Sequence record: OP752703.1
DNA length: 64,000 bases
Strand: one strand, 5' to 3'
Each line of letters opens with the position of its first letter. Positions within the stretch are counted from its first letter, which is position 1. Shown in pieces: positions 1-64,000 of this stretch. The notes under the pieces were generated by a model. That model did no database searches, was not told the DNA's origin, and worked only from the letters and a program-made list of their open reading frames with translations. The position numbers and the translations under genes are program-made.

Positions 1-728
1 CCGTGTGTAATATGATGCAGATATAGGTCATTTATTGGATTATAAGATGTGCGCGATATTGACGATGTTTGCGCAAAGTATACCATATTTTCGGGATTTA
101 CAAAAACTTGGAAATCCAAAGACCCTTGTACCGTACAAATTAGTTCACTTAATGAGGCTGTACTATACGTTACGCGAGCAATTACACCATAAGGACCGCC
201 ATCAGTCTGTGAAAGATTACATGTACCAGTGACTCCATTATTCGGCTTAGTATATGCGGCTGACCATGTGTTTCCGAAGTCTAGCGACTGTAATACCATT
301 ACAAATGCAGTGGTATTTGAGTTAGTACTTTTGTTTGTGATAAGGACACGATTGTTTAACCTATCCCATGCCATTGAGTTGAATACAAAATAGGTAGGGG
401 TAACCGAATGCGTCACAGTGCGTTCGGTCCAAGTAGCACCGAAGTCCGTGGATGTATATGTATAAATTGTTGTAGAAGTGCCAGACTGACGAATCGACAT
501 GATGCGACCGTCCCTCGGATCGATTACAACACCAGCTAACGGATAATTCAGGGGGATGCTTAGGAAGTTAGTTTCCCAAGTTAGACCATCAGTCGATTTG
601 AATACGACGATACCAGTTCCATTTTTTGTACTACTTCTTGCTACTGCGATTACCTTAGTACCATCTGGCAAAATTGCGCCATCATAGCCGTAAGGTACTT
701 CGAGTCTATCTCCAATGTAGCTTTGCAT
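1..728 (-). CDS. BNR/Asp-box propeller virion protein, paralog of the next two genes; runs off the left edge (3' partial), absent from the ORF track
   Basis: ATG at 728 preceded by AGGAG. Manual translation MQSYIGDRLEVPYGYDGAILPDGTKVIAVARSSTKNGTGIVVFKSTDGLTW...STDFGATWT...LQSLDFGNTWS stays open to base 1 and aligns with the N-termini of 799..3111 and 3113..5332. Confidence 0.9.
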   Translation of the reverse strand, partial: MQSYIGDRLEVPYGYDGAILPDGTKVIAVARSSTKNGTGIVVFKSTDGLTWETNFLSIPLNYPLAGVVIDPRDGRIMSIRQSGTSTTIYTYTSTDFGATWTERTVTHSVTPTYFVFNSMAWDRLNNRVLITNKSTNSNTTAFVMVLQSLDFGNTWSAAYTKPNNGVTGTCNLSQTDGGPYGVIARVTYSTASLSELICTVQGSLDFQVFVNPENMVYFAQTSSISRTSYNPINDLYLHHITH

Positions 729-759
729 TGTTTAAAATCTCCTAAATTCTTTAGTTCAT

Positions 760-789
760 TGAGAGGGGTAAGTATATTTACCCCTCTCA
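760..789. terminator. 12-bp perfect inverted repeat (TGAGAGGGGTAA/TTACCCCTCTCA); TAAATA box on the minus strand overlaps loop and stem
   Basis: Seen directly; intergenic between 799..3111 and 1..728. Confidence 0.55.
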
Positions 790-798
790 TATTTTTCA

Positions 799-3111
799 TT
801 ACTGTTGGTACTGAGCTATGCGGAAGGCTAGCGGAGTATCATATATTGCCGATGGAACTGGCGTATGAGTAGGGGTAACACTTGGTGTCTGTGTCGGAGT
901 AAGTGAAACCAATGGGGCCGAATATTCACCAACACCGAATACTGCGTTAGTTGTAACAGAACCATTGAATGTGGTATCCAATGTCCCATCATAATTCAAA
1001 CGGACAATACCATTTCTAGAAACCTCATTGACACGAATAGTACCAGTTGCTCCTACTAAAATTCTACCATCGTTTAGTACCTTTATACCGTACAATGAGC
1101 CTATGATAGGCTGATTGAATGAAGGATCAAGTCTACCATTAGACTTGAACTTGTTAAGGTAACTATAGCCAGTTTGACCATCAATATTAACTTGAAAACC
1201 AGCGACGATGAACGAATCATCCGGTAGAACTTCTAGATTGTTTAGTGGAACGTTAATACCCGATCCTGTAGTAGTTATAATCGTGAATGTTGGGTCTACC
1301 ACGCCAGTAGTACTCACTCTAGCAAAGTATGACTTACTTACACCACCAATAGTATTAAATTGACCAAAAGCAAGCAAGCTGCCATCGCTTTGTTGACGAA
1401 TAGACGTAGTACCGTTCACCGTTACTGTTGCGAATGAGGAATCAATCGTTCCCGAAGGAATATCAACTTTTATAATTCGACTGCTTGATGCAATATACAT
1501 CTTATTACTATTCTGGTTATCAATCAATATGTAAGGTGTTGAGTGTGTACCAATTGTAGTACCCCATGCAGTATCAACCACACCATTTCCATTCATTTTA
1601 TAAACTCTACCGCCATTTACACCGATATAGTATTCATTTTCACTAATTTTCACCATAGATGAAATGTTTCGTGAAACTCCAATACCTGTTACTGACCATG
1701 TTGGGTTTAAAGTTCCAACTCGGTCAATTCTATTAACTGATACCGTTGGTACTATTCCATTAATAGAGCCGTACTGACCAAATACTATCAATTCATTGGT
1801 TCCTTCAACATGGAAAGAGTTAATGATGAAATCGTTAACCGGTAGTTCTACATTAATCGTCAGTACGTTATTACCATCGTTATCGAACAACGTATATCCC
1901 GTCTGTGCTATACCATTAGCCTGACCAATACGACCATATGCCATCATAGCATTTGTATTGTTTCTCGGAGTAGCAGACATAGTTGCAGTAGCACTAGGAG
2001 TCGGAGTAGGCATTTGAGTTGGAGTACCGATGTAACCGATGCCTGCCCCACGGAATACGCTAGACTGAATGTAACCGGAAATGATTCCAAGCTGATTATC
2101 ATACATCACACAATTATTAGCAAACTGTACTCCCGATTGTTCATAGTTGGTTGAATCATCGAGTGTCCAACCACCAGTACCAGTCTTTGATTTAAAGATT
2201 CTGGATGTATTTGTTCCAATAACACCACCACTAGAATTTATAGTAATTAATACCGTATCATTTGAAGGAGGATAATAGATTATAGAACCAAAAGTCTCAC
2301 CTGAGTTGAATGTAAATCCTAATGGGCGATCTGTGAATGTTGTAAATGCTCCATCGAATTCATGTAACGAATTATTAGTCGTTGAACGGAATGCATATGT
2401 GTCTGTCTGTGGATTATATGTTCCTGTCCAAGTTCTGTTATTTGTATATGGAATAGGCGTGTTGGATGGTAATGGATAGAACGTTACCGTGTCATCCGTT
2501 TCATTAGTTGCAATGATACCCGAGTCACCTGAACCACCGGGCGCACTTGAAAATATACGTCCGACAATACCATGTCTACCCAATTTCTGACTAGATAGTA
2601 TAACTCTGGTATTAGCATTGGTAGCAGTATAGGCTACAGACCACGTATCACCTGCATCAAATGATTGTAGAACGATATTTTTTGCCGTTGTAGTTGAATA
2701 TGTTGATGATGAACCAATCATTAGACGGTTACGCTTATTATCAGCAACTAACTGATTAGTATTACCAACAGTACCAGCGATGCCGTGGGTCACAGTCTTA
2801 GTGGTCCATGTAGCACCTAGATCAGTAGAACGCCACATAAAGATAGCAGAAGTAGAGCTTTGACTAATTGCCACCAGTGTTCCATTCGTACCCACATTCT
2901 CTAAGAATGCAATACTAGTTAAATTTGGAGAATTTAGATAGAACCAGTTAGTATTCCATACTTTACCATCAGTACTGTAGTAAACTACAATACCGTTACC
3001 ATTTTTTGTACTTGTTCGAGTCATTGCAATTACTCGAACACCAGAGGCAGTAGTACCTGTGGTGTCTCCGTAAATGACTTCATTAATGTCTCCAATATAT
3101 GAGGGTTGCAT
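799..3111 (-). CDS. Modular virion/tail-fibre-like protein: N-terminal BNR propeller, Pro/Thr linker, delta-60 (DUF5122-like) propeller, Pro/Thr tail
   Basis: Asp-boxes STDGKVW, STDLGATW, SFDAGDTW; TPTQMPTPTPSAT linker; repeats GxLDPTF / QQSDGSLLAFGQF / VLPDDSFIVAG. Confidence 0.75.
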   Translation of the reverse strand: MQPSYIGDINEVIYGDTTGTTASGVRVIAMTRTSTKNGNGIVVYYSTDGKVWNTNWFYLNSPNLTSIAFLENVGTNGTLVAISQSSTSAIFMWRSTDLGATWTTKTVTHGIAGTVGNTNQLVADNKRNRLMIGSSSTYSTTTAKNIVLQSFDAGDTWSVAYTATNANTRVILSSQKLGRHGIVGRIFSSAPGGSGDSGIIATNETDDTVTFYPLPSNTPIPYTNNRTWTGTYNPQTDTYAFRSTTNNSLHEFDGAFTTFTDRPLGFTFNSGETFGSIIYYPPSNDTVLITINSSGGVIGTNTSRIFKSKTGTGGWTLDDSTNYEQSGVQFANNCVMYDNQLGIISGYIQSSVFRGAGIGYIGTPTQMPTPTPSATATMSATPRNNTNAMMAYGRIGQANGIAQTGYTLFDNDGNNVLTINVELPVNDFIINSFHVEGTNELIVFGQYGSINGIVPTVSVNRIDRVGTLNPTWSVTGIGVSRNISSMVKISENEYYIGVNGGRVYKMNGNGVVDTAWGTTIGTHSTPYILIDNQNSNKMYIASSSRIIKVDIPSGTIDSSFATVTVNGTTSIRQQSDGSLLAFGQFNTIGGVSKSYFARVSTTGVVDPTFTIITTTGSGINVPLNNLEVLPDDSFIVAGFQVNIDGQTGYSYLNKFKSNGRLDPSFNQPIIGSLYGIKVLNDGRILVGATGTIRVNEVSRNGIVRLNYDGTLDTTFNGSVTTNAVFGVGEYSAPLVSLTPTQTPSVTPTHTPVPSAIYDTPLAFRIAQYQQ

Positions 3112-3112
3112 A

Positions 3113-5332
3113 TTAAATTGTCTCTCCGTTTACAGGGAATTGATTAAACGACAATGCTTCATAAACTGGTGAAGATGCCGGGGTGCTGCTTGGGGTCTGT
3201 GTTGGTGTAGGCGTTGGTGTAGGCGTTGGGATAGGGACGATAGTTGAGCGACCAGTTATCACTGAACCATCAAATCCAACTGCTACTAGTAAGTTGTCAG
3301 AAGGAGCATAGGTGATACCCGTAAGGTCTTTTGTATCTGCTACTGCACTTGGCCATGTATTCCATACAATGCCATCTGTAGTAGTCATAACTCTTCGTGT
3401 CCCCATGCGGTTTACAGCTACAAATAGACCTAATTCTTTCGCCCAAACCAAACAGTTCTGTGAGAATTGGGTTCCCGGTTGATTGTGTGGAGTAATAATC
3501 CATTCTATACCATCCGATGATCTAGCAGTATTTGTACCAGTTGCAATGGCTACGAACATGTTAAGTTCGTGTGACCATTCCACAGAAGCCCACGAATTAC
3601 CTTGTAGTGCAGTGGAACCTGTCCAGTTTATACCATCAGAAGAATACATCACCGTGTTTGTATTAGCATTTGCTACTGCCACGAATAGACCTAAATCCTG
3701 TGAGTATGTAACATTCTGCCACAATCCAGCGGCACCTGTGCGCGGAGTCCAATTAATACCATCAGGAGAGGTCATTACGAATGCTGTTGATGTTGTACTT
3801 ACCGCAACGAATAGATTCTTATCAGGTGCCCAAACGACAGACTGCCATGAACATGTATCATTTGCAGAAGGTCTTACGGTCCAATTGATACCATCTGGAG
3901 AAGTAGCCACGCGATTAGTTCCCGTAGATGCTACAGCGACGAATAAGCCAAGACTATCTGACCACGCTATCGAACGCCATGCGTTTGCGACAGGGATAGT
4001 TCTGGCGGTCCAGTTGATGCCGTCAGGAGAAGTCATTGAAGTTCCTGAACCTGAAATTGCAATAGCAGAGAATAACCTCAGCGGCTCAGACCACACTACA
4101 TCCCACCAATTAGGTGTGATTGCGGGAGTACGATTAATCCACTCCAAACCATCAACATTGATTGCCGATGGGGTTGGGGTTGGGGTCATGGACAATGATG
4201 CGCTTGGGGTTATGGACGAGGTTGGGGTTGGAGTTGGGGTAGGTAATGAACCTGCCTTACCCAAATAACCCAACTGAATTCTCTGTGCGGCTGTATAACC
4301 ATGAGAATAAATCTGTACCAACTTACGTAAATCATCATAGAACATACTTACGCCGAATCTATTTTGCGTATTATAAATTGGAGCAGGATCGTAAACCCAA
4401 CCACCATTACCATATACTGATTTAAATGTTCTATACAATGCGGGGTCAACAGAGGCACTATCGGCTCTACACGATGCGAAGAATTGTCCGTCTTCTTCAC
4501 TCCAAACAATATAGGAAATGGTTGAATTTAAATTTGTACTTGGTACAGTAACTTGGCGGGAAGGGCCGTCAGGATCAAGACTGAAACTAATCGAAGTTGC
4601 AGAAGAGCCGGAAGTTAAACCATTAGGTGCAACGTAAGTTCTCGACAATGGTGAATATGCAATAGTATAACCAGCACTTACAGGGTAAATAGTGTCAATT
4701 ACGTCTGGCATTTCTTCCAGAGTATCATCAATCGTGTTACTCTTATAAATGCTATTTCCTGTTCCAGAAGATGCAGAAGCTCTCATGAATAGAGGATATG
4801 GTGCGCCGGGAGCATAAGCTACACCAGCGAATGTACCATTAGCTACTTGGTTGGTAGAGAACGCGGACCATGTAACACCACCATCATTGCTTTGCAGGGA
4901 AGTAATAGCACCTACTGGTAGGTTGATGCGTGAAGCGCTCGATAGAATCAAACGGCTACGCGAAGTATCAAACCATACTGCACTGAATGCAGGCCAACCA
5001 TCACCGCCAGAATCTCCAATTGAACGAGTATTTACTGTCCATGTAGCACCAAAGTCGGTACTTTCTCGTACAGTGATATTATTCGCACTTGATACTGAAT
5101 CAATTACAAAGATTTTGTTATTGGCCGGGTCATAGGCACAACCTGCCATAGCTACAGTAGTCGGTAAGAATTCGGAGGTCCAATTTAGACCATCTTGGGC
5201 GCGCATAACTAGTACACCATTACCGTATGTGGTGCTAGTTCTAGCAATGACCATTACAGCCGAGCCATCTGGTGCTAGACCATAAGCTCGACCGACAATA
5301 ACTTCATTTCTATCGCCAATATATGTTTTCAT
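3113..5332 (-). CDS. Modular virion/tail-fibre-like protein: N-terminal BNR propeller, Pro/Thr linker, second propeller of WxxVxWS..LFVAV..TSPDGINWT repeats, Pro/Thr tail
   Basis: About six SPDGINW-type repeats; PTPTPTPTSS linker; N-terminus shared with neighbours. Confidence 0.75.
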   Translation of the reverse strand: MKTYIGDRNEVIVGRAYGLAPDGSAVMVIARTSTTYGNGVLVMRAQDGLNWTSEFLPTTVAMAGCAYDPANNKIFVIDSVSSANNITVRESTDFGATWTVNTRSIGDSGGDGWPAFSAVWFDTSRSRLILSSASRINLPVGAITSLQSNDGGVTWSAFSTNQVANGTFAGVAYAPGAPYPLFMRASASSGTGNSIYKSNTIDDTLEEMPDVIDTIYPVSAGYTIAYSPLSRTYVAPNGLTSGSSATSISFSLDPDGPSRQVTVPSTNLNSTISYIVWSEEDGQFFASCRADSASVDPALYRTFKSVYGNGGWVYDPAPIYNTQNRFGVSMFYDDLRKLVQIYSHGYTAAQRIQLGYLGKAGSLPTPTPTPTSSITPSASLSMTPTPTPSAINVDGLEWINRTPAITPNWWDVVWSEPLRLFSAIAISGSGTSMTSPDGINWTARTIPVANAWRSIAWSDSLGLFVAVASTGTNRVATSPDGINWTVRPSANDTCSWQSVVWAPDKNLFVAVSTTSTAFVMTSPDGINWTPRTGAAGLWQNVTYSQDLGLFVAVANANTNTVMYSSDGINWTGSTALQGNSWASVEWSHELNMFVAIATGTNTARSSDGIEWIITPHNQPGTQFSQNCLVWAKELGLFVAVNRMGTRRVMTTTDGIVWNTWPSAVADTKDLTGITYAPSDNLLVAVGFDGSVITGRSTIVPIPTPTPTPTPTQTPSSTPASSPVYEALSFNQFPVNGETI

Positions 5333-7005
5333 TAAGTTGCTTCTCCATCTAGTGATGCTGGGTTATAATTCAGTGCTACGTATACGGCAGACGGTGCAGG
5401 AGTCTCTGTTGGCGTAGGTGTCGGTGTAGCTGACAATGTGGCCGAAGGAGTTACCGAAGCAGTTAGAGAAACTGTAGTCGTCGGAGTCGGTGTAGCCGAG
5501 TTTGACGGAGTTACTGTAGCTGTAACTGTTGGAGTCTGCGACTTTGTAGTTTCCGGGGTCGGACTTACTGATGCCGTAGGTGTAACTGTTCCCGTTACTG
5601 TTGGAGTAATGGTAGGAGTTACTGTTGACGATAGTGAAATCGTCGGTGTTACTGTATTTGTAGGAGTCGGACTTAGAGTGTAGACCGGAGTTTCCGTAGG
5701 AGTTTGCGAAGGCGTTTGCGTTGGCGTTCTCGAAGGAGTTCTTGTCTGCGTCGGAGTCGGAGTCTGTGAAGCTGTGATAGAAACTGACAACGTTGGCTTC
5801 GGAGTTCTGCTAGGAGTCTGAGTTGGAGACGCCGTGGTAGAAATCGTTGGAGTAATTGTCGGAGTTAGTGAAGTCGTAGTCGATACAGATACCGAAGGGG
5901 TAACTGTAGGAGTTACGCTTGCACTTCTAGAAATCGTCGGAGTAATCGCCGGAGTTCTAGTATTTGTAGGTGTAATAGTTGGTGTAACCGTATTACTTGG
6001 GGTATTACTTGGAGTTCTAGTTGGCGATCTGGTTACAGAAGGCGTATTAGAAATCGTCGGTGTGACTGTCGGTGTGACAGTTCTACTAGCCGTAGGAGTT
6101 AATGTTGAAGTCGGTGTAACTGTAGGTGTAGGAGTTACAGCAGGACGGTCAACAGTATAACTAATTACCCCATTACAGTAATCAAAACTAATGTCAGCCA
6201 TTTTGACGCCATAACGAGGAACCAGTCCTGCATTCGCGTCTTCAATTACTACTTGGGTATTAGTCCAAAAACTTTCTTGATTTACTAGAGTACCACCAAC
6301 GTTGACCCATTTATGGTCAACCTGATCCATTGAACCACCACTATAAGTGGAGATTACAACTTTAATATTACCATCACGATAACGGGTATACCAAAGACCC
6401 GTTAGAGCCATTACGGTTGAATTATTGGAAGGATACTGAGCCTTAATTGCTGGGAAATCCAACAAGAAGCTTTCAGTACCTTCATTACCTTGTTCGTCGC
6501 CTGCCCACGTAATAAAACCATCGTCTGTAGACTGACGGTCCCAACCAACGTAAACGTTACGCGGCGGATCGGTAATTGCCATGCGAGGATCAAGGTCTTC
6601 ACCATTAGCATATGTCCATACTAAATCAACGACCGCGAAATCGAACGGAATAGTATTACATTGTACCGGCGAAGGAGTAGGAGTTACAGCACCATGGTAT
6701 GAGATTTCAACACCGACCTTATCATCCCACGGAAGTAGGTCAGGACGGCGGACTCGATATGTGCCTTCTGTCTTCAAGTAAATCTGTTGCATGTTCTTAC
6801 TGAAAACAATAAGACCATCGCCCTCAGTTTCTACTTGATAGAAGTTTCCATCAATCCCCTTTACTTCGAGAATCAATGCAGGCCCGGTACTAACGTCAAC
6901 ACCATCGGCAGTATACACGGACACCACAACGCAAACGCTGGATGTTACCGCGAATTCTGCCGAATAGCTTGGGTCAGACCCCGGAAATAGAATACTTTGT
7001 GACAT
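5332..7005 (-). CDS. Virion-associated protein with two small globular domains and a ~250-aa Thr/Pro/Ser mucin-like stalk
   Basis: ATG at 7005 (MSQSIL) preferred over the TTG at 7017; ATAAATA upstream; region ~5390-6140 encodes almost only T/P/S/V/A. Confidence 0.8.
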   Translation of the reverse strand: MSQSILFPGSDPSYSAEFAVTSSVCVVVSVYTADGVDVSTGPALILEVKGIDGNFYQVETEGDGLIVFSKNMQQIYLKTEGTYRVRRPDLLPWDDKVGVEISYHGAVTPTPSPVQCNTIPFDFAVVDLVWTYANGEDLDPRMAITDPPRNVYVGWDRQSTDDGFITWAGDEQGNEGTESFLLDFPAIKAQYPSNNSTVMALTGLWYTRYRDGNIKVVISTYSGGSMDQVDHKWVNVGGTLVNQESFWTNTQVVIEDANAGLVPRYGVKMADISFDYCNGVISYTVDRPAVTPTPTVTPTSTLTPTASRTVTPTVTPTISNTPSVTRSPTRTPSNTPSNTVTPTITPTNTRTPAITPTISRSASVTPTVTPSVSVSTTTSLTPTITPTISTTASPTQTPSRTPKPTLSVSITASQTPTPTQTRTPSRTPTQTPSQTPTETPVYTLSPTPTNTVTPTISLSSTVTPTITPTVTGTVTPTASVSPTPETTKSQTPTVTATVTPSNSATPTPTTTVSLTASVTPSATLSATPTPTPTETPAPSAVYVALNYNPASLDGEAT

Positions 7006-7027
7006 TCTGTTAACCAATTTATCTGTT

Positions 7028-7034
7028 TATTTAT
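7028..7034 (-). promoter_or_regulatory. T4-late-type promoter box ATAAATA heading the propeller/mucin gene array
   Basis: TATTTAT on + strand, 22 nt upstream of ATG 7005. Confidence 0.6.
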
Positions 7035-7055
7035 TACATATGGTCACCGTTGACG

Positions 7056-7931
7056 TTATAGGTCAACGGATGCCCAAGGGTCGAACTTAACATTCTCTTG
7101 CTTGAAAATATTCCAAAAACGGTAAGCATCGCACTCGAATTTCTCACCATCACATGCTGGAATCCATAGAGAATAGAAATCTGGCGTGTTGATTACCTTA
7201 GAGTAACCACGTGGATTGCATAGGACTCGCGTTCCACCAATTGAATAATCGAAGTTATCGTGCATATGACCGTGGAACCATAGGTCAGGTCCACCATCCT
7301 TGATAAGATCGAATAGATCGGAAGAGAATGCAGGGTTCAGGGAATGACCAGCCCACTTAGGGTGGATTGACAAATGACTCGGGGCATGATGAGAAATTAC
7401 TACAACCTTCGACGCATTGTCTTGTCTAGCCTGAGTAACCGCGTCAAAGATAAACTGTTTATGCCTATCATGAATGATTACCGTATCTTCGGGGTCTAAG
7501 TCGCGGTAACTGTTAGCCTTTACCACGTGATAGTCGTTCAAACCATTCTTAATAGAATGCATTGCATGCTCGCTACGCTTATTCATATCCGTCCATAGCG
7601 TTGCACCCACAAAGGCCACATCATCTACCCAATGGACTTCTTCGTCCAATACGTACACATTCGGGAACTGTGCTAGTTCATCTTTGATATTCTGGACAGC
7701 ATCTTTCATATCACCGTGGTAATACTCATGATTACCCGGAACATAAATGACTTCCTTGAAACGGCCTGCTACATTCTTAAAGAACATTTTCATTTGAGCC
7801 GAGAACCTTGCGGACACGGCAATATCTCCGGCTAGAACCAGTACGCTCGAAGCGTCGTCGTCTTCATCGCCGTAAGGGAGGACAAAGGGACATATTTCTA
7901 GGTGAAGATCACTTACATATCGGATTTTCAT
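7056..7931 (-). CDS. Calcineurin-like metallophosphoesterase
   Basis: Motifs SDLH, AGDI, PGNHE, SHHAP, FHGHMH. Confidence 0.9.
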   Translation of the reverse strand: MKIRYVSDLHLEICPFVLPYGDEDDDASSVLVLAGDIAVSARFSAQMKMFFKNVAGRFKEVIYVPGNHEYYHGDMKDAVQNIKDELAQFPNVYVLDEEVHWVDDVAFVGATLWTDMNKRSEHAMHSIKNGLNDYHVVKANSYRDLDPEDTVIIHDRHKQFIFDAVTQARQDNASKVVVISHHAPSHLSIHPKWAGHSLNPAFSSDLFDLIKDGGPDLWFHGHMHDNFDYSIGGTRVLCNPRGYSKVINTPDFYSLWIPACDGEKFECDAYRFWNIFKQENVKFDPWASVDL

Positions 7932-7940
7932 TATAATTTC

Positions 7941-7947
7941 CTAAATA
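7941..7947 (+). promoter_or_regulatory. Late-type box CTAAATA upstream of the cysteine peptidase
   Basis: Followed by GGGAGAGG RBS and ATG 7968. Confidence 0.55.
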
Positions 7948-7967
7948 ATTGGGAGAGGATTAATATC

Positions 7968-8630
7968 ATGACAACTGGCTTAATTTTACATAAAGACCCA
8001 AGGGACTCACAATATCAATACAACATTGTAGCAGGCGACAAGCCTCCATTCAAGCAAAAAGAATGGTGGGCAAATGGCTGGTGGGGCGATCAGGGAACTA
8101 CTCCATTCTGTGGAGCGTATTCATGGTTACATTTACTTGAAGACGGTCCTGTGTTCCAAGACAAACTAGAGTCAAAGAAAACTCCAATGTTCTCCCCTGA
8201 ACAATTCTATAAGAAATGTAAGGAGATTGATGGCCTATCGGGTGAAGGGACCACTATACATGCTTGTGCGAAAATTGCCAAGAGTTTGGGGCTTATCCGT
8301 GAGTACCGTTGGATTAATAATGTAGAAGATGCTGTGGTTGCGCTTCTAGTACACGGTCCTTTGATTGCAGGTACTCATTGGTATGTAGGCATGGAGGCAG
8401 ATTCGTCTGGCCGTATGCGCGTCTCAGGAGCTTCTGTAGGCGGTCACGCATACGTCATCAATGGCGTAGACGAAGACAAGCAAACCTTCCGCATCAAGAA
8501 CTCTTACGGAAAGAAGTGGGGTAAGAACGGTCACGGCTACATTTCCTTCAAGGATATGCAGAAGTTGTTCGATGACGGTGGATCACTTTGTGTTCCATTC
8601 GTAGAACAAGTCGAAGTAATCAAGTTATAA
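7968..8630 (+). CDS. Papain-like (C1) cysteine peptidase
   Basis: DQGTTPFCGAYS (oxyanion Gln, catalytic Cys), GGHAY (His), IKNSYGKKWGKNG (Asn). Start moved to ATG 7968, which has an RBS. Confidence 0.85.
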   Translation: MTTGLILHKDPRDSQYQYNIVAGDKPPFKQKEWWANGWWGDQGTTPFCGAYSWLHLLEDGPVFQDKLESKKTPMFSPEQFYKKCKEIDGLSGEGTTIHACAKIAKSLGLIREYRWINNVEDAVVALLVHGPLIAGTHWYVGMEADSSGRMRVSGASVGGHAYVINGVDEDKQTFRIKNSYGKKWGKNGHGYISFKDMQKLFDDGGSLCVPFVEQVEVIKL

Positions 8631-8633
8631 TGA

Positions 8634-8661
8634 AAAAAAGCCCCCATACGGGGGCTTTTCT
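8634..8661. terminator. Bidirectional intrinsic terminator
   Basis: A-tract, GCCCCC-ATAC-GGGGGC, T-tract, between convergent genes. Confidence 0.85.
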
Positions 8662-9026
8662 TATGCAAAGGAGATACGTTCTTCTTTGATGATCTTACTA
8701 ATATGAATACTGGCACTACTTTCCGTTTTGATACCAGCTTCTTCGACAAGCTTCTTTACAATGTCTTTGCGAGTCATGGTCTTATAATTGTCGAGGACAA
8801 TTTGCCTTGCTTTCTCTCGCTTCAACGAATCCTTTTTAGTGTTGCGTGTCGCGTAAGTCTTTCCTAGAGTTACGTTTAGTTCCTTTGCTGAATTACTAAC
8901 GTGCGTCCTAGCACTGTTTTCCGTTGTATTCAATGCTCGCATTACCAGTGAGACGATTTCATTACGGCTCTTAGTGTGGTTCTGCAAGTAAATTTCTTTT
9001 GCTAGTTCTGCTTTAGTTTTCTTCAT
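8661..9026 (-). CDS. Small basic protein with two internal repeats, putative DNA binding
   Basis: KAELAKEIY..KSRNEIVSLVMRALNTTENSARTHVSN vs KARQIVL..MTRKDIVKKLVEEAGIKTESSASIHISK. Confidence 0.6.
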   Translation of the reverse strand: MKKTKAELAKEIYLQNHTKSRNEIVSLVMRALNTTENSARTHVSNSAKELNVTLGKTYATRNTKKDSLKREKARQIVLDNYKTMTRKDIVKKLVEEAGIKTESSASIHISKIIKEERISFA

Positions 9027-9054
9027 AATGCACCTACTTAAATTACTGTACTAC

Positions 9055-9414
9055 TTACTTCTGAGTGTGTTCTACTTCGATCTGATCTTTACCTAGATTG
9101 TTGTTAATCTTAGCAAGGATTTCGATCATACCCGCACGTTGGGCAACATCATTAGTATGGATTATTTTTGTCGTTTTGTCCATATGTTCTAAACGAGCAG
9201 CAATTTCCATCAATGTTGGTGAGGTTAGTAGAGCTTTCAAAATATAAATCGCAGTGAATACAACAAATAGGTTGCCGAAAATGAGCTTAGGTAGCATAGG
9301 GAACATGGGCAGTAGAGCGGCGTTCCAGCCAATCATAGTCACGGAAGTGCAGATAGTAACAATCGCACCGCCGTAAAGGGTCTTTCCTACAAGATCGCCT
9401 GTATTAATCATCAA
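9055..9414 (-). CDS. Hypothetical membrane protein (2 hydrophobic segments)
   Basis: Hydrophobic stretches at about aa 13-35 and 42-62. Confidence 0.6.
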   Translation of the reverse strand: MMINTGDLVGKTLYGGAIVTICTSVTMIGWNAALLPMFPMLPKLIFGNLFVVFTAIYILKALLTSPTLMEIAARLEHMDKTTKIIHTNDVAQRAGMIEILAKINNNLGKDQIEVEHTQK

Positions 9415-10055
9415 TTACCACCCTTAATCATTGCTTCAATATTTGCACGCGCTTTAGCTTCCTTATCGGCAAATAAGCGGGTGTAATATACGGAAGGTCG
9501 ATCTAGAAGATTCTTTAGGAAAGAGACATTTCCAGCTAGGAACTGATCCTTATTAGGGAATCGTGGTTCAAATTCCAAGAAAATCTGATTCTGATTGTAC
9601 TTACAAACGTCCAGACTCTCGGCGAAGTTAGAGATATCAATATCCAGCATTAGCTGTTCCAAGAAGGAAGTTTCAGAGTTATCTTTATGATGATTGGCCG
9701 TAGTCCAAATCATTTGAGCTACAATAGTCAAATCGAAATGAGTCCACCCATTTTGATGGAAAGTTGTATAATGATCCCATAATACTTTGACGGAATTGTT
9801 TTCGTTTGTAGGAGAGCCTGCCCAAATATTATAGTCAGCATCATGGAATAAAATGGCTAGCGATAGATATTCATCGACAGTTCGTAGGGGGATATCTTCC
9901 CATAGTTCTTCATCATTCATGAATTCAGTAAGAACTTGGTTCTTTACAGCCATAAGATGATCTAAGTGGTTGAGGCTATGGTAAAAGCGGTTTGGAGCAG
10001 CGTACAGAGAGCGAACAGAATTGATTAGTTCGTTTGGAATGTGTCTAAGAGTCAT
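9411..10055 (-). CDS. HD-superfamily phosphohydrolase (COG4339-like)
   Basis: RFYHSLNHL, LAILFHDADY, LDIDIS, LLDRPSVY, ARANI pattern. Confidence 0.8.
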   Translation of the reverse strand: MTLRHIPNELINSVRSLYAAPNRFYHSLNHLDHLMAVKNQVLTEFMNDEELWEDIPLRTVDEYLSLAILFHDADYNIWAGSPTNENNSVKVLWDHYTTFHQNGWTHFDLTIVAQMIWTTANHHKDNSETSFLEQLMLDIDISNFAESLDVCKYNQNQIFLEFEPRFPNKDQFLAGNVSFLKNLLDRPSVYYTRLFADKEAKARANIEAMIKGGN

Positions 10056-10084
10056 TAAAAAAGCCCATCAGTTAGGATGGGCTT
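10056..10084 (-). terminator. Intrinsic terminator-like hairpin after nrdB
   Basis: AAGCCCATC-CTAACT-GATGGGCTTTTTT on the minus strand. Confidence 0.7.
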
Positions 10085-10114
10085 AGTGTATCAAGTCTCA
10101 ATGAGATTTGTCAA
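10085..10114 (-). promoter_or_regulatory. Sigma70-like promoter
   Basis: TTGACA-N18-TACACT on the minus strand. Confidence 0.5.
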
Positions 10115-11217
10115 GGCATAATAAATTGGGAGAAATCTGCGGTTGAAAGGTCTTGCTTAACGCCGCCAATTACGTAGTTGGTGATTTCACCTTCCTGTGC
10201 TGCCTGCTGTACGTCAGAAGTCTTTAGATACTTGTCAGTCCACGGTAGTGGGTTCTTCGTACCGTAATCGGTCTTGATGCCGATATTCTTCATGCGCTTA
10301 CCTGCCATGTACTCAACGTACTCTGAAAGGATACGAGCGTTCAAGCCGATCAGCGAACCGTCCTTGAATAGGTACTCACACCATTCCTTTTCCTGAGCTA
10401 CGATGTTTTCGTATAGGGAACGAATTTCTGGTAGGACTTCAACATAAAGTTCAGCCATTACCGGATCATCCTTGCCCTCAGCCCAACGCTTCATGATGTT
10501 CTGCGTAATAGCCAAGTGAAGGTTTTCGTCACGGGCGATTAGAGAAATCAACTTCGCATTACCTTCCATCAAACCGATTTCGGCGAAGGCGAAGGAGCAT
10601 GCGAACGATGCGTAGAAGCTTAGACCTTCAAGAGCATTGATTGACGCAACGCATAGGATAAGCTTCTTCTTCAATTCACGCAAGCTGATATTCTTTTCAC
10701 CGTTAGCACGGTAATCGATAGATGCGTTTAGGAAATCATTGTAATACTTAATGGTTTCTTCTGAACGCTTGATGATGTTATCATCGAGAACGATACTGTC
10801 AAATAGCTCTGACGGATTCGGATAAACGTTCTGTAGGATGTACGAGTAGGTACGGTTGTGAATCTGTTCAAAGAAACACCACGTTTCAATACAGGCTTCT
10901 AGCTCTGGAATCGAAACGAACGGAAGTAGTGCGATGTTCGGGCTACGTGACTGGATCGTGTCTAGAACGATCTGGTAACTAATGGTCTTCGAGAAGATGT
11001 GCTTCTGAGCATCGGAAAGAAGCTTGTAATCCTTCTGATCCTTGGTAACGTCGATTTCCTGCGGCTTCCAGAAGAAGCCCTGCATCTTGTCGGTTAGCTT
11101 GTCAAAGATAGGGTGGACTAGAACGTCATAACGAGCAGCATTAGGCTGTTCGCCGAAGAACATGTACTGATTAAGGGTTGTTACAGGGGTTGTGTTAAAT
11201 ACGGTTTCTTGTGTCAT
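10111..11217 (-). CDS. nrdB: Ribonucleotide reductase class Ia beta subunit
   Basis: FFWKPQEID, LDTIQSR, EQIHNRTY, LEGLSFYASF, RDENLH, QEGEITNY. Confidence 0.97.
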   Translation of the reverse strand: MTQETVFNTTPVTTLNQYMFFGEQPNAARYDVLVHPIFDKLTDKMQGFFWKPQEIDVTKDQKDYKLLSDAQKHIFSKTISYQIVLDTIQSRSPNIALLPFVSIPELEACIETWCFFEQIHNRTYSYILQNVYPNPSELFDSIVLDDNIIKRSEETIKYYNDFLNASIDYRANGEKNISLRELKKKLILCVASINALEGLSFYASFACSFAFAEIGLMEGNAKLISLIARDENLHLAITQNIMKRWAEGKDDPVMAELYVEVLPEIRSLYENIVAQEKEWCEYLFKDGSLIGLNARILSEYVEYMAGKRMKNIGIKTDYGTKNPLPWTDKYLKTSDVQQAAQEGEITNYVIGGVKQDLSTADFSQFIMP

Positions 11218-11278
11218 TGTTATTCCTTAGAGTCCCCTCCCCGAAGGGAGGGAACGTTATACAGTATATCAAACTCTA

Positions 11279-13741
11279 TCAGATTGAGCAAGCGTCACAG
11301 GCTTCCGCCTCTTCTGCTGCTGGTAGGGCTACAGCCTGATCGTTGATGATCTGTACTAGTTTCTCTTTAGTAGTATCGTCAGTAACATCATCGTCTGAAC
11401 CGTCGCGGGTGTTGTGGTAGTAAAGCGTCTTCAATCCGTAGTAGTTTGCCTTCAATAGGTCACCTAGTAGAACGGACATTGGAATCTCGCCGTTTTCGTA
11501 GTTGGCCGGGTTGTAGCTTAGGTTGGTCGAAATCGACTGACACGTAAACTTCTGAATTACTGCCATCATGGTGATGACGCCATTCATATCCGGCATATCC
11601 CATAGAAGATCGTACTTGTTCTTCAAACGTGAATATTCAGGTACAACTTGCTTGGTGATGTGAGCCTTGTTCTTCTTGGTAGTGATTAGAGAACGTACAG
11701 CTTCAACACCGTTGGTTGAGTTGAAGATTCGGCTGCTGGATTCTGCTGGCATTAGAGCCGTTAGAGTAGCGTTACGAATTCCGTATAGTTCTAGCTGACC
11801 ACGTAGCCATTCCCAATCAAGGTTTAGGCCAACGTCTACTAGCTGGTCTACATTTTTACTGTAGCGATCAATCGGTAGAGATAGATCGGACCACTTAGTT
11901 TCCTTGTAGCCGGGGCAAGCACCGCGTTCCTTAGCTAGTTCGATTGAAGCCTTGATGCAGTAGAATGAAATTGCTTCCATTGTTTCGTGCATTAGGTTAC
12001 GAGCTTCTAGCGAGTCATACTTCAAGCCGTTCTTAGCTAGGTAGTACGCTAGGTTGGTGATACCAATACCTAGAGGACGGTACTTCTCAGTTGAGGTCTG
12101 AGCAGCAACAACCATGTAATCCTGATAGGTTAGTAGGTTGTCTAGTGAACGTACAGCAGTACGGCACATACCTTCCAAATCATCTAGAGAACGAACGTTG
12201 CCTAGGTTGATCGCAGAAAGAGTACATAGAGCAATTTCTGAAACGTCCTTGGTAACGCTGGCTAGCATGTCACCTGATTCACCTAAGAATTCAGTATCAA
12301 TCTTTGTAACGTTGTGAATCTTACTTTCCGTGTTGTACCAGCTTGGGAAGTCCGAAGGCTTCATTACAATCTTAGTAGTCTCGTAAGTACCCATCGGAAC
12401 GGTTACTAGCGTGATTTCCTGACATAGATTACTGGTGGTAATCGCCTTCTTGAAGGTAGAATACTGATTAACGTTATCAACGTTGAATACGTAGATACGG
12501 CCAGTTTCCTTACGTTCCGTCATCAACATAGCACCGAATAGTTCGTGTGCAGTGATAGTCTTCTTACGGATGGTCGGGTCTTTTTCGTACTTCTCGTAAA
12601 GTCTAGCGAATTCCTTGGAATCTGCAAAGAACGCATCATATAGTCCCGGAGTTTCGTACTCAGATGGTGAGAATAGAGTGATATCCTTACCAGCGATTAG
12701 ACGGTTGTATAGGTAGTTGTTGACTTGGAATGAATAGTCAAGCTTACGAACACGGTTGTCAGGAGTACCTTTGTTGTTCTTTAGAACGATAAGGTCAGCG
12801 ATTTCCAAATGCCATAGTGATAGAGTTGCAGTTGCCGAAGCACCACGAACACCACCCTGCGAGCAAGACTTCAATGAACCTTCAAACGCACGTAGGAACG
12901 GGATTACGCCAGTGTGCTTGATGCCCTTTTCCTTACCAACCGGTGCGCCTTCTGCACGAATACGAGAAGCGTCGATACCGATACCGGCCTTCTTCGCAGC
13001 GTACTTCATGATAGCCTCAGAAGCCTTAGCGATTGAGTCTAGCGAGTCACCAGCCGAGATTAGAGTACATGAACTGAACTGCTTGGTCGGGCTACGTAGG
13101 CCAGCCATAATCGGGGTTGGTAGACTTACGTTCCACTGTGAGAAGTCAGCGTAGGTCTTCTTAATTTCCTTAATGCTGTGCGAATCTAGGTTCGACATAG
13201 CGGAGATTAGGATGTAGGTAATCTGCGGGGTTTCTAGAGGAACTAGACCGCTTGCAGAACGGTCGCGGACAGCGTACTTAGTGATGTATTCGTTCAAACC
13301 AATGTAGGTCATCTTAAAGTCACGGTCGTGATCGATCATGGCTTCAATCTTATCCCACTGTTCTTCACTATATTCTGTTAGAAGTTCTTCGGTGTAGTAT
13401 CCTAGATCGACTAGACGAGTTACGTGGTCAAACAGACGCGGAGGCTGCATACCGCCCCAAGCGGTCTTACGTAGGTCGTAGTTTAGCAGATTGCCAGCTA
13501 CGAACTGATAGTTTACAGCCGTGTCCGAGATTAGGTCGGCTGCTGACTTGATTAGTGCGCCATGGATATCCTTTGAGGGAATTCCATCATAGAACGATAG
13601 GCGGGCCTTTAGGGCAATATCCGATACCGATACACCGGTTAGACCTTCGCAGGCTTTGTATAGCATGTTGTGAATCTTGTCAAGGTTTAGTGGTTCCTTT
13701 GAACCGTCACGCTTGACTACGTAAATTGTTTCGTTAGTCAT
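11279..13741 (-). CDS. nrdA: Ribonucleotide reductase class Ia alpha subunit with ATP cone
   Basis: VVKRDGSKE cone, QFSSCTL, QGGVRG, SNLCQEI, ALCTLSAIN, LKTLYY, C-terminal CDACSI. Confidence 0.97.
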   Translation of the reverse strand: MTNETIYVVKRDGSKEPLNLDKIHNMLYKACEGLTGVSVSDIALKARLSFYDGIPSKDIHGALIKSAADLISDTAVNYQFVAGNLLNYDLRKTAWGGMQPPRLFDHVTRLVDLGYYTEELLTEYSEEQWDKIEAMIDHDRDFKMTYIGLNEYITKYAVRDRSASGLVPLETPQITYILISAMSNLDSHSIKEIKKTYADFSQWNVSLPTPIMAGLRSPTKQFSSCTLISAGDSLDSIAKASEAIMKYAAKKAGIGIDASRIRAEGAPVGKEKGIKHTGVIPFLRAFEGSLKSCSQGGVRGASATATLSLWHLEIADLIVLKNNKGTPDNRVRKLDYSFQVNNYLYNRLIAGKDITLFSPSEYETPGLYDAFFADSKEFARLYEKYEKDPTIRKKTITAHELFGAMLMTERKETGRIYVFNVDNVNQYSTFKKAITTSNLCQEITLVTVPMGTYETTKIVMKPSDFPSWYNTESKIHNVTKIDTEFLGESGDMLASVTKDVSEIALCTLSAINLGNVRSLDDLEGMCRTAVRSLDNLLTYQDYMVVAAQTSTEKYRPLGIGITNLAYYLAKNGLKYDSLEARNLMHETMEAISFYCIKASIELAKERGACPGYKETKWSDLSLPIDRYSKNVDQLVDVGLNLDWEWLRGQLELYGIRNATLTALMPAESSSRIFNSTNGVEAVRSLITTKKNKAHITKQVVPEYSRLKNKYDLLWDMPDMNGVITMMAVIQKFTCQSISTNLSYNPANYENGEIPMSVLLGDLLKANYYGLKTLYYHNTRDGSDDDVTDDTTKEKLVQIINDQAVALPAAEEAEACDACSI

Positions 13742-13846
13742 TATTTCCTTCTTAGCTTGTGTTATAGGTGAAGATTATTTAGAACCTCTTCTGACCCTCA
13801 ACTGGTATCCGTTAAGAGTCAATAAGTTAGATTCGCAAATCGATTT

Positions 13847-14362
13847 TTATAGTGTAAACCAATTTGTATAATTATCAATAAGAGTTTTTCGTATTGCAAA
13901 ATAGTGTGAAATGTCGTAGATTATAATTTCACAACCACTGTCAATAGCTCTTGGAAGATCATCATACTGGTATGAATATTGAAGCAAATCTTTAAAGATT
14001 TCGGCACCTTCTTCTCCATTTGCTTCAATTAGAGTATGGAATGCTTTCTTATAAGATTCACTTGAATCGGATACTTCGGGGTTATACATGAAGCTGTAAC
14101 CGTCAACAGGGAAAATATAGAATAGTTCATGGTCTTCATCTTCTATTTGATTTCCATTGACGAAAACTGCACGGTTTCGTATGTCGGTATATTCCATAAA
14201 GAACGTTTCATTAAACGTTGCAACGAAGTCATTCTTCGTCTTCTTCTTTCTAACTTTCACACGACGATAGCCGTCAGCATTCTTAGGTAGAGATTTCAAA
14301 AGGGGTTTGCCTGCGGACTCTACCAAGAACAGCCCGCATTCTTCTTTAATTGTTGGTAGCAT
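13847..14362 (-). CDS. Hypothetical protein
   Basis: 171-aa ORF with normal composition, fits gene packing. Confidence 0.6.
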   Translation of the reverse strand: MLPTIKEECGLFLVESAGKPLLKSLPKNADGYRRVKVRKKKTKNDFVATFNETFFMEYTDIRNRAVFVNGNQIEDEDHELFYIFPVDGYSFMYNPEVSDSSESYKKAFHTLIEANGEEGAEIFKDLLQYSYQYDDLPRAIDSGCEIIIYDISHYFAIRKTLIDNYTNWFTL

Positions 14363-14377
14363 TGGTGATTTCTATTC

Positions 14378-14384
14378 CTAAATA
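14378..14384 (+). promoter_or_regulatory. Late-type box CTAAATA heading the Maf/GT operon
   Basis: 22 nt upstream of ATG 14407. Confidence 0.55.
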
Positions 14385-14406
14385 TTTCGTAACTAATTGT
14401 ATAACA

Positions 14407-15040
14407 ATGCGACCAAGAATTCAAGAAGCTTTATCTAAATTTTCAGGAAAAGACGTGTTCATCATTGGTGGAGGGAATTCTCTACGCAATTTTGACTTCG
14501 ATCTTCTGAAAGATAAGGCCGTCATCGCTATCAACTCTGCCTACCTAAACGTTGGAGCAAACGCTGCTCTGTTTTGGGTAGATGGAGGGTGGGTTGGACA
14601 ACACTCTGATGCATTAAAATTACATCCATCTAAGATGCGTTTCATGCCGGTAGTCAATGCAGATGTTCCCATTGCCAGAGATTTAACTGGACCTAGTGAG
14701 TCTTGTTACCTACGTAGGACAGGAGATAAGCGGATATGATCCGTTTATCGATAATGTTAAGGGGAATAACAGCGGTGCAATGGCTATAAATTTTGCCATC
14801 AACTTACGTCCTTCTAGAATTATCCTTCTAGGATTTGATCTAGGTTATGTGGCAGGCAAAAGTCACTACCATGACACGCATCAAACGATTACAGACAGGT
14901 CCGTTTATGAGACTTTGTTTAAACCATCGTTTGAAGCATTGGCTGACGAGAGTATGAACCTTGGTGTTAAAATTTTCAACTGTTCATTTGACAGTCAATT
15001 TAAACGTTTTCCAATAAGGTCTATTAACGAATTTCTATGA
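14407..15040 (+). pseudogene. Maf/DUF115-like (sialyltransferase-type motif) protein split by a frameshift near 14727-14731
   Basis: Frame 1 has VFIIGGGNSL..FDF..L..IAINSA and ends RRTGDKRI*. The other frame continues SGYDPFIDNVKGNNSGAMAINFAINLRPSRIILLGFD. Joined, the halves match the intact paralog 15037..15717. Confidence 0.7.
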
Positions 15041-15717
15041 AAGGTATAACATGGGGTCGCGTCTCCCGAACAGACGTACAGGATACGGTAATCATTGTAG
15101 CTAGTGGGTCAAGCTTGACTGGTTTCAATTTTGAAAAGCTACGTGGTCTAGGACATATTATTGCTGTAAATGGCTCGGGTAACTCTGTACCATTTGGTGA
15201 TTCATGGTTCACGCTTGATCCATGGGGGATTGGTCCAAACGGACAGCAGCTTCCAACTAAATTTGCTGGAAGATTGTACGCAGCAGTTCCAGAAGACTTC
15301 GGCACGCCAACTGCACAAGCAGCAAATCATCGAGTATCGGCAAACCCTGATATCACTTATCTACACCGACTTCGCCAACATAATATTGTTGGCGTTTCGT
15401 CTGAAACCGCCTATAAGGTAGGCTTGTCGGAAGATTCATCTTGTATAAGTACAGGTAATTCCGGCTACGGAGCGTTCAACTTGGCATATCATTTACGTCC
15501 AAAGAAGATCATTCTTCTAGGAATTGACGGCACTATTGGTTATCATTATACCAAGACTAGCACCAATCGTCCACTAACGTATCTACCCAAAATGTTTGAG
15601 TCTACTGTTGAACAAATTCAGAAAGCTGGTATCGAAGTAATTAATGGAAGTAAGGACAGTGTAATCACTTGTTACCCAAGAATGAGCGTAGAAGACGCCT
15701 TAAAGGAGATTGTGTAA
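15037..15717 (+). CDS. Maf/DUF115-like putative glycosyltransferase
   Basis: VIIVASGSSL..FNFEKL..IIAVNGS; GNSGYGAFNLAYHLRPKKIILLGID. Confidence 0.65.
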   Translation: MKGITWGRVSRTDVQDTVIIVASGSSLTGFNFEKLRGLGHIIAVNGSGNSVPFGDSWFTLDPWGIGPNGQQLPTKFAGRLYAAVPEDFGTPTAQAANHRVSANPDITYLHRLRQHNIVGVSSETAYKVGLSEDSSCISTGNSGYGAFNLAYHLRPKKIILLGIDGTIGYHYTKTSTNRPLTYLPKMFESTVEQIQKAGIEVINGSKDSVITCYPRMSVEDALKEIV

Positions 15718-15718
15718 A

Positions 15719-17035
15719 ATGAATGCTCAGATGTATGAAGATATCGTTAAGCATATCGAGAAAGTACCGGGGGACTTTATCGACTTTCGAGTATATAAGT
15801 CGGCCACTTTCACGCATCTTGTTAAGATTGCGGATGCTCACGGTCGCCATGCTTATGGTATGGATACATTCAAGGGTCTTGAACGTCATACTGAAATGGA
15901 TTACAGTCGAGACAAATATATTCTTTATCCCGGTGGTTATGCTAAGACCAACCAAGACGTTGTAACAACTGCACTAGAAAATGCAGGGGCAAAATCTTAC
16001 ACTCTTCTAGGCGGACACTTAATCGAATGTTTGTCGAAAATTCCAGAAGATGTTAAATTTTCGGTGGCAATTGTCGATCTTCTTCAATACTATCCTACCA
16101 AAAAAGCTCTGGAATTCCTAGAGTCAAGGCTTGTAGATGGTGGATTAATCTATTTCAAGAATTATTATGCTGTTGATCCATTCAGTTGCAGTAAAGCCGT
16201 ACAAGAATTTATAGACTCGAATACTAATCGTATCAAGGAAATTCCAAACCCTCGATACTATCAGAAGCAACCCTATCAGGTCGGGTTTGTTGTTTCTAAG
16301 CAAATGATCGTTCCAGAACGTGAACCCGAGCAATTAGAGCCTATTAATGAAACTCCAATCCTAGATGTTGGAAGGAAGACTACGATTGCTCTTGTATTGA
16401 AAACTGGCGGCGACGTTTACAATAGTCGATATGTCAATGCATTAGCGACTAACATCAAGAACAATACCACGGTTGACATTGAATTGGTACTACTTACCAA
16501 TGATGCTACTGGCGTGGATATGAATGTAGTAGATAGAATAGTTCCAATGATTCATAATTTCAGCGGTTGGTGGAGTAAGATCGAACTATTCCGTAGAGAT
16601 ATTTTTACTACTGAACGAGTCCTGTACTTTGATCTTGATACTGTTATCGTGGACAATATTGACGAAATTGTATTGAACACCCAAGAGTTCGTAGGTCTTC
16701 TTGACTTTATGAGCAAGCCTAGGTTCCAAACTGGCGTCATGCTATGGGAACCAGCGAAATATCATCACATTTATGATGGATTCGTTAAGGACAGTCGCGG
16801 TGTGATGGGTAGACATGTTGAAGGTGATGCAGGGTGGATTCGTGAAAACATTGACAATAAGTCATACTTCAATGAAGTAAATCCTCAGAAGATCGTATCG
16901 TTTAAGGTACATTGCTTCAACAAGCATAAAAACTACATCAATATTCCCGATAAAGCCGCTGTCATTTGCTTCCACGGCACGCCAAGACCTCATACTATTA
17001 CGGATTATAAGATTACGAAGCATTGGAAATACTGA
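15719..17035 (+). CDS. Fusion: TylF/NovP-like methyltransferase-type domain (degenerate motifs) + GT-A glycosyltransferase
   Basis: N-part GDFIDFRVYKS..GMDTFKGL..IVDLLQY..LVDGGLIYF. C-part VLKTGGDVY, GWWSKIELF, LYFDLDTVIV, QTGVMLW, CFHGTPRPH. ATG 15719 has AAGGAG. Confidence 0.75.
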   Translation: MNAQMYEDIVKHIEKVPGDFIDFRVYKSATFTHLVKIADAHGRHAYGMDTFKGLERHTEMDYSRDKYILYPGGYAKTNQDVVTTALENAGAKSYTLLGGHLIECLSKIPEDVKFSVAIVDLLQYYPTKKALEFLESRLVDGGLIYFKNYYAVDPFSCSKAVQEFIDSNTNRIKEIPNPRYYQKQPYQVGFVVSKQMIVPEREPEQLEPINETPILDVGRKTTIALVLKTGGDVYNSRYVNALATNIKNNTTVDIELVLLTNDATGVDMNVVDRIVPMIHNFSGWWSKIELFRRDIFTTERVLYFDLDTVIVDNIDEIVLNTQEFVGLLDFMSKPRFQTGVMLWEPAKYHHIYDGFVKDSRGVMGRHVEGDAGWIRENIDNKSYFNEVNPQKIVSFKVHCFNKHKNYINIPDKAAVICFHGTPRPHTITDYKITKHWKY

Positions 17036-17041
17036 TAAATA
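17035..17041 (+). promoter_or_regulatory. Late-type box ATAAATA, 5 nt before ATG 17047
   Basis: Seen directly; no Shine-Dalgarno near the ATG. Confidence 0.55.
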
Positions 17042-17046
17042 TTTTC

Positions 17047-18639
17047 ATGGCTACTATTTCTTACAAATGCGATACATGTAAACGTGAAACCGAATTGATC
17101 GAAAATCAGTCCGGTTTCACGATCATTGGTAAATGTAATATCACTGAGGGTTGCTTAGGTCACCTTTACAGAACCGGTCGCAATCCTAATAACGTTCGTG
17201 AAAGCTCTCCATCATTCGTTGAAGGGCTTTCTAACTTCATCCCTCGCAAGGCCCTGTATGAGTACCCGCAAACGCTTCCTAGCGATTCATGGGAGGTTAC
17301 ACATAACATGGGAGTTCTTCCAGCTACCTTTGTTTACATAAGCGACAGTAATGGCGCAATTAAGTACATGAAGGATGAAGAATATACAGTCACTCCCGAA
17401 GGAAAGAACAAGATTGTTGTAAAGTTCAAGCAAAAATACAGTGGAATCATCCAGTGTGTTGCCCGTTCGACTGTACCACAAATTCCAAACACTCTACCAT
17501 CGCCAGAAACTACTTTCCAAGTTTCATCTAAGGGCATCTTGACAATCGCAGTTCCCAAGTACATCACATATACTTCCGGTCCTAACATTGGTCAGACTTT
17601 AAACGTATGTGTTCCTAACAATTCAGTCAAGATTGACATTGAGATTTCAAAGCCTAACGAAGAATCATTCGTTTGCTCGGAAATCGTTCCAAATGTTCTT
17701 GACAATCGTTCTCCTTGGAATGCATGGTCGGAAATTATTGTAGCAAAGCGTAAGAATTATTGCGTCCGTACCATCGATATTCTAAAGATGAAGGTATTTG
17801 GTACTGCAATTCTAAAGGCCAGCGATATTCCCAATGGAACTCGTATGCGTTTCCTGTCCATTGATTATGGTGATGGAATCGTTCGTAAAATAAACACTCG
17901 CTCTGTACTAGCACTTCTGGCTAAGAGTCCATATCAATATGTTGACAAGATTCAAGATCAGATAGTTGACATTGGAGAAATGTCGGGATCAACCCCTGAT
18001 TACTTCGTATACGTTGATGGCGAGCTACGCATTGACAATACGTTGGTAGAAAAGACTTATCCAGATATCGCACGCCATATCAGCATTGCGTATCCGTCTC
18101 CGACTCCAACACCAAGTTCCTCAGAAACACCACCATACACTCCTTCGCCAACTCCGTCAAGTCAGGTTACATCAACGCCAACTCCTACACCGTCAGCTAC
18201 CCCTGCTATCGCATGCGGTGTTCCGGCAGCTATCGTTGGTAATGGTGTTCCATTCCCCGGATGGAATGAATATTCTCAGAATCTAGGAACTAGCCCCGGT
18301 TATGTTTTAATTGGCTTTGCCACAGGCGCAGTTCCAGACAAGCTACAGGTATGGAATGGTAATCAGCTTATTATGGACACGGGATATTGGGGTAGCCCAG
18401 CTAGACAGGGAGAGCTTAATGCTGTATTAGCTGCAAATGGTCTTCCACCAGAAACTATTAACGCTACATCTAGTAATTCAACAACCGCTTACGAGTGGTT
18501 CAGTTTCTACAAGAATACCGGATATACTGACGTTAAAATTAGAGTATATTCCCCACTATCTGCTAGTGGATTCGGATTCATCGTATACTGCCCTGTTCCA
18601 ACGCCTCCACCCACCCCAAGTAGACCCGGACAAACATAA
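17047..18639 (+). CDS. Probable structural protein: N-terminal Cys motif, Pro/Thr linker, C-terminal domain
   Basis: CDTC..C..C at the N-terminus; YPSPTPTPSSSETPP..TPTPTPSATP linker; directly upstream of gp15-like and sheath genes. Confidence 0.65.
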   Translation: MATISYKCDTCKRETELIENQSGFTIIGKCNITEGCLGHLYRTGRNPNNVRESSPSFVEGLSNFIPRKALYEYPQTLPSDSWEVTHNMGVLPATFVYISDSNGAIKYMKDEEYTVTPEGKNKIVVKFKQKYSGIIQCVARSTVPQIPNTLPSPETTFQVSSKGILTIAVPKYITYTSGPNIGQTLNVCVPNNSVKIDIEISKPNEESFVCSEIVPNVLDNRSPWNAWSEIIVAKRKNYCVRTIDILKMKVFGTAILKASDIPNGTRMRFLSIDYGDGIVRKINTRSVLALLAKSPYQYVDKIQDQIVDIGEMSGSTPDYFVYVDGELRIDNTLVEKTYPDIARHISIAYPSPTPTPSSSETPPYTPSPTPSSQVTSTPTPTPSATPAIACGVPAAIVGNGVPFPGWNEYSQNLGTSPGYVLIGFATGAVPDKLQVWNGNQLIMDTGYWGSPARQGELNAVLAANGLPPETINATSSNSTTAYEWFSFYKNTGYTDVKIRVYSPLSASGFGFIVYCPVPTPPPTPSRPGQT

Positions 18640-19430
18640 TGAAAGATAACGCAACATTTACACAAACTGACTTTGCTAAAACAGTTGACCATCATTTCTA
18701 TGCGGGTCAACTACGTAGACTTTCCATACAGTTTGCGGCCCTATTCTCTGAAATGCAAGTATCTGTAGGCAAAAATGATAATCCTAACCGTCAAACAAAT
18801 CTTATGACAGTTCCGGTCAAGCTTGCCTCGGCAGATCGTGTGGTTTCAAGCATCAAGGCCAACAACACACAAAATACTCCGCTAAGACTTCCTGTTATGG
18901 CAATTACATTATCCAATATGGAATTGGCATATGATCGATATAAGGGATTAAAACAAATCTCCCGTAAGGTGGTGTTCAAAGAAGGATCAGTTCTACCGGA
19001 TGGAGGCGAAGTAGTCTACAAGACGATGCCGATGCCTTATTATGTTGATTTCAATCTAGATGTTCTTACCACAAATCAGAATCACATGCAACAGATTTTG
19101 GAGCAGATCATGATGATTTTTACACCGGACATTCAGATTCAAACCTCAGATGTTCATCTTGATTGGTCAGCCATCACCAATGTTGAATTGATGGGACTTG
19201 ACATTCAGGAGACGCCAGAAGATGCCGAACAGCATACTTTACAGTCTACTCTTCAATTCCGTGTTGTAGCCTACATTTCAGCACCAGCCAATGTCAAGAA
19301 AAATTACATCAAGAAAATTAGGCTAAGAATTTCTGAGCTAAACGTGGATGAAGAATATGGTCAATTCTATCTAGACACAGATGCTCCTTACGAAACTGTA
19401 GCAGATACTTTAGGAATGCCTTCTCATTAA
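18639..19430 (+). CDS. gp15: Tail sheath stabilizer/completion protein (T4 gp15-like)
   Basis: HFY..QLRR..FAALFS, VPVKLAS, RLPVMAI, PMPY.VDFNL, QILEQI..FTP; next to the sheath gene. Confidence 0.8.
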   Translation: MKDNATFTQTDFAKTVDHHFYAGQLRRLSIQFAALFSEMQVSVGKNDNPNRQTNLMTVPVKLASADRVVSSIKANNTQNTPLRLPVMAITLSNMELAYDRYKGLKQISRKVVFKEGSVLPDGGEVVYKTMPMPYYVDFNLDVLTTNQNHMQQILEQIMMIFTPDIQIQTSDVHLDWSAITNVELMGLDIQETPEDAEQHTLQSTLQFRVVAYISAPANVKKNYIKKIRLRISELNVDEEYGQFYLDTDAPYETVADTLGMPSH

Positions 19431-19459
19431 AGATCGCTATTTATAAGTTATGCAATATA

Positions 19460-19484
19460 AAGCCCTGATTTTCGGGGCTTTTTT
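19460..19484 (+). terminator. Intrinsic terminator
   Basis: AAGCCCTGA-TTT-TCGGGGCTT followed by a T-tract. Confidence 0.75.
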
Positions 19485-19493
19485 GCATCTTTA

Positions 19494-19500
19494 ATAAATA
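19494..19500 (+). promoter_or_regulatory. Late-type box ATAAATA for the tail sheath gene
   Basis: Followed by AGGAG RBS and ATG 19530. Confidence 0.7.
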
Positions 19501-19529
19501 ATAATATCCATAATATCAGGAGATAACAC

Positions 19530-21677
19530 ATGGCACTAGTATCCCCCGGCGTAGAAGTAAACGTTAATGACCAAAGTGTATACGTCATTGGCGCTGCTGC
19601 TACTGTCCCTCTAATTTTCATCGCAACTGGCGCTGAAAAGCTTCAACAGGATGGAATTACCCCAGCACTAGGCACTTATGAGTCTGGCGTTATCCGTACT
19701 GTTTCCTCAATTCGTCAGGCTCTAGAACTATACGGTGTTCCGAAGTTCTATGAATCTGCTGATGGTCAGCCTCACTATGGCGATGCACGTAATGAATACG
19801 GTCTAGACGCACTATTGAAGTACCTAGAAGTAGGTAACCGTGCGTATGTTGTTCGCGCTAACGTAAACACCAACGACAACTATGTTGATATTAAGCAGCT
19901 TTGGGGTCGTAAGATCAGCGAATCAGGCGACCTATTGAGCGCTCTAGTCGAAGATTACATTGACGCATACAATACAAGCAATGAATATTACCCCGGTGAT
20001 GCTGAGTTCAAGAAGTCTGTAACTAAGGCCGAATTGAAGACTCTGCTAACCGAAGCTATGGCTCCGACCTATGCTATTTCTTCATTCTCTTCTGAACAGT
20101 TCTATGCTGACTTCAACAACAATCACACAGTACCACAGGCTGGCTATCAGGATGTTATTTTCCAGACTCCGGGTGGTGGTTTCATTCAAGCTACCGATAT
20201 TACTGGTCTTGTTGCTGACGAAGAGTATGCTTCTTCAATCGTCATCACTTCTGGTGCTGGCACCGAAGTATTCAACATCAGCCTAAAGGGTAATGATGCT
20301 GTAACTTATGGCGCACTTGTTGCTAAGATCAACACTGTAATCGGTACTGCCGGTACTGCTTCACTAATCGCTGGCCGTCTACGTGTTACAAGTTCACTAC
20401 AGGGTGAAACCTCAGCCGTTGTAATGGCTCAGGAAGGTAGCAGCACTGGTGTTGCTCCACTATTCTCAAACCTAAACTACTTCCGCCGTTTCAGCGAATC
20501 CGTTGTTGGTCGTGGTCCTACTCCGCTAATCGTTTATGACGACAGCTACACCACTATCGTTGGTGAATACTCAGGTCTAGACGCTCTAATTGCTGATTGG
20601 GCTACCGGTTCAGTTGTAATTGACGAGTTTACCGCAAACGAAGCAGAAGGTCTACTAACTGCTGCCGCTGCTGACTTCGACAACACCCGTGAGTTCCGTT
20701 TGGATACCTCACTAGGTACTAACGATGCCTCACGCCGTAAGAAGATTGTAGAGGCTCTACAGGCTGAAATCAACAGCAATGAAAACGGTACTCGCGGTGA
20801 AGGTCTAGAATACAACCTAACAATTGCTCCGGGTTACTTCGAGTGTGCTGACGAACTACTACGTCTAGCTACTTCTATGAAGAACGAAGTATTCGTAATT
20901 GGTGAAACTCCGTTCGACAAGCCACCAAGTGGTCCGAATGGTATCGCAAATTGGGCGCGTACTCCGGCCCGTGCTACTTCTGACAGTATTGCATACTACT
21001 ACAGCCATGGTATTTCGTCAAACATCGACGGTAAGGATATCATGACCACTGCTGGTTCTATTGCTCTACGTGTTTACGCTTACAACGACGCAAACGCAGA
21101 AGTATGGTTCGCACCGGCTGGTGTTACACGTGGTAGCTGTGACTTCCTAACCAACATTGGTTATGTAAGTGGCGCTCTAGGTGGTCCAACCACTTTCGTT
21201 ACTGAATACCTAGACGAAGGACAGCGTGACGAGTTGTATGAATTCCCGAAATCCATCAACCCAATCACCTTCATTCCGGGTCGTGGTATCCTAGTAATGG
21301 GTCAGAAGACTACCTATGGTAGAACCTCTGCTCTAGATCGCGTAAACGTAAGCCGTCTAGTTAAGTACATGCGCCGTCAGATTCGTAAGGCACTGTTCAG
21401 TTGGCTATTCGAACCGAACGACGATATCACCCGTCAGCAGGTTAAGTACGCAATCGACAACTTCTGTATGACTCTAGTAAACCGTCGCGCTCTGTACGAC
21501 TTCGCAACAATCGTTAACGAATCGAACAACACGCCGCAGACAATCGACAACAACGAGCTACATGTTGACTTGGCGATCAAGACTGTGAAGGTTGTAGAGT
21601 TCATCTACGCAACAATCCGTCTAGTACGTACCGGTGACAACATTGGTACAGGCCGACAGATTACCGTAGGTCAGTAA
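19530..21677 (+). CDS. gp18: Contractile tail sheath protein
   Basis: MALVSPGVEV start; WFAPAGVTRG, INPITFIPGRGILVMGQKT, SALDRVNVSRL, FEPND, DNNELHVDLAIK. Confidence 0.95.
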   Translation: MALVSPGVEVNVNDQSVYVIGAAATVPLIFIATGAEKLQQDGITPALGTYESGVIRTVSSIRQALELYGVPKFYESADGQPHYGDARNEYGLDALLKYLEVGNRAYVVRANVNTNDNYVDIKQLWGRKISESGDLLSALVEDYIDAYNTSNEYYPGDAEFKKSVTKAELKTLLTEAMAPTYAISSFSSEQFYADFNNNHTVPQAGYQDVIFQTPGGGFIQATDITGLVADEEYASSIVITSGAGTEVFNISLKGNDAVTYGALVAKINTVIGTAGTASLIAGRLRVTSSLQGETSAVVMAQEGSSTGVAPLFSNLNYFRRFSESVVGRGPTPLIVYDDSYTTIVGEYSGLDALIADWATGSVVIDEFTANEAEGLLTAAAADFDNTREFRLDTSLGTNDASRRKKIVEALQAEINSNENGTRGEGLEYNLTIAPGYFECADELLRLATSMKNEVFVIGETPFDKPPSGPNGIANWARTPARATSDSIAYYYSHGISSNIDGKDIMTTAGSIALRVYAYNDANAEVWFAPAGVTRGSCDFLTNIGYVSGALGGPTTFVTEYLDEGQRDELYEFPKSINPITFIPGRGILVMGQKTTYGRTSALDRVNVSRLVKYMRRQIRKALFSWLFEPNDDITRQQVKYAIDNFCMTLVNRRALYDFATIVNESNNTPQTIDNNELHVDLAIKTVKVVEFIYATIRLVRTGDNIGTGRQITVGQ

Positions 21678-21682
21678 TAAAG

Positions 21683-21710
21683 AAAAGGGGCTTCGGCCCC
21701 TTTTTCTTTT
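21683..21710 (+). terminator. Intrinsic terminator with C(UUCG)G loop
   Basis: AAAAGGGGC-TTCG-GCCCCTTTTT. Confidence 0.9.
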
Positions 21711-21722
21711 CTTGGTACGCCT

Positions 21723-21729
21723 CTAAATA
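21723..21729 (+). promoter_or_regulatory. Late-type box CTAAATA
   Basis: Upstream of ATG 21755. Confidence 0.6.
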
Positions 21730-21754
21730 ATCGAACATTTAAAGGTAAATTAAT

Positions 21755-22228
21755 ATGTCAATAGAATCACTAGGGGATTACACACAGTGGCATCCAACCT
21801 TGGCTAACCGTTTTAAATTTAGGGGTTTCCACTTCCTATCCAACCAATCTAATGAACTTCTAACTTTACAAACCGTCAGTGCATCATTTGAATTCGATAG
21901 TAACCTAACGCGAGAATATGATGACGGTCAATGGACCGTAACGATGACCATTGAAGATAATGCTAGTGGTGGGGTGACCAACGCCATTAATTCCATTGTA
22001 CCTAGATTTGATAAACGCCATAATACAACGTTTATGGAATTTGATGTTATGGACGAAAGTGACAATCTAAGGTCTATTCTACATTTGGAAAATGTACGTC
22101 TTGTGAATGCAAAATTTGATTTTGATTATGCTAATAGCCTAACCGCTAAGTGGATTCTTACATTCAATGCACACTCACTACAACGCATCAGGGAGCCTTT
22201 GATGCGTGGCATTGAACCAACAGTATAA
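21755..22228 (+). CDS. Diverged tail-tube-fold paralog
   Basis: HPTLANRF..LTLQTVS..VTMTIED..GG..LENVRL..FDYA..KWILTF parallels the tube gene at 31203. Confidence 0.55.
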   Translation: MSIESLGDYTQWHPTLANRFKFRGFHFLSNQSNELLTLQTVSASFEFDSNLTREYDDGQWTVTMTIEDNASGGVTNAINSIVPRFDKRHNTTFMEFDVMDESDNLRSILHLENVRLVNAKFDFDYANSLTAKWILTFNAHSLQRIREPLMRGIEPTV

Positions 22229-22229
22229 C

Positions 22230-22257
22230 AAAAAAGGGGCCGAAAGGCCCCTTTTTC
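22230..22257. terminator. Bidirectional intrinsic terminator (GAAA loop)
   Basis: AAAAAAGGGGCC-GAAA-GGCCCCTTTTT between convergent genes. Confidence 0.9.
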
Positions 22258-22407
22258 TTATCCGTAGAAAACATCGTAATCCGATGGCTTCGTTTTAACT
22301 TTCTTTTCAATGTCCTTCGATTCGACTTCCTCGACAGGCGATTCTTTCTTTTCGATAGGAGACACGTAGGTACTAATACTGCCGTCTTCGTCAAGACTTA
22401 CCATCAT
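22258..22407 (-). CDS. Small charged hypothetical protein (49 aa), not in the ORF track
   Basis: AAGGA RBS; MMVSLDEDGSISTYVSPIEKKESPVEEVESKDIEKKVKTKPSDYDVFYG*; ends at the terminator. Confidence 0.45.
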   Translation of the reverse strand: MMVSLDEDGSISTYVSPIEKKESPVEEVESKDIEKKVKTKPSDYDVFYG

Positions 22408-22620
22408 AATTAAAATCCTTTATCATTTGGTCTATCTTTTTACATAACATATAATACACCATGTAATGGGTTTCGTAACCATCTTCTAAAAGATGGTATC
22501 CGAATTTAGTCGAAATCATACCCGAAACATTCCATCATTAGGTTGTGTTTGTCTTTCTTAGCTCTGTGTCTATACGTTGCTTCAATTAATCGACGCCACG
22601 TTTCCATGGTAGTTGACATA

Positions 22621-23517
22621 TCAATACAACTTTAGTGACGATCCACATTCACTACAAAACTTAGTACCAGCTTTGTACTCGCTGCCGCACATAGTACATT
22701 CTACTTTAGTTTTGATAGTTACTGGTGCCTGAACACCAATGGTACTTGCGTTTATATGTAGACTGCCGGTGGTTGAAGCCGTAATAGACCCATCACAATG
22801 CACGGTTACGTTAATATCATTACTCTCAACCTCACCCTTTAGTTCGATGGTCATTGTCGCCTTCGAGTTAGGATCAGTCATGTACCAACTAGAAGTGGTG
22901 AACTGTTGAGTGTTATGTGAACCCGGTGCGGTAATACCAGCGGTATTCTGTGGTACTGCATGGGAACGAGTTACAGACAAAGCATTTAGGGATACCGGAC
23001 CTGTCGATGCCCTATCACTCCAATCCATAGAAGCCTGTCCATCATGAACTGAGTTAGAATACACCGAATTATCCGCTAGGAAGAAGGTGTTGTCGTAATA
23101 CTGAGGATGTTCAAATCCACGAACGCCCTTCGGCCAGTAAGGGGTGGTTGTCGTTATTACTGGACGTTCCTGTTCAAACTCATACTCCACAGTGATAAGT
23201 CCGTCTTCAATACGGTCACCACGGTGCTGAGAAATCTTGGAAGTCTTTTCGATGAAACGGAATGAATTACCCTCGTTGAGGTTTCCGTTCTTCATAAAAC
23301 GCTTTAGTTCTGCGGTACTATTTGCATTAACGATTAGCTTTGCGCCATCCATTGCATCTTGTCCGTCAACAGTTACTTTGATCTTCACTCGACGGGTTGA
23401 GGTATTCTTGAAGTATAGGGTGTATTCACAACCAAATGGGAGATAGACCTTACCATCAATTTCGCGTAGAACTTTACCTTCGACCTTTACGGCCATTGCT
23501 AGATTTTTATTAAACAT
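22621..23517 (-). CDS. Hypothetical protein with C-terminal zinc ribbon
   Basis: LPFGCEYTLYFKN..VTVDGQD N-domain; CTMC..CSECG at the C-terminus; ATG 23517 follows AAGGA. Confidence 0.7.
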   Translation of the reverse strand: MFNKNLAMAVKVEGKVLREIDGKVYLPFGCEYTLYFKNTSTRRVKIKVTVDGQDAMDGAKLIVNANSTAELKRFMKNGNLNEGNSFRFIEKTSKISQHRGDRIEDGLITVEYEFEQERPVITTTTPYWPKGVRGFEHPQYYDNTFFLADNSVYSNSVHDGQASMDWSDRASTGPVSLNALSVTRSHAVPQNTAGITAPGSHNTQQFTTSSWYMTDPNSKATMTIELKGEVESNDINVTVHCDGSITASTTGSLHINASTIGVQAPVTIKTKVECTMCGSEYKAGTKFCSECGSSLKLY

Positions 23518-23578
23518 TTTATTTTCCTTAAGGCTCACCACCTAAGAGCCTGTTAGTTATAAGGTGGTCAATTGCTAT

Positions 23579-23911
23579 TTATTGCGCGTTGCGGTCAAAT
23601 GAATACACGTGAGGGTACTTATTGACTTTAGATATGATATCAATCAAAGCTTCCTTTGTCAAGGAGAAGCATACGGTTCCTGACTCTTTATCTTCTGTGA
23701 AATTCAATTTCATTAGGTGAGCTACTAGACTCTTCTCAACCTCTTTACCGGCATCATTGTATAGATGATATTCACCTACAACTTCTACCGAAGATTCATT
23801 AAGTTTTACCTTAACATTTTCTACATTAACATGAACCATATTAGGCTTTACCACTCTCGCATGTGGAGCGTAATCATCGTCTAGTTGGTCACCACCGAAC
23901 ATATTTGGCAT
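23579..23911 (-). CDS. Hypothetical protein
   Basis: 110-aa ORF with AAGGA RBS, downstream of a promoter. Confidence 0.6.
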   Translation of the reverse strand: MPNMFGGDQLDDDYAPHARVVKPNMVHVNVENVKVKLNESSVEVVGEYHLYNDAGKEVEKSLVAHLMKLNFTEDKESGTVCFSLTKEALIDIISKVNKYPHVYSFDRNAQ

Positions 23912-23935
23912 ACAGTTTTCCTTGTTAGTGTCCGC

Positions 23936-23988
23936 ATCATATCACTTGTGTTACAAAAAGCAAGAGGGACCAAAAGTCCCTCTTTTTT
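23936..23988 (-). promoter_or_regulatory. Terminator hairpin fused to an extended -10 promoter
   Basis: AAGAGGGAC-TTTTG-GTCCCTCTT, then TTGCTT-N16 (ending TGn)-TATGAT. Confidence 0.6.
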
Positions 23989-25336
23989 ATATTAATGCGG
24001 ATGTGATGTGGGGGATGAACGGATGCATCAATCGTAGTCGATGATCTAGCTTCGTTTTAGCTCTATCGATCCATTCCTGTTGATCGAACTTGCTCTTATT
24101 ACCCTGAATCCAAATGTTACAGAATTCACCCTTAAACTCGTTAAGGAGAAGGTTCATAGCCTCTTTGAGATTCATTTCCTGCATCAATTCTTCAAACTGT
24201 TCCTGTAGTTTGATATCATCCGATTCGAGTAGAGAATGATTACATGTTCCTTCATACTGTGACATTAGTCTTGCACAGCTATAAATTTTCTGCAAATTCT
24301 TCTTACCTTGGTCGAGGATGCCCATGTTGAACTTTGAATCCATACCCATTTCAATACCATTAGTGCAATAGATTCGGATGGCGTCAATTCCATGACTTTC
24401 CATCAAATCTAAAGGATCAATGCCGTTGCCTAGGGATTTGGAGAACTTGATATTGTTCTTGTCACGTAGAAGACCGTGTAGAAGAATATACTTGAACGTA
24501 TACTTTCCAGTTAGAAACTTCCCGATCATCAACATTCTTGCTGCCCAAAAATACAGAATATCATAGCCAGTTTCTAGAATGTCGTGACCTTCACCACTTC
24601 GATCTGTAGCGATAGCCCACAGGGAGCTAGTGAACCATGTATCAAACGTCAACTCTTCACCGGGAATGTTGATACCCCAATGAATGTCTCTAGCAATGTC
24701 CCAATCCTGATGATGACGTAGCATCTTCAATAGACGATTCTTATGAGATTCGCTACTGATGATGATTTCTCCACTGTCAATAGCGTCAGCTAGATCGGTG
24801 GCTTCATCATTAAGAGTTAGGAAGTACGAGCCATCCTTCTTGTAAATCTTTCCAGCGTCATTCAATTTATGGAACGTACTGATCGTCAATTCCTTGAACT
24901 TATCATCCAAAGTATAGTTGATGCTGTCCCAATCACAGGCAATGCCCATTTCTTTGAATTGAGTTAGGATTGTATTACGGTTAGAGGTAGCCAGTTCATG
25001 ACCACATTCAAGGTAGGTTTCTTTGGTGTATTCAGGGAGTTTCTGTATAATCTTTTCATGCGTAGCTAGGCCAGCATGGTCCAGACCCGGAAGCCAATGT
25101 GTATTAGTTCCACGCTGTGCGTAGAATCGAATTAGAGTGTCTTGAATGCTTAGGAAGATCGCATGCCCAAGATGCAATTGTCCCGTGATATTTGGGGGCG
25201 GCATTGGGATGGAATAGTGTTGTTTGTTGATGTTCGATTTGATTTGAGGAATGAAGTTCTTCGCTTCGTCTCCCCAATAGTTCTTAATTTCACGCTCAGT
25301 CTCAGTGTGATTATAGTGCTTACTTTCAAAGGTCAT
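23987..25336 (-). CDS. valS: Minimal valyl-tRNA synthetase-like protein (no CP1 editing domain, no C-terminal coiled coil)
   Basis: PPPNITGQLHLGH (HIGH), LPGLDHAGLAT, DW.I.R..WG..IP, FDTWFTSSLW, TGYDILYFWAARM, KFSKSLGN (KMSKS), LMHPFIPHIT; only 449 aa. Confidence 0.88.
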   Translation of the reverse strand: MTFESKHYNHTETEREIKNYWGDEAKNFIPQIKSNINKQHYSIPMPPPNITGQLHLGHAIFLSIQDTLIRFYAQRGTNTHWLPGLDHAGLATHEKIIQKLPEYTKETYLECGHELATSNRNTILTQFKEMGIACDWDSINYTLDDKFKELTISTFHKLNDAGKIYKKDGSYFLTLNDEATDLADAIDSGEIIISSESHKNRLLKMLRHHQDWDIARDIHWGINIPGEELTFDTWFTSSLWAIATDRSGEGHDILETGYDILYFWAARMLMIGKFLTGKYTFKYILLHGLLRDKNNIKFSKSLGNGIDPLDLMESHGIDAIRIYCTNGIEMGMDSKFNMGILDQGKKNLQKIYSCARLMSQYEGTCNHSLLESDDIKLQEQFEELMQEMNLKEAMNLLLNEFKGEFCNIWIQGNKSKFDQQEWIDRAKTKLDHRLRLMHPFIPHITSALI

Positions 25337-25396
25337 ACGTTTAACGGTGACATAGCATCCTCCTATTAGTTTGTGATGTGTCGTTGTTACGGGTTA

Positions 25397-25446
25397 AGTA
25401 TATCACTGTATTTAGAAAAAGCAAGAGGGGCTTTCGCCCCTCTTTC
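25397..25446 (-). promoter_or_regulatory. Terminator hairpin fused to an extended -10 promoter, with a CTAAATA box in the spacer
   Basis: AAGAGGGGC-GAAA-GCCCCTCTT, then TTGCTT-N16-TATACT. Confidence 0.6.
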
Positions 25447-25448
25447 TG

Positions 25449-26060
25449 TTACAGATAACTGTGCTTGTAGTTGTCCATGTATTCGTGAATGTTCTGGACA
25501 ATCAAGTGTCGCTGTTCAGCGTTTAGAGTATCGCCGAAGTAGCCGAAAGCTGCGGTGTAGCTAGCCCACTTGGCTTCATTACGGGCCGGTAGATAAATCT
25601 TGCTTACACCCTTCTCTAGTTTGCCAGTAGCGGCTAGGAAGATCAAATGGAACTGTAGGCTTAGGGCAGACTGTTGTACCTCGAAATCTTCCCACTTTCC
25701 GTTACGGTAGTGTGATGACTTGTATCGAGTTTCTTTCTTGTAACGTAGTTCGTTGTGAATTTCTTTCCACTTGGTACGGAAGGCGATGTACTGGTCTTTA
25801 GTTTCGAAAATAGTGTTCATGTAATGGGTATCCTTAGTTAGTTTATCGATAATGGTTATTGCAATTGCATCTTTCTTTGCTGGGTCAATACCCGAGTCTT
25901 TAATCAAACAGTTAATGTAATCAAGTTCGTCGCATGAAAAACACCTGTGTACGCTTTCCATTTGACGCATCAGGAAGTGATATGTCACTGGTTCATTGGT
26001 ACGAGAGGCGTTGAGTTGATACTCGTAATACTTGATGATTTGCGCTTTATTGATGTTCAT
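25449..26060 (-). CDS. Hypothetical protein
   Basis: 203-aa ORF, 4-nt overlap with the upstream gene. Confidence 0.6.
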   Translation of the reverse strand: MNINKAQIIKYYEYQLNASRTNEPVTYHFLMRQMESVHRCFSCDELDYINCLIKDSGIDPAKKDAIAITIIDKLTKDTHYMNTIFETKDQYIAFRTKWKEIHNELRYKKETRYKSSHYRNGKWEDFEVQQSALSLQFHLIFLAATGKLEKGVSKIYLPARNEAKWASYTAAFGYFGDTLNAEQRHLIVQNIHEYMDNYKHSYL

Positions 26061-26314
26061 GCTGTTTCCTTTGATTTGTTTAATTCATTCCAAGCTTTCA
26101 GTGCTTCATACTCTTCTTCGGTGTTGTAAAAACGATCCATAAAAGGTTTGACGTATTCAGTTATAGCATCACGTTCCTTTTTAGTCATTTCATCACACCA
26201 TATATCAGTTAACTGTGTACGAAATAAATCAGATTCTTCGATAGTTTCGCATAGAGCTTCCTGCATCCAGATAGTTACGTATTTGAAAATGATTTCTCTG
26301 TTCATAATACTCAC
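26057..26314 (-). CDS. Hypothetical protein
   Basis: 85-aa ORF with translational-coupling overlaps. Confidence 0.55.
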   Translation of the reverse strand: MSIMNREIIFKYVTIWMQEALCETIEESDLFRTQLTDIWCDEMTKKERDAITEYVKPFMDRFYNTEEEYEALKAWNELNKSKETA

Positions 26315-27171
26315 TTTAGAAGTTGAAAACGCTTGAATGCGTCTCGGTCTTTCCCAAACAACGGTTTACTGGCGATTGCGGTAAGCTGATTGCCGATATC
26401 CGGTTCTCGGAATTCCTCGAACTTTATACCACGTTCGCGTAGTTCTTCGCAACACTTTTGTAATTTAGCTTCGCTCTTGACCACACAGATGATGACCGAA
26501 GGGTGATTCGAATCTTTTGTGAGATAATTACGGGTAGATTCAATGATCGCATGACCAGATTGCACGGCTTTTTGAGCAGGCGATAGATCGTTGCGGACAA
26601 GGATATACATGTATTCGTGGTGGAAATACTTCTCTGCAATCTTCTTGGCGTTCTTAGACCACTTCTTGAACTTAATCTTGAAGGAATCAGATTCGATACC
26701 ACCGAAAAGGTTAGCGTTTGAGTGTAGTTCAGCCAGCGACACAAGCATAAGTGTTGCTAGTTGTTGTTTGGAAAGGTTTTGGTTAATGATTTGGTCAGCA
26801 GATAGCGTGTGGAAATCCATATCGTGAGCAATTAGCTCTCCGATTTCCTTACGTTCAGGGAATAGTTCATTCCATAGTTCATACGAACGAGCCGCATGAT
26901 TAGGGAAGTGACGCTTCCCATTGTCATCAATCTCTAGACAATCGGGCTTGCCGATATCATGGAAGATGCAATAGTGCTTGATGGTCTTAAAATCGTACAA
27001 GTTATTGTAGATTTCTTCTTCATAGTCAGTCCACCATTGCGGTAGCTGAAAACCATCATACTGCTTAGTTAGAAGTTTGCGGGCATAGTGCCACACCGAT
27101 AGACCGTGTTGAAGGATGGTCTGTCCCTTAGTTTGTTCTGTGTTCTTTAGCTTATTGAGGGTCTACTTCAT
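26311..27171 (-). CDS. HD-domain + PTH2-like (peptidyl-tRNA hydrolase II) fusion; in-frame TAG at codon 3
   Basis: AAGGA RBS then ATG AAG TAG ACC CTC.., in frame with QHGLSVW..FHDIGKP..HA..S..HDMDFH (HD) and YILVRNDLS..QKAVQSGHA..FREPDIGNQLTAIA (PTH2-like). Confidence 0.75.
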
Positions 27172-27201
27172 TTTAGTTTCCTTTAGGTTTGTGTTATTTA
27201 G

Positions 27202-27357
27202 TCAATCGTATTCAACATAGTTTGGACTTGGGTTCCAAACTGGCTTATCAGGTACATCATAGTTAAGAGATTCGTACAAGGCTTTAGTCTGTTCCCATGC
27301 AAGTAAGTCTGTATAGAAAGCTGATAAAGTGTCGTACTGTTTGGTCTGCGTCGTCAT
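27202..27357 (-). CDS. Small hypothetical protein (51 aa)
   Basis: ATG 27357 just downstream of a promoter. Confidence 0.5.
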   Translation of the reverse strand: MTTQTKQYDTLSAFYTDLLAWEQTKALYESLNYDVPDKPVWNPSPNYVEYD

Positions 27358-27364
27358 GGTGGTA

Positions 27365-27393
27365 ATTAAACCACACATGGCGACCGTTGTCAA
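27365..27393 (-). promoter_or_regulatory. Sigma70-like early promoter
   Basis: TTGACA-N17-TTTAAT. Confidence 0.6.
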
Positions 27394-27398
27394 CTACT

Positions 27399-27914
27399 TT
27401 ATGCGTCGGGATACAACTTTTTTAGTTCTTCAAGCTTTTTAAGATCGGCCTGACGCTTTTTCTCTTTGTCCGCATCTTCCTTCTCTTGAATAGCCATATT
27501 CTTAGCGTAGATATACGGCTGTAGCATAATACTACTCAGCTTTAGGAGATTGTCAAGTAGTTTTAGAGTCTTGTCCAAGAATTCTACGTTCTCAGGAACT
27601 TTGACCACTGAATCAGGGAACCACTTATTCTTTTCATTGTGATTACCGCGATTGATAGGGTTGTTGAATACAATGGATGTGGGCTTAACAACAATAGGGT
27701 TAGGGACCGTGGTAAGCATTACACCATTAACCGCCATCTGAGCAATGTATCGATCTTTACCGGCAGTAACCTTGTCTACCAAGAATTGAGCAGCGTCCTT
27801 GATATCGTAGAAGGATCGATTGTAAGAAGTGTAATTATCGCAGCTACAATCCCAATAGCAACCACATGGGCTGTATTCACGGCTGATGTAAAAAATAAAG
27901 CTAGTGATAGACAT
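27399..27914 (-). CDS. Hypothetical protein
   Basis: AAGGAG RBS; follows a consensus promoter. Confidence 0.7.
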   Translation of the reverse strand: MSITSFIFYISREYSPCGCYWDCSCDNYTSYNRSFYDIKDAAQFLVDKVTAGKDRYIAQMAVNGVMLTTVPNPIVVKPTSIVFNNPINRGNHNEKNKWFPDSVVKVPENVEFLDKTLKLLDNLLKLSSIMLQPYIYAKNMAIQEKEDADKEKKRQADLKKLEELKKLYPDA

Positions 27915-27942
27915 TTAATTAGTCTCCTTTGAGGTTGGAGAA

Positions 27943-27971
27943 ATTATAGGTCTATCACTAGCTTCTGTCAA
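27943..27971 (-). promoter_or_regulatory. Perfect sigma70 consensus promoter (early)
   Basis: TTGACA-N17-TATAAT. Confidence 0.85.
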
Positions 27972-28009
27972 TAGGGTGGAACATCCTTGTTCCCTGACGA
28001 CCATCCTTG

Positions 28010-28522
28010 TTACAGGAGATGGTAATTTTCGATCCATTCTTGGCGATATTTTAGAGCGGACAAAAGTTCTGATTCGCTATAAATTTCGCAGAATGTAGGT
28101 GCATGCCAGCCAAATCGTTCAAGTGGATCACCGTCTATTAGTACTTCTTTTCTAATAGCTTCATTTTCGTGAATGATTTCGTACATCAATCCCATGCATA
28201 AAGCTTGGGCAGATTTGTATTCATTCTTGTCAAATGAATAATATCGCTTCTTCATATTGATTGGAGTGTCTAAATCACGCCATTCAATAGTTCGGGTGCG
28301 CTGTTTGACATGAATTCCTTCATGAATTCCTGCACAACCTGAATTTCCACAGCTACATGTAAAGAAGTAGGCTCTCTGGATTTTGTAGGTTGAGGCGATG
28401 AATTCGATAGGGTCAAATACATCATTTGATGGAACTTCCCCGTCAACAAGTAAATCAAGATCGTATCCATAAAGGATGCCATCAATATACACGGGCTTTT
28501 TTACAATATCGATCTTGTTCAT
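28010..28522 (-). CDS. Hypothetical protein (TCSCG..GC motif)
   Basis: 170-aa ORF; ATAAATA 5 nt upstream (28528-28534). Confidence 0.65.
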   Translation of the reverse strand: MNKIDIVKKPVYIDGILYGYDLDLLVDGEVPSNDVFDPIEFIASTYKIQRAYFFTCSCGNSGCAGIHEGIHVKQRTRTIEWRDLDTPINMKKRYYSFDKNEYKSAQALCMGLMYEIIHENEAIRKEVLIDGDPLERFGWHAPTFCEIYSESELLSALKYRQEWIENYHLL

Positions 28523-28548
28523 ACTAGTATTTATCCTGTTGGTCCTTA

Positions 28549-28740
28549 TTAGACAGTTTTGTCCGATGCTACGTTTTCAACATACAAAGAATTCACCGGA
28601 ACGCCGTCACGTAGAATCGTTAGTCGGTTCTTCTTATAATCAAAGTCGATATTATGACCAGCCTGATTCATTTCCTTAACGGAAAGGGAGAAGTTGCGAA
28701 GCGCTTCATTGAAACGTACTACGGTATCATCAGTTAACAT
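28549..28740 (-). CDS. Small hypothetical protein
   Basis: AAAGGA RBS, 63 aa. Confidence 0.55.
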   Translation of the reverse strand: MLTDDTVVRFNEALRNFSLSVKEMNQAGHNIDFDYKKNRLTILRDGVPVNSLYVENVASDKTV

Positions 28741-28797
28741 AATCTTTTCCTTTATATGTTGTTAGAGTATATGCAAAATTACCGCCAAAGTCAACCA

Positions 28798-28804
28798 ATA
28801 AATA
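28798..28804 (+). promoter_or_regulatory. Late-type box ATAAATA, 5 nt before ATG 28810
   Basis: Seen directly; no Shine-Dalgarno. Confidence 0.55.
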
Positions 28805-28809
28805 TTGCA

Positions 28810-30414
28810 ATGAAAATTCTATTGATCGTTCCTGACGTTACATCAAAAAATATCCTACAATCTTATGTAGGTAATATGTCCTATAATCTCGTTAAGTATT
28901 GTGAAGACCATAATATAAATTATGATACAGACTTCACGATCATGAAAGCCATTAAAGATAAAGTCCAAGACTACACTAAAATTATTGATGGACTTGATGT
29001 TGGAAAGTATGAAGCCATTATCATTACGGGTCTGTGTACTCTGGATAAATTCCTTCCAGCAAGCTTCTCAACTTATATGAAAAGTAAGATGAAAGATAAC
29101 GCTTTATTGTGTCAGACTTCGGATTACCCTACAACAAGCCCAAGAGCCGATATAACATTCTCTACAAAGATTACTCGATCAATGAAGGGGACGCATTACA
29201 TTGGATGGGGTGCTGATCCTGATTATTACCAATCTCGACAGGAAGACAGTAACACAATCAAGGTGCTTCTAGATCATACGCATTACGTTGAAGGTCAACC
29301 CGATAGTACTGCTTCTATTCTTAAAGCTTTACGAAATATCCCGAACGTTGAGATTAAGCGAATCGGCAACAATGGAAAGATACTTGGGCCGGATGACCCG
29401 ATTGAAGTGTATGATAGAAGTGGGTTGCCGAATCAAGTCTATCGTGATTTGTTGGCGGAGACTCATGTGTTCATTCCAACCCATGTTGAATCAGTAGGAT
29501 TGAGTGTATTGGAAGCTGGTATGTCGGGCTGTCTTGTTCTAAGCCAAACAGGCTTTATCTTCCAAGATCGTTTGGATACGGTAAAGCATGTATTGTATAA
29601 CAATAAGATCGATTGGCAGAATGTTCTCTCCAACATTAATCCTGTTGAAAGTAGGCGTCAAGCAATGGATAATACGTGGGATAACGTATTCAAGAGAATG
29701 ATGGACCCAATTATGTTTAGACAAATGACAATGGACAATGTGCGTCGCAACAAGGGCAATAAGACAATGCCTTACGCCGTGTATGTTGAAGAAAAGAGTT
29801 CGGCCGATCTACTAGTTTACTTTGGTAATTACAATGGTCACATTCGAGGAATCAGTACGGTGGAAGCATTGAAGTGCAACGCTCTGTTCATGAGGTCCGA
29901 TGAAGCGACGTGGTATCTACAAGATTTCCCGTTTGGGAAGACGCCAGAAGCCGTTGCGGAGGCAATCGATACCTTCGTAGCCCAGCATCCGCACATCAAA
30001 CGTGTGGTGTTCGGTGGATTCTCAATGGGTGGTTTTGCGGCACTATTGTACGGCTCTTTCTCGAAAACTGTCAATAAAATTGTTGCCAGTTCGCCTCAAA
30101 CTAGGTTCCCTGATTTTGCAATCCAGAGTAAGGTTCCGGTAATTAACCCAGCCTTCGAGGAATACTCTACGATTAAAAAGATTTGGGATAGGACTGGCGT
30201 ACCAACCTGTCAGATATTGCTACAAGCCTGCGAGAGAAATCTAGACTACGAAGGCTTTGTAGACTATCAAGAATGTTTGGACTTGGAAGGTCCAGAAAAT
30301 GTTAAAATAAAGGTCTTCGATTGTGAGGGTCATAACGGTATCTCGACCCACCTTCTCTCAGACCTTGATTATTACAACAATATTTTCCTTTATTCGGAAT
30401 ACTTGGAGGCGTAA
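28810..30414 (+). CDS. Fusion: GT-B (GT4-like) glycosyltransferase + alpha/beta hydrolase
   Basis: MKILLIVP start; IGWGADP; HVFIPTHVESVGLSVLEAGMSGC (E-x7-E); C-part VVFGGFSMGGFAALLYG (GxSxG) and a late His (EGHNG). Confidence 0.75.
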   Translation: MKILLIVPDVTSKNILQSYVGNMSYNLVKYCEDHNINYDTDFTIMKAIKDKVQDYTKIIDGLDVGKYEAIIITGLCTLDKFLPASFSTYMKSKMKDNALLCQTSDYPTTSPRADITFSTKITRSMKGTHYIGWGADPDYYQSRQEDSNTIKVLLDHTHYVEGQPDSTASILKALRNIPNVEIKRIGNNGKILGPDDPIEVYDRSGLPNQVYRDLLAETHVFIPTHVESVGLSVLEAGMSGCLVLSQTGFIFQDRLDTVKHVLYNNKIDWQNVLSNINPVESRRQAMDNTWDNVFKRMMDPIMFRQMTMDNVRRNKGNKTMPYAVYVEEKSSADLLVYFGNYNGHIRGISTVEALKCNALFMRSDEATWYLQDFPFGKTPEAVAEAIDTFVAQHPHIKRVVFGGFSMGGFAALLYGSFSKTVNKIVASSPQTRFPDFAIQSKVPVINPAFEEYSTIKKIWDRTGVPTCQILLQACERNLDYEGFVDYQECLDLEGPENVKIKVFDCEGHNGISTHLLSDLDYYNNIFLYSEYLEA

Positions 30415-31112
30415 TAGCTTCCAAGTCTTCCTTCTAGCTTGGAGCGCCAGTCTTTGTCAAGGTTATTACTGAATTCTGCCTGTGGAAGCTTCAATACCTT
30501 GGAAATGAAATCCTTATCAGTCGCACCGATATATTCATCACGCAGCTTCTTCTTGGCTTGTTCTAATGCCATTTTACGACCAGCGTGAGCATTACTCTCT
30601 AGTTCTTTGTCAAGTTCTGAAATAGCTTGATCGTACTGACCTGTATGATCCTGAATGCCCTTTAGTAGTTCATTGTAGAATCCTTCAAAGCCATCACGGT
30701 TGTTGTGCTGGATGAATTTCTCAGTATCGGTAACGTCATATTCCTTAGTCTTATCAAAGTAAGTATTCATGTACTTGTTATATGCAGTACCGAACTGGCC
30801 GAATACATCCTTAGATGCTAGCAGACCATCAATGTCCTGACGTGCTGGAATTCTATCAGTTCCAATGACGATGCTATGACCACCATTTTTATTCTGACCT
30901 AGACGAACACCCTTTCCACCCTTACGGATAGCAACACCTAAACCTTTAAGTTTAGGCTGATTGATTAGGGAGCCAATATCAAAGTCAATTTTGTCCTCAG
31001 AATAATCAATGTGACCGTCATCGAGTGCATCAATGATCTGTTGTAGAACAACATCATGTTTCTCTAGAAGCTTTTGTGTATAGCCTTCAATCAAAAAAGT
31101 TTTAAAACTCAT
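30390..31112 (-). CDS. Probable internal head/virion protein
   Basis: MSFKTFLIE N-terminus resembles T4-type processed head proteins; ATAAATA at 31137-31143. Confidence 0.5.
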   Translation of the reverse strand: MSFKTFLIEGYTQKLLEKHDVVLQQIIDALDDGHIDYSEDKIDFDIGSLINQPKLKGLGVAIRKGGKGVRLGQNKNGGHSIVIGTDRIPARQDIDGLLASKDVFGQFGTAYNKYMNTYFDKTKEYDVTDTEKFIQHNNRDGFEGFYNELLKGIQDHTGQYDQAISELDKELESNAHAGRKMALEQAKKKLRDEYIGATDKDFISKVLKLPQAEFSNNLDKDWRSKLEGRLGSYYASKYSE

Positions 31113-31164
31113 ATTAGTGTATCCATCATTTAGCTATATTTATCAGGAATTCCGTGTATCCTTA

Positions 31165-31171
31165 ATAAATA
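31165..31171 (+). promoter_or_regulatory. Late-type box ATAAATA for the tail tube gene (divergent partner box at 31137-31143 on minus)
   Basis: Followed by AGGAG RBS and ATG 31203. Confidence 0.7.
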
Positions 31172-31202
31172 ATATTGAACATTAATCAGGAGTTCAATAT
31201 AC

Positions 31203-31787
31203 ATGGCTACACTAGTAGATTTTGGTGTCAAGGGCGCGGGTGGCGAAATCCTACAACCTCACCTAAAGAACAAGTGGAAATTAACATTTAATGGTATCGG
31301 CAACCTTGTGTCGAGCGAAGTTCTTACCTTGCAAGCCATTACATGTGACCGTCCAAAAATTTCGCATGAAGTAGTACAGCTAGACCGTTATAACTCACGT
31401 GCATACATTGCCGGTAAGTATACGTTCGAACCTATTACCATTACTCTAGAAGCTGACGTAGGCGGACTCGTCGAAGCAGCTATTCGTGCGCAGGAAGAAC
31501 TACAGCAACGCATTATCGGTTTGGGAAGCGCTCCGCGTCTACCTGCTGCTCTTGCTGGTGCTGACTACAAGTTCTCAATCACACAGTCTATCATGGACGG
31601 TGACGACCTGCCACTAAGCACATTCTATATCGAAGGTGCATGGCTAGAGAACGTGGATTGGGGCGACCTAGACTACGCCGCATCAGAAACTCTAAAGATC
31701 ACTTTAACTGTTCGTTACGACCACGCTCGTCAGGACATTAACGGTGTTCAGAAGTTGGCAATGGGCGGTCACGCTCCTATCCTATAA
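31203..31787 (+). CDS. gp19: Tail tube protein
   Basis: QPHLKNKWKLTF, DRPKI, YIAGKYTFEPITITL, IEGAW, WGDLDYA, LTVRYD. Confidence 0.85.
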   Translation: MATLVDFGVKGAGGEILQPHLKNKWKLTFNGIGNLVSSEVLTLQAITCDRPKISHEVVQLDRYNSRAYIAGKYTFEPITITLEADVGGLVEAAIRAQEELQQRIIGLGSAPRLPAALAGADYKFSITQSIMDGDDLPLSTFYIEGAWLENVDWGDLDYAASETLKITLTVRYDHARQDINGVQKLAMGGHAPIL

Positions 31788-31808
31788 CTTTAGGAAGTTG
31801 GTTCACAG

Positions 31809-31830
31809 AAAAGGGGCTTCGGCCCCTTTT
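31809..31830 (+). terminator. Intrinsic terminator, identical 22-mer to the one after the sheath gene
   Basis: AAAAGGGGCTTCGGCCCCTTTT, followed by ATAAATA at 31840-31846. Confidence 0.9.
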
Positions 31831-31862
31831 CTCATTGTAATAAATATAGAAAAAGGTTAATC

Positions 31863-32453
31863 ATGGCTAACGACACACAAAGGCGTACTCTTAGCGTATA
31901 CGATAAAATTGATGAACGCTTCTTGCGTGGTTCTGTACCCGCTGTCGTCAGTTATATTGAAAATTTGAACTTCCCTCTTTCCATGTCATTCACGGGAACC
32001 CAATCTCTAGAAACTTCTATCCAGAATGAACCTGTAGAACAGGTGTATAAGGATGACGGTATTCTATATGATTACGGAGACGGTCGAGTTTCCAAGGGCA
32101 TGCGCGGGCTTGAACTATTATCCAAGCTTTGCAAGGGAGTGTCAAACAGCGACCTATATCTTTTCAATAATGTAATTTATTCTTCCAATCCAGAAAGAGT
32201 AGCAGCAGCCAGTGATGAAGAATTATCTTGGATTGTTATCAACAATCTTGGTATGTTCGATGTTGTCAATCGTGCATCTGCGGTCGCAACTCAATCAGTT
32301 GAAGAATACAAACAAATATGCTTGCGTGTAGGGTATGCTGTCCGTTCAGGAATTTATAAGAAGGATTTGTTTGCGGCACAGCTTCGTCGTCAAAGCCGAA
32401 ACCTAGTAGCAATTGCAGCAAGAGCTAATCTAATAAACAGAGGTACAGTTTAA
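31863..32453 (+). CDS. Hypothetical late (tail/baseplate region) protein
   Basis: Late box upstream; coupled to the next gene. Confidence 0.55.
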   Translation: MANDTQRRTLSVYDKIDERFLRGSVPAVVSYIENLNFPLSMSFTGTQSLETSIQNEPVEQVYKDDGILYDYGDGRVSKGMRGLELLSKLCKGVSNSDLYLFNNVIYSSNPERVAAASDEELSWIVINNLGMFDVVNRASAVATQSVEEYKQICLRVGYAVRSGIYKKDLFAAQLRRQSRNLVAIAARANLINRGTV

Positions 32454-33220
32454 TGGCCGCGTTACCGCCAGTACGAGATACATATATTCACAATCTAGCC
32501 GCTTGGAGATTTATTAAAGATAAGTCTCCCGAGCAACCACAAGTCCAGAACATTGCAACAGAATTCGGTGGTGAAGATGCACCGAAGTTGCGTTTCCTAT
32601 TCACAGTAGCATTTGAACTTGACAATTCTCTAGGTATTGATCTAGGTCACGTCGATATGGATAAAATTCGTTATGCATGCAAGTCGGCAACCCGACCTTC
32701 GCAGACTATCGAATACCAAGACGTTAATTCGTACAACTATCGCTTTAAGGTAGCTACGAAGGTTGATAACGGCACTGCTACTGTAGTATTCTATGATGAT
32801 AACAAGAATACTGCTCTAAACATTATTCGTAACTACATGATGGCTGTCAGTCCAATTTCCCGTAGAGGGGCTGGTCCGGGGTATTACAATCAACAGGAAG
32901 ACGTTCAGCTTTGGGCTTCTATTGGTCCTCTACCTAATGAAAATCCTGATGGTTTGATTAAAACTCTTAAAGTAAGTCATCATTACAACAGTCAATACTC
33001 TACGAGTGATGCCGACCGTCAGATTGTTCACTATGACTACATCAACCCAAAGCTCCAGAATTTCATGATGGAAGATTTGGATATGTCGTCGTCGGAAGCT
33101 TCAATGATTACATTAACATTCGTCTACGATTCTGTAAATATCTGGTATACCGATGAAAGTACTGATACGTATGATTACGGATTTGGTACTGTAGGACAAT
33201 TAGAGGTTGTAAGAGAATGA
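32453..33220 (+). CDS. Tube-fold baseplate/tail-tube initiator-like protein (gp48/gp54-like)
   Basis: PKLRFLFTVAF, SATRPSQ, TVVFYDD, DLDMSSSE..ITLTFVYD. Confidence 0.6.
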   Translation: MAALPPVRDTYIHNLAAWRFIKDKSPEQPQVQNIATEFGGEDAPKLRFLFTVAFELDNSLGIDLGHVDMDKIRYACKSATRPSQTIEYQDVNSYNYRFKVATKVDNGTATVVFYDDNKNTALNIIRNYMMAVSPISRRGAGPGYYNQQEDVQLWASIGPLPNENPDGLIKTLKVSHHYNSQYSTSDADRQIVHYDYINPKLQNFMMEDLDMSSSEASMITLTFVYDSVNIWYTDESTDTYDYGFGTVGQLEVVRE

Positions 33221-33681
33221 CAAATAAAGTATCAACAGCAGACGATAACAAAAAGAGATATCCTGTTAGAAACCGTCACAAGTACATGGGTGACCCGGAT
33301 AATGTAATTATTCGATCATCATGGGAGGCCCGTGCATTTGAATTTTTTGACAACAACATCAACGTATTACGTTGGGGTTCAGAAGAAATTGCTATTGATT
33401 ACATGAAGCCACATCCCGATGGTATGATGCGCCCAGCCCGTTACTTCCCCGACATTTATGTTGAGTACGTTAATAAGGAAGGCACTATAATCAAGGAAGT
33501 CTTCGAAATCAAGCCCGAGAAATTCACAAAGAAATCTAGGGCCAGAAATGCAGAAACTAAGATGTTTGAAAATTACCAGTATATCGTCAATATGGCTAAA
33601 TTCCATGCTGCCGAAGAATGGTGTAAACGAAATGGAATGAAATTCTCAATCCTTTCCGAGAAGAGCATCTTTAGAAACTAA
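33217..33681 (+). CDS. gp4: Head completion nuclease (T4 gp4-like, TnsA-type fold)
   Basis: KYMGDP..IIRSSWE..FFDNN..WGSEE..Y..RYFPD..EIKP. Confidence 0.9.
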   Translation: MTNKVSTADDNKKRYPVRNRHKYMGDPDNVIIRSSWEARAFEFFDNNINVLRWGSEEIAIDYMKPHPDGMMRPARYFPDIYVEYVNKEGTIIKEVFEIKPEKFTKKSRARNAETKMFENYQYIVNMAKFHAAEEWCKRNGMKFSILSEKSIFRN

Positions 33682-33682
33682 G

Positions 33683-33701
33683 TATAAATAAACCATAAAT
33701 A
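33683..33701 (+). promoter_or_regulatory. Tandem late boxes TATAAATA and ATAAATA
   Basis: Exact T4 late consensus at 33683-33690, second box at 33695-33701. Confidence 0.75.
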
Positions 33702-33715
33702 AGGTGTTCAACCAA

Positions 33716-35143
33716 ATGACCAAATCTCTCAATGAAACCGCTGGCGCTGGTGCTATTGGCACAGGCAGCATTGCCGTCAATACAGGCGGACGCGGTGGTG
33801 CAGTAAGTTGGAAAGAATTGATGAAGAAGTATCAGGCTAAGAAAAATGTCGGATATAAGCCAGTCAAACCTTTCTCTATAAAGCTTGACGAAGCTTTCGA
33901 TCTACAGGACGTTTTATCACGTCTAGGTGGAATTGAAGGTAGATCAACCGATTGGGAAAATTCCCGTGATAATGTTACCTATGGCGTCGAAGACGATGAA
34001 GGTAATATTATGAAGGTTACCGTTCGTAAGCCACAGGCTAAAGAGTTCGAAGTTTATCTAGCTCAACAGCTTGGTGACCAGCAGCAAGCTTCCCTTTCGG
34101 GTGATACAGTTCAGTCAGTTTCTATGGCTGAGTTGCTATTCAATCTAAAGGATAAGTTTGATATCATCGACGTAGATTTCCCTAAGATTCCTACTGACGT
34201 TGTATATAATGCCGACAAGGCTAGCACACAAGCTCCTACGGAGCAACCGCAAGGTGGACCTATCAATGATGATCTGGTTTCTGACGATCAAGTAGGCGGT
34301 GCCGATGCTGGTATGGGTGATCTTGATGGCGCTGGCGCTCTAGGCGGTGGTGAGGATGATCTTCCTCCTGTAGGTAATAAGGGTGGAGAGATTGATCTAA
34401 ATGACGTAGAGGCCGAAGATGATATGAGCGCTCCGGGGGCTGATCTTTTAAATGGCGGAAGTAAGGGGGCTGGCGCTGATGCTGGACTTGACGGTGAAAG
34501 TGATGATCTAGGACTCGATAGCGATGCTGAGGGTGTTACTGATTTCACCGAACCTACTGAAAGTGAAGATGATTCAATTCTTAACAAGTTGATCGGGCTA
34601 ATGAAGGCTCAGGCCGAAGCCGAAACTGCTAAGGCTAATGCCGAAGCTGAAAAGGCTCGCGCTGAACAGGCAGAATCGTCTGCAAGAGCCGCTGATGCTA
34701 CCATCAGACAGGAAGAAGAAATCGCTCGCATGGAACTAGAAGATGATCGTGTGAAGGAACAAGAGAAGCGCTCTAAGCAGCTAGCAGACATTGCTAAGTT
34801 CCGCGCCAAGCAAAAGGGTGCTGGGCTTGGTCTAAATGAAGCAGACTCAAATGAAACTGCTCAGATGATCCGCCGTCAGATGCAGTTGCTACCGCAGCAG
34901 TGGGCAGTTACTCCACAGGATACTCCTGAGCAGGCTAACTATAAGAAGACACAGCGTATCAATGCTATGCGTGAATTGCAAGCTAGACTTCGTATGGCGA
35001 TAACACGTGAGGCAGAAGCACGTAGGCTAAGGGCTGAGGGTAAGAATGCCAACCCTGACCCGAATGTTCAAAAGGCTCAAAACGCTCAAATGCAAGCAAA
35101 TCAGCAGGCAGCAAATCAAGGTTCAGCACAGCAATCCGCATAA
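33716..35143 (+). CDS. Acidic, low-complexity, coiled-coil protein; probable prohead core/internal head protein
   Basis: D/G-rich middle, Ala/Glu coiled coil, several L-x-E sites (LNE, LDE), Gln-rich tail; strong late promoter. Confidence 0.55.
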   Translation: MTKSLNETAGAGAIGTGSIAVNTGGRGGAVSWKELMKKYQAKKNVGYKPVKPFSIKLDEAFDLQDVLSRLGGIEGRSTDWENSRDNVTYGVEDDEGNIMKVTVRKPQAKEFEVYLAQQLGDQQQASLSGDTVQSVSMAELLFNLKDKFDIIDVDFPKIPTDVVYNADKASTQAPTEQPQGGPINDDLVSDDQVGGADAGMGDLDGAGALGGGEDDLPPVGNKGGEIDLNDVEAEDDMSAPGADLLNGGSKGAGADAGLDGESDDLGLDSDAEGVTDFTEPTESEDDSILNKLIGLMKAQAEAETAKANAEAEKARAEQAESSARAADATIRQEEEIARMELEDDRVKEQEKRSKQLADIAKFRAKQKGAGLGLNEADSNETAQMIRRQMQLLPQQWAVTPQDTPEQANYKKTQRINAMRELQARLRMAITREAEARRLRAEGKNANPDPNVQKAQNAQMQANQQAANQGSAQQSA

Positions 35144-35162
35144 GCTGACCGGTTAGTTATAC

Positions 35163-35188
35163 AAAAGGGCCGGACTTCCGGCCCTTTC
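35163..35188 (+). terminator. Intrinsic terminator
   Basis: AAAAGGGCCGG-ACTT-CCGGCCCTTT. Confidence 0.85.
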
Positions 35189-35204
35189 TCTTAAGGAATA
35201 TACT

Positions 35205-35651
35205 ATGAAATTTAATACAATTGAAGAAATGATTACTGAAATGCAGCGAATCACTGAGGGTAACATTGCAGACTTTGATATCGACATTCGAGTTCAAAAG
35301 ATTGTAAACGAATCATTCGGTCCAAAACCCAAAGAAGTGTCAGAAAAACAAGTACAAGTTGCGTCTTTAGGCGGTGATCCGACCGTAACAGTTCAGATTG
35401 ACGAATCCCTAGATGAAAATGTTCTGTTTGTCAAGTCTTATGAGAGCATTCCTCTGTCGTGTGGTACTGGTAAAATTTCATTCTTAGGTCGTGAGATTTT
35501 TGCTAACATTTGCGAAGCAAACGAAGGCGCTCCTACTGTAAATTTGAACATCCGTGAAGGTGATGAAGTTGTAAGTAAAACTTTCAGGTTGAAATTAAAC
35601 GAGTCCGCTAGCGATAGTAAATATGTAATGATTTTAAACTCAAAGAACTAA
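35205..35651 (+). CDS. Hypothetical protein
   Basis: AAGGA RBS, 148 aa. Confidence 0.6.
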   Translation: MKFNTIEEMITEMQRITEGNIADFDIDIRVQKIVNESFGPKPKEVSEKQVQVASLGGDPTVTVQIDESLDENVLFVKSYESIPLSCGTGKISFLGREIFANICEANEGAPTVNLNIREGDEVVSKTFRLKLNESASDSKYVMILNSKN

Positions 35652-35652
35652 T

Positions 35653-36264
35653 ATGGCATCTAAATCCCCCTTTATCGTAATAGACAATTTCCTAACTCCG
35701 CTAGAATGTGAAAAAGTAGTAGAACGTTCTTTCTTCAATTTCCCCAACGAGGATGCTGACGGAAGGTCCATTAAATCAGTTACACGTAATTATGCAACCG
35801 AGGATTTGGTCCTAGAGCGCATGGACGATATCATTGATATGATGGAAGAGTACTATGAGTATGAGCATGGGGGGATTCTTCCTATAGATGTAGAGTACTA
35901 TCCTGAGAGGTCCGTTCCCGAAGGCACACGCTGCGAGAACGCACTATATAATGGGAAGTGGATGCGAGTGAACGATCATGACTTCACCGCCGTCCTTTTC
36001 TTGAAGGATGACAACATGAGTACCAACTTCGATGACTATTACGAAGTCTACGGTGCAAGATTACAGTTCCCGAACTATAATTTTTCTTTCCATCCACAAC
36101 GCGGCCAGCTAGTGATCTTCCCTAGTAGCCAACACTTCCTGAATTCAGTTCTCCCTCCTTCTATAGGTGATCTGTATCAGCTACGTATGCAGTTCGTTGG
36201 TATGAAGCCATATACTTTCGATCCAACAAAATTCCCCGGTAATCACACAACTTGGTTCAAATGA
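35653..36264 (+). CDS. 2OG-Fe(II) oxygenase (prolyl-4-hydroxylase-like) fold with apparently degenerate metal ligands
   Basis: VIDNFLTPLEC, FTAVLFLKD, GARLQFP, HPQRGQLVIFPS; RCE and FLNSV where HxD and the distal His are expected. Confidence 0.7.
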   Translation: MASKSPFIVIDNFLTPLECEKVVERSFFNFPNEDADGRSIKSVTRNYATEDLVLERMDDIIDMMEEYYEYEHGGILPIDVEYYPERSVPEGTRCENALYNGKWMRVNDHDFTAVLFLKDDNMSTNFDDYYEVYGARLQFPNYNFSFHPQRGQLVIFPSSQHFLNSVLPPSIGDLYQLRMQFVGMKPYTFDPTKFPGNHTTWFK

Positions 36265-36326
36265 GTTGTTGTTAATTATAAAAAGTTCCCTATACTTTGC
36301 CTCACCAACTAACAAGGAACTTAAAC

Positions 36327-36695
36327 ATGATTACTGAACAGACCGAATACACCCTACCGTCCAACCCGAAGGACCGCGAAAAGATCAAGCGTCAGATTGA
36401 GGATATCGTCAATCAGATGCACATGAAGGCGGCTATCGATGCTACCATCAAAGAGAAGGAAGCGTCAATGAAGGAAGAACTAGGTGTACCGCCGAAGATC
36501 ACCAAGCGTCTAGCTAAGGTTCTCTTCAAGGAACAGGTTGATGGTAATGAATTCGACAAGCAGGTAGCCGAGCATGAAACATTCTCAGACACCTTCGAGA
36601 TTCTATTCCGTGGCGCTCCCGGCCCGGTTGAACAAGAAGACCTAGAGCGTGATGAAGACGCTGACGATCAGGACGACGATAACGCACCGTTCTAA
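36327..36695 (+). CDS. dsbA: T4 DsbA-like dsDNA-binding protein with acidic tail
   Basis: IKEKEASMKEELGVPPKITKRLAKVLFK..FEILF pattern; AAGGA RBS; preceded by a TTGTTG..TATACT promoter-like element. Confidence 0.65.
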   Translation: MITEQTEYTLPSNPKDREKIKRQIEDIVNQMHMKAAIDATIKEKEASMKEELGVPPKITKRLAKVLFKEQVDGNEFDKQVAEHETFSDTFEILFRGAPGPVEQEDLERDEDADDQDDDNAPF

Positions 36696-36717
36696 TTAAA
36701 GGAAACCTGTAACAAAA

Positions 36718-39366
36718 ATGTATATTAGCGCACAAACAACCAGAAACATGAAACAAGTCATGGTGTGGGAGCGCGTAGAAGAGGGTAGGGTATTGAATTA
36801 TTACCCTGCCCCTTTTTATTTCTACGTACCACATCACGAAGGTAAGTTCAAGGATATTCACGGTACGCCACTAAAGCGTCTCGACTTTGAAGACTACCAA
36901 GAAATGAAAGCGGTTCGTGATCGTTACCGCCTAATGGGCGAGAAGACCTATGAATCCGATATTGCCCTTGACCAGAAGATTCTCGCTGAGAAATACTATG
37001 GCAAGAGAGGCACTGTAGACCCCCATATTTCGTTCTTCGATATCGAAGTAGACTATGACCGTGTGCAGGGCTTCGACCCCAAGACTGACCGCTACGCGGC
37101 GATCAGCGCTATCTCCCTGTTCCATTTTTGGAGCAGAAAGTCGTACATGCTTCTTCTATCTCCGCATAAGAGTAAGTACGAACCCGGTCCAGAGTGGACC
37201 TTGGATATGCTTTCAGAAGATACCAAGTCCAGAGCAGAAATCATTTTCTGTGACAATGAAGCCGAGCTAATCTTGAAGTTCTTTGAGCTAATCGAAGACA
37301 CCGATATTATCTCTGGATGGAACTCTGAGGGATTCGACGTACCTTACGTATACGAGCGTTGCATCATGCACTTCGGTAACGAAGGAAAGAAGATGTGGGG
37401 CTTTGATGGTGCTAGAGAGCCGTACTACAAGGAAATTGAAGGTAAGTTCGGTCAGAAGGATCAGGTTCTAGAAATCTTCGGACGTGAACACATCGACTAC
37501 CTACGAGCTTTCCAGAAGTTTGAAATGTCCATGCGACCTTCCTATTCTCTAGAGGCTATCTCCGACGAGATTCTTCCAGAGCTAAAGAAGCTAGACTACG
37601 ATGGTACTCTATACCAGCTATACCGTGAAAACTTTGAGCGTTTCGTTCAATACGGTATTCGAGATTCGGAATGTCTAGAAGGTTTCGAGGACAAGCTTGG
37701 TTATGTCCGTCTAGCCGTCCAGCTAACCCGTGGTTCAACAACTCACTTGAAGAACGTAATGGGTACGTTGAAGGTAGTAGAATGCGCAATCATTAACTAC
37801 TGCCACAAGGAACTAAACTTCATTGTTCCTGACGCGGTAGAGATTGAGACAACTGGTGAGAAATTCACTGGTGCTGCGGTTCTAAAGCCTAGGGTAGGAT
37901 TGCATAGCTTCGTCGGTGCAGTCGATATTAACTCGCTATATCCGTCAGCAATTCGTACAGTAAACATCAGTCCAGAAACAATCATTGGTCAGTTCTTCTC
38001 TAACCACAAGGCGTTTGAATCAATCATCGCCAAGAGTCAGGAAGAGATTTACCTTCGTTATGAAAATGGTGATGTAGAGAGTAAAACCGGTGCTGAGTGG
38101 TATGCCATTCTTCGTGAGAGGAATTGGACTGTCTCAGGCTACGGTACAGTATTCAATCAGCAGACTCGCGGCTTCTTGCCTAATATTCTTGCAGACTGGT
38201 ACAGCCAGCGTAAGGGTTACCAGAAGAAGGCGAAGGGATTGAAGAAGGAAATGGGCGACCTTGTAAAGGGTAGCGAAGAATACAACAAAATGAAGGTGGA
38301 GCAGGAATACTATGACCGCCTACAGTATGTTTACAAGATTCTTCTAAACTCTTCGTATGGTGCGCTAGGTAATAAGTTCTTCAAATTCTTCGACGTTCGT
38401 TTGGCAGAGTCAACGACTCGTTCAGGTAGAGCAATTCTATTCCACATGGTGGCTAAGGTTGCAGAGCTATTGGACGGAACGTATGCCCCACCGATTCGTA
38501 CAGTTGACGAAAAGGGTAAGGAAATCTTCCTACCTGCATCAGAATGTACGGTCTACGGAGATACCGACTCCTGTTACTTTGCAACGTATGCTGAAAACTT
38601 GGAAGAAGCAATGGCGATCTGTGATGCTGTTGAATCCGAAACTAACGACTCATTCGAGGCGTATTGTAAGGAAGCATTCAACTCCGATCACAACGTAATT
38701 GCTGCTGGTCTTGACCTTGTATCTGATCGATGCATTTTCATTAAACCGAAAATGTATATCATGCATCTTGATTGGTTCGATGGTTCCTATGTCGATAAGA
38801 TGAAAGTCATGGGTCTACAGATCAAGAAGACCACCATTCCTAAGCAGATCGGTACAGATTTGACGAAGTTCGTTGAACGTATCTTGAAGAAAGAAGACTG
38901 GCGTAAAATTCAGGAAGATATCGTAGAGTACAAGGATTCGATTCGCAATCGTGAAAATGTACTAGATATTGGTATTCCGGGCGGTATTAAGGGAATTGAA
39001 GATTACACCATGCGCTATCTTGCTAAGGAAGAAGGTCTACGAATCCCAAGCCATATCTCCGCATCGATTCTATACAACGCATGTCTAGAAGCCTATGACG
39101 ACAAGGATAGCCCGAAGATCGTTTCCGGTTCAAAGATTAAGAGTTACGTTTTAACTACACCTATGAACGAATTCAAGAGAATTGCTTTGCCTACGGACCT
39201 AAAGACCCCACCGGCATGGTTCATTGAACACTTTATAGGAAACATTGATAGGGATGGACAGGCGTTACGCTTGATTGATAAGCCACTTTCCCCTATACTT
39301 ACAGCAATTGGCGAAATCATCCCGACAAAGAAAAGCTTGTTGTTCGATGATCTAGTCTTCTATTAA
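36718..39366 (+). CDS. gp43: Family B DNA polymerase with 3'-5' exonuclease
   Basis: FFDIEV, GWNSEGFDVPY, DINSLYPS, KILLNSSYG, YGDTDS. Confidence 0.97.
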   Translation: MYISAQTTRNMKQVMVWERVEEGRVLNYYPAPFYFYVPHHEGKFKDIHGTPLKRLDFEDYQEMKAVRDRYRLMGEKTYESDIALDQKILAEKYYGKRGTVDPHISFFDIEVDYDRVQGFDPKTDRYAAISAISLFHFWSRKSYMLLLSPHKSKYEPGPEWTLDMLSEDTKSRAEIIFCDNEAELILKFFELIEDTDIISGWNSEGFDVPYVYERCIMHFGNEGKKMWGFDGAREPYYKEIEGKFGQKDQVLEIFGREHIDYLRAFQKFEMSMRPSYSLEAISDEILPELKKLDYDGTLYQLYRENFERFVQYGIRDSECLEGFEDKLGYVRLAVQLTRGSTTHLKNVMGTLKVVECAIINYCHKELNFIVPDAVEIETTGEKFTGAAVLKPRVGLHSFVGAVDINSLYPSAIRTVNISPETIIGQFFSNHKAFESIIAKSQEEIYLRYENGDVESKTGAEWYAILRERNWTVSGYGTVFNQQTRGFLPNILADWYSQRKGYQKKAKGLKKEMGDLVKGSEEYNKMKVEQEYYDRLQYVYKILLNSSYGALGNKFFKFFDVRLAESTTRSGRAILFHMVAKVAELLDGTYAPPIRTVDEKGKEIFLPASECTVYGDTDSCYFATYAENLEEAMAICDAVESETNDSFEAYCKEAFNSDHNVIAAGLDLVSDRCIFIKPKMYIMHLDWFDGSYVDKMKVMGLQIKKTTIPKQIGTDLTKFVERILKKEDWRKIQEDIVEYKDSIRNRENVLDIGIPGGIKGIEDYTMRYLAKEEGLRIPSHISASILYNACLEAYDDKDSPKIVSGSKIKSYVLTTPMNEFKRIALPTDLKTPPAWFIEHFIGNIDRDGQALRLIDKPLSPILTAIGEIIPTKKSLLFDDLVFY

Positions 39367-39382
39367 GGATTAACCACAAAAT

Positions 39383-40138
39383 ATGTCAGCAGTAAAACTA
39401 CCCAAAACGGTAGTCAGCACCTTGACCGATTCGGTCGAGGTTGCTGGACTACTAGGAATCAACAGCATTGTTCTAGACGGCCATTCAGTTCGTGGTCGCC
39501 ATCATGAAGCCGGTACGATTTTCGTAATGAATTTCGATGCGGATACCGAATGGGAATTCGGTGCCATCGGCATCACTCGTATTCCTGAGCTATCGAAGCG
39601 CTTGAATCTAATGAAGACTCGCGGTGATGATTTCACTATCGAAGCTGAACTAAAGACTCGCGGTGAAGACGTAACCTACGCTGGTCGTCTAACCCTAAAG
39701 CATGCCAAGACTAAAGTCGAGTACAAGTGCGGTGATCCGACACTAATCAAGGCTCCAAAGGGCCTAGCCGACGAAGAATATTTCACTTGCGCACTAACCC
39801 GTGATGATATTAAGTTCATCAAGAGCGCGAATAGTGCAATGGGTGCGGACAAGCTAATCTTCTCAAATCCAAAGGACACTGACAACTTCGTTATCTCTAT
39901 TCCGAATAAGGAAGATGAAAAGGTTGTCCACGAAACCGATGGTGTTGTTGGTTATCTATCGGATGCCACTAGCTTTAGCTTCGCTTACGATTCAAAGATT
40001 CTAATCATGGCAATTAACTCCATGGAAAAGATTCTTCGTAAGGATGATCTAGATGCTCTAGAAATGAAGATCACCCGTCGCGGTGTCCTCACCTTCCCTG
40101 TCAAGGGAATTACTACATATATCATTCCAAGTCCATAA
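39383..40138 (+). CDS. Probable sliding clamp / processivity factor
   Basis: 251 aa, directly after the polymerase, beta-rich pattern compatible with a gp45/PCNA fold; no diagnostic motif. Confidence 0.5.
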   Translation: MSAVKLPKTVVSTLTDSVEVAGLLGINSIVLDGHSVRGRHHEAGTIFVMNFDADTEWEFGAIGITRIPELSKRLNLMKTRGDDFTIEAELKTRGEDVTYAGRLTLKHAKTKVEYKCGDPTLIKAPKGLADEEYFTCALTRDDIKFIKSANSAMGADKLIFSNPKDTDNFVISIPNKEDEKVVHETDGVVGYLSDATSFSFAYDSKILIMAINSMEKILRKDDLDALEMKITRRGVLTFPVKGITTYIIPSP

Positions 40139-40149
40139 GGAGACACAAA

Positions 40150-40800
40150 ATGAGTGTTAAAGAACAAGGATTCTTCACCAGACTATTCCAGTCTGGTAAG
40201 GAACAAAATGAATACATCGAAGCTCTACTAACTGAAATTCTTGAAAGAAAGAAGCCAGAAGTAGAAGCTTTGGTTAAGGAAATTGCCGACTCGCACCTAC
40301 TACAGGTAACACAGATGGAAATCGATGCACGCCTAAAGCTAGAGAAGGAAGCGGAAGAAGCTGAAAAAGAACGTATAAAGAATCACATTACAAGTAAGGA
40401 ACCGTGGTTTGAAGTAATCGATTATCGTGGTGATCTAAGCTCAGAAACTAACTACCGTTGGAATCAGGCTTTCATCGACAGTGTAGCGGTTACCCATGGT
40501 TGGCATGGGCTGGGTCCAAAGGAAATCTTCAAGAGGTTTCTTGCAGAAAGGGACTACCAACAGCGCCTCGCCATTATCCAAGAAGAAAGAGACAAGCACA
40601 TGGATGACCCGACCCCGTGGTTTGAATGGACGGTAAAGGGAATCTCCGATGAAGGCTATCCGGTTCATATGGAATGGAATCCGGCATTCATTTCTCACCT
40701 ACGTGAGCAAGGTTTCGCAGGACGTAACGAAGATGAAATTGTGAAGCTATGGCTGTCTCGCATGGTACGCTTCACCCCACAGAGTGATACACATGAGTAA
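40150..40800 (+). CDS. Hypothetical protein with an internal domain duplication
   Basis: EPWFEV..WNQAFI..GWHG..KEIFKRFL vs TPWFEW..WNPAFI..GFAG..DEIVKLWL. Confidence 0.65.
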   Translation: MSVKEQGFFTRLFQSGKEQNEYIEALLTEILERKKPEVEALVKEIADSHLLQVTQMEIDARLKLEKEAEEAEKERIKNHITSKEPWFEVIDYRGDLSSETNYRWNQAFIDSVAVTHGWHGLGPKEIFKRFLAERDYQQRLAIIQEERDKHMDDPTPWFEWTVKGISDEGYPVHMEWNPAFISHLREQGFAGRNEDEIVKLWLSRMVRFTPQSDTHE

Positions 40801-41752
40801 AACATACCTACTTATTGACGCCAGTAACTTCCTTTATAAGACTTTCTTCAAGCATATTAAGGAATCCTTGGATGTTAGTATTTCGGTATGTCATCACGTC
40901 ACTCTAATGAGCATTAACAAATACTTTAAAAAGTACAAAGTTGATGAAGTGGTGGTTGCATTTGACGCATACTCTTGGAGAAAGACTTACACTTCCGATC
41001 CAGAGTTGTGCGTCACGCACCAAAAATACAAGGGGAATCGTCGTAGTGATATGTCCCCTACTGACAAGGAAAAGATGCAGAAGTTTGATGAACATATTCC
41101 TCAGTTCAAAGAGCTATTTCAAACTCTAACAAACTGCATCGTTCTATACGAAGATATGCTAGAGGCTGACGATCTGATTGCGGGATTCATCCAGATGCAT
41201 CCAGACGATAAGCACATTCTACTAAGCGCGGATAAGGACTTCATGCAGCTTCTAGTTAGAAATGATCTTCGCCTGATTAGCCCGGTTGATGACAAGGAAA
41301 GGACTCTAGAGGAATTTGATAATGATCCATATTATTTCATGTTCCAGAAGTGTTTCCGTGGTGATCGCGGTGATAATGTAATGAGTGCATATCCGAGACT
41401 TCGTGAAACTAAATTGAAGGCAGCATACACCGATCCACTACTGCGTACAAATCTAATGCAGAACGAGTTCAACATTATGGTCAACAAAGATAGCGGAATG
41501 CCAGAAGAACGAACCTATCTAACTGCTGACGTTTATGAAGAAAATGAACTGTTGATGGATTTAACGAAACAGCCTGATACTATCAGAGCCTTAATTGAAA
41601 AGTCAATCAATAATTCTCTTGCTAATAGAGGTAAGTTCAACTATATCGAATTCTTACGCTACTGTAGTAAGTACGAACTGGAAAACATTAGAAGAATGGC
41701 CGACGACTTCATTCCAATGCTAACATGCGGTTCAAAGAAAAAGGGAGCTTAA
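40793..41752 (+). CDS. rnh: RNase H / 5'-3' exonuclease (T4 rnh-like)
   Basis: LLIDASN, VAFD..SWRK, YKGNR, EADDLIA, SADKDFMQL, GDRGDNV. Confidence 0.92.
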   Translation: MSKTYLLIDASNFLYKTFFKHIKESLDVSISVCHHVTLMSINKYFKKYKVDEVVVAFDAYSWRKTYTSDPELCVTHQKYKGNRRSDMSPTDKEKMQKFDEHIPQFKELFQTLTNCIVLYEDMLEADDLIAGFIQMHPDDKHILLSADKDFMQLLVRNDLRLISPVDDKERTLEEFDNDPYYFMFQKCFRGDRGDNVMSAYPRLRETKLKAAYTDPLLRTNLMQNEFNIMVNKDSGMPEERTYLTADVYEENELLMDLTKQPDTIRALIEKSINNSLANRGKFNYIEFLRYCSKYELENIRRMADDFIPMLTCGSKKKGA

Positions 41753-41765
41753 TGCTCCCTTTTTT
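41738..41765. terminator. Bidirectional intrinsic terminator
   Basis: AAAAAGGGAGC-TTAAT-GCTCCCTTTTTT between convergent genes. Confidence 0.85.
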
Positions 41766-42138
41766 ATTCACTGTCTTTCTTTACATGTGGGCTATTGTCC
41801 CATTTCCTACTTGTTCCCGTATACAGTGCGAAGATTGCACTGGACAGACCTATAATGATAGTAACGAAAGCAGTCTGCTCGCTAGTAGGCCCACCTGTTG
41901 TTCCAATCACCCCGCATGCCAATTCCTTAACCATTGCCATAGTCTGACCCTTAGCTAATAGAATTTCGAATAGAGCAGCATCGCATTTAATTTGAACATA
42001 AGTTGGGATTGATTTATACCACTGGTATAAACTCCACACTAGATATGAATACGAGATAATAATGAAACGTGGTACAACGCGCCATATGTCAAAAGATTCT
42101 GCTAGAAGATACGCTATTTTTCTGAACTTTTCCATCAT
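41764..42138 (-). CDS. Two-TM membrane protein, possible holin
   Basis: FDIWRVVPRFIIISYSYLVW..AFVTIIIGLSSAIFALY; ATAAATA at 42164-42170 (minus). Confidence 0.45.
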   Translation of the reverse strand: MMEKFRKIAYLLAESFDIWRVVPRFIIISYSYLVWSLYQWYKSIPTYVQIKCDAALFEILLAKGQTMAMVKELACGVIGTTGGPTSEQTAFVTIIIGLSSAIFALYTGTSRKWDNSPHVKKDSE

Positions 42139-42175
42139 GGCCTCAACAATAATGCTATAATTTTATTTATAAAGT

Positions 42176-43303
42176 ATGTCAGAAATAGATGATATTCTCC
42201 TATTAATGGAGACTGAAAATCGCTTTGAGGACGAAGAAGCCGAAGAAAAATACTCGGAGATACAAGAGCCTAAGATTCGCAAGGCAACTCCCGTGCGAAA
42301 GCTGTACGCTAAAGTCCCAAAGAAAGGCACTAAGGAATACGAAACGTATCGCCGAAAGTGTATGAACGGAACTATCCGTAAGCGTGGGCGACCATTTGAT
42401 CCAGAAGTCCTTAAACGTAATAAGGAAGCTGAGAGGAAAAAATATCTGCTAGCATACTATAAGAAGTATCGTGCAGATAAAAGGAAAGAGTTCCTTTTGA
42501 TGAAAAAGGAGAAGGAACGTCTTGAAAGAGAAATGGGATTACTTGCCCCCAAGGTACGTAAGAAGCGTAAGCGAAGGCTTAAAGATTTCTTGCCTTATGA
42601 AAGTGCCATGGATATTGTAAGATATGAGGGAATCAAATCCGTAAAGCAATACAAGACTTGGTACAAATTCAATAGACCCGGTATGTTGCCCGCCGATCCT
42701 GCCGAACATTATAGAAAAACTGGTAATTGGAATGGATGGGGTTCTTTCCTAGGAACGTCTAACACATATCCTCAATACGAGAAGATTAAGTGGCGTCCTT
42801 ATAATGAATGTGTTGCTTATGCACAGACATTAGGTAATATCAATACAATGAAGGAATGGATTGCATACGGTCTAGAGGGGAAACATCCAAAGGATGTTCC
42901 CACAAGACCTGACATAGTTTACCGAAAGTATGGTAATCAATGGGTATCATGGAATATCTTCTTACGTAAAAAGGGGCAGATCAATTCCATGCAGTATGCT
43001 ATTTCACAGAATACGCCAGTATTGTATGTTCTGAAACTAGATGATCCTACGAATACTAAGCTGTATCGTATTGGTGTAACGATTGGTGGTGTGTCTTCTA
43101 TCAGGGATGCTATTAGGAAGTATGATCTAGCCTATGTGGAATCCTTCAAGATTGACCACGGCTTTGACTGGAAGACTTATATCTCCCGTCTAGCCTCTCC
43201 GCATTGGGATGGTAATGGAATATACGAGGTTCCGAACATTTATGAACTGAACCTCGCACTCGGTCAAGTAGGTATCAGGATTGATCCATCAGAATTAGCT
43301 TAA
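42176..43303 (+). CDS. Basic protein with two integrase-repeat-like units and a GIY-YIG-like tail; possible homing-endonuclease derivative
   Basis: FLPYESA..IKSVKQY..LPADP..W.GWGSFLG and WRPYNEC..DVPTRPD..W.SWNIFL; LYVLKL..YRIGVT. Confidence 0.55.
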   Translation: MSEIDDILLLMETENRFEDEEAEEKYSEIQEPKIRKATPVRKLYAKVPKKGTKEYETYRRKCMNGTIRKRGRPFDPEVLKRNKEAERKKYLLAYYKKYRADKRKEFLLMKKEKERLEREMGLLAPKVRKKRKRRLKDFLPYESAMDIVRYEGIKSVKQYKTWYKFNRPGMLPADPAEHYRKTGNWNGWGSFLGTSNTYPQYEKIKWRPYNECVAYAQTLGNINTMKEWIAYGLEGKHPKDVPTRPDIVYRKYGNQWVSWNIFLRKKGQINSMQYAISQNTPVLYVLKLDDPTNTKLYRIGVTIGGVSSIRDAIRKYDLAYVESFKIDHGFDWKTYISRLASPHWDGNGIYEVPNIYELNLALGQVGIRIDPSELA

Positions 43304-43712
43304 CTTTAGCATCAACTTCGGCGACGATATCCTTATGGATATCTCGACCGAAGGCTTGATATTCATCATTAGTTAACCAACATACATCGCCAGTCTCGTA
43401 ATGATATTGACCAAAATGATCCATATCAATGACGCGACAAGTGTAAACGAACATCTTTCGGAATTCGCCAATGTATGTAATTTGGTCATCTGCAATATTT
43501 TCATCAAGCAGACCAAGCTCTTCGTGTCCTTCACGAAGAGCAACAACCATTGCGTCGTCTTCCCCATCATCGAAGCGTCCCTTTGCAATCTGCCAATCAC
43601 TTCCCCCATATTCCGGGTCAGAGGGTTTCATAAACATGTAAAGGATGGTAGAATCCTCATCCACGAAGAACGGGACAATTCCTGCACGATAGCCTTTATA
43701 TTTCTTGCTCAC
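43275..43712 (-). CDS. Nudix hydrolase
   Basis: KGRFDDGEDDAMVVALREGHEELGL Nudix box. Confidence 0.85.
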   Translation of the reverse strand: MSKKYKGYRAGIVPFFVDEDSTILYMFMKPSDPEYGGSDWQIAKGRFDDGEDDAMVVALREGHEELGLLDENIADDQITYIGEFRKMFVYTCRVIDMDHFGQYHYETGDVCWLTNDEYQAFGRDIHKDIVAEVDAKVKLILMDQS

Positions 43713-43777
43713 TAGTATTTTCCTTTTCTAAATAGTTTCAACTTGTAATCAAACACATCATACAGGAGATAATTACA

Positions 43778-44380
43778 ATGTCAAATATTACCAATTTCCG
43801 CCCCAACTATTTCTTCCAGTGGTCACGTCGCGTTCCTCACATCGCAGAAGCGGACATTGAAGGTAATGGTGTTGGTGTGGCTATCGCCGTAGTTGCGATC
43901 AACCCTAACAACAAAGACCTTCTATACATCCGTCTAGATCGTCTAGATGATATCGACCTTCGTCGTCTAACTCAGATTCTACAGACCCGTGACTCTGCTC
44001 GCTGGCCGCTATTCGACCTACTACTACAGAAGACTCTACCGAATGGTCAGAATGCTATGGAATTCTTCCATCAGCTAGTTCGTGTCCGTACCGTTACTGG
44101 TATCACTGCTGGTCTACCGGGTCAGACTACTGGCGGTTCAGGTGTATCTCTACATCAGATGTTCGGTCTAGGTGCTGGTTATCGTGGTCCGGCTGGTGCT
44201 GGTCAGGCTGCTTTCGCTAGCCATCTAGAATCTGCTCCGGTCGAAGCTCCGGGTGCCGTTGCTGAATACGATGATGAAGAAGGTTACGATCAGACCGATA
44301 TCGGCCATCTAGATGCATACTCGCATGCTCCGGTTGATGCAGTCAAGAAGAAGCCGGGTCGTCCTCGCAAGAATGGCTAA
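43778..44380 (+). CDS. Hypothetical late protein
   Basis: CTAAATA at 43728-43734, AGGAG RBS, strong CTA codon bias. Confidence 0.65.
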   Translation: MSNITNFRPNYFFQWSRRVPHIAEADIEGNGVGVAIAVVAINPNNKDLLYIRLDRLDDIDLRRLTQILQTRDSARWPLFDLLLQKTLPNGQNAMEFFHQLVRVRTVTGITAGLPGQTTGGSGVSLHQMFGLGAGYRGPAGAGQAAFASHLESAPVEAPGAVAEYDDEEGYDQTDIGHLDAYSHAPVDAVKKKPGRPRKNG

Positions 44381-44430
44381 TAATCAGTTCACTTGATTTC
44401 TAGCTGATCTATATAAAACATGATACAATG

Positions 44431-44463
44431 CTTCGGGTGATCTAAACAGTCACCCGAAGTTTT
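44431..44463 (+). terminator. Hairpin + T-tract upstream of the GT60-like gene
   Basis: CTTCGGGTGA-N9-TCACCCGAAG-TTTT. Confidence 0.55.
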
Positions 44464-44484
44464 ATAAAGGACAACCAAAATTAC

Positions 44485-45921
44485 ATGAATACAATTTTCG
44501 TACAAATGGCTGCATACCGTGACCCGCAGCTAGTTCCAACCCTTCTTGATATGATGAAGAATGCTGCACATCCAGAGCTACTACATGTAGGTATCTGCTG
44601 GCAGCACGGTGAAGACGAACCCACCGATATTTTCCTAGACAACGGCTTTACTATCACCGGTTTCACCGAAGTGGATTCCCGTCTAGTGGATGCGAAGACA
44701 GAAGTAACTGGTGAGAATGGTGAGAAGACTCTAGTAGTCGGCGCTCCTACTTTTACCATGGAACATACCTCTGGTGCAAAGTTTACCGTCATTGATCTAC
44801 ATTTCCACAAGACTAAGGGTGCTTGCTGGGCTAGAAATGCCATTCAGCAGCTATACACCCAAGAGAAGTACACCCTACAGCTAGACTCACACCACCGCTT
44901 CGTAGAAAATTGGGATACCGTTTCTATTGAAATGCTAGAAGGTCTACGTAGCGAAGATTGCCCGAAGCCTCTACTAACTGCCTACATTCCATCCTTCGAT
45001 CCTGAAAATGATCCGGGCGCACGTGTAATGGAACCTTGGAAGATGGACTTCGACCGCTTCATTCCAGAAGGTGCAGTATTCTTCATTCCGTCAACCATTG
45101 ATGATTGGAGAGAACGTGAAGCTCCGATGCGCGCTCGCTTCTTCTCAGCCCACTTTGCTTTCGCAGATGGTATCTTTGCAGTAGAAGTTCAGCATGATCC
45201 GCAATACTTCTTCCACGGTGAAGAAATCTCCATTGCAGTTCGCGCTTACACCCACGGTTATGATCTATTCTACCCACACCGCCTAATTGCTTGGCACGAA
45301 TACACCCGTAAGGGCCGTATCAAGGTATGGGACGATATGGATACTCCAAACCGTCTAAAGGGTCGCGTTGAGCTAGATTGGGTACAGCGTAATGACCTAT
45401 GCCATAAGCGTAACCGTATTCTATTCGGTATGGACGGTGAAGACCCGAACCAGATTGATTTCGGTAAGTATGGTTTCGGTGACAAGCGTACTCTAAAGGA
45501 TTACGAACAGTATTCCGGTCTAAGCTTCAAGTATCGTGGTGTCACTCAGGAAGTCGTAGACCGCATTGAGCCACCGGGTAACATTCCTTACGAAAGTGAC
45601 GAACAGTGGAAGGAACAGATTGTACGTTCCAATGACGTTCGAATCCTAATCAATATGAAGGAAGACGTAAAGTGGGAAGACGGTACTATCCCTGATGATA
45701 TGGACTTCTGGTACGTTGGTGCAGCACGTGAAGACCTAAGTGAAATTTTCCGTAAGGACACTCAGGAACATGAAATTGCACAATATCGTAACGGCGAATG
45801 GGCAGACTTCCGTCTAATCTGGCGCGGTAACGAAAAGCCGAAGTACTATGTCGTATGGCCTCACAGTAAGTCAAGAGGCTGGCGTCATGAACGCATCGTC
45901 CGTGAGATTCACGAACACTAA
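44485..45921 (+). CDS. GT60 / Skp1-type polypeptide GlcNAc-transferase-like protein
   Basis: TIFVQMAAYRDP, A.HPE.L.VGICWQ, GACWAR, LQLDSHHRF..WD, FFSAHFAFA, DPQYFFHGEE, RAYTHGYDLFYP, WHEY. Confidence 0.8.
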   Translation: MNTIFVQMAAYRDPQLVPTLLDMMKNAAHPELLHVGICWQHGEDEPTDIFLDNGFTITGFTEVDSRLVDAKTEVTGENGEKTLVVGAPTFTMEHTSGAKFTVIDLHFHKTKGACWARNAIQQLYTQEKYTLQLDSHHRFVENWDTVSIEMLEGLRSEDCPKPLLTAYIPSFDPENDPGARVMEPWKMDFDRFIPEGAVFFIPSTIDDWREREAPMRARFFSAHFAFADGIFAVEVQHDPQYFFHGEEISIAVRAYTHGYDLFYPHRLIAWHEYTRKGRIKVWDDMDTPNRLKGRVELDWVQRNDLCHKRNRILFGMDGEDPNQIDFGKYGFGDKRTLKDYEQYSGLSFKYRGVTQEVVDRIEPPGNIPYESDEQWKEQIVRSNDVRILINMKEDVKWEDGTIPDDMDFWYVGAAREDLSEIFRKDTQEHEIAQYRNGEWADFRLIWRGNEKPKYYVVWPHSKSRGWRHERIVREIHEH

Positions 45922-45962
45922 GTAATAAAAGTTTGGGCCGGGTTCATAAGAATCCGGCCCAA

Positions 45963-45969
45963 ATAAATA
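45963..45969 (+). promoter_or_regulatory. Late-type box ATAAATA after a hairpin (45935-45960), upstream of the carbamoyltransferase
   Basis: Seen directly. Confidence 0.5.
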
Positions 45970-46001
45970 GTAGCGTACAATATTAATCGGTGCTACTTTA
46001 A

Positions 46002-48302
46002 ATGAATGATTATCTAGTTCTATCAGCTTATGGTTCTCATAATGCTGCCATATCAATGTTCTATAAAGGCGAGTATACTGTTGTTGAAGTCGAGCGCTGG
46101 ATTAACCAGAAAAACTCAGGGCTTACCAGTTACCTTCCCGCCACCAATCCCCAACTTGTATTTGATGAAATCACTGAATGGCTTCTAGCTAAGGCTGGAC
46201 GCAAGACTGTAGACGTGTATATTCCCGGCTACATCAACTCTCAGGTAACTCCTAAGTTCAAATATAACAAAATCGAATATATCGATCATCACGTAGCTCA
46301 TGCCGCTGCGGCTTTCTATCAGTCCCCATTCGACAAGTCTCTAGTCATTTCTATTGACGGTGGTGGTGATGGTAGCTATTTCAATTTCTATGAAGCTACC
46401 CGTCATGGAGGAATTCATCTATTGGATCGTCTACCTAACGATCTAGGATTCCCTTACATGTTCCTAGCTGAATTCCTAGCTGATATCAAGAAAGACATTC
46501 TAACAATCGGTAACCTAGTTTATGCTGGTAAGCTAATGGGTCTATGTTCATACGGCAATGTCCGTGATGAATGGCTTCCGCATTTCAAAGAATTCTATTT
46601 AAAGTACAAATACAGTGGTGAAGCATATCAGGGTGGTCTTGAAATGTCTCACGCCAACGTCATGGCCTTGATGAAAGCTATTGGACTTGATGAAGATTTC
46701 GATTACAGTACAACTCGTTTTGAAGGTCAAGTAGCATGGGATATTGCTGCTACAACTCAAAGGGCTTTTGAAGAAGTATTCTTAGAGTTGGCAGCGCCTT
46801 ATCTAGAAAAATATAAAGACTGGCCTCTATCCATTTCTGGCGGCTGTGGTCTAAACGTTCTAATGAATGCACGTCTTCTAGAGATTCGCGGTGGTAATGT
46901 ATTCGTTCCACCGAATACTAGTGACTGTGGTATCTCGGTTGGTGCTATTCTAGCCCATATCAATCCTACTGAGAGAGTAGACCTAACGTATTCGGGACTA
47001 CCAATTCTAGATGATATGCTTCTATCGTCCTACGTACAGGACAAGTACAAGTATACGGTATATGAAGACGTAACTGTTGAGGAATTGGCGGAGTTCGTCG
47101 CTCAGAACAACATTGTTGGATTGATTCAGGGTAACTCTGAGCATGGTTCTCGCGCTCTAGGCAACCGCTCTATCATCTGTAACCCATCGGGTAACATGAA
47201 GGACGTTCTTAACAAGAAGGTTAAGGACCGTGAATGGTATCGTCCTTTCGCTCCGATTACAAGACTACAGGATGCTAACAAGTATTTCCATTTCGATTAC
47301 AATGTCGAATCCCGTCACATGACTTTCGTTGCCAACGTTCGTGATGAATGGAAGGAAGTTTTACCGGCCATTACTCACAACGATGGAACCGCACGTCTAC
47401 AGACTGTAACTCTGGAACAGAATCCACTTATCTATAATTTGATTACTGAATTCGAAAAGCACACTGGTCATGGCGTAATCCTTAACACTTCTTTCAACGT
47501 AAATGGTAAGCCGATTCTAAGCCGTCTATCTGATGCCTTTGATATTCTAGACAACACCCAGCTTGATGCAATTTACTATAAGGGTAACTTGATCTTCAAG
47601 AAGGAAAATGATAGAAAGTTCTCTCGTTCTCCTATCTTCGTAGACAAGGCTGAACGCTCAGGTATCGCTATCCATGCTTTCGCTATGCCTAAGACTGACG
47701 TAGCACGTGTTCGCGTTGAAGAGAACCTAGAAATTCTAGCAGATTTTGAGAATGTGAGCATCATCACCGATGCCAAGGGTCTAACCGACTTCCCTCAAAA
47801 GAACTTCCATTTCTATGAAGTTGAACCGCGCCACGTTTACATGAGTCACTATCACGGTAAGAAGGAAGTTCGTGATGCTCTAGATCAGATTCGCCTTCTA
47901 TGGTCGAAGGAGATTTTGATTGAAGATCGTTACCTATGCTCGCACTCAGTGTACGTAGACCTTTCACTGTTCGATCCTGCTACTTTCCGTAAGGAATTGA
48001 ATAACCTTCTAGTTATGTCAAAGAATGATGACCATCTAATCGTATCAGGTATTAATGGAATTAAGAATCCGGTATTCGATGAAGAATGGCAGAAGGAACA
48101 CTTGCACACTGTTCACGTAGGTCCACATCCTACCACTAAGTTCTACGGTGGTAAGAATGAACACATTGAGAAATTGAGTAATCAGTGGGAAGCCATGTAT
48201 ATGTGGTACAACCAAAATGGCAAGACAAGTGACAATGAATGTTACTACCTAATCCCGGCTCTATTGGGAAGTCAGACTAAATTTAAGATTATTGAGGAAT
48301 AA
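46002..48302 (+). CDS. O-carbamoyltransferase (NodU/CmcH/TobZ family) with a C-terminal HtrL-like extension
   Basis: HHVAHAAAAFYQSPF, IDGGGD, GKLMGLCSYG, SGGCGLNV, RALGNRSI, KDREWYRPFAP, HNDGTARLQTV, LNTSFN. Confidence 0.92.
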   Translation: MNDYLVLSAYGSHNAAISMFYKGEYTVVEVERWINQKNSGLTSYLPATNPQLVFDEITEWLLAKAGRKTVDVYIPGYINSQVTPKFKYNKIEYIDHHVAHAAAAFYQSPFDKSLVISIDGGGDGSYFNFYEATRHGGIHLLDRLPNDLGFPYMFLAEFLADIKKDILTIGNLVYAGKLMGLCSYGNVRDEWLPHFKEFYLKYKYSGEAYQGGLEMSHANVMALMKAIGLDEDFDYSTTRFEGQVAWDIAATTQRAFEEVFLELAAPYLEKYKDWPLSISGGCGLNVLMNARLLEIRGGNVFVPPNTSDCGISVGAILAHINPTERVDLTYSGLPILDDMLLSSYVQDKYKYTVYEDVTVEELAEFVAQNNIVGLIQGNSEHGSRALGNRSIICNPSGNMKDVLNKKVKDREWYRPFAPITRLQDANKYFHFDYNVESRHMTFVANVRDEWKEVLPAITHNDGTARLQTVTLEQNPLIYNLITEFEKHTGHGVILNTSFNVNGKPILSRLSDAFDILDNTQLDAIYYKGNLIFKKENDRKFSRSPIFVDKAERSGIAIHAFAMPKTDVARVRVEENLEILADFENVSIITDAKGLTDFPQKNFHFYEVEPRHVYMSHYHGKKEVRDALDQIRLLWSKEILIEDRYLCSHSVYVDLSLFDPATFRKELNNLLVMSKNDDHLIVSGINGIKNPVFDEEWQKEHLHTVHVGPHPTTKFYGGKNEHIEKLSNQWEAMYMWYNQNGKTSDNECYYLIPALLGSQTKFKIIEE

Positions 48303-48303
48303 A

Positions 48304-49170
48304 ATGAGTACAAAATTTGTCACAGCAATTTACAGCAAAATCCATGGAACCAATTTCAATGGTTCCCCGGATGCAATCTATGAGCGTTATCGTCAGTCTC
48401 TTCGCTCTATTGCGAAGGGTGGATACGATATCATCTGCTACACTTCGGAGCTACACTTCGATGACCTAACAGAGTTCTATAAGGATTTTCCGAATTTAAC
48501 TCTAGTCAAGGAAGAACTATCAGAGTTCTATTACCATGAAGATATTAACCGAATTAAACTATTGAAGCCACAGTATACCAAGGATACGTCATGGTACACT
48601 CGCTGCGTAGAAATTATGTGGGGTAAGATGTATTGGCTATCCCGTCATGCTGGTCTTCTAGAAGAGAACGATCACATTTTCTGGATCGATGCTGGTATCT
48701 TCCATTCCGGTATGTTCACTGATAAGTGGAAGAGTGAAAAGAGTGACAACTTCTTTGACTTCGACCGCATCACTCAGGAACGCGACCTATATGCAGACCT
48801 TGCAAAGCATGCTGGCGAGAAGTTCCTAAACATTAAGTCAAAGCAGCCTAATCACGGCAGTGATGATTACATGGAAGTTGTAGGTCATGACTTCGGTCGC
48901 CCACAGTACGGAATCATCGGTGGTATTTTCGGCGGTCGTCGTGACGTAGTTCTGGATTATGTTTCAGAAATTATCCCGATGATGCAGAAGGCTATTGACA
49001 AAGACATTCTGTTGAAGGAAGAAGAATTGATGCATTATATGCACGAAAGTAACCCGGAACGATTCTCTACTTTCACTTTCGGTACATGGTATCATGAAGA
49101 GTGGGATGCTGCCTATCGCCGTGGCGAAACAGTCAGTTTCTCGGATTACTTCGAGTTTTTACGTAACTAA
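48304..49170 (+). CDS. HtrL/WlaTC-family putative glycosyltransferase
   Basis: KFVTAIY, GKMYWL, FWIDAGI, GGIFGG, KEEELM. Confidence 0.75.
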   Translation: MSTKFVTAIYSKIHGTNFNGSPDAIYERYRQSLRSIAKGGYDIICYTSELHFDDLTEFYKDFPNLTLVKEELSEFYYHEDINRIKLLKPQYTKDTSWYTRCVEIMWGKMYWLSRHAGLLEENDHIFWIDAGIFHSGMFTDKWKSEKSDNFFDFDRITQERDLYADLAKHAGEKFLNIKSKQPNHGSDDYMEVVGHDFGRPQYGIIGGIFGGRRDVVLDYVSEIIPMMQKAIDKDILLKEEELMHYMHESNPERFSTFTFGTWYHEEWDAAYRRGETVSFSDYFEFLRN

Positions 49171-49173
49171 ATA
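49167..49173 (+). promoter_or_regulatory. Late-type box CTAAATA
   Basis: Upstream of GGAG RBS and ATG 49197. Confidence 0.55.
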
Positions 49174-49196
49174 TCCTGAAATTGAGTGGAGTTTAA

Positions 49197-50834
49197 ATGT
49201 CTAATCTAACAATCGTAACTGGCCTTTGGGATATTAAAAGAGGCGATCTAAATGGTTTCGGTCGAAGCTTCCAGCATTATCTGGATTGCTTCGCCCGACT
49301 ACTAACTGTCGATTATCCAATGGTCATTTACGTGCCAAGTGATCTAGTAGATTTCGTGTGGCAACATCGTAGTAACCAGAATACAAGAATCATCGTCAAA
49401 GAGCTAGCTGATCTAAAGCAGGGCATGGGGGACTTTGATAAGCATATTCAAGATATCCGTCAGCGTCCAGAATGGCGTGGTCGTGCGGGATGGATTCCAG
49501 ATTCCCCACAGTCACAACTAGAGTATTACAATCTAATCACTATGCAGAAGCAGTTCTTCTTGAACGATGCTACCCTGTATAACTTCTTTGACAGTAAGCA
49601 TTTCCTATGGGTTGATGCTGGTATTTCAAATACTATTGGTGATCCGAAAGAATGGTTCAACGAGACTTTCTCGGCCAAGGCTGCTCAGGATATGAACAAG
49701 ATGCTTTACCTAGGTTTCCCATATGACGGTGAAGTAGAAGTTCATGGCTTTGAAAAGAATGCAATGAATCGTCTAGCTGGTAAGAAAACTGAATACGTCT
49801 GTCGTGGTGGTATTTTCGGTGGACCGAAGCATATTATTAACGATATCAATGACAAGTATTACGGCCTTCTAAGCGAAACTCTTCCGGTAGGTCTAATGGG
49901 TACAGAGGAATCACTATTCACGATTCTATCATACCGTTACCCTGAGAAGTGCAACGTTCAGATGATTGATAGTAATGGTCTTGTTGTCACTTACCTAAAT
50001 CGTGTAAGAGAGCGTGATATCGTAGAGTACGAAGAAGAGCTAGCTCTTTATGTTCTAACTTATAACTTCCCCGAGCAGTTCAAGATGTGGGCTGAATCAA
50101 TGGAAGCCGCCCATCCTAAGACTTTCAAGGAAGCTAAGAAGTATGTAATCAATAACTCTACCGACAAGAAAGTCACCAAAGCATACAAGGCCCTGTTCAA
50201 GAAGTACGGTTTCGTTGAACATAAGTTCGATAATATCGGCATCAATGACGGTCGTCGTTTCGCATCGGATCACTTCCTACAGTCTAACCACAAGTACATG
50301 GTATTCTTTGAAGATGATATGCTACTACAGCCACCGGGTGCAGGTCTATGTAAGAATGGCTTCGGTACATACTACAACGATCTATTCACCAAGGCAATCG
50401 AGATTATCGATGCAGAGAATCTAGATTACTTGAAACTATCTCATTCAGAATTCTATGGAGATAATCATAAGAATTGGGCTTGGGAAAATGTTCCTAAGAA
50501 TCGTCGTGACACTGAATTCTTCCCTGAGCGTGAACACGTAACTGATCCTTCAAAGGTTACTGTATTCTATACAGGTTCTCATAAGGGTCTTCCTTATGCA
50601 GTTGGTGAATATCACTTCTGTAACTGGCCGATCATCTTCACCAAGAAGGGTTCTCATATGGTGTTTGATGAAGTTCGTTATGAACATCTGTACGAACAGA
50701 CACTAATGAGTCAAGCATTCATGCACATGCGTGATGGAAAATTGAGAGTAGGAAGTCTACTAGCTACTACGATCAACCACAATAGAATCCACCACTATCC
50801 ACGTGAAGAGCGAAAAGAAAACAAATACGGTTAA
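49197..50834 (+). CDS. HtrL/WlaTC-family glycosyltransferase fused to a second GT-A (GT2-like) domain
   Basis: TIVTGLWDIKR, MVIYV, KQFFL, LWVDAGI, GGIFGG, GTEESLFTIL; C-part LYVLTYNFPEQ, NIGINDGR, VFFEDDM. Confidence 0.8.
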   Translation: MSNLTIVTGLWDIKRGDLNGFGRSFQHYLDCFARLLTVDYPMVIYVPSDLVDFVWQHRSNQNTRIIVKELADLKQGMGDFDKHIQDIRQRPEWRGRAGWIPDSPQSQLEYYNLITMQKQFFLNDATLYNFFDSKHFLWVDAGISNTIGDPKEWFNETFSAKAAQDMNKMLYLGFPYDGEVEVHGFEKNAMNRLAGKKTEYVCRGGIFGGPKHIINDINDKYYGLLSETLPVGLMGTEESLFTILSYRYPEKCNVQMIDSNGLVVTYLNRVRERDIVEYEEELALYVLTYNFPEQFKMWAESMEAAHPKTFKEAKKYVINNSTDKKVTKAYKALFKKYGFVEHKFDNIGINDGRRFASDHFLQSNHKYMVFFEDDMLLQPPGAGLCKNGFGTYYNDLFTKAIEIIDAENLDYLKLSHSEFYGDNHKNWAWENVPKNRRDTEFFPEREHVTDPSKVTVFYTGSHKGLPYAVGEYHFCNWPIIFTKKGSHMVFDEVRYEHLYEQTLMSQAFMHMRDGKLRVGSLLATTINHNRIHHYPREERKENKYG

Positions 50835-50837
50835 AAA

Positions 50838-50864
50838 GAAAGCCCGCTTACGCGGGCTTTTCTT
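50838..50864. terminator. Bidirectional intrinsic terminator
   Basis: GAAAGCCCGC-TTAC-GCGGGCTTTTC between convergent genes. Confidence 0.85.
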
Positions 50865-52060
50865 TATCTGTTGATCTGGACTTGACTGTCCGTGGTTTGT
50901 GCTACCGAGATTGTTAGAATGTATTCAATCTCTAGAGAGCGGTGTGAACTCTTGTGAATCGGGTCGAAAATCAAGTGAGTCAGTAGACGTTCACGTTCAT
51001 TTTCAGGATTTGCTGGGTCATTTGATACACCCGCGTTCTGTCCGTCAGCCTTGTATTCATTTACTGTATTACAGTTACCGTCATTAATCGCTGAGAAAAA
51101 GTTGGTAGCTGCGGATGCACAGTTTAGTGTTACAGTTGACGATGTACCTACAGTCTTGCTCTCAAAAATTAGGTGACCGTATGACTGCTTACCGATGATA
51201 GTAGGATAGGTGCCACCACTGCGGTCGGTAATGTAAACTAGTACGTAATCCTTAATCTGGTCACCAGACTGTACCCATGCTCCGGTGTTGATACCTTCAC
51301 AAACGTCACCGTAGGTAATCTCGCCAGCAGGGCCAGTACCGCCAGCAGGCGTTAGGATAGTAGCTGCTAGAGTATTACCGTCAACGTCCAATGATAGCGT
51401 GTATGTACGGTTTGGTAGTAATACGGTTGCACTTTCAGAGGTAGCATTACCGGTGCGTAGTGACGAATAGCCGTGTGACTGAGTAGCCGGTGCGCCGTAG
51501 CTGTATAGACCAAGTTCATCGAATAGGAAGCAGCGATCATCTGGATCGGGAATTACGGCTGGACCGTAAATCGTATCAGACTGACCGGCAGGTTCAGAGT
51601 TATTCAAATAGCACTTGACGATTACGTTGGTCTTTGAGCCAACTTCCTGTGAAGTTACGCCAGTTCCGACTGGATCATTTTCCTTATCACTACCACCACC
51701 CGGACGAATATTACCCGGTTCGGCTGAACCCGGATCAGTTCCCTTATAGGGACTTAGATCGTCTACTACTTCCGAATAGGTTTCGTGGTATAGTCGGGAT
51801 TCGGTGCTTCCGTCACGACCGTCATTCGGCGGATTATACACCAAATTACCAGCAGCGTCACGGAAAGTACCACCGTTACCAAAAGCCATACGGTAGATGA
51901 AATAGTTTGGTTCATGGGCTAGGCCGCGTCCTAGAACGCGGGCCATGTTAGCACGATGTACTGCGTTCGACTTATCGACCAGTACCTTCTTCGTATCACC
52001 GTCACGGATCAATACGCGAGTAGAGATTGTAACGGGGACATTAATGTTGATTTCGGACAT
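50864..52060 (-). CDS. Probable baseplate/tail structural protein
   Basis: Late box at 52085-52091; KSNAVH..MAFGNGGT and LLTHLIFDPIHKS..IEYILTI bracket an internal domain; cotranscribed direction with the giant gene. Confidence 0.55.
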   Translation of the reverse strand: MSEININVPVTISTRVLIRDGDTKKVLVDKSNAVHRANMARVLGRGLAHEPNYFIYRMAFGNGGTFRDAAGNLVYNPPNDGRDGSTESRLYHETYSEVVDDLSPYKGTDPGSAEPGNIRPGGGSDKENDPVGTGVTSQEVGSKTNVIVKCYLNNSEPAGQSDTIYGPAVIPDPDDRCFLFDELGLYSYGAPATQSHGYSSLRTGNATSESATVLLPNRTYTLSLDVDGNTLAATILTPAGGTGPAGEITYGDVCEGINTGAWVQSGDQIKDYVLVYITDRSGGTYPTIIGKQSYGHLIFESKTVGTSSTVTLNCASAATNFFSAINDGNCNTVNEYKADGQNAGVSNDPANPENERERLLTHLIFDPIHKSSHRSLEIEYILTISVAQTTDSQVQINR

Positions 52061-52092
52061 TATAAAAACCTTGTTAGTTGATTCTATTTATC

Positions 52093-55000
52093 TTACGTCT
52101 CAGGTCCAGAACCAGAGTCAGAGCATAGGATTAACGTACTCTTTTCGTCAGTATTAACCATTAGACCACGGAATGGGGGAACGTTGTCCAAATTACCACC
52201 AACATAATACCCCTTCAAACTATCACCTAGGTCTGATTCAACCCAACCGGAATCAGTCAATAACCAGACACCAATAGCGTTAGAATTATCGTCGCCAACC
52301 AAGAGCATATCGTAGTTAGTAGTTGATTCAAATTTTATGTAATAATATGGTACTCCGGGTGTTGTGAAGTCTGGTATAGTTACTTCCGTCCACGATATGC
52401 CGTCAGTACTTTCTATTAGAGCATAAGTTTCGGCACCGGTATTACCGTTATACGTAGAATACATAATGAAGTACTTACTTTTTTGATTAGAATATGATAT
52501 CGTCTGCGCATAATATTCAATATCAGGGTCACCGGATGGCATCCAATCATAATCTGACCATGTTGCCATGTTATCTTCACTAACTAAAAGCTTTCCATTA
52601 CTTCCCATTAGAATGATCTTATTAGGGCCAGCAGCTACGTGGCCTGACTTAGTGAATTGGTAGTCGATGAATTGACTTCCATCATCTAGTGTAGCAATAT
52701 TCCAATTTACATAATCAGTTGAATATGCTAGACGATTCTGGTTAGTGAATGTCCAGAGAATACCATTAGTCATACCTGACGGATTTAGGTACACTGAATC
52801 TGACGAGCTTGTCATTTCGTCTACCATTGATTCGGCTAATTGCTGACCTGAGTAGTTGTACGTATACATTTTAACGTTGGAATAATTTGGACCACCTGTA
52901 GAAGATTGCTCGAATACAGAATAGAACAAATAGATTCTATCAGCAGTAGTTACAATAGGTGATGTATTATAACCGTTATAAGGGTCGATTAATAGAGGGT
53001 TTGCCGGGGAGAACCAATCTTTACCCGTTGTACTGAAAATGAAGTTAGGTTCCACATCCGTTCCAGTCTTTCTACCAATGGAAACGAAGTATTCTCCACT
53101 TCCTCTTACAGGCATGTAGAATTCTTCTGGATCATATTCTGGATTATTTACGTCATTACTCTCCCACAAAGTTCCTTGGGCATTTGATGACATTGTAGAA
53201 CTGAATGTAGATTTTCCTAGATTGTTTCTACCCAACGCAATAGTGTCGGTGAATTCAAGATGATTAACATTCAATTGAACATAGTTTGCGTCTTCGGGAA
53301 TTTCTTTCCACTCAAACGCACCTTGGTCCGTAGAGTTAAGCGTCTTCATCGTCCAATCTACTTGGTTGTACGAAGCCACTAGAATCTGTGAAGCCGCATA
53401 GAACTGTGATAATACACAAGCAATGGCCCACTTATGGGAATCATAGCTGATATACATGTTCGAGAATCTGGCATCACGGAAATTACCGCCGATATTTACG
53501 GGGATTCTCTCCCATGTATTCCAGTCTGTACTCTTGAATAGGCCGATTTCAGCATTACCTTGATCGTCATATTCCGTACCGGTAGCGTACAGGATTCCAT
53601 CAATCTTTGTGACCATTCTAGAAGATGCCTGTGAGCGTTCCGTTGGATAGTTAAAGGTTGTGAATGTAATACCTGCGTCCGATGTTTTAGTGATGGGATC
53701 ATTTTTGTTAATAGAATACTGAGGGCCAAAGTACACAGTTCCATCACGGTCAGAACCAAGGGCCTGAGCGCTGATAGGATTGGATAGCAGTTCATCGGAC
53801 ATACCAGCCCATGACGCATCTGATAGTTGTGCCTTAGTCTTTAAAATAGTAGCATTGTCCAACTTAATGAATGCATTTAGTTTATCGGTAGCCAATAGGC
53901 GAACCGATGCATAGGTTAGGTTAGGATTAGGATAATCGTTTACGACAGTCCAAGTAATACCATCAGAGGTCTTCCAGAAAATGTTGGCATAGGAACCAAA
54001 GGTTTTGTAGAATAGTAGCTCACCCTTGTATTCGGCGAATCCAAAACCAATATACGCGCTTCCCGTGAAATCTTCTGGCGTAATAACCTGATTCCATGAA
54101 ATACCATCAGTACTGAAATACATTTGAGCGTCATATGGACCGTTCTGAATGATTACTATAAACTTTCCATCATAGAAGTACGCCTTTTTTAGAGTGTACG
54201 TGAATGAGGTTGAAGTCCACACTTTACCGTCATCAGAATAATACTGATTGCTGTAGCCAAACATTACTCTACGGCCAGTGGTCTGGTTAATCATATAGCC
54301 ACTTGGATACGTATTGGTAGGAATACCCGAGGTAGTTACTGTGGTTTTAGTCCCATCCAAAGCAAACCAATATGCAGTGGTCGTACCAATGTCCCAAATA
54401 ACTAAATCATCGTTATCCTGAGAGTCTTTACTTACCGGAGTAGGATTTTTATTTACACTTTCATGGACAATATCAACCGACAGGAAGTCGGAGGTTTTGT
54501 AGATCGTGTTCTTGGTTGACCAATTAATGGTGTCCTGTTCATCTATGCGGTAGTAATAGAAGTCCCCGTGCTTTCTTAGCCAGTTCACGGAAAGTCCCGT
54601 CACGGAAGTCCATGCAAGGCCATCAGTGGACTTATAAACAGTATTACCATCATAGAAGGTTATTGAGTTGTCGCTGTTGGTGAACAGTGTATTTTCATTT
54701 GACCAATCACTAATCTTAATACTCGGAAGCCTGATAATGATTTTTGGAGCAGTATTCAAGCCATTCATGATAATGAAAACCGGGCTGACGAACGAATCGT
54801 TTGAGAGACGTGCGCTACCAATTAGATTATTACCGCCAGCAAACTCCAACTGCATTACATTGTACGGCAGAGGGTATGATTTGACAGTTGCGAAATCGTC
54901 ATTCGATAGTATGATTAGGTTTTCATTGTTCGGACCTACGCCCGAAGCTACTAGCATACCACCAACCTCGGAAATACTGTTGAGTGTTGCCATGCCGAAA

Positions 55001-55149
55001 GAGTCAGTATTAACTGACTCCCATGTTTTACCATCAACCGAACGTTGCATCTGGAATGAATTATAGTCGTTGGGGTTGCGTCCAGCAACATAAAAATAGT
55101 TGCTGGATTTGTATGCGGCTAGTAGTGCGTTGCCATTAAAAATTGCCAT
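52093..55149 (-). CDS. Multi-propeller Asp-box (BNR) virion protein
   Basis: About 11 S/T-x-D-G-x-x-W boxes (SVDGKTW, STDGLAW, SDDGKVW, STDGISW, TSDGITW and others). Confidence 0.75.
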   Translation of the reverse strand: MAIFNGNALLAAYKSSNYFYVAGRNPNDYNSFQMQRSVDGKTWESVNTDSFGMATLNSISEVGGMLVASGVGPNNENLIILSNDDFATVKSYPLPYNVMQLEFAGGNNLIGSARLSNDSFVSPVFIIMNGLNTAPKIIIRLPSIKISDWSNENTLFTNSDNSITFYDGNTVYKSTDGLAWTSVTGLSVNWLRKHGDFYYYRIDEQDTINWSTKNTIYKTSDFLSVDIVHESVNKNPTPVSKDSQDNDDLVIWDIGTTTAYWFALDGTKTTVTTSGIPTNTYPSGYMINQTTGRRVMFGYSNQYYSDDGKVWTSTSFTYTLKKAYFYDGKFIVIIQNGPYDAQMYFSTDGISWNQVITPEDFTGSAYIGFGFAEYKGELLFYKTFGSYANIFWKTSDGITWTVVNDYPNPNLTYASVRLLATDKLNAFIKLDNATILKTKAQLSDASWAGMSDELLSNPISAQALGSDRDGTVYFGPQYSINKNDPITKTSDAGITFTTFNYPTERSQASSRMVTKIDGILYATGTEYDDQGNAEIGLFKSTDWNTWERIPVNIGGNFRDARFSNMYISYDSHKWAIACVLSQFYAASQILVASYNQVDWTMKTLNSTDQGAFEWKEIPEDANYVQLNVNHLEFTDTIALGRNNLGKSTFSSTMSSNAQGTLWESNDVNNPEYDPEEFYMPVRGSGEYFVSIGRKTGTDVEPNFIFSTTGKDWFSPANPLLIDPYNGYNTSPIVTTADRIYLFYSVFEQSSTGGPNYSNVKMYTYNYSGQQLAESMVDEMTSSSDSVYLNPSGMTNGILWTFTNQNRLAYSTDYVNWNIATLDDGSQFIDYQFTKSGHVAAGPNKIILMGSNGKLLVSEDNMATWSDYDWMPSGDPDIEYYAQTISYSNQKSKYFIMYSTYNGNTGAETYALIESTDGISWTEVTIPDFTTPGVPYYYIKFESTTNYDMLLVGDDNSNAIGVWLLTDSGWVESDLGDSLKGYYVGGNLDNVPPFRGLMVNTDEKSTLILCSDSGSGPET

Positions 55150-55161
55150 TACATTTCCTTA

Positions 55162-58100
55162 TTAATTAGATGGGAAAATTAGAACATTCCATAGATCGTC
55201 ATTTACAATTACCGGTGTCGCTGATGGCGTTGGCGTCGGTGTAATTGTACTTGACGGTGTAGGAGTCGGTGTAGCAGTTGATGATGGGGTTGGAGCAGCC
55301 GGTGTAGGTGATGGGGTTGGAGACGGCTCTGGTGGAGCAACCTCACAACCCGGTCCTTCGACTAGTCGTAGTTCATCATATGGTACGTTTACACTTTCCT
55401 GCACATTCTCTGAAATCTGTAGAGCTACCCATGAAGTCTTCAAGAAGTCTCCGTACTCTTTCTTCAAACTGATAGCGTCATGCAATACTGCGAAATATAG
55501 AGCATTTACTTCGGAAACCGAGAAGCCCTGATAGATTGCAGTCATTGCAGCAACGATACCTTGCGGAGTGTTGAAATCGTTGTTGTCTAGGAACTCTGGA
55601 ATACTTACGAATTCAAACTCACGGGTCGGATCAGTTAAGAACTGCATGATAGTTCTCAATGACAATTCCTTGTCCGTGAATACCTGCTGATCCCCTAGAC
55701 CGAACTGCGTATCAGCTTGGAATAGCTGATCGTATAGAATACGGTTTAGTGACGGGATTTGCTTGGTCAATTCAATTTCATTTGCACTATTCAAGCGGTA
55801 GCCGATTAGGGCCTCAACCATCTTGTTCCATAGGTAGCTATCAACCTTCTCGAATTGCTTCTCACGGAATAGTTTCCATTCTTCGTGACGGTTCTTCGGA
55901 GTCATCGTGGCTCTGTCTAGCGTATCGCGTAGGGTGAAGTCACGGGTGAATCGAATTACGTAACGGTTTTCTTCCTTGACTGTACCCTGTAGGCCACGGA
56001 TAATGGCCTGAGTGTAGCGGTACGGTAGGTCGTAACCATATTCATCGAAAATGTTACCGAATAGCAGACCATAACCGAATTCCGGTGTACGGAATCCTGC
56101 ACAAATCATGTACGGAGCGCTCATATCATTTAACATCTTCTGCGAAGTGTAAATGGTAGTGATGTTCGTACCAACTGAAATGTCGTTCTTCTTCTCGGTT
56201 ACCCAATAGTAGTAACGGTTGAAAATTTCACCTGACTTACTATCGAAACGCTTTTCGATTGTGTGAGGGGTGAACCAACGATACTTCTGTAGACGAATTT
56301 CCTCAGCGGTTGGAACCGGTAGAGGTATGATAGCATTTATGTAGTTACCGAAGTACATATCTTCGAAGTAAGCCTTAACAGCACCACCATTTTCAAACGT
56401 CATATTCTCGATGAATACACCATTAATGTATAGATCAACAGTCTTACCCTGCAAGGCAGTAATCGATTCTTCGTATAGACCAGCAATGAACTTAATGTTC
56501 GTTGGTAGAACTTCTACCCAATACGGTGGTGCGTCAACGTCATCAGGGTCTTGGAACTTAATATTCTCATATAGACGTTTATAAACGGTTCCGGTAACCT
56601 TATCGTTATTCGGTAGACGTAGGTTCTGCGCATCCTTAGCCGACTGTTCATCGTATTCTTCTGGTGTTAGGATAGAAGAAGTCCACTGATACAGCTTAAT
56701 ACCAGCCCAAGGCGCTAGCTTACCCCATACGGAAATACGGTTGTTGATGTTACGCATTACGTTCTGATCGTAATATGGTACGTAGTCTTCATTAGAAGAA
56801 TCCATCCATACCTGACCTTCATGGTTGCCCTTCCATAGAGCGGTTCCAGTGTTGGAACCATCTAGAGAAACGTTGTAGATAGCTGGGTCAACTGGACGGT
56901 TCAAGTCTACAACAGCATAAGCTGGGGTGTAGTATTGACCAAACGCTGGATGCCAGATAGGTAGTTCTGTAGTAACAACGCCAGAAACCTTGTCAATTAC
57001 CTTTGCAGGGTTATGAGATTCATAGTCGTATGTTAATACATTTAGAGTTACATTGTAAAGACCGCGAGGATCGGTAATGAATTCAATGATGTACGAGTTA
57101 ATGATCTTATAATCAATATCTCGGATCATTGTTTTCACTACGCCTTCATTTCTATCAAAGTAAGTCAAGATCACATTAGGCATGATCGTTTCACTTAGAT
57201 AAATTAATTTATCAGATACAACCATTACCTTATCTGACACATTAGTGTCAAGACCAATTACCTTAGTATTGAAGAAGAATGACTGGTTTGGAGCCATTGC
57301 CTGCAACTGGTCAGGCTGGTTCCACCAACGCGACATATCGGTTAGCTGGATACTCTTGAACGTCAAGTCCGGTGCAACATTTTCTGGCGCAACAAATTCT
57401 AGGCGTAGTTCATTACGAACTGCGTCGTCTGGAATTAGTTTCATTTCCAAATGGTTACGTTCGTTGTTGTCACCGAATTCAGCAACCTTGTAAGCCCAAA
57501 ACTCGTCAACATCCGCAGACTCGAAACGGCTCTGGTTAACGAAAGCATCAACTGAGCGAATCGAACCCTTACTCTGGATCATACCCTGCCAGAACTGGAA
57601 CTGAGTCTTAGCGTTAATCTTTAGGGAATTCATGTAATCCTTCGGACCATCATAACCCATAGATTTTCTTGCAAGTTCAGTAGCCAAGCGTCCTTCTGCT
57701 GCGTTGGTCGCATCATAGAAGTAGCGCATGTCATTTGTTACAGATTCTAGGTTCTGTACTAGGCTGTCCCCTTGGATTACAAAACCGCCCACGTTAGGAC
57801 GTAGGGTGAAATTCTGCTGGCGGTCAAACTCTACGTAGAAACGTGGAGTCGCTAGGCCGAAGAATGAATCATAGATCAATGAGCCGGAAACTGAGTAATC
57901 GTTGAAGTGGATGATATGCTCGTAACCATCGAAGAATAGGTGCATACCGGCCATATGATGGGTCGGTCTACCATTGATTTCTGCAATGTTATTTGAGTCA
58001 CGGATATCACCGGTCAAGCTGATACGGCTTTCCTTATCCTGTCGATACACCAACACATCCGACACAGGAAGCTCTAGGAGCGTGTTGTCGTACAGTCTTG

Positions 58101-61100
58101 ATGCTGAGGTCGGATCAGTGTAGTCTTCGTCTAGAACGTTGCCTAGGACGCCTTGTGCATGCTGTACCCATACGTAGTGCTTGAATGGATTGATTTCATG
58201 TGAAGGGAATTGGGCAATATCCTTATACATTTGAACACGGAAGTTACCAGCGGATGCGCCGATTTCAATTGTGTTACCACGTAGAGCATCAGCCTTCGTA
58301 ACAGCCAACTTGAAGCTGGTGTTATCGTTCGCATTACGTACAACATAATACGGGATGGATGCGGTAAATGGTGTGTCAAATGCTGCTGGAAGCTTATTAT
58401 TACCTTCCTGTAGAATGATAATCGCAGTACCATTCTGCCAATTAGGAATCGTACCGTCAACCATCGTGATACTATTGTCAAATCCTGTAGAGGTTACAGA
58501 GTAAGACTGCATCGCTTCCTGATTGTAGTTACGTAGAGCATATAGCCAGTTTACGAATTTCTCAATTTCCGTATGCCAGTTATTGTTCATACCGGTTACG
58601 CGGTCATAGTTGTCCGCATTCTCGTTCTTGAACTGGAATCCCTGAGCATTAGTGTATGCAGCGTAACCGGTTAGGAAGTCGATCATCAACTGGATACCTG
58701 AAATACTTAGGTTGTTAGCCTTCAAGACATAACGAGTATCAACGTGGTGAGTTCTCCACACGTAGTCGGTCTTCACACCACCAAGGGCAGTGAAAGTCAT
58801 TTCCAAACGGCCAGCATATGCTTCACCAAGAGCAGTACCATTAATCGACATAGCGATACCAATAGCTGCTGCTTCGGCGGTTTCAGCAATCTTGAATGTA
58901 CGGTCGTCAATACGGATTACGAAGTACGGAATTTCATCATCAATACCAGTCGGCAAGTAGCCTGTGGTGTTGAAATAAATCATAGTACCAGTTACCCATT
59001 CTTCCGGTAGCGTAATCGCATTGGCAGGTTCGATAACACCGGTAACGGTGATAGGACCAAGAGTAGGAACGGTAATATCTTCCTTGACGAAAATGAATGT
59101 TTCCATTTCATTTTGGTCGTAGAATAGGCGATCAATAGTGTACGTTCCGTTGAAGATAGCGTCATCGGTAATAATTACCTGAGTCTGCGACTCAAATACA
59201 TTGATGAAGTTACCGGCAATACGGAAACACTTCTTGAAATCATTGTTGATAACGCTTGAAGGAGTCATGCTATCGAAAGTAGCGACAGCCATGAACGCAT
59301 CTGGTTCAGTAATGTCTACTGAGCTATCTGCTGTGGTGTCGTTACTATAGACGGCGATAGTACCATTGTCAATAGCAGCACGTCCGAAATCCTTGATTTC
59401 AAAGTTTAGAGCATATAGGAATTCTTCAACAGTAGCTACACCGTTAATGATAGCAGTTACAGTATCCGTACCATTGAATGTAATTGATACATCGTATTCT
59501 TCGTCAATAACCATGTTAGTTTCACTTGATAGTGAAAGTGGCTGGTTGTAAATTACGTTCACAACTGAGGTTGACGGAGTATAAACTACGCCAGTTAGCG
59601 GGTATGAGAAAGTACGAATCGTGTTATCACCACGGTTCATATTGACAGAATAGTTCTGAACCCCGTAGTATTCCATCTGACGCGCAATCGGAGACACATT
59701 GTTGAAGCTGGCAGTCCAACCGATACCCTGATCGCGTAGTTTAGAATACTGGCTAGGAATGCTCGTCACCACAGCTTCTAGAGACTGTAGCCATTTATCA
59801 GAAATACCCTTGGTCTTCTTGATAGCAATCTCATAATCCTTGTTCGTAATGTCGAAGTAATCGTTATGAATTGAGAAGCTTGAAGTGTCAATGAAAGCAC
59901 CGACCAAGTAGGAAAGGTCAGGAGTCCAATCTCTCCATAGAGAACGGAACTCGGACGCAATACCATCGTAGCCTGCGTAACGGTTGTAGTGAACGTACCA
60001 CTGGTTCAAACCAAACGAACGGTAGATATCATTCTCTGCGTCGATGAAATCGCCGTGGAAGATAATGTCGCGGTGGCTGTAAACCTTTTCAGTTTCAGTT
60101 GAAATCTGTAGGCACGAAACTAGGTGATAGTCAACACCAATTAGAGAGTGCATGAACTTCATCGGGTCTAGCATGTAGGCCACGATTAGCTGGTCATACA
60201 AGTATGCACCAGAGTTCTTCCATTCCCACTCAGTTAGACCGTCCTGTCCGAAAGTGAAATCAGCATTCGGAGTAGTTACGAATTCACTGCTGTTTGGATC
60301 GTACAGACCACGAACGCGAGCGTCAGTGGTGTTTGCACTGTTCCAATATGGAGGCAAAATCGCATCTAGACCGTAACCATCAGAGGTTACAGTGATTGAA
60401 GTGTTTACCGGTAGGTATGCGAAACGCTTAGAAATTGTACCAGCAGTACCAGTCGAGATATCTCCTGACGGAGTTGCACGGCCAGACGGGACAATACCAG
60501 AAAAGATATTGGTCCACATCTGACGGTTCCAGCGACGTGTGTTGCTAGTATCGTTATAAGTTTCAGCCCACCATGTTGGCTCGCTAGTATAACCCTGTAG
60601 AATCCATGGTTCTAGGTGAGGATATGCAGTACCGAAAACATTCTCATATAGAGCCTGCCAAGTACCGGCCACGTCATAGTTTACACCGCCAGTTACAGGA
60701 TCAACCTTGATTGGAGTGTAAGCGTAGTTCCAAGTGAATGGATTGTTCTGACGGAAACGATCAGCATTTGAAAGAGGCTGGTCAATGTGTTCGCTTAAAG
60801 CGTAAGCATTGAACTGAGCTTCCATCAACGATTCGTAGTCCGGGTTTGATTTTAGAGCTTCGAAATTATATTCGTTGGTGCGATCTTCTGCAACGGAAAC
60901 GTCATATAGTCGAGTTTCGATATCTAGAACAGTCTGTGCGAAAATCGCATTGATATCCATACGTTCCCAAGTTAGGTTGGTAGACGCACGGTATAGCGTG
61001 ATTGTATTCGCAGTTCTGTTAATTCTCTGTAGCAATAGACCGTTGTAAATCGGCTTACCTTCGTAAACACTCGGGAACGATTCATTCTCAGAATTTACGA

Positions 61101-64000
61101 TCTGCTTAATTACAGTAGCACCCTTTAGGATGCGATTCATCAATTGCTGGCGAAGAGCCGGAGAGAATGCAACATCAATTTGGCGACCGTCATGGCCCGT
61201 TACGACATAAATGCCACGGGTAGAGTCAGCAACTAGGGTCGGCTTGACTGGCTTAATAACACCGAACTGAGGTAGTGAGGCAATCCAGTTGCGGATACCT
61301 ACATTCTTAGAAGAATCGTATGATGTAGAGTCACCGAACCACTGATCGTACTTACCGTTATTCTCTACCAATCCAACAATATCTGAGATAATAGTTGAAG
61401 TTAGTTCAGTGATGTTATCTACATCATCGTTGTTGAATAGATTTACGGCAGACTGGAAGAATCGATCCTTAACATAACGAATCTGAGATTCATACTGTAG
61501 CTTGGCGAATTCGATTACACGAACCGGATTACCATTGTTAACGAAAATAGAGGACACAAGAGTGTCGAAGCTTTCGTTATGCTCCTTGATTGTACCACCG
61601 ATACCGTAGTTAATTTCATCATCGATGAAGAATAGGTTACCGGTAGTGCTGAACATACCCGGCTGTTCCTGTAGATCAATGATCGACTTGAAGTGACGGT
61701 AAATCTGTGTTAGGTTGAATTCAGTGTAATTCTTATGGTCGATGTTATAGTACCACTGGTTTGGCATTTCCCACTGACCGTCAATCTTTACAGGACGGTA
61801 CATTTCATTGTGAGTTCCGCGCTTCCAAATGGTCTGTAGTTCATCGCCTACATTCTGGAAATCGTAGTAGCAGTATAGACGGCCAGACTCAGCGTCGCTC
61901 AATTCCTGAACGAAACTGTAATCATTACCATCAGTAACAACGCGTTTTAGAAGGATCGGGTTAACAACCGCGTCAGCAGATTCCTTATACTTAAAGATAG
62001 AGGTTGCGAACGGTAGACGGTTTCCGTAAATGTCGCGTAGAGAGAAGAATGGATACTGATTGGTTTCATTCTTAGTCTGTTCGATGCGACGGATGCCTAC
62101 TAGGTTCACTAGATCGCGGCCAGTCGGAGTCACAACCGAAACAGCACCTAGGCCGATTTCAGATTCAGCGTACTCGCCTAGCTCAACGCGGATAACGTCA
62201 TTCGGTTGAACAACGAAATCGTTGACGAAACGAATACCAGCAACGTAGTCTGGTGTCAAGTCTGACTGAATGTCTTCAAAGATACCGTACTTACGCTTAC
62301 CGTTGATGTAAACACGAATGTCGCCTTCCTGATAGTCATCGATTAGAACGATGTTCTGTAGGGAAGGGTCGAATACTAGAACCGCGTCCATTACTGGCTG
62401 CGAAGATTCTAGGCTATATTCCTGAGAAGTCAAGCCTACGATAGTTTCAAAGTCACCCACAACGTAGCTCTGGACATTAATGTCCAGCATTGGGTTCTTC
62501 TTTGGTTCTAAGCTCGATGCACTGATTTCTTTAACACCACCGTACTGCCACTGAGCAGCGCCTAGACCTAGGAAGGTATCACCGGCAGCGGTCTTAGCTG
62601 GCTGAATGGTCGCACCGAACGGTAGGTCAGCAGTCAAAGCTAGAGGGTTAGAGAAGCGTAGAGTTGTGACGAAACGTCCACCGGTTGCTGGCTGTGAGTA
62701 ATCAGTGCTGGCAATGGTGTAGTAACCATCGTTCTGTGCAAATCCTACAAGCTTAATATCTTCACCAGCTTTCAACTCTGAACCGAAGTTACCGTACTTA
62801 CTGTTGAAAGTAATGGTGTACGCGTCAACGATATCAAATTCATCGCCAGTGTAAGAAAAGTCTAGTAGTTCGATCATGCGCGGAGCAATGGTCGAATCAA
62901 CGTAGGCAGTGTTGTCAAGCTTACGGTATCTCCAAATCTTTTCAGAGTATGAAGTGTTTGACATTTCTAGGAACGGGAAGTATTCGATGATCGGAATCTG
63001 AGCGCGAACCATACCGCTGTATTCGGTGATCTGTGAACGATGTACCCAATGGTTGGTATCTGACCAATCATTATCATTTGAGTAATCGGAAACTGAACGA
63101 GATTCAATGGATTTCTCTAGAAGAGAAACGCCCTTATAAACCTGCTTCCACTCTGTACCCGTCCACTGTAGAAGTGAATCTGATAGTGGGTTGTAGGATA
63201 GCTGGAAGTCTTCCGGGTTTGATGGAAGTACAGTGTTGGTAATCAATTCTAGAGAGAACGGACGAACGATACGGTACGATAGGTCTTCACTTGTGAAGAA
63301 CGTTGTGTCCGTAGTCAAGGTCGAGCCATTAACTGCTACGATTCCATAAGAACCTTCATTCTTCTCACCATTACTGATGACGATCTTGTCGCCTACTTTA
63401 ACATTGTACTGTGAGAAGTCAATGCTTGTGTCAGTGAAATTAGAAGAGTTTAGAGTAGTCGATCCACTCGAACCTGATACGATTGCGTAGTAATTATACC
63501 ATAGAACCTGTCCAATGTGACTGTCACTCCATTCTTCGAAGAATAGAGAAGCGTATGGGTCTTCGGATACTTCGTGTTCTGCATTCATCATGTTGATTAG
63601 TGGGAACATCGAAACGTAAGAGTATGCACCAACAACTCCTTCTAGAGTTACTGATGTTACATTGGCTACAGCGTCGAAAGTGCTTGACAATACCTTGACA
63701 ACCTGAGTCACCGGGGTATCAACTGAAACCAAATATCCTTCTACTAGAAGGTTGGTGAAGTCACCACGTAGACGGGTTACACCATCACGAACCGTGATGA
63801 TCGGAATATCAATACTCGCCATATAGACTGAACTTTGGTCAGCCGGAATTGTGAACTCTTCCGATACGAAGATTTCAGTATTTGTAGTTGAAATATTATA
63901 TTGGATGTTGGTGATCGTCAATGGTACATTTGTACCATCTGGCTGGATCAATACAATGTGGCTACCGACCGGGTACTTACTGGCATTATTACCAGCAATA
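55162..64000 (-). CDS. Giant structural protein, probable baseplate wedge/hub; 5' partial; Pro/Thr tail
   Basis: Frame stays open from the TTG at 63951 to the window edge (>2940 codons); structural neighbourhood; ends PEPSPTPSPTPAAPTPSSTATPTPTP.. Confidence 0.7.
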   Translation of the reverse strand, partial: IAGNNASKYPVGSHIVLIQPDGTNVPLTITNIQYNISTTNTEIFVSEEFTIPADQSSVYMASIDIPIITVRDGVTRLRGDFTNLLVEGYLVSVDTPVTQVVKVLSSTFDAVANVTSVTLEGVVGAYSYVSMFPLINMMNAEHEVSEDPYASLFFEEWSDSHIGQVLWYNYYAIVSGSSGSTTLNSSNFTDTSIDFSQYNVKVGDKIVISNGEKNEGSYGIVAVNGSTLTTDTTFFTSEDLSYRIVRPFSLELITNTVLPSNPEDFQLSYNPLSDSLLQWTGTEWKQVYKGVSLLEKSIESRSVSDYSNDNDWSDTNHWVHRSQITEYSGMVRAQIPIIEYFPFLEMSNTSYSEKIWRYRKLDNTAYVDSTIAPRMIELLDFSYTGDEFDIVDAYTITFNSKYGNFGSELKAGEDIKLVGFAQNDGYYTIASTDYSQPATGGRFVTTLRFSNPLALTADLPFGATIQPAKTAAGDTFLGLGAAQWQYGGVKEISASSLEPKKNPMLDINVQSYVVGDFETIVGLTSQEYSLESSQPVMDAVLVFDPSLQNIVLIDDYQEGDIRVYINGKRKYGIFEDIQSDLTPDYVAGIRFVNDFVVQPNDVIRVELGEYAESEIGLGAVSVVTPTGRDLVNLVGIRRIEQTKNETNQYPFFSLRDIYGNRLPFATSIFKYKESADAVVNPILLKRVVTDGNDYSFVQELSDAESGRLYCYYDFQNVGDELQTIWKRGTHNEMYRPVKIDGQWEMPNQWYYNIDHKNYTEFNLTQIYRHFKSIIDLQEQPGMFSTTGNLFFIDDEINYGIGGTIKEHNESFDTLVSSIFVNNGNPVRVIEFAKLQYESQIRYVKDRFFQSAVNLFNNDDVDNITELTSTIISDIVGLVENNGKYDQWFGDSTSYDSSKNVGIRNWIASLPQFGVIKPVKPTLVADSTRGIYVVTGHDGRQIDVAFSPALRQQLMNRILKGATVIKQIVNSENESFPSVYEGKPIYNGLLLQRINRTANTITLYRASTNLTWERMDINAIFAQTVLDIETRLYDVSVAEDRTNEYNFEALKSNPDYESLMEAQFNAYALSEHIDQPLSNADRFRQNNPFTWNYAYTPIKVDPVTGGVNYDVAGTWQALYENVFGTAYPHLEPWILQGYTSEPTWWAETYNDTSNTRRWNRQMWTNIFSGIVPSGRATPSGDISTGTAGTISKRFAYLPVNTSITVTSDGYGLDAILPPYWNSANTTDARVRGLYDPNSSEFVTTPNADFTFGQDGLTEWEWKNSGAYLYDQLIVAYMLDPMKFMHSLIGVDYHLVSCLQISTETEKVYSHRDIIFHGDFIDAENDIYRSFGLNQWYVHYNRYAGYDGIASEFRSLWRDWTPDLSYLVGAFIDTSSFSIHNDYFDITNKDYEIAIKKTKGISDKWLQSLEAVVTSIPSQYSKLRDQGIGWTASFNNVSPIARQMEYYGVQNYSVNMNRGDNTIRTFSYPLTGVVYTPSTSVVNVIYNQPLSLSSETNMVIDEEYDVSITFNGTDTVTAIINGVATVEEFLYALNFEIKDFGRAAIDNGTIAVYSNDTTADSSVDITEPDAFMAVATFDSMTPSSVINNDFKKCFRIAGNFINVFESQTQVIITDDAIFNGTYTIDRLFYDQNEMETFIFVKEDITVPTLGPITVTGVIEPANAITLPEEWVTGTMIYFNTTGYLPTGIDDEIPYFVIRIDDRTFKIAETAEAAAIGIAMSINGTALGEAYAGRLEMTFTALGGVKTDYVWRTHHVDTRYVLKANNLSISGIQLMIDFLTGYAAYTNAQGFQFKNENADNYDRVTGMNNNWHTEIEKFVNWLYALRNYNQEAMQSYSVTSTGFDNSITMVDGTIPNWQNGTAIIILQEGNNKLPAAFDTPFTASIPYYVVRNANDNTSFKLAVTKADALRGNTIEIGASAGNFRVQMYKDIAQFPSHEINPFKHYVWVQHAQGVLGNVLDEDYTDPTSASRLYDNTLLELPVSDVLVYRQDKESRISLTGDIRDSNNIAEINGRPTHHMAGMHLFFDGYEHIIHFNDYSVSGSLIYDSFFGLATPRFYVEFDRQQNFTLRPNVGGFVIQGDSLVQNLESVTNDMRYFYDATNAAEGRLATELARKSMGYDGPKDYMNSLKINAKTQFQFWQGMIQSKGSIRSVDAFVNQSRFESADVDEFWAYKVAEFGDNNERNHLEMKLIPDDAVRNELRLEFVAPENVAPDLTFKSIQLTDMSRWWNQPDQLQAMAPNQSFFFNTKVIGLDTNVSDKVMVVSDKLIYLSETIMPNVILTYFDRNEGVVKTMIRDIDYKIINSYIIEFITDPRGLYNVTLNVLTYDYESHNPAKVIDKVSGVVTTELPIWHPAFGQYYTPAYAVVDLNRPVDPAIYNVSLDGSNTGTALWKGNHEGQVWMDSSNEDYVPYYDQNVMRNINNRISVWGKLAPWAGIKLYQWTSSILTPEEYDEQSAKDAQNLRLPNNDKVTGTVYKRLYENIKFQDPDDVDAPPYWVEVLPTNIKFIAGLYEESITALQGKTVDLYINGVFIENMTFENGGAVKAYFEDMYFGNYINAIIPLPVPTAEEIRLQKYRWFTPHTIEKRFDSKSGEIFNRYYYWVTEKKNDISVGTNITTIYTSQKMLNDMSAPYMICAGFRTPEFGYGLLFGNIFDEYGYDLPYRYTQAIIRGLQGTVKEENRYVIRFTRDFTLRDTLDRATMTPKNRHEEWKLFREKQFEKVDSYLWNKMVEALIGYRLNSANEIELTKQIPSLNRILYDQLFQADTQFGLGDQQVFTDKELSLRTIMQFLTDPTREFEFVSIPEFLDNNDFNTPQGIVAAMTAIYQGFSVSEVNALYFAVLHDAISLKKEYGDFLKTSWVALQISENVQESVNVPYDELRLVEGPGCEVAPPEPSPTPSPTPAAPTPSSTATPTPTPSSTITPTPTPSATPVIVNDDLWNVLIFPSN

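Follow-up and report, generated by a model that had tools for sequence, protein, structure and literature searches.

Predicted mucin-type O-glycosylation of Thr/Pro-rich proteins by enzymes of a Stenotrophomonas jumbo phage

The DNA under study is a window of 64,000 nucleotides, with 100% identity to the Stenotrophomonas jumbo phages CM1 (OP883945) and RAS14 (OP752703). Adding 62000 to a window coordinate gives the RAS14 coordinate; a literature search did not find a RAS14 paper. For comparison we used the clade members that carry a GT60 glycosyltransferase gene, namely CM1/RAS14, XacN1 and Xoo-sp13, and a sister phage that lacks it, RsoM2USA. The hosts within the GT60-positive clade are Stenotrophomonas, Xanthomonas oryzae and Xanthomonas citri. 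An earlier note had pointed to eight glycan-related loci in the window, and to Thr/Pro/Ser tracts in five of its proteins. All eight loci are backed by profile, fold or PHROG evidence, albeit of unequal strength, and the tracts are present in all five proteins. The features are listed here, where TP denotes Thr-Pro.

1-728, minus strand: C-terminal end of a third propeller paralog (full gene at RAS14 59426-62728, 1100 aa)
799-3111, minus strand: propeller paralog with DUF5122 repeats and TP linkers at aa 368-382 (nt 1966-2010) and aa 736-751 (nt 859-906)
3113-5332, minus strand: double beta-propeller protein (BNR/Asp-box-like) with TP linkers at aa 362-390 (nt 4163-4249) and aa 700-718 (nt 3179-3235)
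5332-7017, minus strand: mucin-like protein with a globular N-domain (aa 1-290), a TP tract and a short C-terminal tail
14378-14384, plus strand: [A/C]TAAATA box heading the operon of Maf-like, methyltransferase-glycosyltransferase, TP-protein and sheath genes
14407-15040, plus strand: Maf/MptE-like gene, frameshifted (ORFs 14350/14407-14739 and 14696-15040)
15037-15717, plus strand: intact Maf/MptE-like paralog (phrog_2111, 7e-57; phrog_4603, 5e-19)
15710-17035, plus strand: fusion of a TylF-type sugar O-methyltransferase (aa 16-171) and a GT-A-like glycosyltransferase (aa 225-440)
17023-18639, plus strand: neck/tail-region protein with a TP/S linker at aa 358-395 (nt 18094-18207)
18639-19430: tail sheath stabiliser, downstream of the TP protein 17023-18639
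19530-21677: tail sheath
28810-30414, plus strand: fusion of a divergent GT-B glycosyltransferase (group 1-like, aa 1-300) and an alpha/beta-hydrolase-like domain (aa 300-530)
44485-45921, plus strand: GT60 (PF11397) glycosyltransferase, by Pfam, PHROG and fold
46002-48302, plus strand: NodU/CmcH-type O-carbamoyltransferase (Carbam_trans_N and Carbam_trans_C, phrog_1601)
48292-49170, plus strand: single-domain remote paralog of the HtrL domain (hhalign; WIDAG and GGxFGG motifs)
49197-50834, plus strand: two-domain glycosyltransferase with an HtrL_YibB-like N-domain and a GT-A C-domain (Pfam, AF2)
50838-50861, both directions: terminator-like hairpin that closes the GT60 cluster
55162-64000, minus strand: giant virion structural protein (phrog_10938, 8e-63), whose gene runs off the window

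The mucin-like protein carries a tract of about 250 aa (aa 295-540, nt 5398-6135) built from TPT[VI]TP-type repeats, with 91 Thr, 35 Ser and 46 Pro among 240 run residues. It matches phrog_24956 and phrog_15511, it has syntenic TP-rich homologs in XacN1 and Xoo-sp13, and it is the predicted main acceptor for glycosylation. Together with the two neighbouring propeller proteins (799-7017 in all) it is predicted to be a virion component; relatives of the second propeller of 3113-5332 in other phages are annotated as tail fibre or baseplate. The propeller paralog that enters the window at 1-728 has two TP linkers just beyond the window edge, and is thus a sixth TP-linker protein.

The neck/tail-region protein is encoded directly 3' of the Maf-like and methyltransferase-glycosyltransferase genes and directly 5' of the sheath stabiliser gene. 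Its syntenic counterparts in XacN1 (ORF369, 370 and 372) and Xoo-sp13 (331 and 332) have far longer TP tracts. The giant gene occupies 117162-126578 in RAS14 and encodes 3138 aa, with the N-terminus outside the window; the C-terminal TP linker of its product lies at aa 2887-2913 of the in-window ORF (nt 55213-55293). A homolog of the giant protein, RsoM2USA ORF361, was assigned by mass spectrometry to a virion gel band of >288 kDa (PMC8504454). We see that this homolog terminates without a TP tail, exactly where the TP tail of the window protein starts.

The GT60 protein matches PF11397 ('GlcNAc') over profile positions 1-350 of 352 (E 1.5e-73, 248.7 bits against a cut-off of 21) and phrog_24687 at 3e-196, and its DxH metal motif (D134-S135-H136) is unchanged across 20 diverse relatives. 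The search returned more than 6500 relatives, which include proteins on at least 312 bacterial genome contigs. No useful match and no characterised GT60 was found among all PDB chains, using either the single sequence or a 20-sequence profile, so donor and acceptor specificity are assigned here by family and fold analogy. Fold comparison was employed once these PDB sequence searches had come up empty. The AF2 model (pLDDT 90.2) comprises a GT-A catalytic domain and a C-terminal beta-rich domain of about 100 aa (aa 380-478), and its best 15 Foldseek hits are all polypeptide GalNAc-transferases, with mostly near-full-length alignments of around 500 columns. GT60 enzymes have been described as the protist counterparts of GT27, starting mucin-type chains with GlcNAc, and a C-terminal ricin-type lectin domain is present in GT27 but not in GT60 (PMC8724618). 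By analogy, the phage enzyme is a predicted initiating polypeptide alpha-GlcNAc transferase. Hydropathy analysis gave no transmembrane segment or signal peptide in any of the glycan enzymes or TP-tract acceptors.

Three further enzymes follow GT60 in its cluster. The carbamoyltransferase scores above cut-off for both Carbam_trans_C (3.6e-57, 193.1 bits) and Carbam_trans_N (2.5e-27, 96.7 bits) and matches phrog_1601 at 3e-125, although its score against the NodU equivalog model (1e-50, 173 bits) is far under the cut-off of 1000. It has a C-terminal extension of about 230 aa without assigned function, adjoins GT60 in XacN1 and seven other viral loci, and is predicted from its sequence to carbamoylate a sugar hydroxyl. 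The protein at 48292-49170 has no Pfam match, and its kinship to HtrL emerges from profile-profile comparison, in which hhalign aligned it with the N-domain of 49197-50834 at 98.7% probability (E 2e-16); its family is found beside GT60 in XacN1 and ten other viral loci. The two-domain enzyme itself matches HtrL_YibB (PF09612) at 5e-21 (75.9 bits, cut-off 24.1), with a score that stays under the NCBIfam equivalog cut-off. Its C-domain contains the motifs NNSTD and E372-D373-D374, and its AF2 model (pLDDT 88.8) shows tandem GT-A domains. A PDB profile search with this enzyme found nothing, and the best fold matches are the tandem GT-A K4 chondroitin polymerase, LH3, LARGE1 and COLGALT1, with the heparosan synthase PmHS2 ranking lower. 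The tandem layout resembles that of known bifunctional glycan polymerases, and the enzyme is predicted to extend the glycan. At 29 of 45 viral loci, and at 33 of 80 bacterial ones, the GT60 gene shares its strand with a gene for a full-length HtrL homolog, which makes this enzyme its steadiest partner. The ORF at 43778-44380 was considered as a further member of the unit and rejected: it is kept beside RNase H in RsoM2USA, and between it and GT60 lies a hairpin bearing a T-run.

The remaining glycan loci lie outside this cluster. Maf-type enzymes had been put forward in the earlier note as extending the glycan, and of these one intact paralog (15037-15717) stands, while the other gene (14407-15040) is frameshifted. 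In the latter, a +1 frameshift near 14722-14730 has split a single gene, whose two ORFs cover positions 1-62 and 80-173 of the phrog_4603 profile (labelled 'alpha-2,3-sialyltransferase') and whose XacN1 counterpart, ORF375, is intact. Both Maf-like genes score under the cut-off of 34.6 for PF01973 (MptE-like), at 21.1 and 16.4 bits, and thus below the family threshold. The intact paralog is a putative ulosonic-acid-type glycosyltransferase on sequence grounds, and also gives a sub-threshold match to the NCBIfam Kdo transferase model WaaZ. For the fusion at 15710-17035, the TylF match (PF05711, 4.7e-7, 29.7 bits, cut-off 23) is to a partial domain, profile positions 88-246 of 264, and phrog_1962, a glycosyltransferase family, is matched at 1.2e-35. 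The weakest of the eight assignments is that of 28810-30414, whose N-domain has an E-x7-E-type motif, a match to PDB entry 8xsg at 2e-4, and weak Glyco_trans_1_4 matches in 5 of 31 homologs.

Late-type boxes had also been proposed ahead of four of the glycan transcription starts. The sequence [A/C]TAAATA is indeed present at all four sites (14378-14384, 28798-28804, 45963-45969 and 49167-49173), with an ATG 11-38 nt downstream, but the exact T4 late consensus TATAAATA is not enriched, with 3 copies in the window against 4.2 expected. Of the 33 TAAATA copies in the window, 21 have a gene start on their own strand at most 80 nt downstream, against an expectation of about 3% (binomial p ~1e-23). 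A further [A/C]TAAATA box at 7033 lies upstream of the mucin-like gene; none was found upstream of the GT60 gene. The box precedes many structural genes, yet genes for ribonucleotide reductase and aaRS-like proteins have it too, so that calling it 'late' is no more than an analogy.

Within the phage clade, the GT60 of XacN1 (ORF334) is 70.7% identical to that of the window, in a cluster of identical gene order. All three GT60-positive lineages have TP tracts at syntenic genes, and in each of them glycan genes lie within the tail operon, immediately 5' of TP proteins. Of the glycan enzymes, RsoM2USA retains only a carbamoyltransferase (28% identical); the glycosyltransferase and methyltransferase genes are all missing, and no real TP tract was found in its 344 kb. 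The 2018 description of XacN1 (Yoshikawa et al., PMC5852040) reports at least two Schiff-stained bands among the virion proteins, and its authors proposed ORF328 and ORF334, the latter being the GT60, as makers of virion glycoproteins. The text of that paper does not name the stained proteins. Virion glycosylation by a phage's own glycosyltransferases is therefore an idea already proposed for this group in 2018; literature searches that paired GT60 or PF11397 with phages gave no relevant paper.

Base modification is the role given to many phage glycosyltransferases in reviews, and there is a thymidylate-synthase-like gene elsewhere in the genome, such that the enzymes might instead modify phage DNA bases for escape from restriction. 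However, XacN1 DNA is reported to be digestible by ordinary restriction enzymes, among them BssHII, NaeI and SpeI, and this speaks against a DNA target. Neither a hydroxymethylase nor a DNA-glycosyltransferase-type fold was found, and the fold matches and the TP linkage indicate protein. We regard a DNA target as highly improbable.

The relationship between GT60 and TP-rich proteins was assessed in both directions. A TP-rich ORF was sought within 10 kb of 45 viral GT60 loci, which reduce to 33 distinct loci when near-duplicates are merged, and was found, often adjacent, at 19 of the 45 (14 of the 33). The same search gave 0 of 118 random viral loci and 11 of 120 loci selected by an (AP)7 pattern, although these controls have a different virus mix from the GT60 loci, and being unmatched for virus type or habitat they leave room for a share of the enrichment to be a lineage or habitat effect. 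In reverse, distinct GT60 genes were found at 9 of 120 viral loci selected solely by a (PT)7 pattern, within the fetched 1-15 kb around the match, compared to 0 of 120 (AP)7 and 0 of 118 random loci (0/238 together; Fisher p 4e-5). In bacterial contigs, a PT-alternating ORF is present at 30 of 80 GT60 loci. GT60 is directly adjacent to and co-oriented with a TP gene at loci L006, L031, L033, L036, L040-43, L107, L455, L484 and L488. Pfam and PHROG scans of the TP-rich partners of GT60 elsewhere gave few functional names: the commonest match, phrog_15511, has no assigned function and may hit the repeat tract itself, and the PT protein of L107 matches minor tail, tail fibre and virion structural protein families. 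In short, the co-occurrence in relatives that the earlier note had anticipated is borne out, and the TP-ORF linkage and the clade presence/absence pattern lend indirect support to a polypeptide-directed GT60.

TP linkers are common in bacteria and are often unglycosylated. The linkage could be a by-product of large environmental phages and gene-exchanging bacteria holding both kinds of gene, with the TP tracts unglycosylated and GT60 acting on another protein or at a single site, as in Skp1. This would account for the absence of GT60 from 111 of the 120 (PT)7 loci within the fetched stretch, and for the more than half of GT60 loci that have no TP ORF within 10 kb, and the unmatched controls also lean this way. 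It sits less easily with the frequent adjacency of GT60 to a TP gene in the same orientation, with the complete absence of GT60 from the comparable low-complexity (AP)7 loci, and with a pattern that repeats at syntenic genes inside one phage clade. On balance we find this reading unlikely, and favour glycosylation of the TP tracts themselves.

The residue that receives the first sugar could also be hydroxyproline, as in a Skp1-like pathway where prolines of the TP tracts are hydroxylated first and GT60 then adds GlcNAc. A PF13640 2OG-Fe(II) oxygenase of the prolyl-hydroxylase type (4e-20) lies beside the PT-repeat gene in L107, L158 and L111, and the order in L107 is PT-repeat gene, oxygenase, radical SAM gene and then GT60. 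Within our window, the product of 35653-36264 is a distant relative of the oxygenase fold; it was rejected as an active prolyl hydroxylase, as its family lacks the HxD...H iron-binding residues and GT60-negative RsoM2USA retains a homolog. No further oxygenase was found in the window, and the folds nearest to GT60 are Ser/Thr-directed transferases, so that we consider prior hydroxylation improbable and Thr/Ser the better candidates.

A different target altogether would be the host envelope, if the enzymes build or alter a glycan such as LPS core, O-antigen or exopolysaccharide, which could serve to block superinfection or remodel the cell surface, and if the TP linkers are just flexible spacers. 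HtrL and WaaZ-like relatives belong to the E. coli LPS core locus, after a gene of which HtrL_YibB is named, which makes a lipid-linked or polysaccharide acceptor conceivable, and the faint WaaZ match of 15037-15717 and a GT9-type gene nearby in XacN1 point the same way. Free oligosaccharides are substrates of NodU-type enzymes, and the tandem GT-A fold is also like that of capsule polymerases. However, all of the enzymes are soluble, and a search of the window found no membrane-anchored glycan enzyme, flippase, polymerase or lipid-carrier gene. A host target also leaves unexplained both the two-way controlled linkage of GT60 to TP repeats and the joint absence of GT60 and TP tracts from RsoM2USA, and the polypeptide transferases as nearest folds, together with the glycoprotein in XacN1 virions, speak further against it. 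We judge a host-envelope target to be quite unlikely.

The reading that we prefer, with a probability of roughly 0.6, is that the phage encodes a cytoplasmic mucin-type O-glycosylation system that targets its own Thr/Pro/Ser-rich linkers. Since GT60 enzymes and Thr-Pro repeat proteins go together in viruses and bacteria alike, a sugar coat that the phage puts on its own tail and fibre proteins is the most likely outcome. The two-way linkage, the clade pattern and the fold all support what was the core of the earlier note, glycosylation of the phage's own TP linkers by GT60 and its partners. Starting from the observed enzyme families, TP tracts and controlled linkage of GT60 to TP-repeat proteins and to the HtrL enzyme, we infer the sugar, the residue, the order and timing of the steps and the role of the coat. 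Soluble GT60 would draw on a host UDP-sugar, most likely UDP-GlcNAc, and place the first sugar, before or during virion assembly, on Thr/Ser residues within the TP repeats of fibre-like, neck and giant proteins. The HtrL/GT-A enzyme, and perhaps its paralog 48292-49170, would then extend the chain, and the NodU-type carbamoyltransferase would modify a sugar hydroxyl. The set at the head of the tail operon (Maf-like and TylF methyltransferase-glycosyltransferase) may add or modify more sugars, as may the GT-B/hydrolase fusion. Possible roles for the resulting coat are stiffening or protease-proofing of the linkers, shielding, or adhesion to host polysaccharide.

Such a system would have partial parallels elsewhere. 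It shares with the protist GT60 polypeptide alpha-GlcNAc transferases of Dictyostelium and Trypanosoma cruzi, which start mucin-type chains, the PF11397 family, the GT-A fold, the DxH motif and Thr/Pro-rich acceptor-like repeats in the same genome, which in many relatives are next door; like the Skp1 hydroxyproline GlcNAc transferase Gnt1, the phage enzyme is predicted to be cytoplasmic and soluble. It differs in belonging to a phage of a Gram-negative host, with an activity predicted from sequence and fold, in its size (about 455-480 aa) and C-terminal beta domain with no sequence match to a solved structure, and in having an HtrL-type dual glycosyltransferase and a carbamoyltransferase as partners rather than the protist extension enzymes. 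The prolyl-hydroxylase-type oxygenase of some viruses echoes the eukaryotic Skp1 pathway. In structure, the best matches come from the GT27 polypeptide GalNAc-transferases of metazoans and apicomplexans, which share the DxH motif and Thr/Ser/Pro-rich substrates. They are only 10-13% identical in sequence, however, form a separate CAZy family, and work with UDP-GalNAc as type II membrane proteins of the Golgi.

Among viruses, mimivirus has a self-encoded glycosylation machinery for its virion surface proteins. Chloroviruses and mimivirus resemble the proposed system in their virus-encoded cytoplasmic glycosylation of such proteins, but are eukaryotic giant viruses with other enzymes and other linkages. 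The XacN1 authors themselves drew the parallel to the chlorovirus PBCV-1 (PMC5852040). XacN1 is a direct relative, with Schiff-positive virion bands for which glycosyltransferases were suggested as the cause; the text of that paper is silent on membership in GT60, on TP tracts and on the partner enzymes (HtrL, carbamoyltransferase, Maf-like), and it contains no comparative test. In mycobacteriophages, phage glycosyltransferases act on structural proteins in the host cytoplasm, and capsid and tail tube subunits carry the glycans on C-terminal extensions (work attributed to Freeman et al. 2023), whereas here TP linkers of fibre-like, neck and giant proteins are the predicted sites. The present system further differs in its predicted GT60 initiator and Gram-negative host.

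If the proposal is true, this would be the first mucin-type O-glycosylation assigned to a phage of Gram-negative bacteria, with both the initiator family and the acceptor motif named, and it would explain the unidentified virion glycoproteins of XacN1. The GT60 and HtrL genes of metagenomes and bacteria, which number in the thousands, would gain a function that they now lack, and the rule 'TP repeats beside GT60' would predict glycosylated phage and secretion-system proteins. Glycan coats matter for host recognition, for stability in soil and on plants, and for immune recognition of therapeutic phages. More tentatively, GT60 and the HtrL dual glycosyltransferase may form a widespread, undescribed prokaryotic and viral module that places mucin-type O-glycans on TP linkers of extracellular machines such as phage fibres, giant tail proteins and the T6SS VgrG spikes of Burkholderiales. 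Such a module would correspond, on the prokaryotic side, to the eukaryotic GT60/GT27 initiators of mucin-type chains and might even be where these came from, and the link to the eukaryotic enzymes bears on how mucin-type glycosylation arose.

Two jumbo phages of Stenotrophomonas maltophilia, CM1 (OP883945, an unannotated record) and RAS14 (OP752703, nearly all 'hypothetical protein'), match the window at 100% identity; window coordinate + 62000 gives the RAS14 coordinate. The closest isolated relatives are the Xanthomonas phages XacN1 and Xoo-sp13, at ~69% nucleotide identity across the GT60 cluster, and Ralstonia phage RsoM2USA is a relative at greater distance. Landmark genes are as follows:

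10111-13741, ribonucleotide reductase
18639-19430, tail sheath stabiliser
19530-21677, tail sheath
31203-31787 and 32453-33220, tail tube
33217-33681, head closure
36718-39366, DNA polymerase (synteny with XacN1)
40784-41752, RNase H (synteny with XacN1)

A 449-aa class I aminoacyl-tRNA synthetase-like protein at 23987-25336 (-), with a tRNA-synt_1 match (2e-62) and an anticodon-binding domain, is far shorter than cellular Ile/Leu/Val enzymes; close by, 26311-27096 encodes a PTH2-like peptidyl-tRNA hydrolase domain. In RsoM2USA, ~30 tandem genes of ~570-640 nt each at ~188.6-207.6 kb (fetched loci L413 38617-49895 and L416 399-8096) are apparently one expanded paralog family, with no relation to glycosylation.

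Eight loci had been put forward as glycan-related, and in family and profile searches all eight come out as glycan enzymes, some better supported than others. Support is strong for GT60, the predicted initiating glycosyltransferase (44485-45921 (+); PF11397, E 1.5e-73, full profile covered), for a NodU/CmcH-type carbamoyltransferase (46002-48302 (+)), for an HtrL_YibB protein (49197-50834) and for a TylF methyltransferase-glycosyltransferase fusion (MT-GT, 15710-17035). It is moderate for 15037-15717 and 14407-15040, which belong to phrog_4603/2111 ('alpha-2,3-sialyltransferase') and match MptE/Maf-like Pfam families below threshold. No direct family match was found for 48292-49170, which is a remote HtrL-domain paralog (hhalign 98.7%, E 2e-16). 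Weakest is 28810-30414, in which an exhaustive HMMER search resolves two domains: N-domain relatives carry a GT-B-type 'TH-ESVGL--LEAAM-G' motif, a few with weak Glycos_transf_1 matches, and the C-domain resembles alpha/beta hydrolases. Compared to intact XacN1 ORF375, the first Maf/sialyltransferase-like gene (14407-15040 (+)) carries an extra base near 14722-14730 that breaks it in two; this region matches CM1 and RAS14 at 100% in a search made at region level rather than base by base, and the split may reflect a pseudogene or a sequencing error common to both records. The carbamoyltransferase ends in an extra ~230 aa (aa 535-766) that gave no family match; XacN1 and metagenomic loci L002-L004 share this extension, and the 547-555 aa homologs in L032-L036 lack it.

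The GT60 model (pLDDT 90.2) comprises a GT-A domain and a small C-terminal beta domain. Its top 15 PDB matches consist entirely of polypeptide GalNAc-transferases (GalNAc-T2, T7, T12 and Toxoplasma GalNAc-T3), most aligned across about 490-530 columns, and D134-S135-H136 is invariant, the DxH form being the manganese-binding motif of GT27 enzymes. Mucin-type initiation by GT60 is known in protists. The family has been described as protist polypeptide alpha-GlcNAc transferases related to GT27 (review, PMC8724618). The HtrL protein model (49197-50834, pLDDT 88.8) shows two tandem GT-A domains, with WxD and GGxFGG motifs in the first and NNSTD and EDD in the second; it is closest in fold to the bifunctional enzymes K4 chondroitin polymerase, LH3, LARGE1 and COLGALT1, and heparosan synthase PmHS2 ranks further down.

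The Thr/Pro repeat (TP) tracts proposed for five proteins are present in all of them. Most striking is 5332-7017, wherein a globular domain of ~290 aa gives way to ~250 aa built from TPT[VI]TP-type repeats; of 240 residues lying in runs, Thr accounts for 91, Pro for 46 and Ser for 35. Proteins 799-3111 and 3113-5332 are paralogous double beta-propellers (BNR/Asp-box, DUF5122), each with one TP linker between the propellers and another ahead of a brief C-terminal tail. The end of a third paralog lies at 1-728. In 17023-18639 a TP/S linker joins the two domains, and a giant structural protein, whose gene extends beyond the window (3138 aa in RAS14), has a TP tail. The earlier note predicted all five to be virion proteins. 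This is supported for the giant protein by homology, as RsoM2USA ORF361 was assigned to a band >288 kDa in a virion gel analysed by mass spectrometry (PMC8504454). It is supported by position for 17023-18639, directly ahead of the sheath stabiliser gene, and by relatives for 3113-5332, whose second propeller resembles phage proteins annotated as tail fibre or baseplate; the trio at 799-7017 are candidates. Short similar C-terminal tails containing [AP][IV]Y (e.g. PSAIYDTPL, SPVYEALSF, PSAVYVALNY, GAIYAAKPL) are seen in propeller and mucin-like paralogs, either just past the final TP linker or at the protein's end (799-858, 3113-3178 and 5332-5397 (-); RAS14 59426-59470), and could be docking peptides anchoring these proteins to the virion. 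Adjoining the TP-protein operon are a metallophosphoesterase (7056-7931 (-)) and a weak papain-like C1 peptidase (7902-8630 (+)); XacN1 has the same neighbours (ORF382, ORF383), and Xoo-sp13 keeps the metallophosphoesterase.

Late-type boxes had been claimed at four glycan gene starts. We see [A/C]TAAATA at all four positions, 11-38 nt ahead of the ATGs, and the motif is real: 21 of 33 TAAATA copies in the window lie ≤80 nt upstream of a same-strand start, compared to ~3% expected by position (p about 1e-23). Sheath, tube, 5332-7017, ribonucleotide reductase and aminoacyl-tRNA synthetase-like genes also have the motif ahead of them. Calling it 'late' is by analogy; no enrichment of the exact T4 late consensus is seen in the window. 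GT60 itself has no such box at its start, and a hairpin with a T-run lies upstream of it instead.

Among members of the clade, XacN1 and Xoo-sp13, which both encode GT60, have much longer TP tracts than the window phage at syntenic genes flanked by the Maf-like/MT-GT genes on one side and the sheath stabiliser on the other (XacN1 ORF369, 370, 372; Xoo-sp13 331, 332), with further examples in XacN1 ORF325 and ORF350 and Xoo-sp13 343. ORF350 (L001 5857-7893; 654 aa, long TP tracts) lies between two tail tube genes, where the window has only a 196-aa ORF (31863-32453), so TP-tract content varies much among GT60-positive phages. In a scan of the whole RsoM2USA genome (344 kb), homologs of GT60, HtrL, the Maf-like and MT-GT genes and the GT-B/hydrolase fusion were all absent, as was any real TP tract; the one related gene is for a carbamoyltransferase at 28% identity. 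The giant protein of RsoM2USA stops at the very position where the GT60-positive phages start their TP tail.

The pairing of GT60 with TP repeats that the earlier note proposed looking for in relatives recurs well beyond this clade. GT60 is very rare in isolated phages (4 of 50,697 records: CM1, RAS14, XacN1 and Xoo-sp13) and abundant in metagenomes, with >6500 relatives, the best 120 of which share 53-100% identity over ~455 aa on contigs of up to 345 kb. When 45 IMG/VR loci were fetched by GT60 (±10 kb) and scored for an ORF ≥150 aa with a dense T/P/S window, 19 had one, often directly beside GT60 (14/33 after near-identical loci were collapsed), compared to 0/118 random-15-mer loci (p 4e-11) and 11/120 (AP)7-pattern loci. 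Conversely, among 120 viral loci (1.13 Mb) chosen only by a (PT)7 DNA pattern, an HMM search found mutually distinct GT60s in nine, versus 0/238 controls (p 4e-5). GT60 relatives also occur on at least 312 bacterial and MAG contigs; among the best 80 such loci, a strictly PT-alternating ORF is present within 10 kb in 30, and an HtrL enzyme in 33. A full-length HtrL protein accompanies GT60 in 29/45 viral loci, on the same strand and often abutting. Such an association could be non-causal and the linkers unglycosylated, which we consider unlikely.

Taking family assignments and genomic linkage together, we infer, at a probability of roughly 0.6, that the phage GT60 system glycosylates the phage's own TP linkers. 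Using a host UDP-sugar, GT60 would prime Thr/Ser in TP tracts with HexNAc; chain extension would fall to the dual GT-A HtrL enzyme, perhaps also to its paralog; and the carbamoyltransferase would decorate a sugar hydroxyl, much as NodU does at a GlcNAc hydroxyl in Nod factors. A role in adding more sugars or trimming them is possible for the tail-operon enzymes (Maf-like, MT-GT) and for the GT-B/hydrolase fusion. No transmembrane segment or signal peptide was found in any enzyme or TP protein, and therefore any reaction would occur in the host cytoplasm. That the enzymes target the host envelope seems to us rather improbable.

Hydroxyproline as the acceptor is very unlikely in this phage. In three viral contigs (L107 60-5807(-), L158, L111) a PF13640 2OG-Fe(II) oxygenase of prolyl-hydroxylase type adjoins a PT-repeat gene, and L107 encodes, in order, a PT-repeat tail-like protein, PF13640 (4e-20), radical SAM/SPASM, GT60 (3e-35) and an NDP-sugar epimerase/dehydratase. 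This arrangement, apparently one operon, recalls the eukaryotic Skp1 hydroxyproline-GlcNAc pathway. However, the sole related protein of the window phage, 35653-36264 (+), belongs to a double-stranded beta-helix (2OG oxygenase-like) fold family and lacks the HxD...H iron ligands; its family is kept in XacN1, RsoM2USA and metagenomic L002-L005.

Virion glycosylation is known in mycobacteriophages. It has previously been suggested for XacN1, whose virion protein gels show at least two Schiff-stained bands; the authors propose ORF328 (GT9) and ORF334 as the enzymes behind them (PMC5852040). By sequence, the GT60 of XacN1 is ORF334 (70.7% identity). XacN1 DNA is digested by several restriction enzymes, which is evidence against bulk DNA glycosylation, and we regard DNA as an extremely improbable target. 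Our literature search found no paper tying GT60 or PF11397 to phages or TP linkers. Two points are new: in a jumbo phage of a Gram-negative host, TP-repeat acceptors are assigned a GT60-centred set of enzymes, and comparisons with controls provide evidence that GT60 and TP repeats occur together widely among viruses and bacteria. On chromosomes of Burkholderiales and Dyella, a type VI secretion (T6SS) VgrG spike gene lies ~5 kb from GT60 (L424 12273-15134(-), L417, L447, L454, L456, L440); VgrG occurs in 13/80 bacterial GT60 loci, six of these proteins bearing long C-terminal (PT)n tracts, and the same glycosylation logic may therefore extend to secretion-system spikes.

Follow-up and report, generated by a model that had tools for sequence, protein, structure and literature searches.

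Why should a phage carry a valyl-tRNA synthetase (ValRS) of half the normal size, and how does it come to contain not a single valine among 449 residues when the reading frames of at least 250 aa in the same phage contain 6.7% valine? The question is raised by a minus-strand reading frame in the window, that is, the whole 64,000-nt stretch of sequence record OP752703.1 analysed here (Table 1). The identity of its product, hereafter mini-ValRS, is well defined. A Pfam search returned tRNA-synt_1 (2e-62) and Anticodon_1 (37 bits against a cutoff of 25.1), and the best NCBIfam models were ValRS equivalogs (314 and 285 bits), with IleRS (ileS) at 136. Both ValRS scores fall below the curated equivalog cutoffs (NCBIfam NF004349 / TIGR00422; 314 against 704 bits and 285 against 612 bits) because half of the protein is missing. 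In sequence comparison with the PDB, Thermus thermophilus ValRS (1GAX) matched at 1.5e-53 and the second-best match, an IleRS, at 4.8e-22. The HIGH and KMSKS motifs occur as HLGH and KFSKS, and residues P46, P47, N49, D86, W234, I260 and W264 align to P41, P42, N44, D81, W456, I491 and W495, which we take to form the valine pocket of the T. thermophilus enzyme (Fukai et al. 2000); across the family, these counterparts show no variation or over 90% conservation. An intact ValRS core in this frame is far beyond chance, and mini-ValRS would be expected from its sequence to activate valine and to charge tRNA-Val. GenBank phages CM1 and RAS14 (Stenotrophomonas jumbo phage) both carry the gene with 100% identity, its annotation in RAS14 being valyl-tRNA synthetase.

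Mini-ValRS shares with T. thermophilus ValRS the Rossmann core, the two signature motifs, the valine pocket and the helix-bundle anticodon domain (32% identity over 438 residues), whereas it lacks the CP1 editing domain, a 34-aa insert, the stem-contact domain, the C-terminal coiled coil and valine. Residues 20-165, 172-226 and 227-448 align to 1GAX chain residues 15-167, 360-414 and 449-690, respectively. No counterpart exists for the CP1 domain (chain residues 168-359), whose editing activity clears Thr-tRNA(Val), so that approximately 192 aa have been excised at residues 166-171; a second gap corresponds to the 34 aa of chain residues 415-448, and the protein stops at the position matching residue ~691 of 862, ahead of the stem-contact domain and the coiled coil. 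An earlier note on this DNA, made from the letters alone, had described the catalytic motifs as present, CP1 as replaced by a direct join near 24835 and the coiled coil as absent from a 449-aa protein, and all three observations are borne out. The AF2 model (pLDDT 94.7, pTM 0.93) superposes on 1GAX_A with a Z score of 38.4 and an rmsd of 2.3 Å, 438 of the 449 residues aligning to chain residues 1-691. In this model, the CP1 join forms a tight turn with strands 164-167 and 170-173 on either side, and the anticodon domain is retained as five helices (residues 338-448). It is plausible that mini-ValRS is error-tolerant because CP1 is gone, and loss of the C-terminal tRNA-binding domains could cripple charging. 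The same domain set and size are found in Aquifex aeolicus MetRS (2CT8/2CSX), to which the model aligns with a Z score of 33.3 over 397 residues across nearly the whole 465-residue chain; this enzyme was solved with tRNA-Met, and such an architecture can therefore bind and charge tRNA via the anticodon. It differs in amino-acid specificity and has lacked a CP1 editing domain from the start. A parallel for the loss itself is Mycoplasma mobile LeuRS (3ZIU; PMC3643597, PMC3553970), likewise a class Ia enzyme with a naturally lost editing domain, but one that is the sole LeuRS of its cell and is not known to have a recoding leader. Its Foldseek TM-score to the mini-ValRS model is 0.78. To our knowledge, it is not depleted of leucine.

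The architecture recurs. A length-limited word search with mini-ValRS gave 2,990 matches at E <= 1e-5, and the search for same-architecture homologs that the earlier note had suggested leads to a monophyletic family (SH-aLRT 96), placed in the tree as the sister of full-length type-1 ValRS. Erosion of these homologs, named there as a sign of pseudogenisation, is not seen, dN/dS being 0.047 with synonymous sites near saturation. The absence of valine is also a family trait: 119 of 143 family clusters contain none, as do 16 of the 28 short representatives obtained at 50% clustering, while full-length ValRS proteins contain 6-9%. The exception is a clade (P0004/P0005) whose genes have their own ATG and promoter in place of the leader described below and whose proteins hold 13 and 11 valines; regain of valine along with loss of the leader is consistent with a valine-free design that is linked to the leader.

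This leader, a near-invariant element, is a six-codon mini-ORF encoding M-S-P-L-N-V, set in the +1 frame relative to the ValRS frame, with its stop codon overlapping the ValRS ATG (ATGA). The only suitably placed Shine-Dalgarno (SD) sequence precedes the leader ATG by 5 nt (counted from GGAGG), and none is so placed for the ValRS ATG. An intrinsic-terminator-like hairpin at the end of the upstream gene indicates that mini-valS is a separate transcription unit, for which a candidate promoter can be discerned, and a further terminator-like hairpin begins 3 nt past the ValRS stop. The leader is kept in all ten relatives picked by protein alone and conserved in about 50 metagenome loci. No Rfam family reached its gathering threshold in ten leader-bearing loci, and the leader is therefore neither a T-box nor another curated RNA. 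The Val codon that ends it, here termed the sensor, is GTA in the window; all four Val codons (GTA, GTG, GTT and GTC) occur at this position in the valS leaders of relatives. The earlier note had also proposed looking for a phage tRNA-Val, and the phage indeed encodes a tRNA-Val(UAC) with A35, C36 and A73, which reads the GUA sensor. Among the Val codons of long phage ORFs, GUA is the most frequent, and it accounts for 38% of the Val codons of the phage.

Table 1. Features of the mini-valS locus, in coordinates of the window.
Feature	Position	Strand	Basis or remark
Mini-ValRS reading frame	23987..25336	-	449 aa from ATG, stop included
HIGH motif (HLGH, residues 55-58)	25163..25174	-	alignment
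KMSKS motif (KFSKS, residues 297-301)	24434..24448	-	alignment
CP1 excision join (residues 166-171, KKDGSY)	24824..24841	-	alignment and AF2 model
Leader mini-ORF ATG TCA CCG TTA AAC GTA TGA (M-S-P-L-N-V-stop)	25333..25353	-	sequence
Shine-Dalgarno GGAGGA	25358..25363	-	sequence
Candidate -1 slip motif A_AAC (P-site tRNA-Asn would re-pair from AAC to AAA)	25339..25342	-	
Sensor codon GTA (Val), leader frame, directly 3' of slip motif	25336..25338	-	
GTT, last Val codon of ValRS frame, just 5' of slip motif	25343..25345	-	
Intrinsic-terminator-like hairpin at end of upstream gene	25423..25444	-	hairpin scan
Candidate sigma-70-type promoter (TTGCTT, 16 nt, TGnTATACT)	25397..25424	-	by eye, below scan threshold
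Terminator-like hairpin past ValRS stop	23962..23984	-	scores on + strand too

The clue to how leader and enzyme are connected lies in where the valines stop. In the window, GTT is followed by 449 ValRS-frame codons without valine. Across 27 distinct loci, one or two Val codons lie within the three ValRS-frame codons ahead of the slip motif, and past it only 5 valines occur in 12,094 residues. The ValRS frame thus turns valine-free exactly after the A_AAC motif. Mini-ValRS is probably a starvation-proof backup, namely a functional minimal ValRS that is free of valine and whose synthesis a -1 frameshift turns on under shortage of Val-tRNA; because the protein lacks valine, it could be made even when Val-tRNA(Val) is exhausted. 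Ribosomes would load at the sole SD site and begin M-S-P-L-N-V in the +1 frame. With plentiful Val-tRNA, GUA would be decoded and translation would end at the leader stop, while under scarcity the ribosome would pause with its P site on AAC and its A site unfilled over GUA. With help from SD-like pairing upstream, the peptidyl-tRNA(Asn) could then slip one base back on A_AAC and translation would go on in the ValRS frame, giving a product that begins M-S-P-L-N-R-M-T-F and that would recharge tRNA-Val, phage tRNA-Val(UAC) included. In CM1 only, the ATG overlapping the leader stop may additionally permit termination-reinitiation. A backup against shutdown of host tRNAs or synthetases was among the roles listed in the earlier note, and it is the one favoured here by the valine-free protein and by a Val-codon leader common to other valS genes.

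That a -1 shift occurs and responds to Val-tRNA is suggested by several patterns in the nucleotide sequences. Most loci of type A have an in-frame stop just upstream of the element and then no ATG, GTG or TTG until the Met of an internal MPPPN, and 95 of 143 relatives have been called only from that Met, even though the 44 N-terminal residues ahead of it form folded parts of the Rossmann domain in the AF2 model. The window copy is exceptional in having an in-frame ATG at 25336, and the frameshift is therefore not strictly needed there; the ATG is replaced by ATA in a 91%-identical sister phage, and nearly all relatives lack it. At the slip motif, the residue in the -1 frame is only K (AAA) or G (GGA), reflecting covariation between A_AAC and G_GAC, the latter replacing the former in GC-rich relatives, with the mixed form never seen. 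On either motif, the P-site tRNA would keep two of its three pairs, although neither is a canonical X_XXY_YYZ heptamer; P-site re-pairing at A_AAC would be poor if the slip were tandem, and a second slip type found in Ala leaders, C_CAA, re-pairs more poorly. SD-like stimulators of -1 frameshifting sit 9-14 nt upstream (PMC5009743), a range that includes both the 12-13 nt between GGAGGA and G_TTA_AAC and the 10 nt between an SD-like GGAGGG and the heptamer in locus L193, where no ATG follows the GGAGGG. Some observations do not fit as readily. No conserved or unusually stable hairpin was found in the 60 nt past the slip site in 55 loci. According to a 2016 recoding review, hungry A sites have a greater part in +1 than in -1 shifts. 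Moreover, a simple slip model leaves unexplained why the -1 frame has a second cognate codon, 7 nt 5' of the sensor.

Two further candidates were rejected. The string GGCYVTVKR was considered as a real N-terminal peptide, but most type-A loci have stops immediately ahead of it, the element contains no near-cognate start, and the peptide would put two valines into an otherwise valine-free protein. The idea of synonymous constraint on ACN in the -1 frame was dropped because ATC and ATT variants occur.

The leader is not confined to mini-ValRS genes. In sister phages, AlaRS-like genes with alanine-poor products (0-5 Ala) follow this leader in a form that has an Ala codon (GCA, GCG or GCC) as sensor, and the identity of the sensor codon follows the amino acid of the synthetase. 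Distantly related full-length type-2 valS genes are also preceded by this leader, which follows function rather than descent. In one bacterial valS group, 180-450 nt separate the upstream leader from the gene and its frame varies, so that it must act indirectly there. A family of ~110-130-aa proteins encoded behind Ala leaders does contain alanine, and cognate-free GluRS-like, ThrRS-like and type-2 mini-ValRS genes exist without the leader. The chances are about even that these genes reflect a general "self-starting" system of phages and uncultured bacteria, in which synthetases free of their cognate amino acid are gated by a leader through a -1 slip at a cognate codon. With regard to distribution, the leader is restricted among GenBank phages to CM1 and RAS14. 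In IMG/VR, a protein search and two Val-leader DNA patterns gave chance matches only, Val-type leaders being absent there; the leader pattern was likewise absent from the 401 genomes sampled from a single phylum (Pseudomonadota, judging by the seed record title), and PLSDB plasmids contained full-length ValRS only and no mini-ValRS. In a profile search of genome contigs with the family alignment, matches were swamped by ordinary full-length ValRS. Some family members are carried by long metagenome contigs of 0.2-1.9 Mb.

The strongest competing explanation is a constitutive auxiliary ValRS that senses nothing, translated by reinitiation at the ATG at 25336, with the leader as a coupling device or a relic and with no role other than extra charging capacity for the phage tRNA-Val(UAC). 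The ATGA overlap, the phage tRNA and the heavy use of GUA all agree with it. Nevertheless, this explanation is unlikely, as the ATG is not kept even in the close sister phage, and it accounts neither for the valine-free composition nor for the exact switch from valine-containing to valine-free coding at the slip motif, nor for the exchange of Val for Ala codons in the leaders of AlaRS-like genes. A second alternative retains the backup enzyme and changes the recoding event: either the tRNA on GUA re-pairs 7 nt backward with GUU, or the -1 state is locked by deacylated tRNA-Val held on GUU in the E site. It would give a role to the upstream codon, since cognate codons occur as a pair in every leader, one per frame and spaced by exactly 7 nt (Val leaders, GTT...GTN; Ala leaders, GCT...GCN or GCG...GCN), and in every case the tRNA for the downstream codon is able to pair with the upstream one. 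A backward hop, however, requires charged Val-tRNA, the opposite of what the valine-free product suggests, the codon past the sensor is not consistently a stop, and we know of no documented backward shift of more than 1-2 nt; we regard this version as quite improbable. Less probable still is an enzyme outside translation, such as a valyl-adenylate supplier or a tRNA-independent enzyme, or one that charges Thr; supply of an aminoacyl-adenylate and Thr charging had both been raised in the earlier note. Truncated aaRS paralogs with other jobs exist, and the editing and C-terminal tRNA-binding domains are absent here; yet the anticodon-binding helix bundle is kept and conserved, the valine pocket is unchanged, the leader, keyed to a Val codon, also precedes genuine full-length valS genes, and no biosynthetic partner genes lie near mini-ValRS. 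Neither Thr charging nor adenylate supply finds support: the pocket is intact, the bundle is retained, the architecture is that of a minimal, tRNA-charging MetRS, and the regulatory logic points to the provision of Val-tRNA. Finally, a decaying fragment or pseudogene, conceivable for a protein of half length, is refuted by the low dN/dS, the monophyletic same-architecture family with its many matches, the high pLDDT of the model and the gene's own terminator-like hairpins on both sides.

If the starvation-proof backup is taken as the working model, its control resembles several known systems without coinciding with any of them, and the frameshift-type leader sets it apart from canonical T. thermophilus ValRS. 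Release factor RF2 (prfB) offers a +1 frameshift at a codon decoded via the gene's own product, with a nearby SD-like stimulator (PMC5009743). The proposed mini-ValRS shift differs in being -1, in using as sensor a sense codon read by aminoacyl-tRNA rather than a stop, and in lying within the first six codons, so that the SD would serve initiation too. The dnaX-type shift shares the -1 direction and an SD-like element 9-14 nt upstream (PMC5009743), but the mini-ValRS site has neither the A_AAA_AAG heptamer nor a downstream hairpin, and its output would be a whole protein turned on or off rather than two products. Attenuation and T-box control likewise rely on a short leader that senses the charging of the cognate tRNA; unlike these, the mini-ValRS leader has a single control codon, would work by a change of frame rather than by terminator and antiterminator, and matches no Rfam family. 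Phage T4 encodes vs, a small protein that modifies host ValRS. As with mini-ValRS, a phage acts specifically on the charging of valyl-tRNA, whereas the mini-ValRS phage brings its own enzyme. The literature covered, which is incomplete and does not prove novelty, contains no account of a ValRS free of valine, of a valS expressed by frameshifting or of the phages RAS14 and CM1, and tRNA synthetases are not mentioned in the accessible part of the 2016 recoding review.

If this model is correct, mini-ValRS would be a synthetase whose manufacture is independent of its own product, which would solve the problem of remaking the enzyme once that product is exhausted. A single hungry codon next to a slip motif would constitute a compact sensor of tRNA charging, adding a new form of aaRS regulation to T-boxes, attenuators and operator mimicry, and RF2 autoregulation would thereby gain its first counterpart based on a sense codon. 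As a 30-nt portable part, the sensor might serve synthetic biology as a reporter of how far a tRNA of choice is charged. For studies of fidelity, mini-ValRS would provide a second natural editing-less class Ia enzyme in which tolerated mistranslation can be examined. For annotation, a rule follows for most family members, which are mis-called from the internal Met because the true start would need recoding. For the phage, such a synthetase may keep its own tRNA for an A-ending codon charged in a GC-rich host (66% GC) or under host shutdown.

The gene is 100% identical in the 319-kb Stenotrophomonas maltophilia jumbo phages CM1 (OP883945) and RAS14 (OP752703) and is annotated in the latter, in which the window starts at base 62001, as valyl-tRNA synthetase. 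Its product contains the Pfam tRNA-synt_1 and anticodon-binding domains, and NCBIfam ranks ValRS models first, at scores far under the full-length cutoffs. Alignment to Thermus thermophilus ValRS yields three collinear blocks (chain residues 15-167, 360-414, and 449-690); the CP1 editing domain (~192 aa), a 34-aa insert, and everything past the helix bundle are therefore missing. An earlier note, made from the sequence alone, had described a ValRS retaining its catalytic motifs while lacking the editing region and the C-terminal coiled coil, and the alignment bears this out, including the site of the join. The product retains HIGH, KMSKS, and the residues corresponding to the known Val pocket, all almost invariant across relatives. 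The AlphaFold2 model, built with 56 relatives as input (pLDDT 94.7, pTM 0.93), superposes on the T. thermophilus structure 1GAX over 438 residues (Z 38.4, rmsd 2.3 Å). It is also similar to the LeuRS of Mycoplasma mobile, which naturally lacks CP1, and spans nearly all of the chain of the minimal A. aeolicus MetRS, whose structure was determined together with its tRNA (Z 33.3, 397 residues); a sister enzyme with the retained domains is thus known to charge tRNA.

Coordinates of the phage features and of related loci on other contigs (L numbers)
Feature	Position	Strand	Remark
Mini-ValRS ORF	23987-25336	-	449 aa
CP1 join	24824-24841	-	residues 166-171; alignment to T. thermophilus ValRS
Shine-Dalgarno GGAGGA	25363-25358	-	upstream of mini-valS
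Leader mini-ORF ATG TCA CCG TTA AAC GTA TGA	25353-25333	-	4 bases past GGAGGA; one base out of ValRS frame
Candidate slip motif A_AAC	25342-25339	-	from Val positions in both frames
HD-like/PTH2-like protein gene	26311-27096	-	261 aa; three genes upstream of mini-valS
AlaRS-like gene, sister phage	L107:7219-8193		directly 3' of mini-valS; 253 aa
Distant Val leader	L154:2405-2795		type-2 valS downstream
GluRS-like gene	L188:1394-2371		325 aa
Class II (2b/HGTP, ThrRS-like) gene	L188:16304-17335		partial, 343 aa
Type-2 mini-ValRS, megaphage LR745206	L002:4079-5410		443 aa
P0003, closest non-phage relative	L108:4132-5874		68% identical

A length-limited word search returned 2,990 matches at E <= 1e-5, the top ones being proteins of ~440-580 aa with the same architecture. 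These mini-ValRSs group together as a single clade (SH-aLRT 96) whose sister group is the set of full-length type-1 ValRSs sampled, so that CP1 must have been lost a single time, in the family ancestor; the phage protein lies deep within the clade, beside P0003 and P0004. Compared with the 91%-identical copy on L107, a contig of a related phage, the gene has a dN/dS of 0.047 and almost saturated synonymous sites. The homolog erosion that the earlier note associated with pseudogenisation is therefore not seen, while the same-architecture homologs and the phage tRNA-Val it had proposed looking for both exist, and the gene is not a relic. Terminator-like hairpins lie on both sides of it. The phage carries ~29 tRNA genes, among them a tRNA-Val(UAC) with A35, C36, and A73, and no further synthetase among the families searched.

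A feature that the earlier note did not mention is that the enzyme contains no valine. None of its 449 codons is GTN, while Val makes up 6.7% of residues in phage ORFs of at least 250 aa (chance of zero, ~e^-31) and 6-9% in ordinary ValRSs. Counted from the PPPN motif, valine is absent in 119 of the 143 family clusters; 12 have one, seven have two, and two have three. Among short representatives at 50% clustering, 16 of 28 have none. P0004 and P0005, with 13 and 11 valines, are the chief exceptions. They are the nearest outgroup to the pair CM1 and P0003, start at an ATG of their own behind a consensus promoter, and lack the leader described below; they are the family members that have regained valines, an exception that fits the model. 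Some Val-poor relatives keep C-terminal extensions, and one, of 891 aa, seemingly keeps CP1, judging from alignment ranges. Longer relatives (P0204, P0151, P0163, P0167, and P0273; 687-933 aa) contain only 0.2-1.9% Val, with a CP1-sized insert apparently kept in one of them; Val depletion is therefore not bound to the mini architecture. The megaphage LR745206 (635 kb) encodes an independently derived type-2 mini-ValRS (motif TPPPTISG), also valine-free, with its own ATG and no leader.

A second feature that the earlier note did not mention is a conserved leader. This element, a Shine-Dalgarno site followed by a six-codon mini-ORF, recurs almost letter-for-letter in 10 of 10 relatives chosen by protein alone, which span 37-91% protein identity and 24 to 55% G+C, and a pattern scan of JGI metagenomes added ~50 further loci. 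In most AT-rich (type-A) loci, the ValRS frame is open from the leader on, with an in-frame stop closely upstream, and contains no ATG, GTG, or TTG before the internal MPPPN Met; in keeping with this, 95 of 143 database proteins are annotated as starting there. The 44 residues ahead of this Met belong, in the AlphaFold2 model, to the folded Rossmann domain, including its first strand. The sole Shine-Dalgarno site serves the out-of-frame ATG, and a -1 shift inside the first six codons would be the simplest route to the protein. Reinitiation may also be possible in the window copy, because an ATG overlaps the leader stop; the sister phage L107 has ATA there.

The valine positions delimit where such a -1 shift would occur. 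Across 27 distinct loci, one or two Val codons lie within the three ValRS-frame codons preceding AAA/GGA, only five valines occur in the 12,094 ValRS-frame residues past it, and the leader-frame Val codon sits directly 3' of AAC. A valine-free product therefore needs a switch within A_AAC, or within G_GAC, which replaces it in GC-rich relatives. In the ValRS frame, this position encodes K (AAA) or G (GGA) exclusively, with E and R absent, a pattern that would follow from a need for the P-site tRNA-Asn or tRNA-Asp to re-pair its first two bases one position back. At L193, where the leader start lies far upstream, G_TTG_GAC GTC TGA still has an SD-like GGAGGG 10 nt ahead of it, and no ATG follows that GGAGGG. 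The 2016 recoding review (PMC5009743) gives a spacing of 9-14 nt for SD-like stimulators of -1 shifts and notes that slippage, where the tRNA can re-pair, is favoured by slowly decoded "hungry" codons in the A site. No conserved downstream hairpin follows the slip site in the leader loci examined.

Position 6 of the leader changes with the enzyme encoded. In valS leaders it is GTA, GTG, GTT, or GTC. The AlaRS-like gene of L107 (PF01411; one Ala), for which the window has no equivalent, is likewise preceded by SD-ATG-TCA-CCG, but position 6 of its leader (MSPRQAI-stop) is GCA; the coding frame lies open in -1 and contains no start codon ahead of an internal Met. A pattern free at position 6 and the Leu codon retrieved 17 jumbo-phage loci from IMG/VR, all CTA AAC GCN. 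Behind four of them lie AlaRS-like genes (L198, L203, L207, and L209; 276-297 aa) with 0, 5, 0, and 2 alanines. At L197, L202, L204, L205, L208, and L210-L214, the -1 frame behind the Ala leader encodes proteins of 105-130 aa that match no Pfam entry and form a conserved family; with 0-6 alanines per protein, the family is not alanine-free. The strongest support for position 6 as a putative sensor of charged cognate tRNA comes from this natural Val/Ala codon swap. Type-2 valS genes that are full-length, contain valine, and lie across the root of the ValRS tree have the Val leader in front of them too; the leader therefore tracks the function "valS" rather than coding-sequence descent. On L188, a contig with a mini-ValRS, a GluRS-like protein with its own start and no leader lacks glutamate, and a partial class II protein lacks threonine.

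Wherever the search left the Leu codon free, all Val leaders have TTA/TTG; at that position, Ala leaders have CTA in 17 of 19 and CGC in the remaining two. In every leader, the ValRS frame also contains a cognate codon (GTT in Val leaders, GCT/GCG in Ala leaders) placed 7 nt 5' of the sensor. The simple model does not require this second codon, which could reflect either an E-site role for deacylated tRNA or backward re-pairing. In one GC-rich bacterial group (L154 and the similar loci L137, L144, L147, L148, L158, L163, L167, and L171), 180-450 nt lie between the Val leader and a full-length type-2 valS with an ATG start; the frames vary, and the leader must act indirectly there. The intervening spacer, conserved at the nucleotide level but broken by indels and without an Rfam match, looks like a structured regulatory RNA.

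Two tRNAs in the tRNA cluster of RAS14 (L102-L103, outside the window) are suppressor-like and have the anticodons TTA and CTA. The protein encoded three genes upstream of mini-valS is HD-like in its N-terminal part (phrog_14850) and weakly matches peptidyl-tRNA hydrolase 2 in its C-terminal part (E 2.6e-4, just below the Pfam cutoff), and may have another tRNA-related function. The P0003 gene adjoins a HipA_C kinase gene and a small upstream ORF, with AbiEii, RMF, and SprT-like genes close by, a setting that may be a toxin or defence island. Family members also occur on AT-rich contigs of 1.07-1.9 Mb (L083, L084, L105, L106, and L129), among mostly small, co-oriented genes without Pfam matches and a few with ankyrin, T4 Y00F, or Na/H exchanger domains; these contigs may represent reduced bacteria or giant mobile elements. 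Some long AT-rich contigs encode RpoD, CdsA/PlsC, and ankyrin proteins.

The literature searched, including the 2016 recoding review, describes no valine-free ValRS and no frameshift-gated synthetase gene, and earlier work may exist. Taken from sequence patterns, the proposed mechanism is as follows. Ribosomes would load on the leader; with ample Val-tRNA, GUA would be decoded and translation terminated, and with scarce Val-tRNA the ribosome would pause while AAC occupies the P site, shift by -1, and read onward from CGU, or perhaps AAA, to make a ValRS needing no valine. In the phage, GUA would be the sensor; the phage's own tRNA-Val(UAC) reads this codon, which is also the most used Val codon in its long ORFs (38%). 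The host is GC-rich (66% GC), and the UAC isoacceptor is probably scarce in it. The newly made enzyme would restore charging, upon which the switch would shut. Loss of editing should permit some Thr-for-Val errors, which are presumably tolerable in an emergency enzyme.

Follow-up and report, generated by a model that had tools for sequence, protein, structure and literature searches.

A GT60-family glycosyltransferase gene of Stenotrophomonas jumbo phages and its possible role in O-glycosylation of Thr-Pro-tract proteins

A gene within the 64,000-nucleotide stretch of DNA that we analysed (from sequence record OP752703.1; hereafter the window) encodes a 478-aa protein of CAZy family GT60 (Pfam PF11397), and the evidence leans, though not strongly, toward this enzyme starting mucin-type O-glycosylation of phage proteins that carry Thr-Pro (TP) tracts. 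What is shown here is the family membership, fold and conserved motifs of the protein, the conservation of its gene module, and that TP-tract proteins co-occur with the gene and are encoded near it. The gene and the parts of its product are as follows.

44485 to 45921, plus strand: GT60/PF11397-family glycosyltransferase gene (478 aa, uninterrupted ORF, ATG start)
44491 to 45528, plus strand: catalytic GT-A domain, residues 3-348 (Pfam match range, Foldseek hits)
44647 to 44802, plus strand: beta-rich insertion, about residues 55-106 (alignment A1; strands E55-64 to E99-106)
44884 to 44892, plus strand: D134-S135-H136, a DxH-type motif as in GT27/GT60 enzymes (alignment A2)
45295 to 45297, plus strand: H271 of WHEY, candidate third metal ligand (invariant in alignment A2; role inferred)
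45625 to 45906, plus strand: predicted FN3/Ig-like beta-sandwich, residues 381-474, following a linker at residues 349-380 (fold prediction)

The window comes from a phage, being 100% identical to the Stenotrophomonas jumbo phages CM1 and RAS14 (each ~320 kb), for which we found no dedicated paper in the literature searched. Genome-wide searches were run on the RAS14 record, which is identical to the window. A Pfam search matched the PF11397 "GlcNAc" model to residues 3-348 (E 1.5e-73; 248.7 bits, cut-off 21), a match that takes in positions 1-350 of the 352 in the profile and is far from chance level, leaving residues 349-478 outside the model. No other Pfam family was reported, a GT27 profile included, and phrog_24687 spanned residues 1-474. 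The orthologue in phage XacN1 already carries a glycosyltransferase annotation. A first-pass annotation, made without database searches, had described a GT60/Skp1-GlcNAc-transferase-like gene in a phage on the basis of five motifs. The phage origin and the GT60/PF11397 assignment both held, and all five motifs are present in the translation (IFVQMAAYRD at 4-13, LQLDSHHRF at 131-139, FFHGEE at 242-247, RAYTHGYD at 253-260, and WHEY at 270-273), as is the C-terminal VVWPHSKSRGW that it had quoted. A best match to another GT-A family with non-protein acceptors would have refuted the assignment; this was not seen, because the best profile is PF11397/GT60 and the structural neighbours are Gnt1 and then GT27 enzymes. 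The protein contains no hydrophobic 19-mer and is therefore likely to be soluble and cytoplasmic, an inference from sequence alone.

The AF2 model of the 478-aa protein (pLDDT 96.3, pTM 0.92) predicts a GT-A fold nearest to known GT60 and GT27 structures. In Foldseek searches the nearest reviewed neighbour was Dictyostelium Gnt1 (Q8T1C6), the Skp1 hydroxyproline GlcNAc-transferase, with an E value of 3.3e-20 over residues 2-379 and TM scores of 0.56/0.63, followed by the GT27 polypeptide GalNAc-transferases at an E value of about 1e-8. Gnt1 was the sole GT60 hit in the reviewed-protein listing, so its top rank cannot separate GT60 subfamilies. PDB sequence and profile searches found no solved relative. 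D134, H136 and H271 were invariant across 58 diverse homologues (alignment A2). We read DxH as the metal/nucleotide-sugar motif, a metal-ligand role that is inferred from GT27 structures in the absence of metal-binding data. The beta-rich insertion is of variable length in phage homologues and is missing from homologues in bacterial MAGs (alignment A1).

The GT60-like gene lies in a conserved module. Downstream of it in the window are three genes on the same strand.

46002 to 48302, plus strand: NodU/NolO-type carbamoyltransferase, 766 aa (PF16861, PF02543, NodU model, phrog_1601)
48292 to 49170, plus strand: divergent HtrL/WlaTC-type putative glycosyltransferase, 292 aa (atlas, BLAST)
49197 to 50834, plus strand: bifunctional partner, 545 aa, with an N-terminal HtrL_YibB/WlaTC-type glycosyltransferase and a C-terminal GT2-like domain

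The 545-aa partner matched PF09612 (E 5e-21) and TIGR02192 through its HtrL part, and its C-terminal half structurally resembles GT2-bearing clusters (TM 0.64-0.87). In 77 of 81 viral loci a full-length HtrL+GT2 homologue shares the strand of the glycosyltransferase gene and lies no more than 10 kb from it, either overlapping upstream of it or past a variable cassette of 1-6 kb; the GT60-like and HtrL pairing also occurs in two bacterial loci (L004 and L192). The GT60-like gene and the bifunctional transferase thus form a conserved module around a variable tailoring cassette, an arrangement reported here for the first time. The contents of the cassette differ among loci: a carbamoyltransferase homologue is near the glycosyltransferase gene in 10/81, a homologue of the 292-aa protein is present in 20/81, and GT25 "LPS biosynthesis" genes are present in 19/81. 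The carbamoyltransferase bears an unassigned C-terminal extension of about 230 aa. The 292-aa protein had no Pfam hit; its atlas neighbours are HtrL_YibB clusters (score 0.98), and a single ORF of locus L008 had BLAST matches to both it and the HtrL part of the 545-aa partner. No transmembrane segment or signal peptide was found in the cassette enzymes.

Candidate acceptors were identified by their long x-T-P-[S/T] tracts, which occur in 14 of the 522 RAS14 ORFs. Those lying wholly or partly in the window include the following.

799 to 3111, minus strand: 770-aa protein with beta-propeller/BNR-like domains and a C-terminal TP tract at residues 736-754
3113 to 5332, minus strand: 739-aa protein with TP tracts at residues 360-390 and 695-724
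5332 to 7017, minus strand: 561-aa protein with six x-T-P-[S/T] tracts in residues 292-544
17023 to 18639, plus strand: 538-aa protein with a TP/SP tract at residues 354-395
55162 to 64000, minus strand: 3' part of the gene for a 3138-aa giant protein, running off the window

The 561-aa protein belongs to phrog_24956 and phrog_15511, both of unknown function, and has neither a signal peptide nor a transmembrane segment. The 770-aa protein gave a DUF5122 match and a weak BNR_2 hit, and the gene for the 538-aa protein lies between a second glycosyltransferase gene and the tail-sheath region. In the giant protein the TP tract is at residues 3084-3124. Its XacN1 counterpart, ORF325, adjoins baseplate-wedge genes and contains a TP-pattern match (at 212811). 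TP-tract proteins share a conserved N-terminal part and a TP stalk and carry variable beta-propeller, PA14, LRR or PKD binding domains. These domains are of adhesin type, and in XacN1 the proteins are encoded in the tail and baseplate modules; searches of the TP proteins found neither transmembrane segments nor signal peptides. Gene position and domain content are the only grounds for placing them in the virion.

The presence of the GT60-like gene tracks that of TP tracts. In a DNA-pattern search, TPxxTPxxTP was found 52, 43, 39 and 61 times in four GT60-positive jumbo genomes and not once in any of five GT60-negative jumbo relatives. Density per 100 kb was 8.6 in 42 positive records, versus 0.09 in 47 negative records (MWU p 1.5e-13), and at least two matches were found in 30/37 GT60-positive contigs of at least 50 kb, versus 0/11 negative contigs. 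The marker was a tail-sheath alignment; a phage DNA polymerase marker gave only 2 viral loci. Shared ancestry and habitat confound this co-occurrence: the positives represent few clades, and the negative set is mostly fragments of other lineages. Adjacency was also seen: a TP-tract ORF lay within about 10 kb of the glycosyltransferase gene in 53/81 loci and immediately upstream of it on the same strand in 29/81. In the window itself, the gene directly upstream (43778-44380) has no TP tract. On a Methylobacter chromosome, the gene next downstream of the GT60-like gene encodes a 325-aa protein (32% Thr, 16% Pro) with a twin-arginine N terminus, and is followed by a tatA-family gene. GT60-positive phages, unlike the negatives, thus encode many TP-stalk proteins, which has not been described before; that these proteins are targets of the enzyme is likely but inferred. 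The suggestion in the first-pass annotation of a TP-peptide acceptor accordingly has strong circumstantial support, with the acceptor itself still an inference. It remains possible that TP linkers are merely flexible spacers typical of these phage lineages.

The extra C-terminal domain of about 95 aa that had been noticed beforehand is real and its estimated size was right: fold prediction gives a beta-sandwich core of about 95 residues, and the AF2 model of the domain alone had a pLDDT of 93.9. Fold searches returned only generic FN3/Ig matches (Z 6-7, maximum 6.9), and Foldseek found no significant PDB match. W466 is near-invariant, and F408, Y410, G412 and W458 are conserved. The module is kept in all phage and close bacterial homologues (about 410-480 aa), and is therefore common to that clade rather than specific to phages; it was seen only in PF11397 proteins. 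Two possible relatives were rejected: hhalign showed no relation to the 545-aa partner, and "GlfT2 domain 3" was dropped with an atlas score of only 0.41. In the sequence, the module stands where animal GT27 enzymes have their ricin-type lectin domain, and it may help to hold a repetitive acceptor or the partner enzyme. This role is inferred, and no data support the acceptor-recognition function proposed for it earlier. Modelling with a TP peptide gave no answer: the predicted complex of the enzyme (A2), Mn and a 26-residue native TP peptide received a score of 0.00, and it was not counted as evidence.

In the mechanism that we favour, the metal-dependent GT-A enzyme would transfer a HexNAc to Thr/Ser in x-T-P-[S/T] linkers of modular proteins that the phage encodes, before virion assembly. 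Characterised GT60 enzymes suggest that this sugar is most likely GlcNAc, with UDP-GlcNAc as the donor. The primed residue would then be extended by the bifunctional HtrL-type and GT2-like transferase and the 292-aa HtrL-like protein, and the glycan would be tailored by a lineage-specific enzyme, here the carbamoyltransferase and in other phages methyl- or sulfotransferases. The donor sugar, the linkage and anomeric outcome, the identity of the acceptors and their location in the virion, and the role of the C-terminal module are all inferred; there is no biochemical evidence on donor, linkage or acceptor for any phage or bacterial member. Characterised GT60 enzymes of Dictyostelium and T. cruzi start mucin-type O-GlcNAc on Ser/Thr-rich mucin domains (PMC8724618). 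At least two glycoprotein bands of XacN1 virions are Schiff-positive (PMC5852040), which fits virus-encoded virion glycosylation, but the bands are unidentified and XacN1 has further glycosyltransferase genes.

Four known systems offer comparisons. The CAZy GT60 enzymes (Dictyostelium GntB/pp-alphaGlcNAcT2, T. cruzi OGNT and cytosolic Gnt1) have in common with the phage enzyme the full PF11397 profile, the GT-A fold and DxH; the mucin-type members act on Thr/Pro-rich mucin-like tracts resembling the phage candidate acceptors, and Gnt1 is likewise soluble. In the Skp1 pathway Gnt1 is followed by the bifunctional PgtA (GT2 + GT74), and the phage GT60 enzyme is also accompanied by a two-domain glycosyltransferase that includes a GT2-like part. 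This parallel is an analogy at the level of architecture only, and whether HtrL/WlaTC corresponds to CAZy GT74 is unsettled in the literature searched. The phage enzyme is only about 20% identical to Gnt1, has a C-terminal FN3-like sandwich and a beta-rich insertion that the Gnt1 match does not cover, and lacks a prolyl hydroxylase partner. It also differs from characterised GT60 enzymes in where it is encoded (a bacteriophage and a few bacteria) and in that its activity, donor and acceptor are only inferred.

The animal GT27 polypeptide GalNAc-transferases are the best solved structural neighbours. Both have a DxH motif and a catalytic domain followed by a C-terminal accessory domain (about 100-130 residues), and GT27 enzymes initiate dense O-glycosylation of Ser/Thr/Pro-rich tracts, as we propose for the phage enzyme. 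Identity is only 10-13%, however; the phage accessory domain is an FN3/Ig-like sandwich rather than a ricin-type beta-trefoil lectin, and the phage enzyme is predicted to be cytoplasmic and soluble, whereas GT27 enzymes are Golgi type II membrane proteins. With no ricin-type lectin domain and no GT27 profile match (PF11397 alone in Pfam), membership of GT27 was rejected.

For the capsid and tail-tube glycans of mycobacteriophages and the capsid glycans of chlorovirus PBCV-1, virus-encoded cytoplasmic glycosyltransferases have likewise been proposed to act on the viruses' own structural proteins. Those systems differ in glycosyltransferase families and acceptor types, no glycan structure is known for the phages studied here, and the proposed acceptors are long internal TP stalks in many modular proteins, not capsid or tail-tube termini. 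Serine-rich-repeat adhesins of bacteria are glycosylated with O-GlcNAc by GtfA/GtfB and then by further glycosyltransferases. That system resembles our proposal in its cytoplasmic O-HexNAc initiation on repetitive Ser/Thr tracts and in extension by neighbouring glycosyltransferases before export or assembly; GtfA/B, however, have a GT-B fold (GT4) and they use a dedicated SecA2/Y2 export system, whereas the proposed phage initiator is a GT-A enzyme of GT60 and its repeats are Thr-Pro rather than Ser-rich.

One rival explanation, which we consider unlikely, is that during infection the cassette alters a glycan of the host envelope, be it LPS/LOS core, O-antigen or exopolysaccharide, for example to mask receptors and exclude superinfecting phages; the GT60-like enzyme would then act on a sugar or lipid-linked acceptor. 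HtrL/YibB/WlaTC relatives are named from LPS/LOS core clusters, where GT25 relatives are also best known, so that a polysaccharide target would fit too; this counts against the TP-acceptor reading, and the GT25 genes in the cassettes speak for envelope remodelling. NodU-type carbamoyltransferases act on oligosaccharides, and a jumbo-phage comparison took glycosyltransferase clusters as modifiers of outer polysaccharides (PMC7824862). On the other side, no cassette protein has a membrane segment, and a flippase, a polymerase or a polyprenyl-phosphate transferase was not seen among recurrent neighbours. Characterised GT60 enzymes all use polypeptide acceptors, and envelope remodelling leaves the tight association of TP proteins with the gene, in occurrence and in position and on the bacterial chromosome as well, unexplained.

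It is similarly unlikely that the acceptor is some other peptide or protein, such as a protein of the host, a small peptide (secreted or RiPP-like), or the subunits of the major capsid or tail tube. Bacterial GT60-like and HtrL loci also hold PqqD-type peptide-recognition and HPr-kinase-like genes, mycobacteriophage glycosylation is found at capsid and tail-tube C termini (cited in PMC12619734), and a distant bacterial member lies between two giant Thr-rich proteins without TP tracts. The PqqD and kinase genes do not recur in phage cassettes, however, and the recurring direct neighbours of the glycosyltransferase gene are TP-tract genes.

We regard as very improbable a Gnt1-like action, in which a prolyl 4-hydroxylase would modify a specific regulatory protein and GlcNAc would be attached to the resulting hydroxyproline. 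Gnt1 ranks first among the reviewed structural neighbours and TP tracts are rich in Pro, but that rank is uninformative on subfamily, as explained above, and a Skp1-like target would not be expected in a bacterium. No PF13640-type 2OG oxygenase was found in RAS14 or XacN1, whereas three control genomes were positive, and membership of the Gnt1 subfamily was rejected on this ground. The Skp1 flavour of the first-pass annotation is thus unlikely because no PF13640-type prolyl hydroxylase is present in either phage; the mucin-type Ser/Thr branch of GT60 fits better.

Equally improbable is hypermodification of phage DNA with a carbamoylated glycan that would evade restriction. In its favour, DNA polymerase and RNase H genes lie upstream of the cluster, and phage GT-A enzymes that glycosylate hydroxymethyl-pyrimidines are known, but this synteny holds in only about 6/81 loci. 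Three restriction enzymes (BssHII, NaeI and SpeI) cut XacN1 DNA, and PacBio sequencing of it met no obstacle (PMC5852040). The sole ThyA homologue passes the curated thymidylate-synthase cut-off and is thus the canonical enzyme rather than a hydroxymethyl-pyrimidine partner, and the papers on glycosylated phage DNA in the literature searched do not mention PF11397/GT60. From the ThyA result and the XacN1 DNA, membership of the phage DNA glycosyltransferases was rejected. A TET/JBP family search carries no weight, its controls having given no match.

Mucin-type O-glycosylation with a GT60/GT27 enzyme as its initiator is regarded as a trait of eukaryotes. If initiation on TP tracts is correct, hundreds of large environmental phages, among them Stenotrophomonas and Xanthomonas phages, would carry a dedicated builder of glycan-coated Thr-Pro stalks on their host-recognition or decoration proteins. 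This would matter for how stable and protease-resistant the phages are, for their host range and for how immune systems recognise them. Glycobiology would gain a soluble, easily expressed GT60 enzyme with its natural acceptor genes adjoining, of added value in that sequence and profile searches found no solved structure for the family. Whether the mucin-type and Skp1 pathways had a prokaryotic or viral origin would also become a testable question. A bolder reading, which taken as a whole we think is more doubtful than probable, is that a complete cytoplasmic pathway of mucin type operates in many jumbo phages and in a few bacteria, with a GT60 initiator that has its own FN3-like accessory domain, a bifunctional extender and swappable carbamoyl, methyl or sulfo tailoring, and that it coats the Thr-Pro stalks of virion fibre or adhesin proteins with lineage-specific glycans. 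Such a pathway would be a prokaryotic and viral counterpart of two eukaryotic ones, the GT60/GT27 mucin-type pathway and the Skp1 pathway (Gnt1 + bifunctional PgtA), which possibly evolved from it.

The GT60-like glycosyltransferase gene is an uninterrupted open reading frame of 478 aa at 44485..45921 (+). The window corresponds to RAS14 62001-126000 and is 100% identical in DNA to the Stenotrophomonas maltophilia jumbo phages CM1 and RAS14 (~320 kb each). Among isolated phages, the gene was otherwise found only in the Xanthomonas jumbo phages XacN1 (ORF334, 71% identity) and Xoo-sp13 (70% identity). It is annotated as hypothetical in the RAS14 record and as a glycosyltransferase in the XacN1 and Xoo-sp13 records.

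The first-pass annotation had proposed a GT60/Skp1-GlcNAc-transferase-like enzyme with an extra C-terminal domain that might recognize the acceptor. Its observation was confirmed: all five of its motifs, together with the C-terminal VVWPHSKSRGW, were present in the translation, and its family claim was supported by a profile search. PF11397 [“Glycosyltransferase (GlcNAc),” the Pfam counterpart of CAZy GT60] matched residues 3 to 348 over nearly the entire profile (E 1.5e-73; 248.7 bits, cutoff 21). An AlphaFold2 model built from 58 diverse homologues (pLDDT 96.3, pTM 0.92) gave as its top structural match among reviewed proteins the Skp1 hydroxyproline GlcNAc-transferase of Dictyostelium, Gnt1 (E 3.3e-20, residues 2-379), with polypeptide GalNAc-transferases next. 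The top matches among solved structures were GT27 polypeptide GalNAc-transferases (E ~1e-8); no relative of solved structure was detectable by sequence and profile searches. Residues D134, H136, and H271 were invariant in 58/58 aligned homologues, the first two forming a DxH motif shared with GT27 enzymes. We looked for a hydrophobic segment in the protein and found none. The profile match, the fold, and the three invariant residues therefore support GT60 membership well, and we regard it as very likely, with donor and linkage only inferred.

The family is large: a collection clustered at 90% contains over 6,500 close proteins, clustering at 50% identity gives 3,963 clusters, and members occur on no fewer than 572 viral contigs. 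Among homologues P0003, P0010, P0089, P0115, and P0121-P0125, some carry two tandem PF11397 domains (700-800 aa), and others reach giant size, the longest at 2461 aa, with at most eight matched stretches.

Beyond the catalytic domain, residues 349-380 form a linker and residues 381-474 a predicted β-sandwich (domain-only model, pLDDT 93.9). Fold searches with 381-474 returned only generic FN3/Ig-like matches (Z ≤6.9, best Foldseek PDB E 0.05), so that the model predicts a common arrangement without a specific family. PHROG 24687 (“glycosyltransferase”) spans residues 1-474, and the C-terminal part therefore also lies within a phage protein family. The module is kept in all phage homologues and in close bacterial homologues, with W466 almost invariant and F408, Y410, G412, and W458 conserved, and a search limited to this region matched only PF11397 proteins. 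PF11397 members of ~300 aa lack it, and the Gnt1 structural match stops short of it. According to a review, the main difference between GT60 and animal GT27 enzymes is that GT60 lacks the C-terminal ricin-like domain (PMC8724618); in the phage/bacterial clade, that position is thus taken by an accessory domain of another kind. We consider it very likely that the gene encodes a GT60 enzyme whose accessory domain, FN3-like in the predicted fold, is specific to its clade; there are no functional data for this domain.

The gene lies in the following neighborhood.

43275-43712 (−), NUDIX hydrolase gene
43778-44380 (+), 200-aa open reading frame directly upstream of the glycosyltransferase gene
44485-45921 (+), GT60-like glycosyltransferase gene
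46002-48302 (+), NodU-type carbamoyltransferase, a cassette gene here and in 10 loci
48292-49170, HtrL-like protein of ~290 aa, a type found in 20 loci
49197-50834, 545-aa partner with an HtrL_YibB/WlaTC-type glycosyltransferase domain (PF09612, E 5e-21) and a GT2-like C-terminal domain

In 77 of 81 viral loci, the 545-aa partner has a full-length homologue encoded no more than 10 kb from the glycosyltransferase gene and on its strand. The homologue's gene either immediately precedes the glycosyltransferase gene, the two often overlapping by 28 nt, or follows it beyond a variable cassette of 1-6 kb. Partner proteins of other phages additionally carry fused sugar methyltransferase domains. Cassette content differs between lineages: GT25 genes occur in the cassettes of 19 loci and a sulfotransferase in that of the distant 345-kb contig L006. 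DNA polymerase/RNase H synteny was retained in just ~6 of the 81 loci. The GT60-like and HtrL pair was also present in an alphaproteobacterial MAG and a Methylobacter chromosome. Judging from gene content, a conserved pair with a variable cassette is the pattern of a glycan assembly line whose tailoring steps can be exchanged.

Several neighboring genes had features of their own. The carbamoyltransferase has a ~230-aa C-terminal extension (residues ~533-766) without a family match, kept in XacN1 and Xoo-sp13 and missing from most other phage homologues (~530-540 aa). The 200-aa upstream frame has a Gly/Ala/Pro-rich low-complexity region and an AT-hook-like end (KKKPGRPRKNG), matches no Pfam or PHROG family, and is conserved only in close relatives (6/81 loci). 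The NUDIX hydrolase gene stays beside the cassette in XacN1, Xoo-sp13, and L006; its product could act on a nucleotide-sugar or on released nucleotides. One clade of GT60-positive viral contigs (L017-L051-type) recurrently carries subtilase, trypsin-like protease, and Fe/Mn superoxide dismutase genes on the opposite strand within 10 kb of the cassette (e.g., L049 14007-14942, L047 9021-9779, and L067 19201-20298).

A whole-genome scan of RAS14 found long x-T-P-[S/T] tracts in 14 of 522 open reading frames, five of them inside the window. The tracts reach ~100 residues each, with several in one protein. The set includes the six-member paralogue family phrog_15511 (a ~200-aa conserved N-terminal part, a TP linker, and a variable C terminus), β-propeller/BNR-like proteins encoded next to the tail sheath, and a 3138-aa giant protein whose gene adjoins the cassette. 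Neither a signal peptide nor a transmembrane segment was found in any of these RAS14 proteins. Matches in XacN1 fell in ORF369-372 (right after the tail sheath and its completion protein), ORF350, and ORF325 (beside the baseplate wedge). Across the 81 loci, a TP-tract frame lay within ~10 kb of the glycosyltransferase in 53 and directly upstream of it, on the same strand and less than 400 nt away, in 29. Neighboring TP-tract proteins contained PA14, InlB-B-repeat, BspA-type LRR (DUF285), and PKD domains, a content from which we infer a repertoire typical of surface-binding proteins.

We then counted matches to a DNA pattern for TPxxTPxxTP with 12 specified bases.

Matches to the TPxxTPxxTP DNA pattern in individual genomes
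RAS14: GT60-like gene present, 52 matches
XacN1: GT60-like gene present, 43 matches
Xoo-sp13: GT60-like gene present, 39 matches
315-kb IMG/VR genome: GT60-like gene present, 61 matches
RsoM2USA, Atu_ph07, PA5oct, PBECO4, and CBB: GT60-like gene absent, 0 matches each

The reversed pattern, used as a control, gave 0-1 matches per record. We extended the census by 38 viral contigs that carry the gene and 42 contigs, picked via a tail-sheath marker, that do not. Match density was 8.6 per 100 kb in the GT-positive sequences (474 matches, 5.50 Mb) and 0.09 per 100 kb in the GT-negative ones (3 matches, 3.23 Mb; Mann-Whitney p 1.5e-13). When only contigs of 50 kb or longer were counted, two or more matches were present in 30/37 GT-positive versus 0/11 GT-negative contigs (Fisher p 1.4e-6). 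The association was not corrected for phylogeny; the GT-positive contigs represent few clades, and the GT-negative ones are mostly fragments. On balance, we lean toward the TP-tract proteins being acceptors of the GT60-like enzyme, without direct data on their virion presence or glycosylation.

Two further observations concern TP-tract genes. A second glycosyltransferase-like gene overlaps the start of a TP-tract frame near the tail sheath gene.

15710-17035 (+), second glycosyltransferase-like gene, 441 aa (phrog_1962 “glycosyltransferase” matches residues 225-440)
17023-18639, TP-tract open reading frame
19530-21677, tail sheath gene

This gene might belong to the same protein glycosylation system. 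In G001, the 315-kb viral contig of locus L010, both ends (3-127 and 314820-314956) consist of an identical 12-nt repeat, ACTCCAACAGTT, encoding TPTV; the called “direct terminal repeats” may thus reflect an assembly that broke off within a TP-tract gene, not the real genome ends.

Adjacency of the glycosyltransferase and a TP protein is not confined to phages. The gene after the GT60-like gene of Methylobacter sp. S3L5C (L192) encodes a 325-aa TP-repeat protein (32% Thr, 16% Pro) with a twin-arginine N terminus, and a tatA-family gene comes next (11370-12648), an arrangement that hints at glycosylation ahead of Tat export. PqqD and HPr-kinase-like (ScmC) genes lie 4 kb downstream (15394-16517). 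In the alphaproteobacterial MAG L004, the glycosyltransferase gene is flanked by HPr-kinase-like and NTP_transf_5 genes. Locus L198 (genome G458, 127-18464) encodes a PF11397 protein of only 318 aa, 26% identical and limited to the catalytic domain, between genes for giant proteins of 3154 and 2297 aa (12% and 9% Thr), both without TP tracts; it is possibly another adhesin glycosylation setting.

Other explanations remain. The enzyme might glycosylate a different peptide or protein, for which the PqqD and HPr-kinase-like genes in bacterial loci speak. TP linkers could instead be a lineage habit independent of glycosylation. Remodeling of a host envelope glycan is not ruled out either, since relatives of the HtrL, GT25, and NodU types act on oligosaccharides. 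Against it, the cassette proteins are all soluble, no recurrent lipid-carrier or export genes were found among cassette neighbors, and the TP-tract linkage would be left unexplained. A Gnt1-type hydroxyproline route is unlikely because a PF13640-type oxygenase was absent from both RAS14 and XacN1. DNA glycosylation by the cassette is likewise improbable: three restriction enzymes digested XacN1 DNA, and PacBio sequencing could read it (PMC5852040), the sole ThyA homologue is a canonical thymidylate synthase, and replication gene synteny is not conserved.

Glycosyltransferase annotation of the gene and virion glycoproteins in a related phage are already published. XacN1 virions have at least two Schiff-positive glycoprotein bands, and the same study proposes XacN1 glycosyltransferases as their source, by analogy to chlorovirus PBCV-1, identifying neither the bands, nor the glycosyltransferase family, nor an acceptor (PMC5852040). 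Work on large aquatic phages and jumbo phage comparative genomics treats glycosyltransferases in general terms only, and no paper that we found in the literature searched connected PF11397/GT60 with phages. What appears to be new, and is directly testable, is the assignment to GT60, the conservation of the module, and the association with TP-tract proteins. The GT60-like gene likely supplies the conserved starting step of a phage glycan cassette, its initiating activity being inferred without enzyme data.
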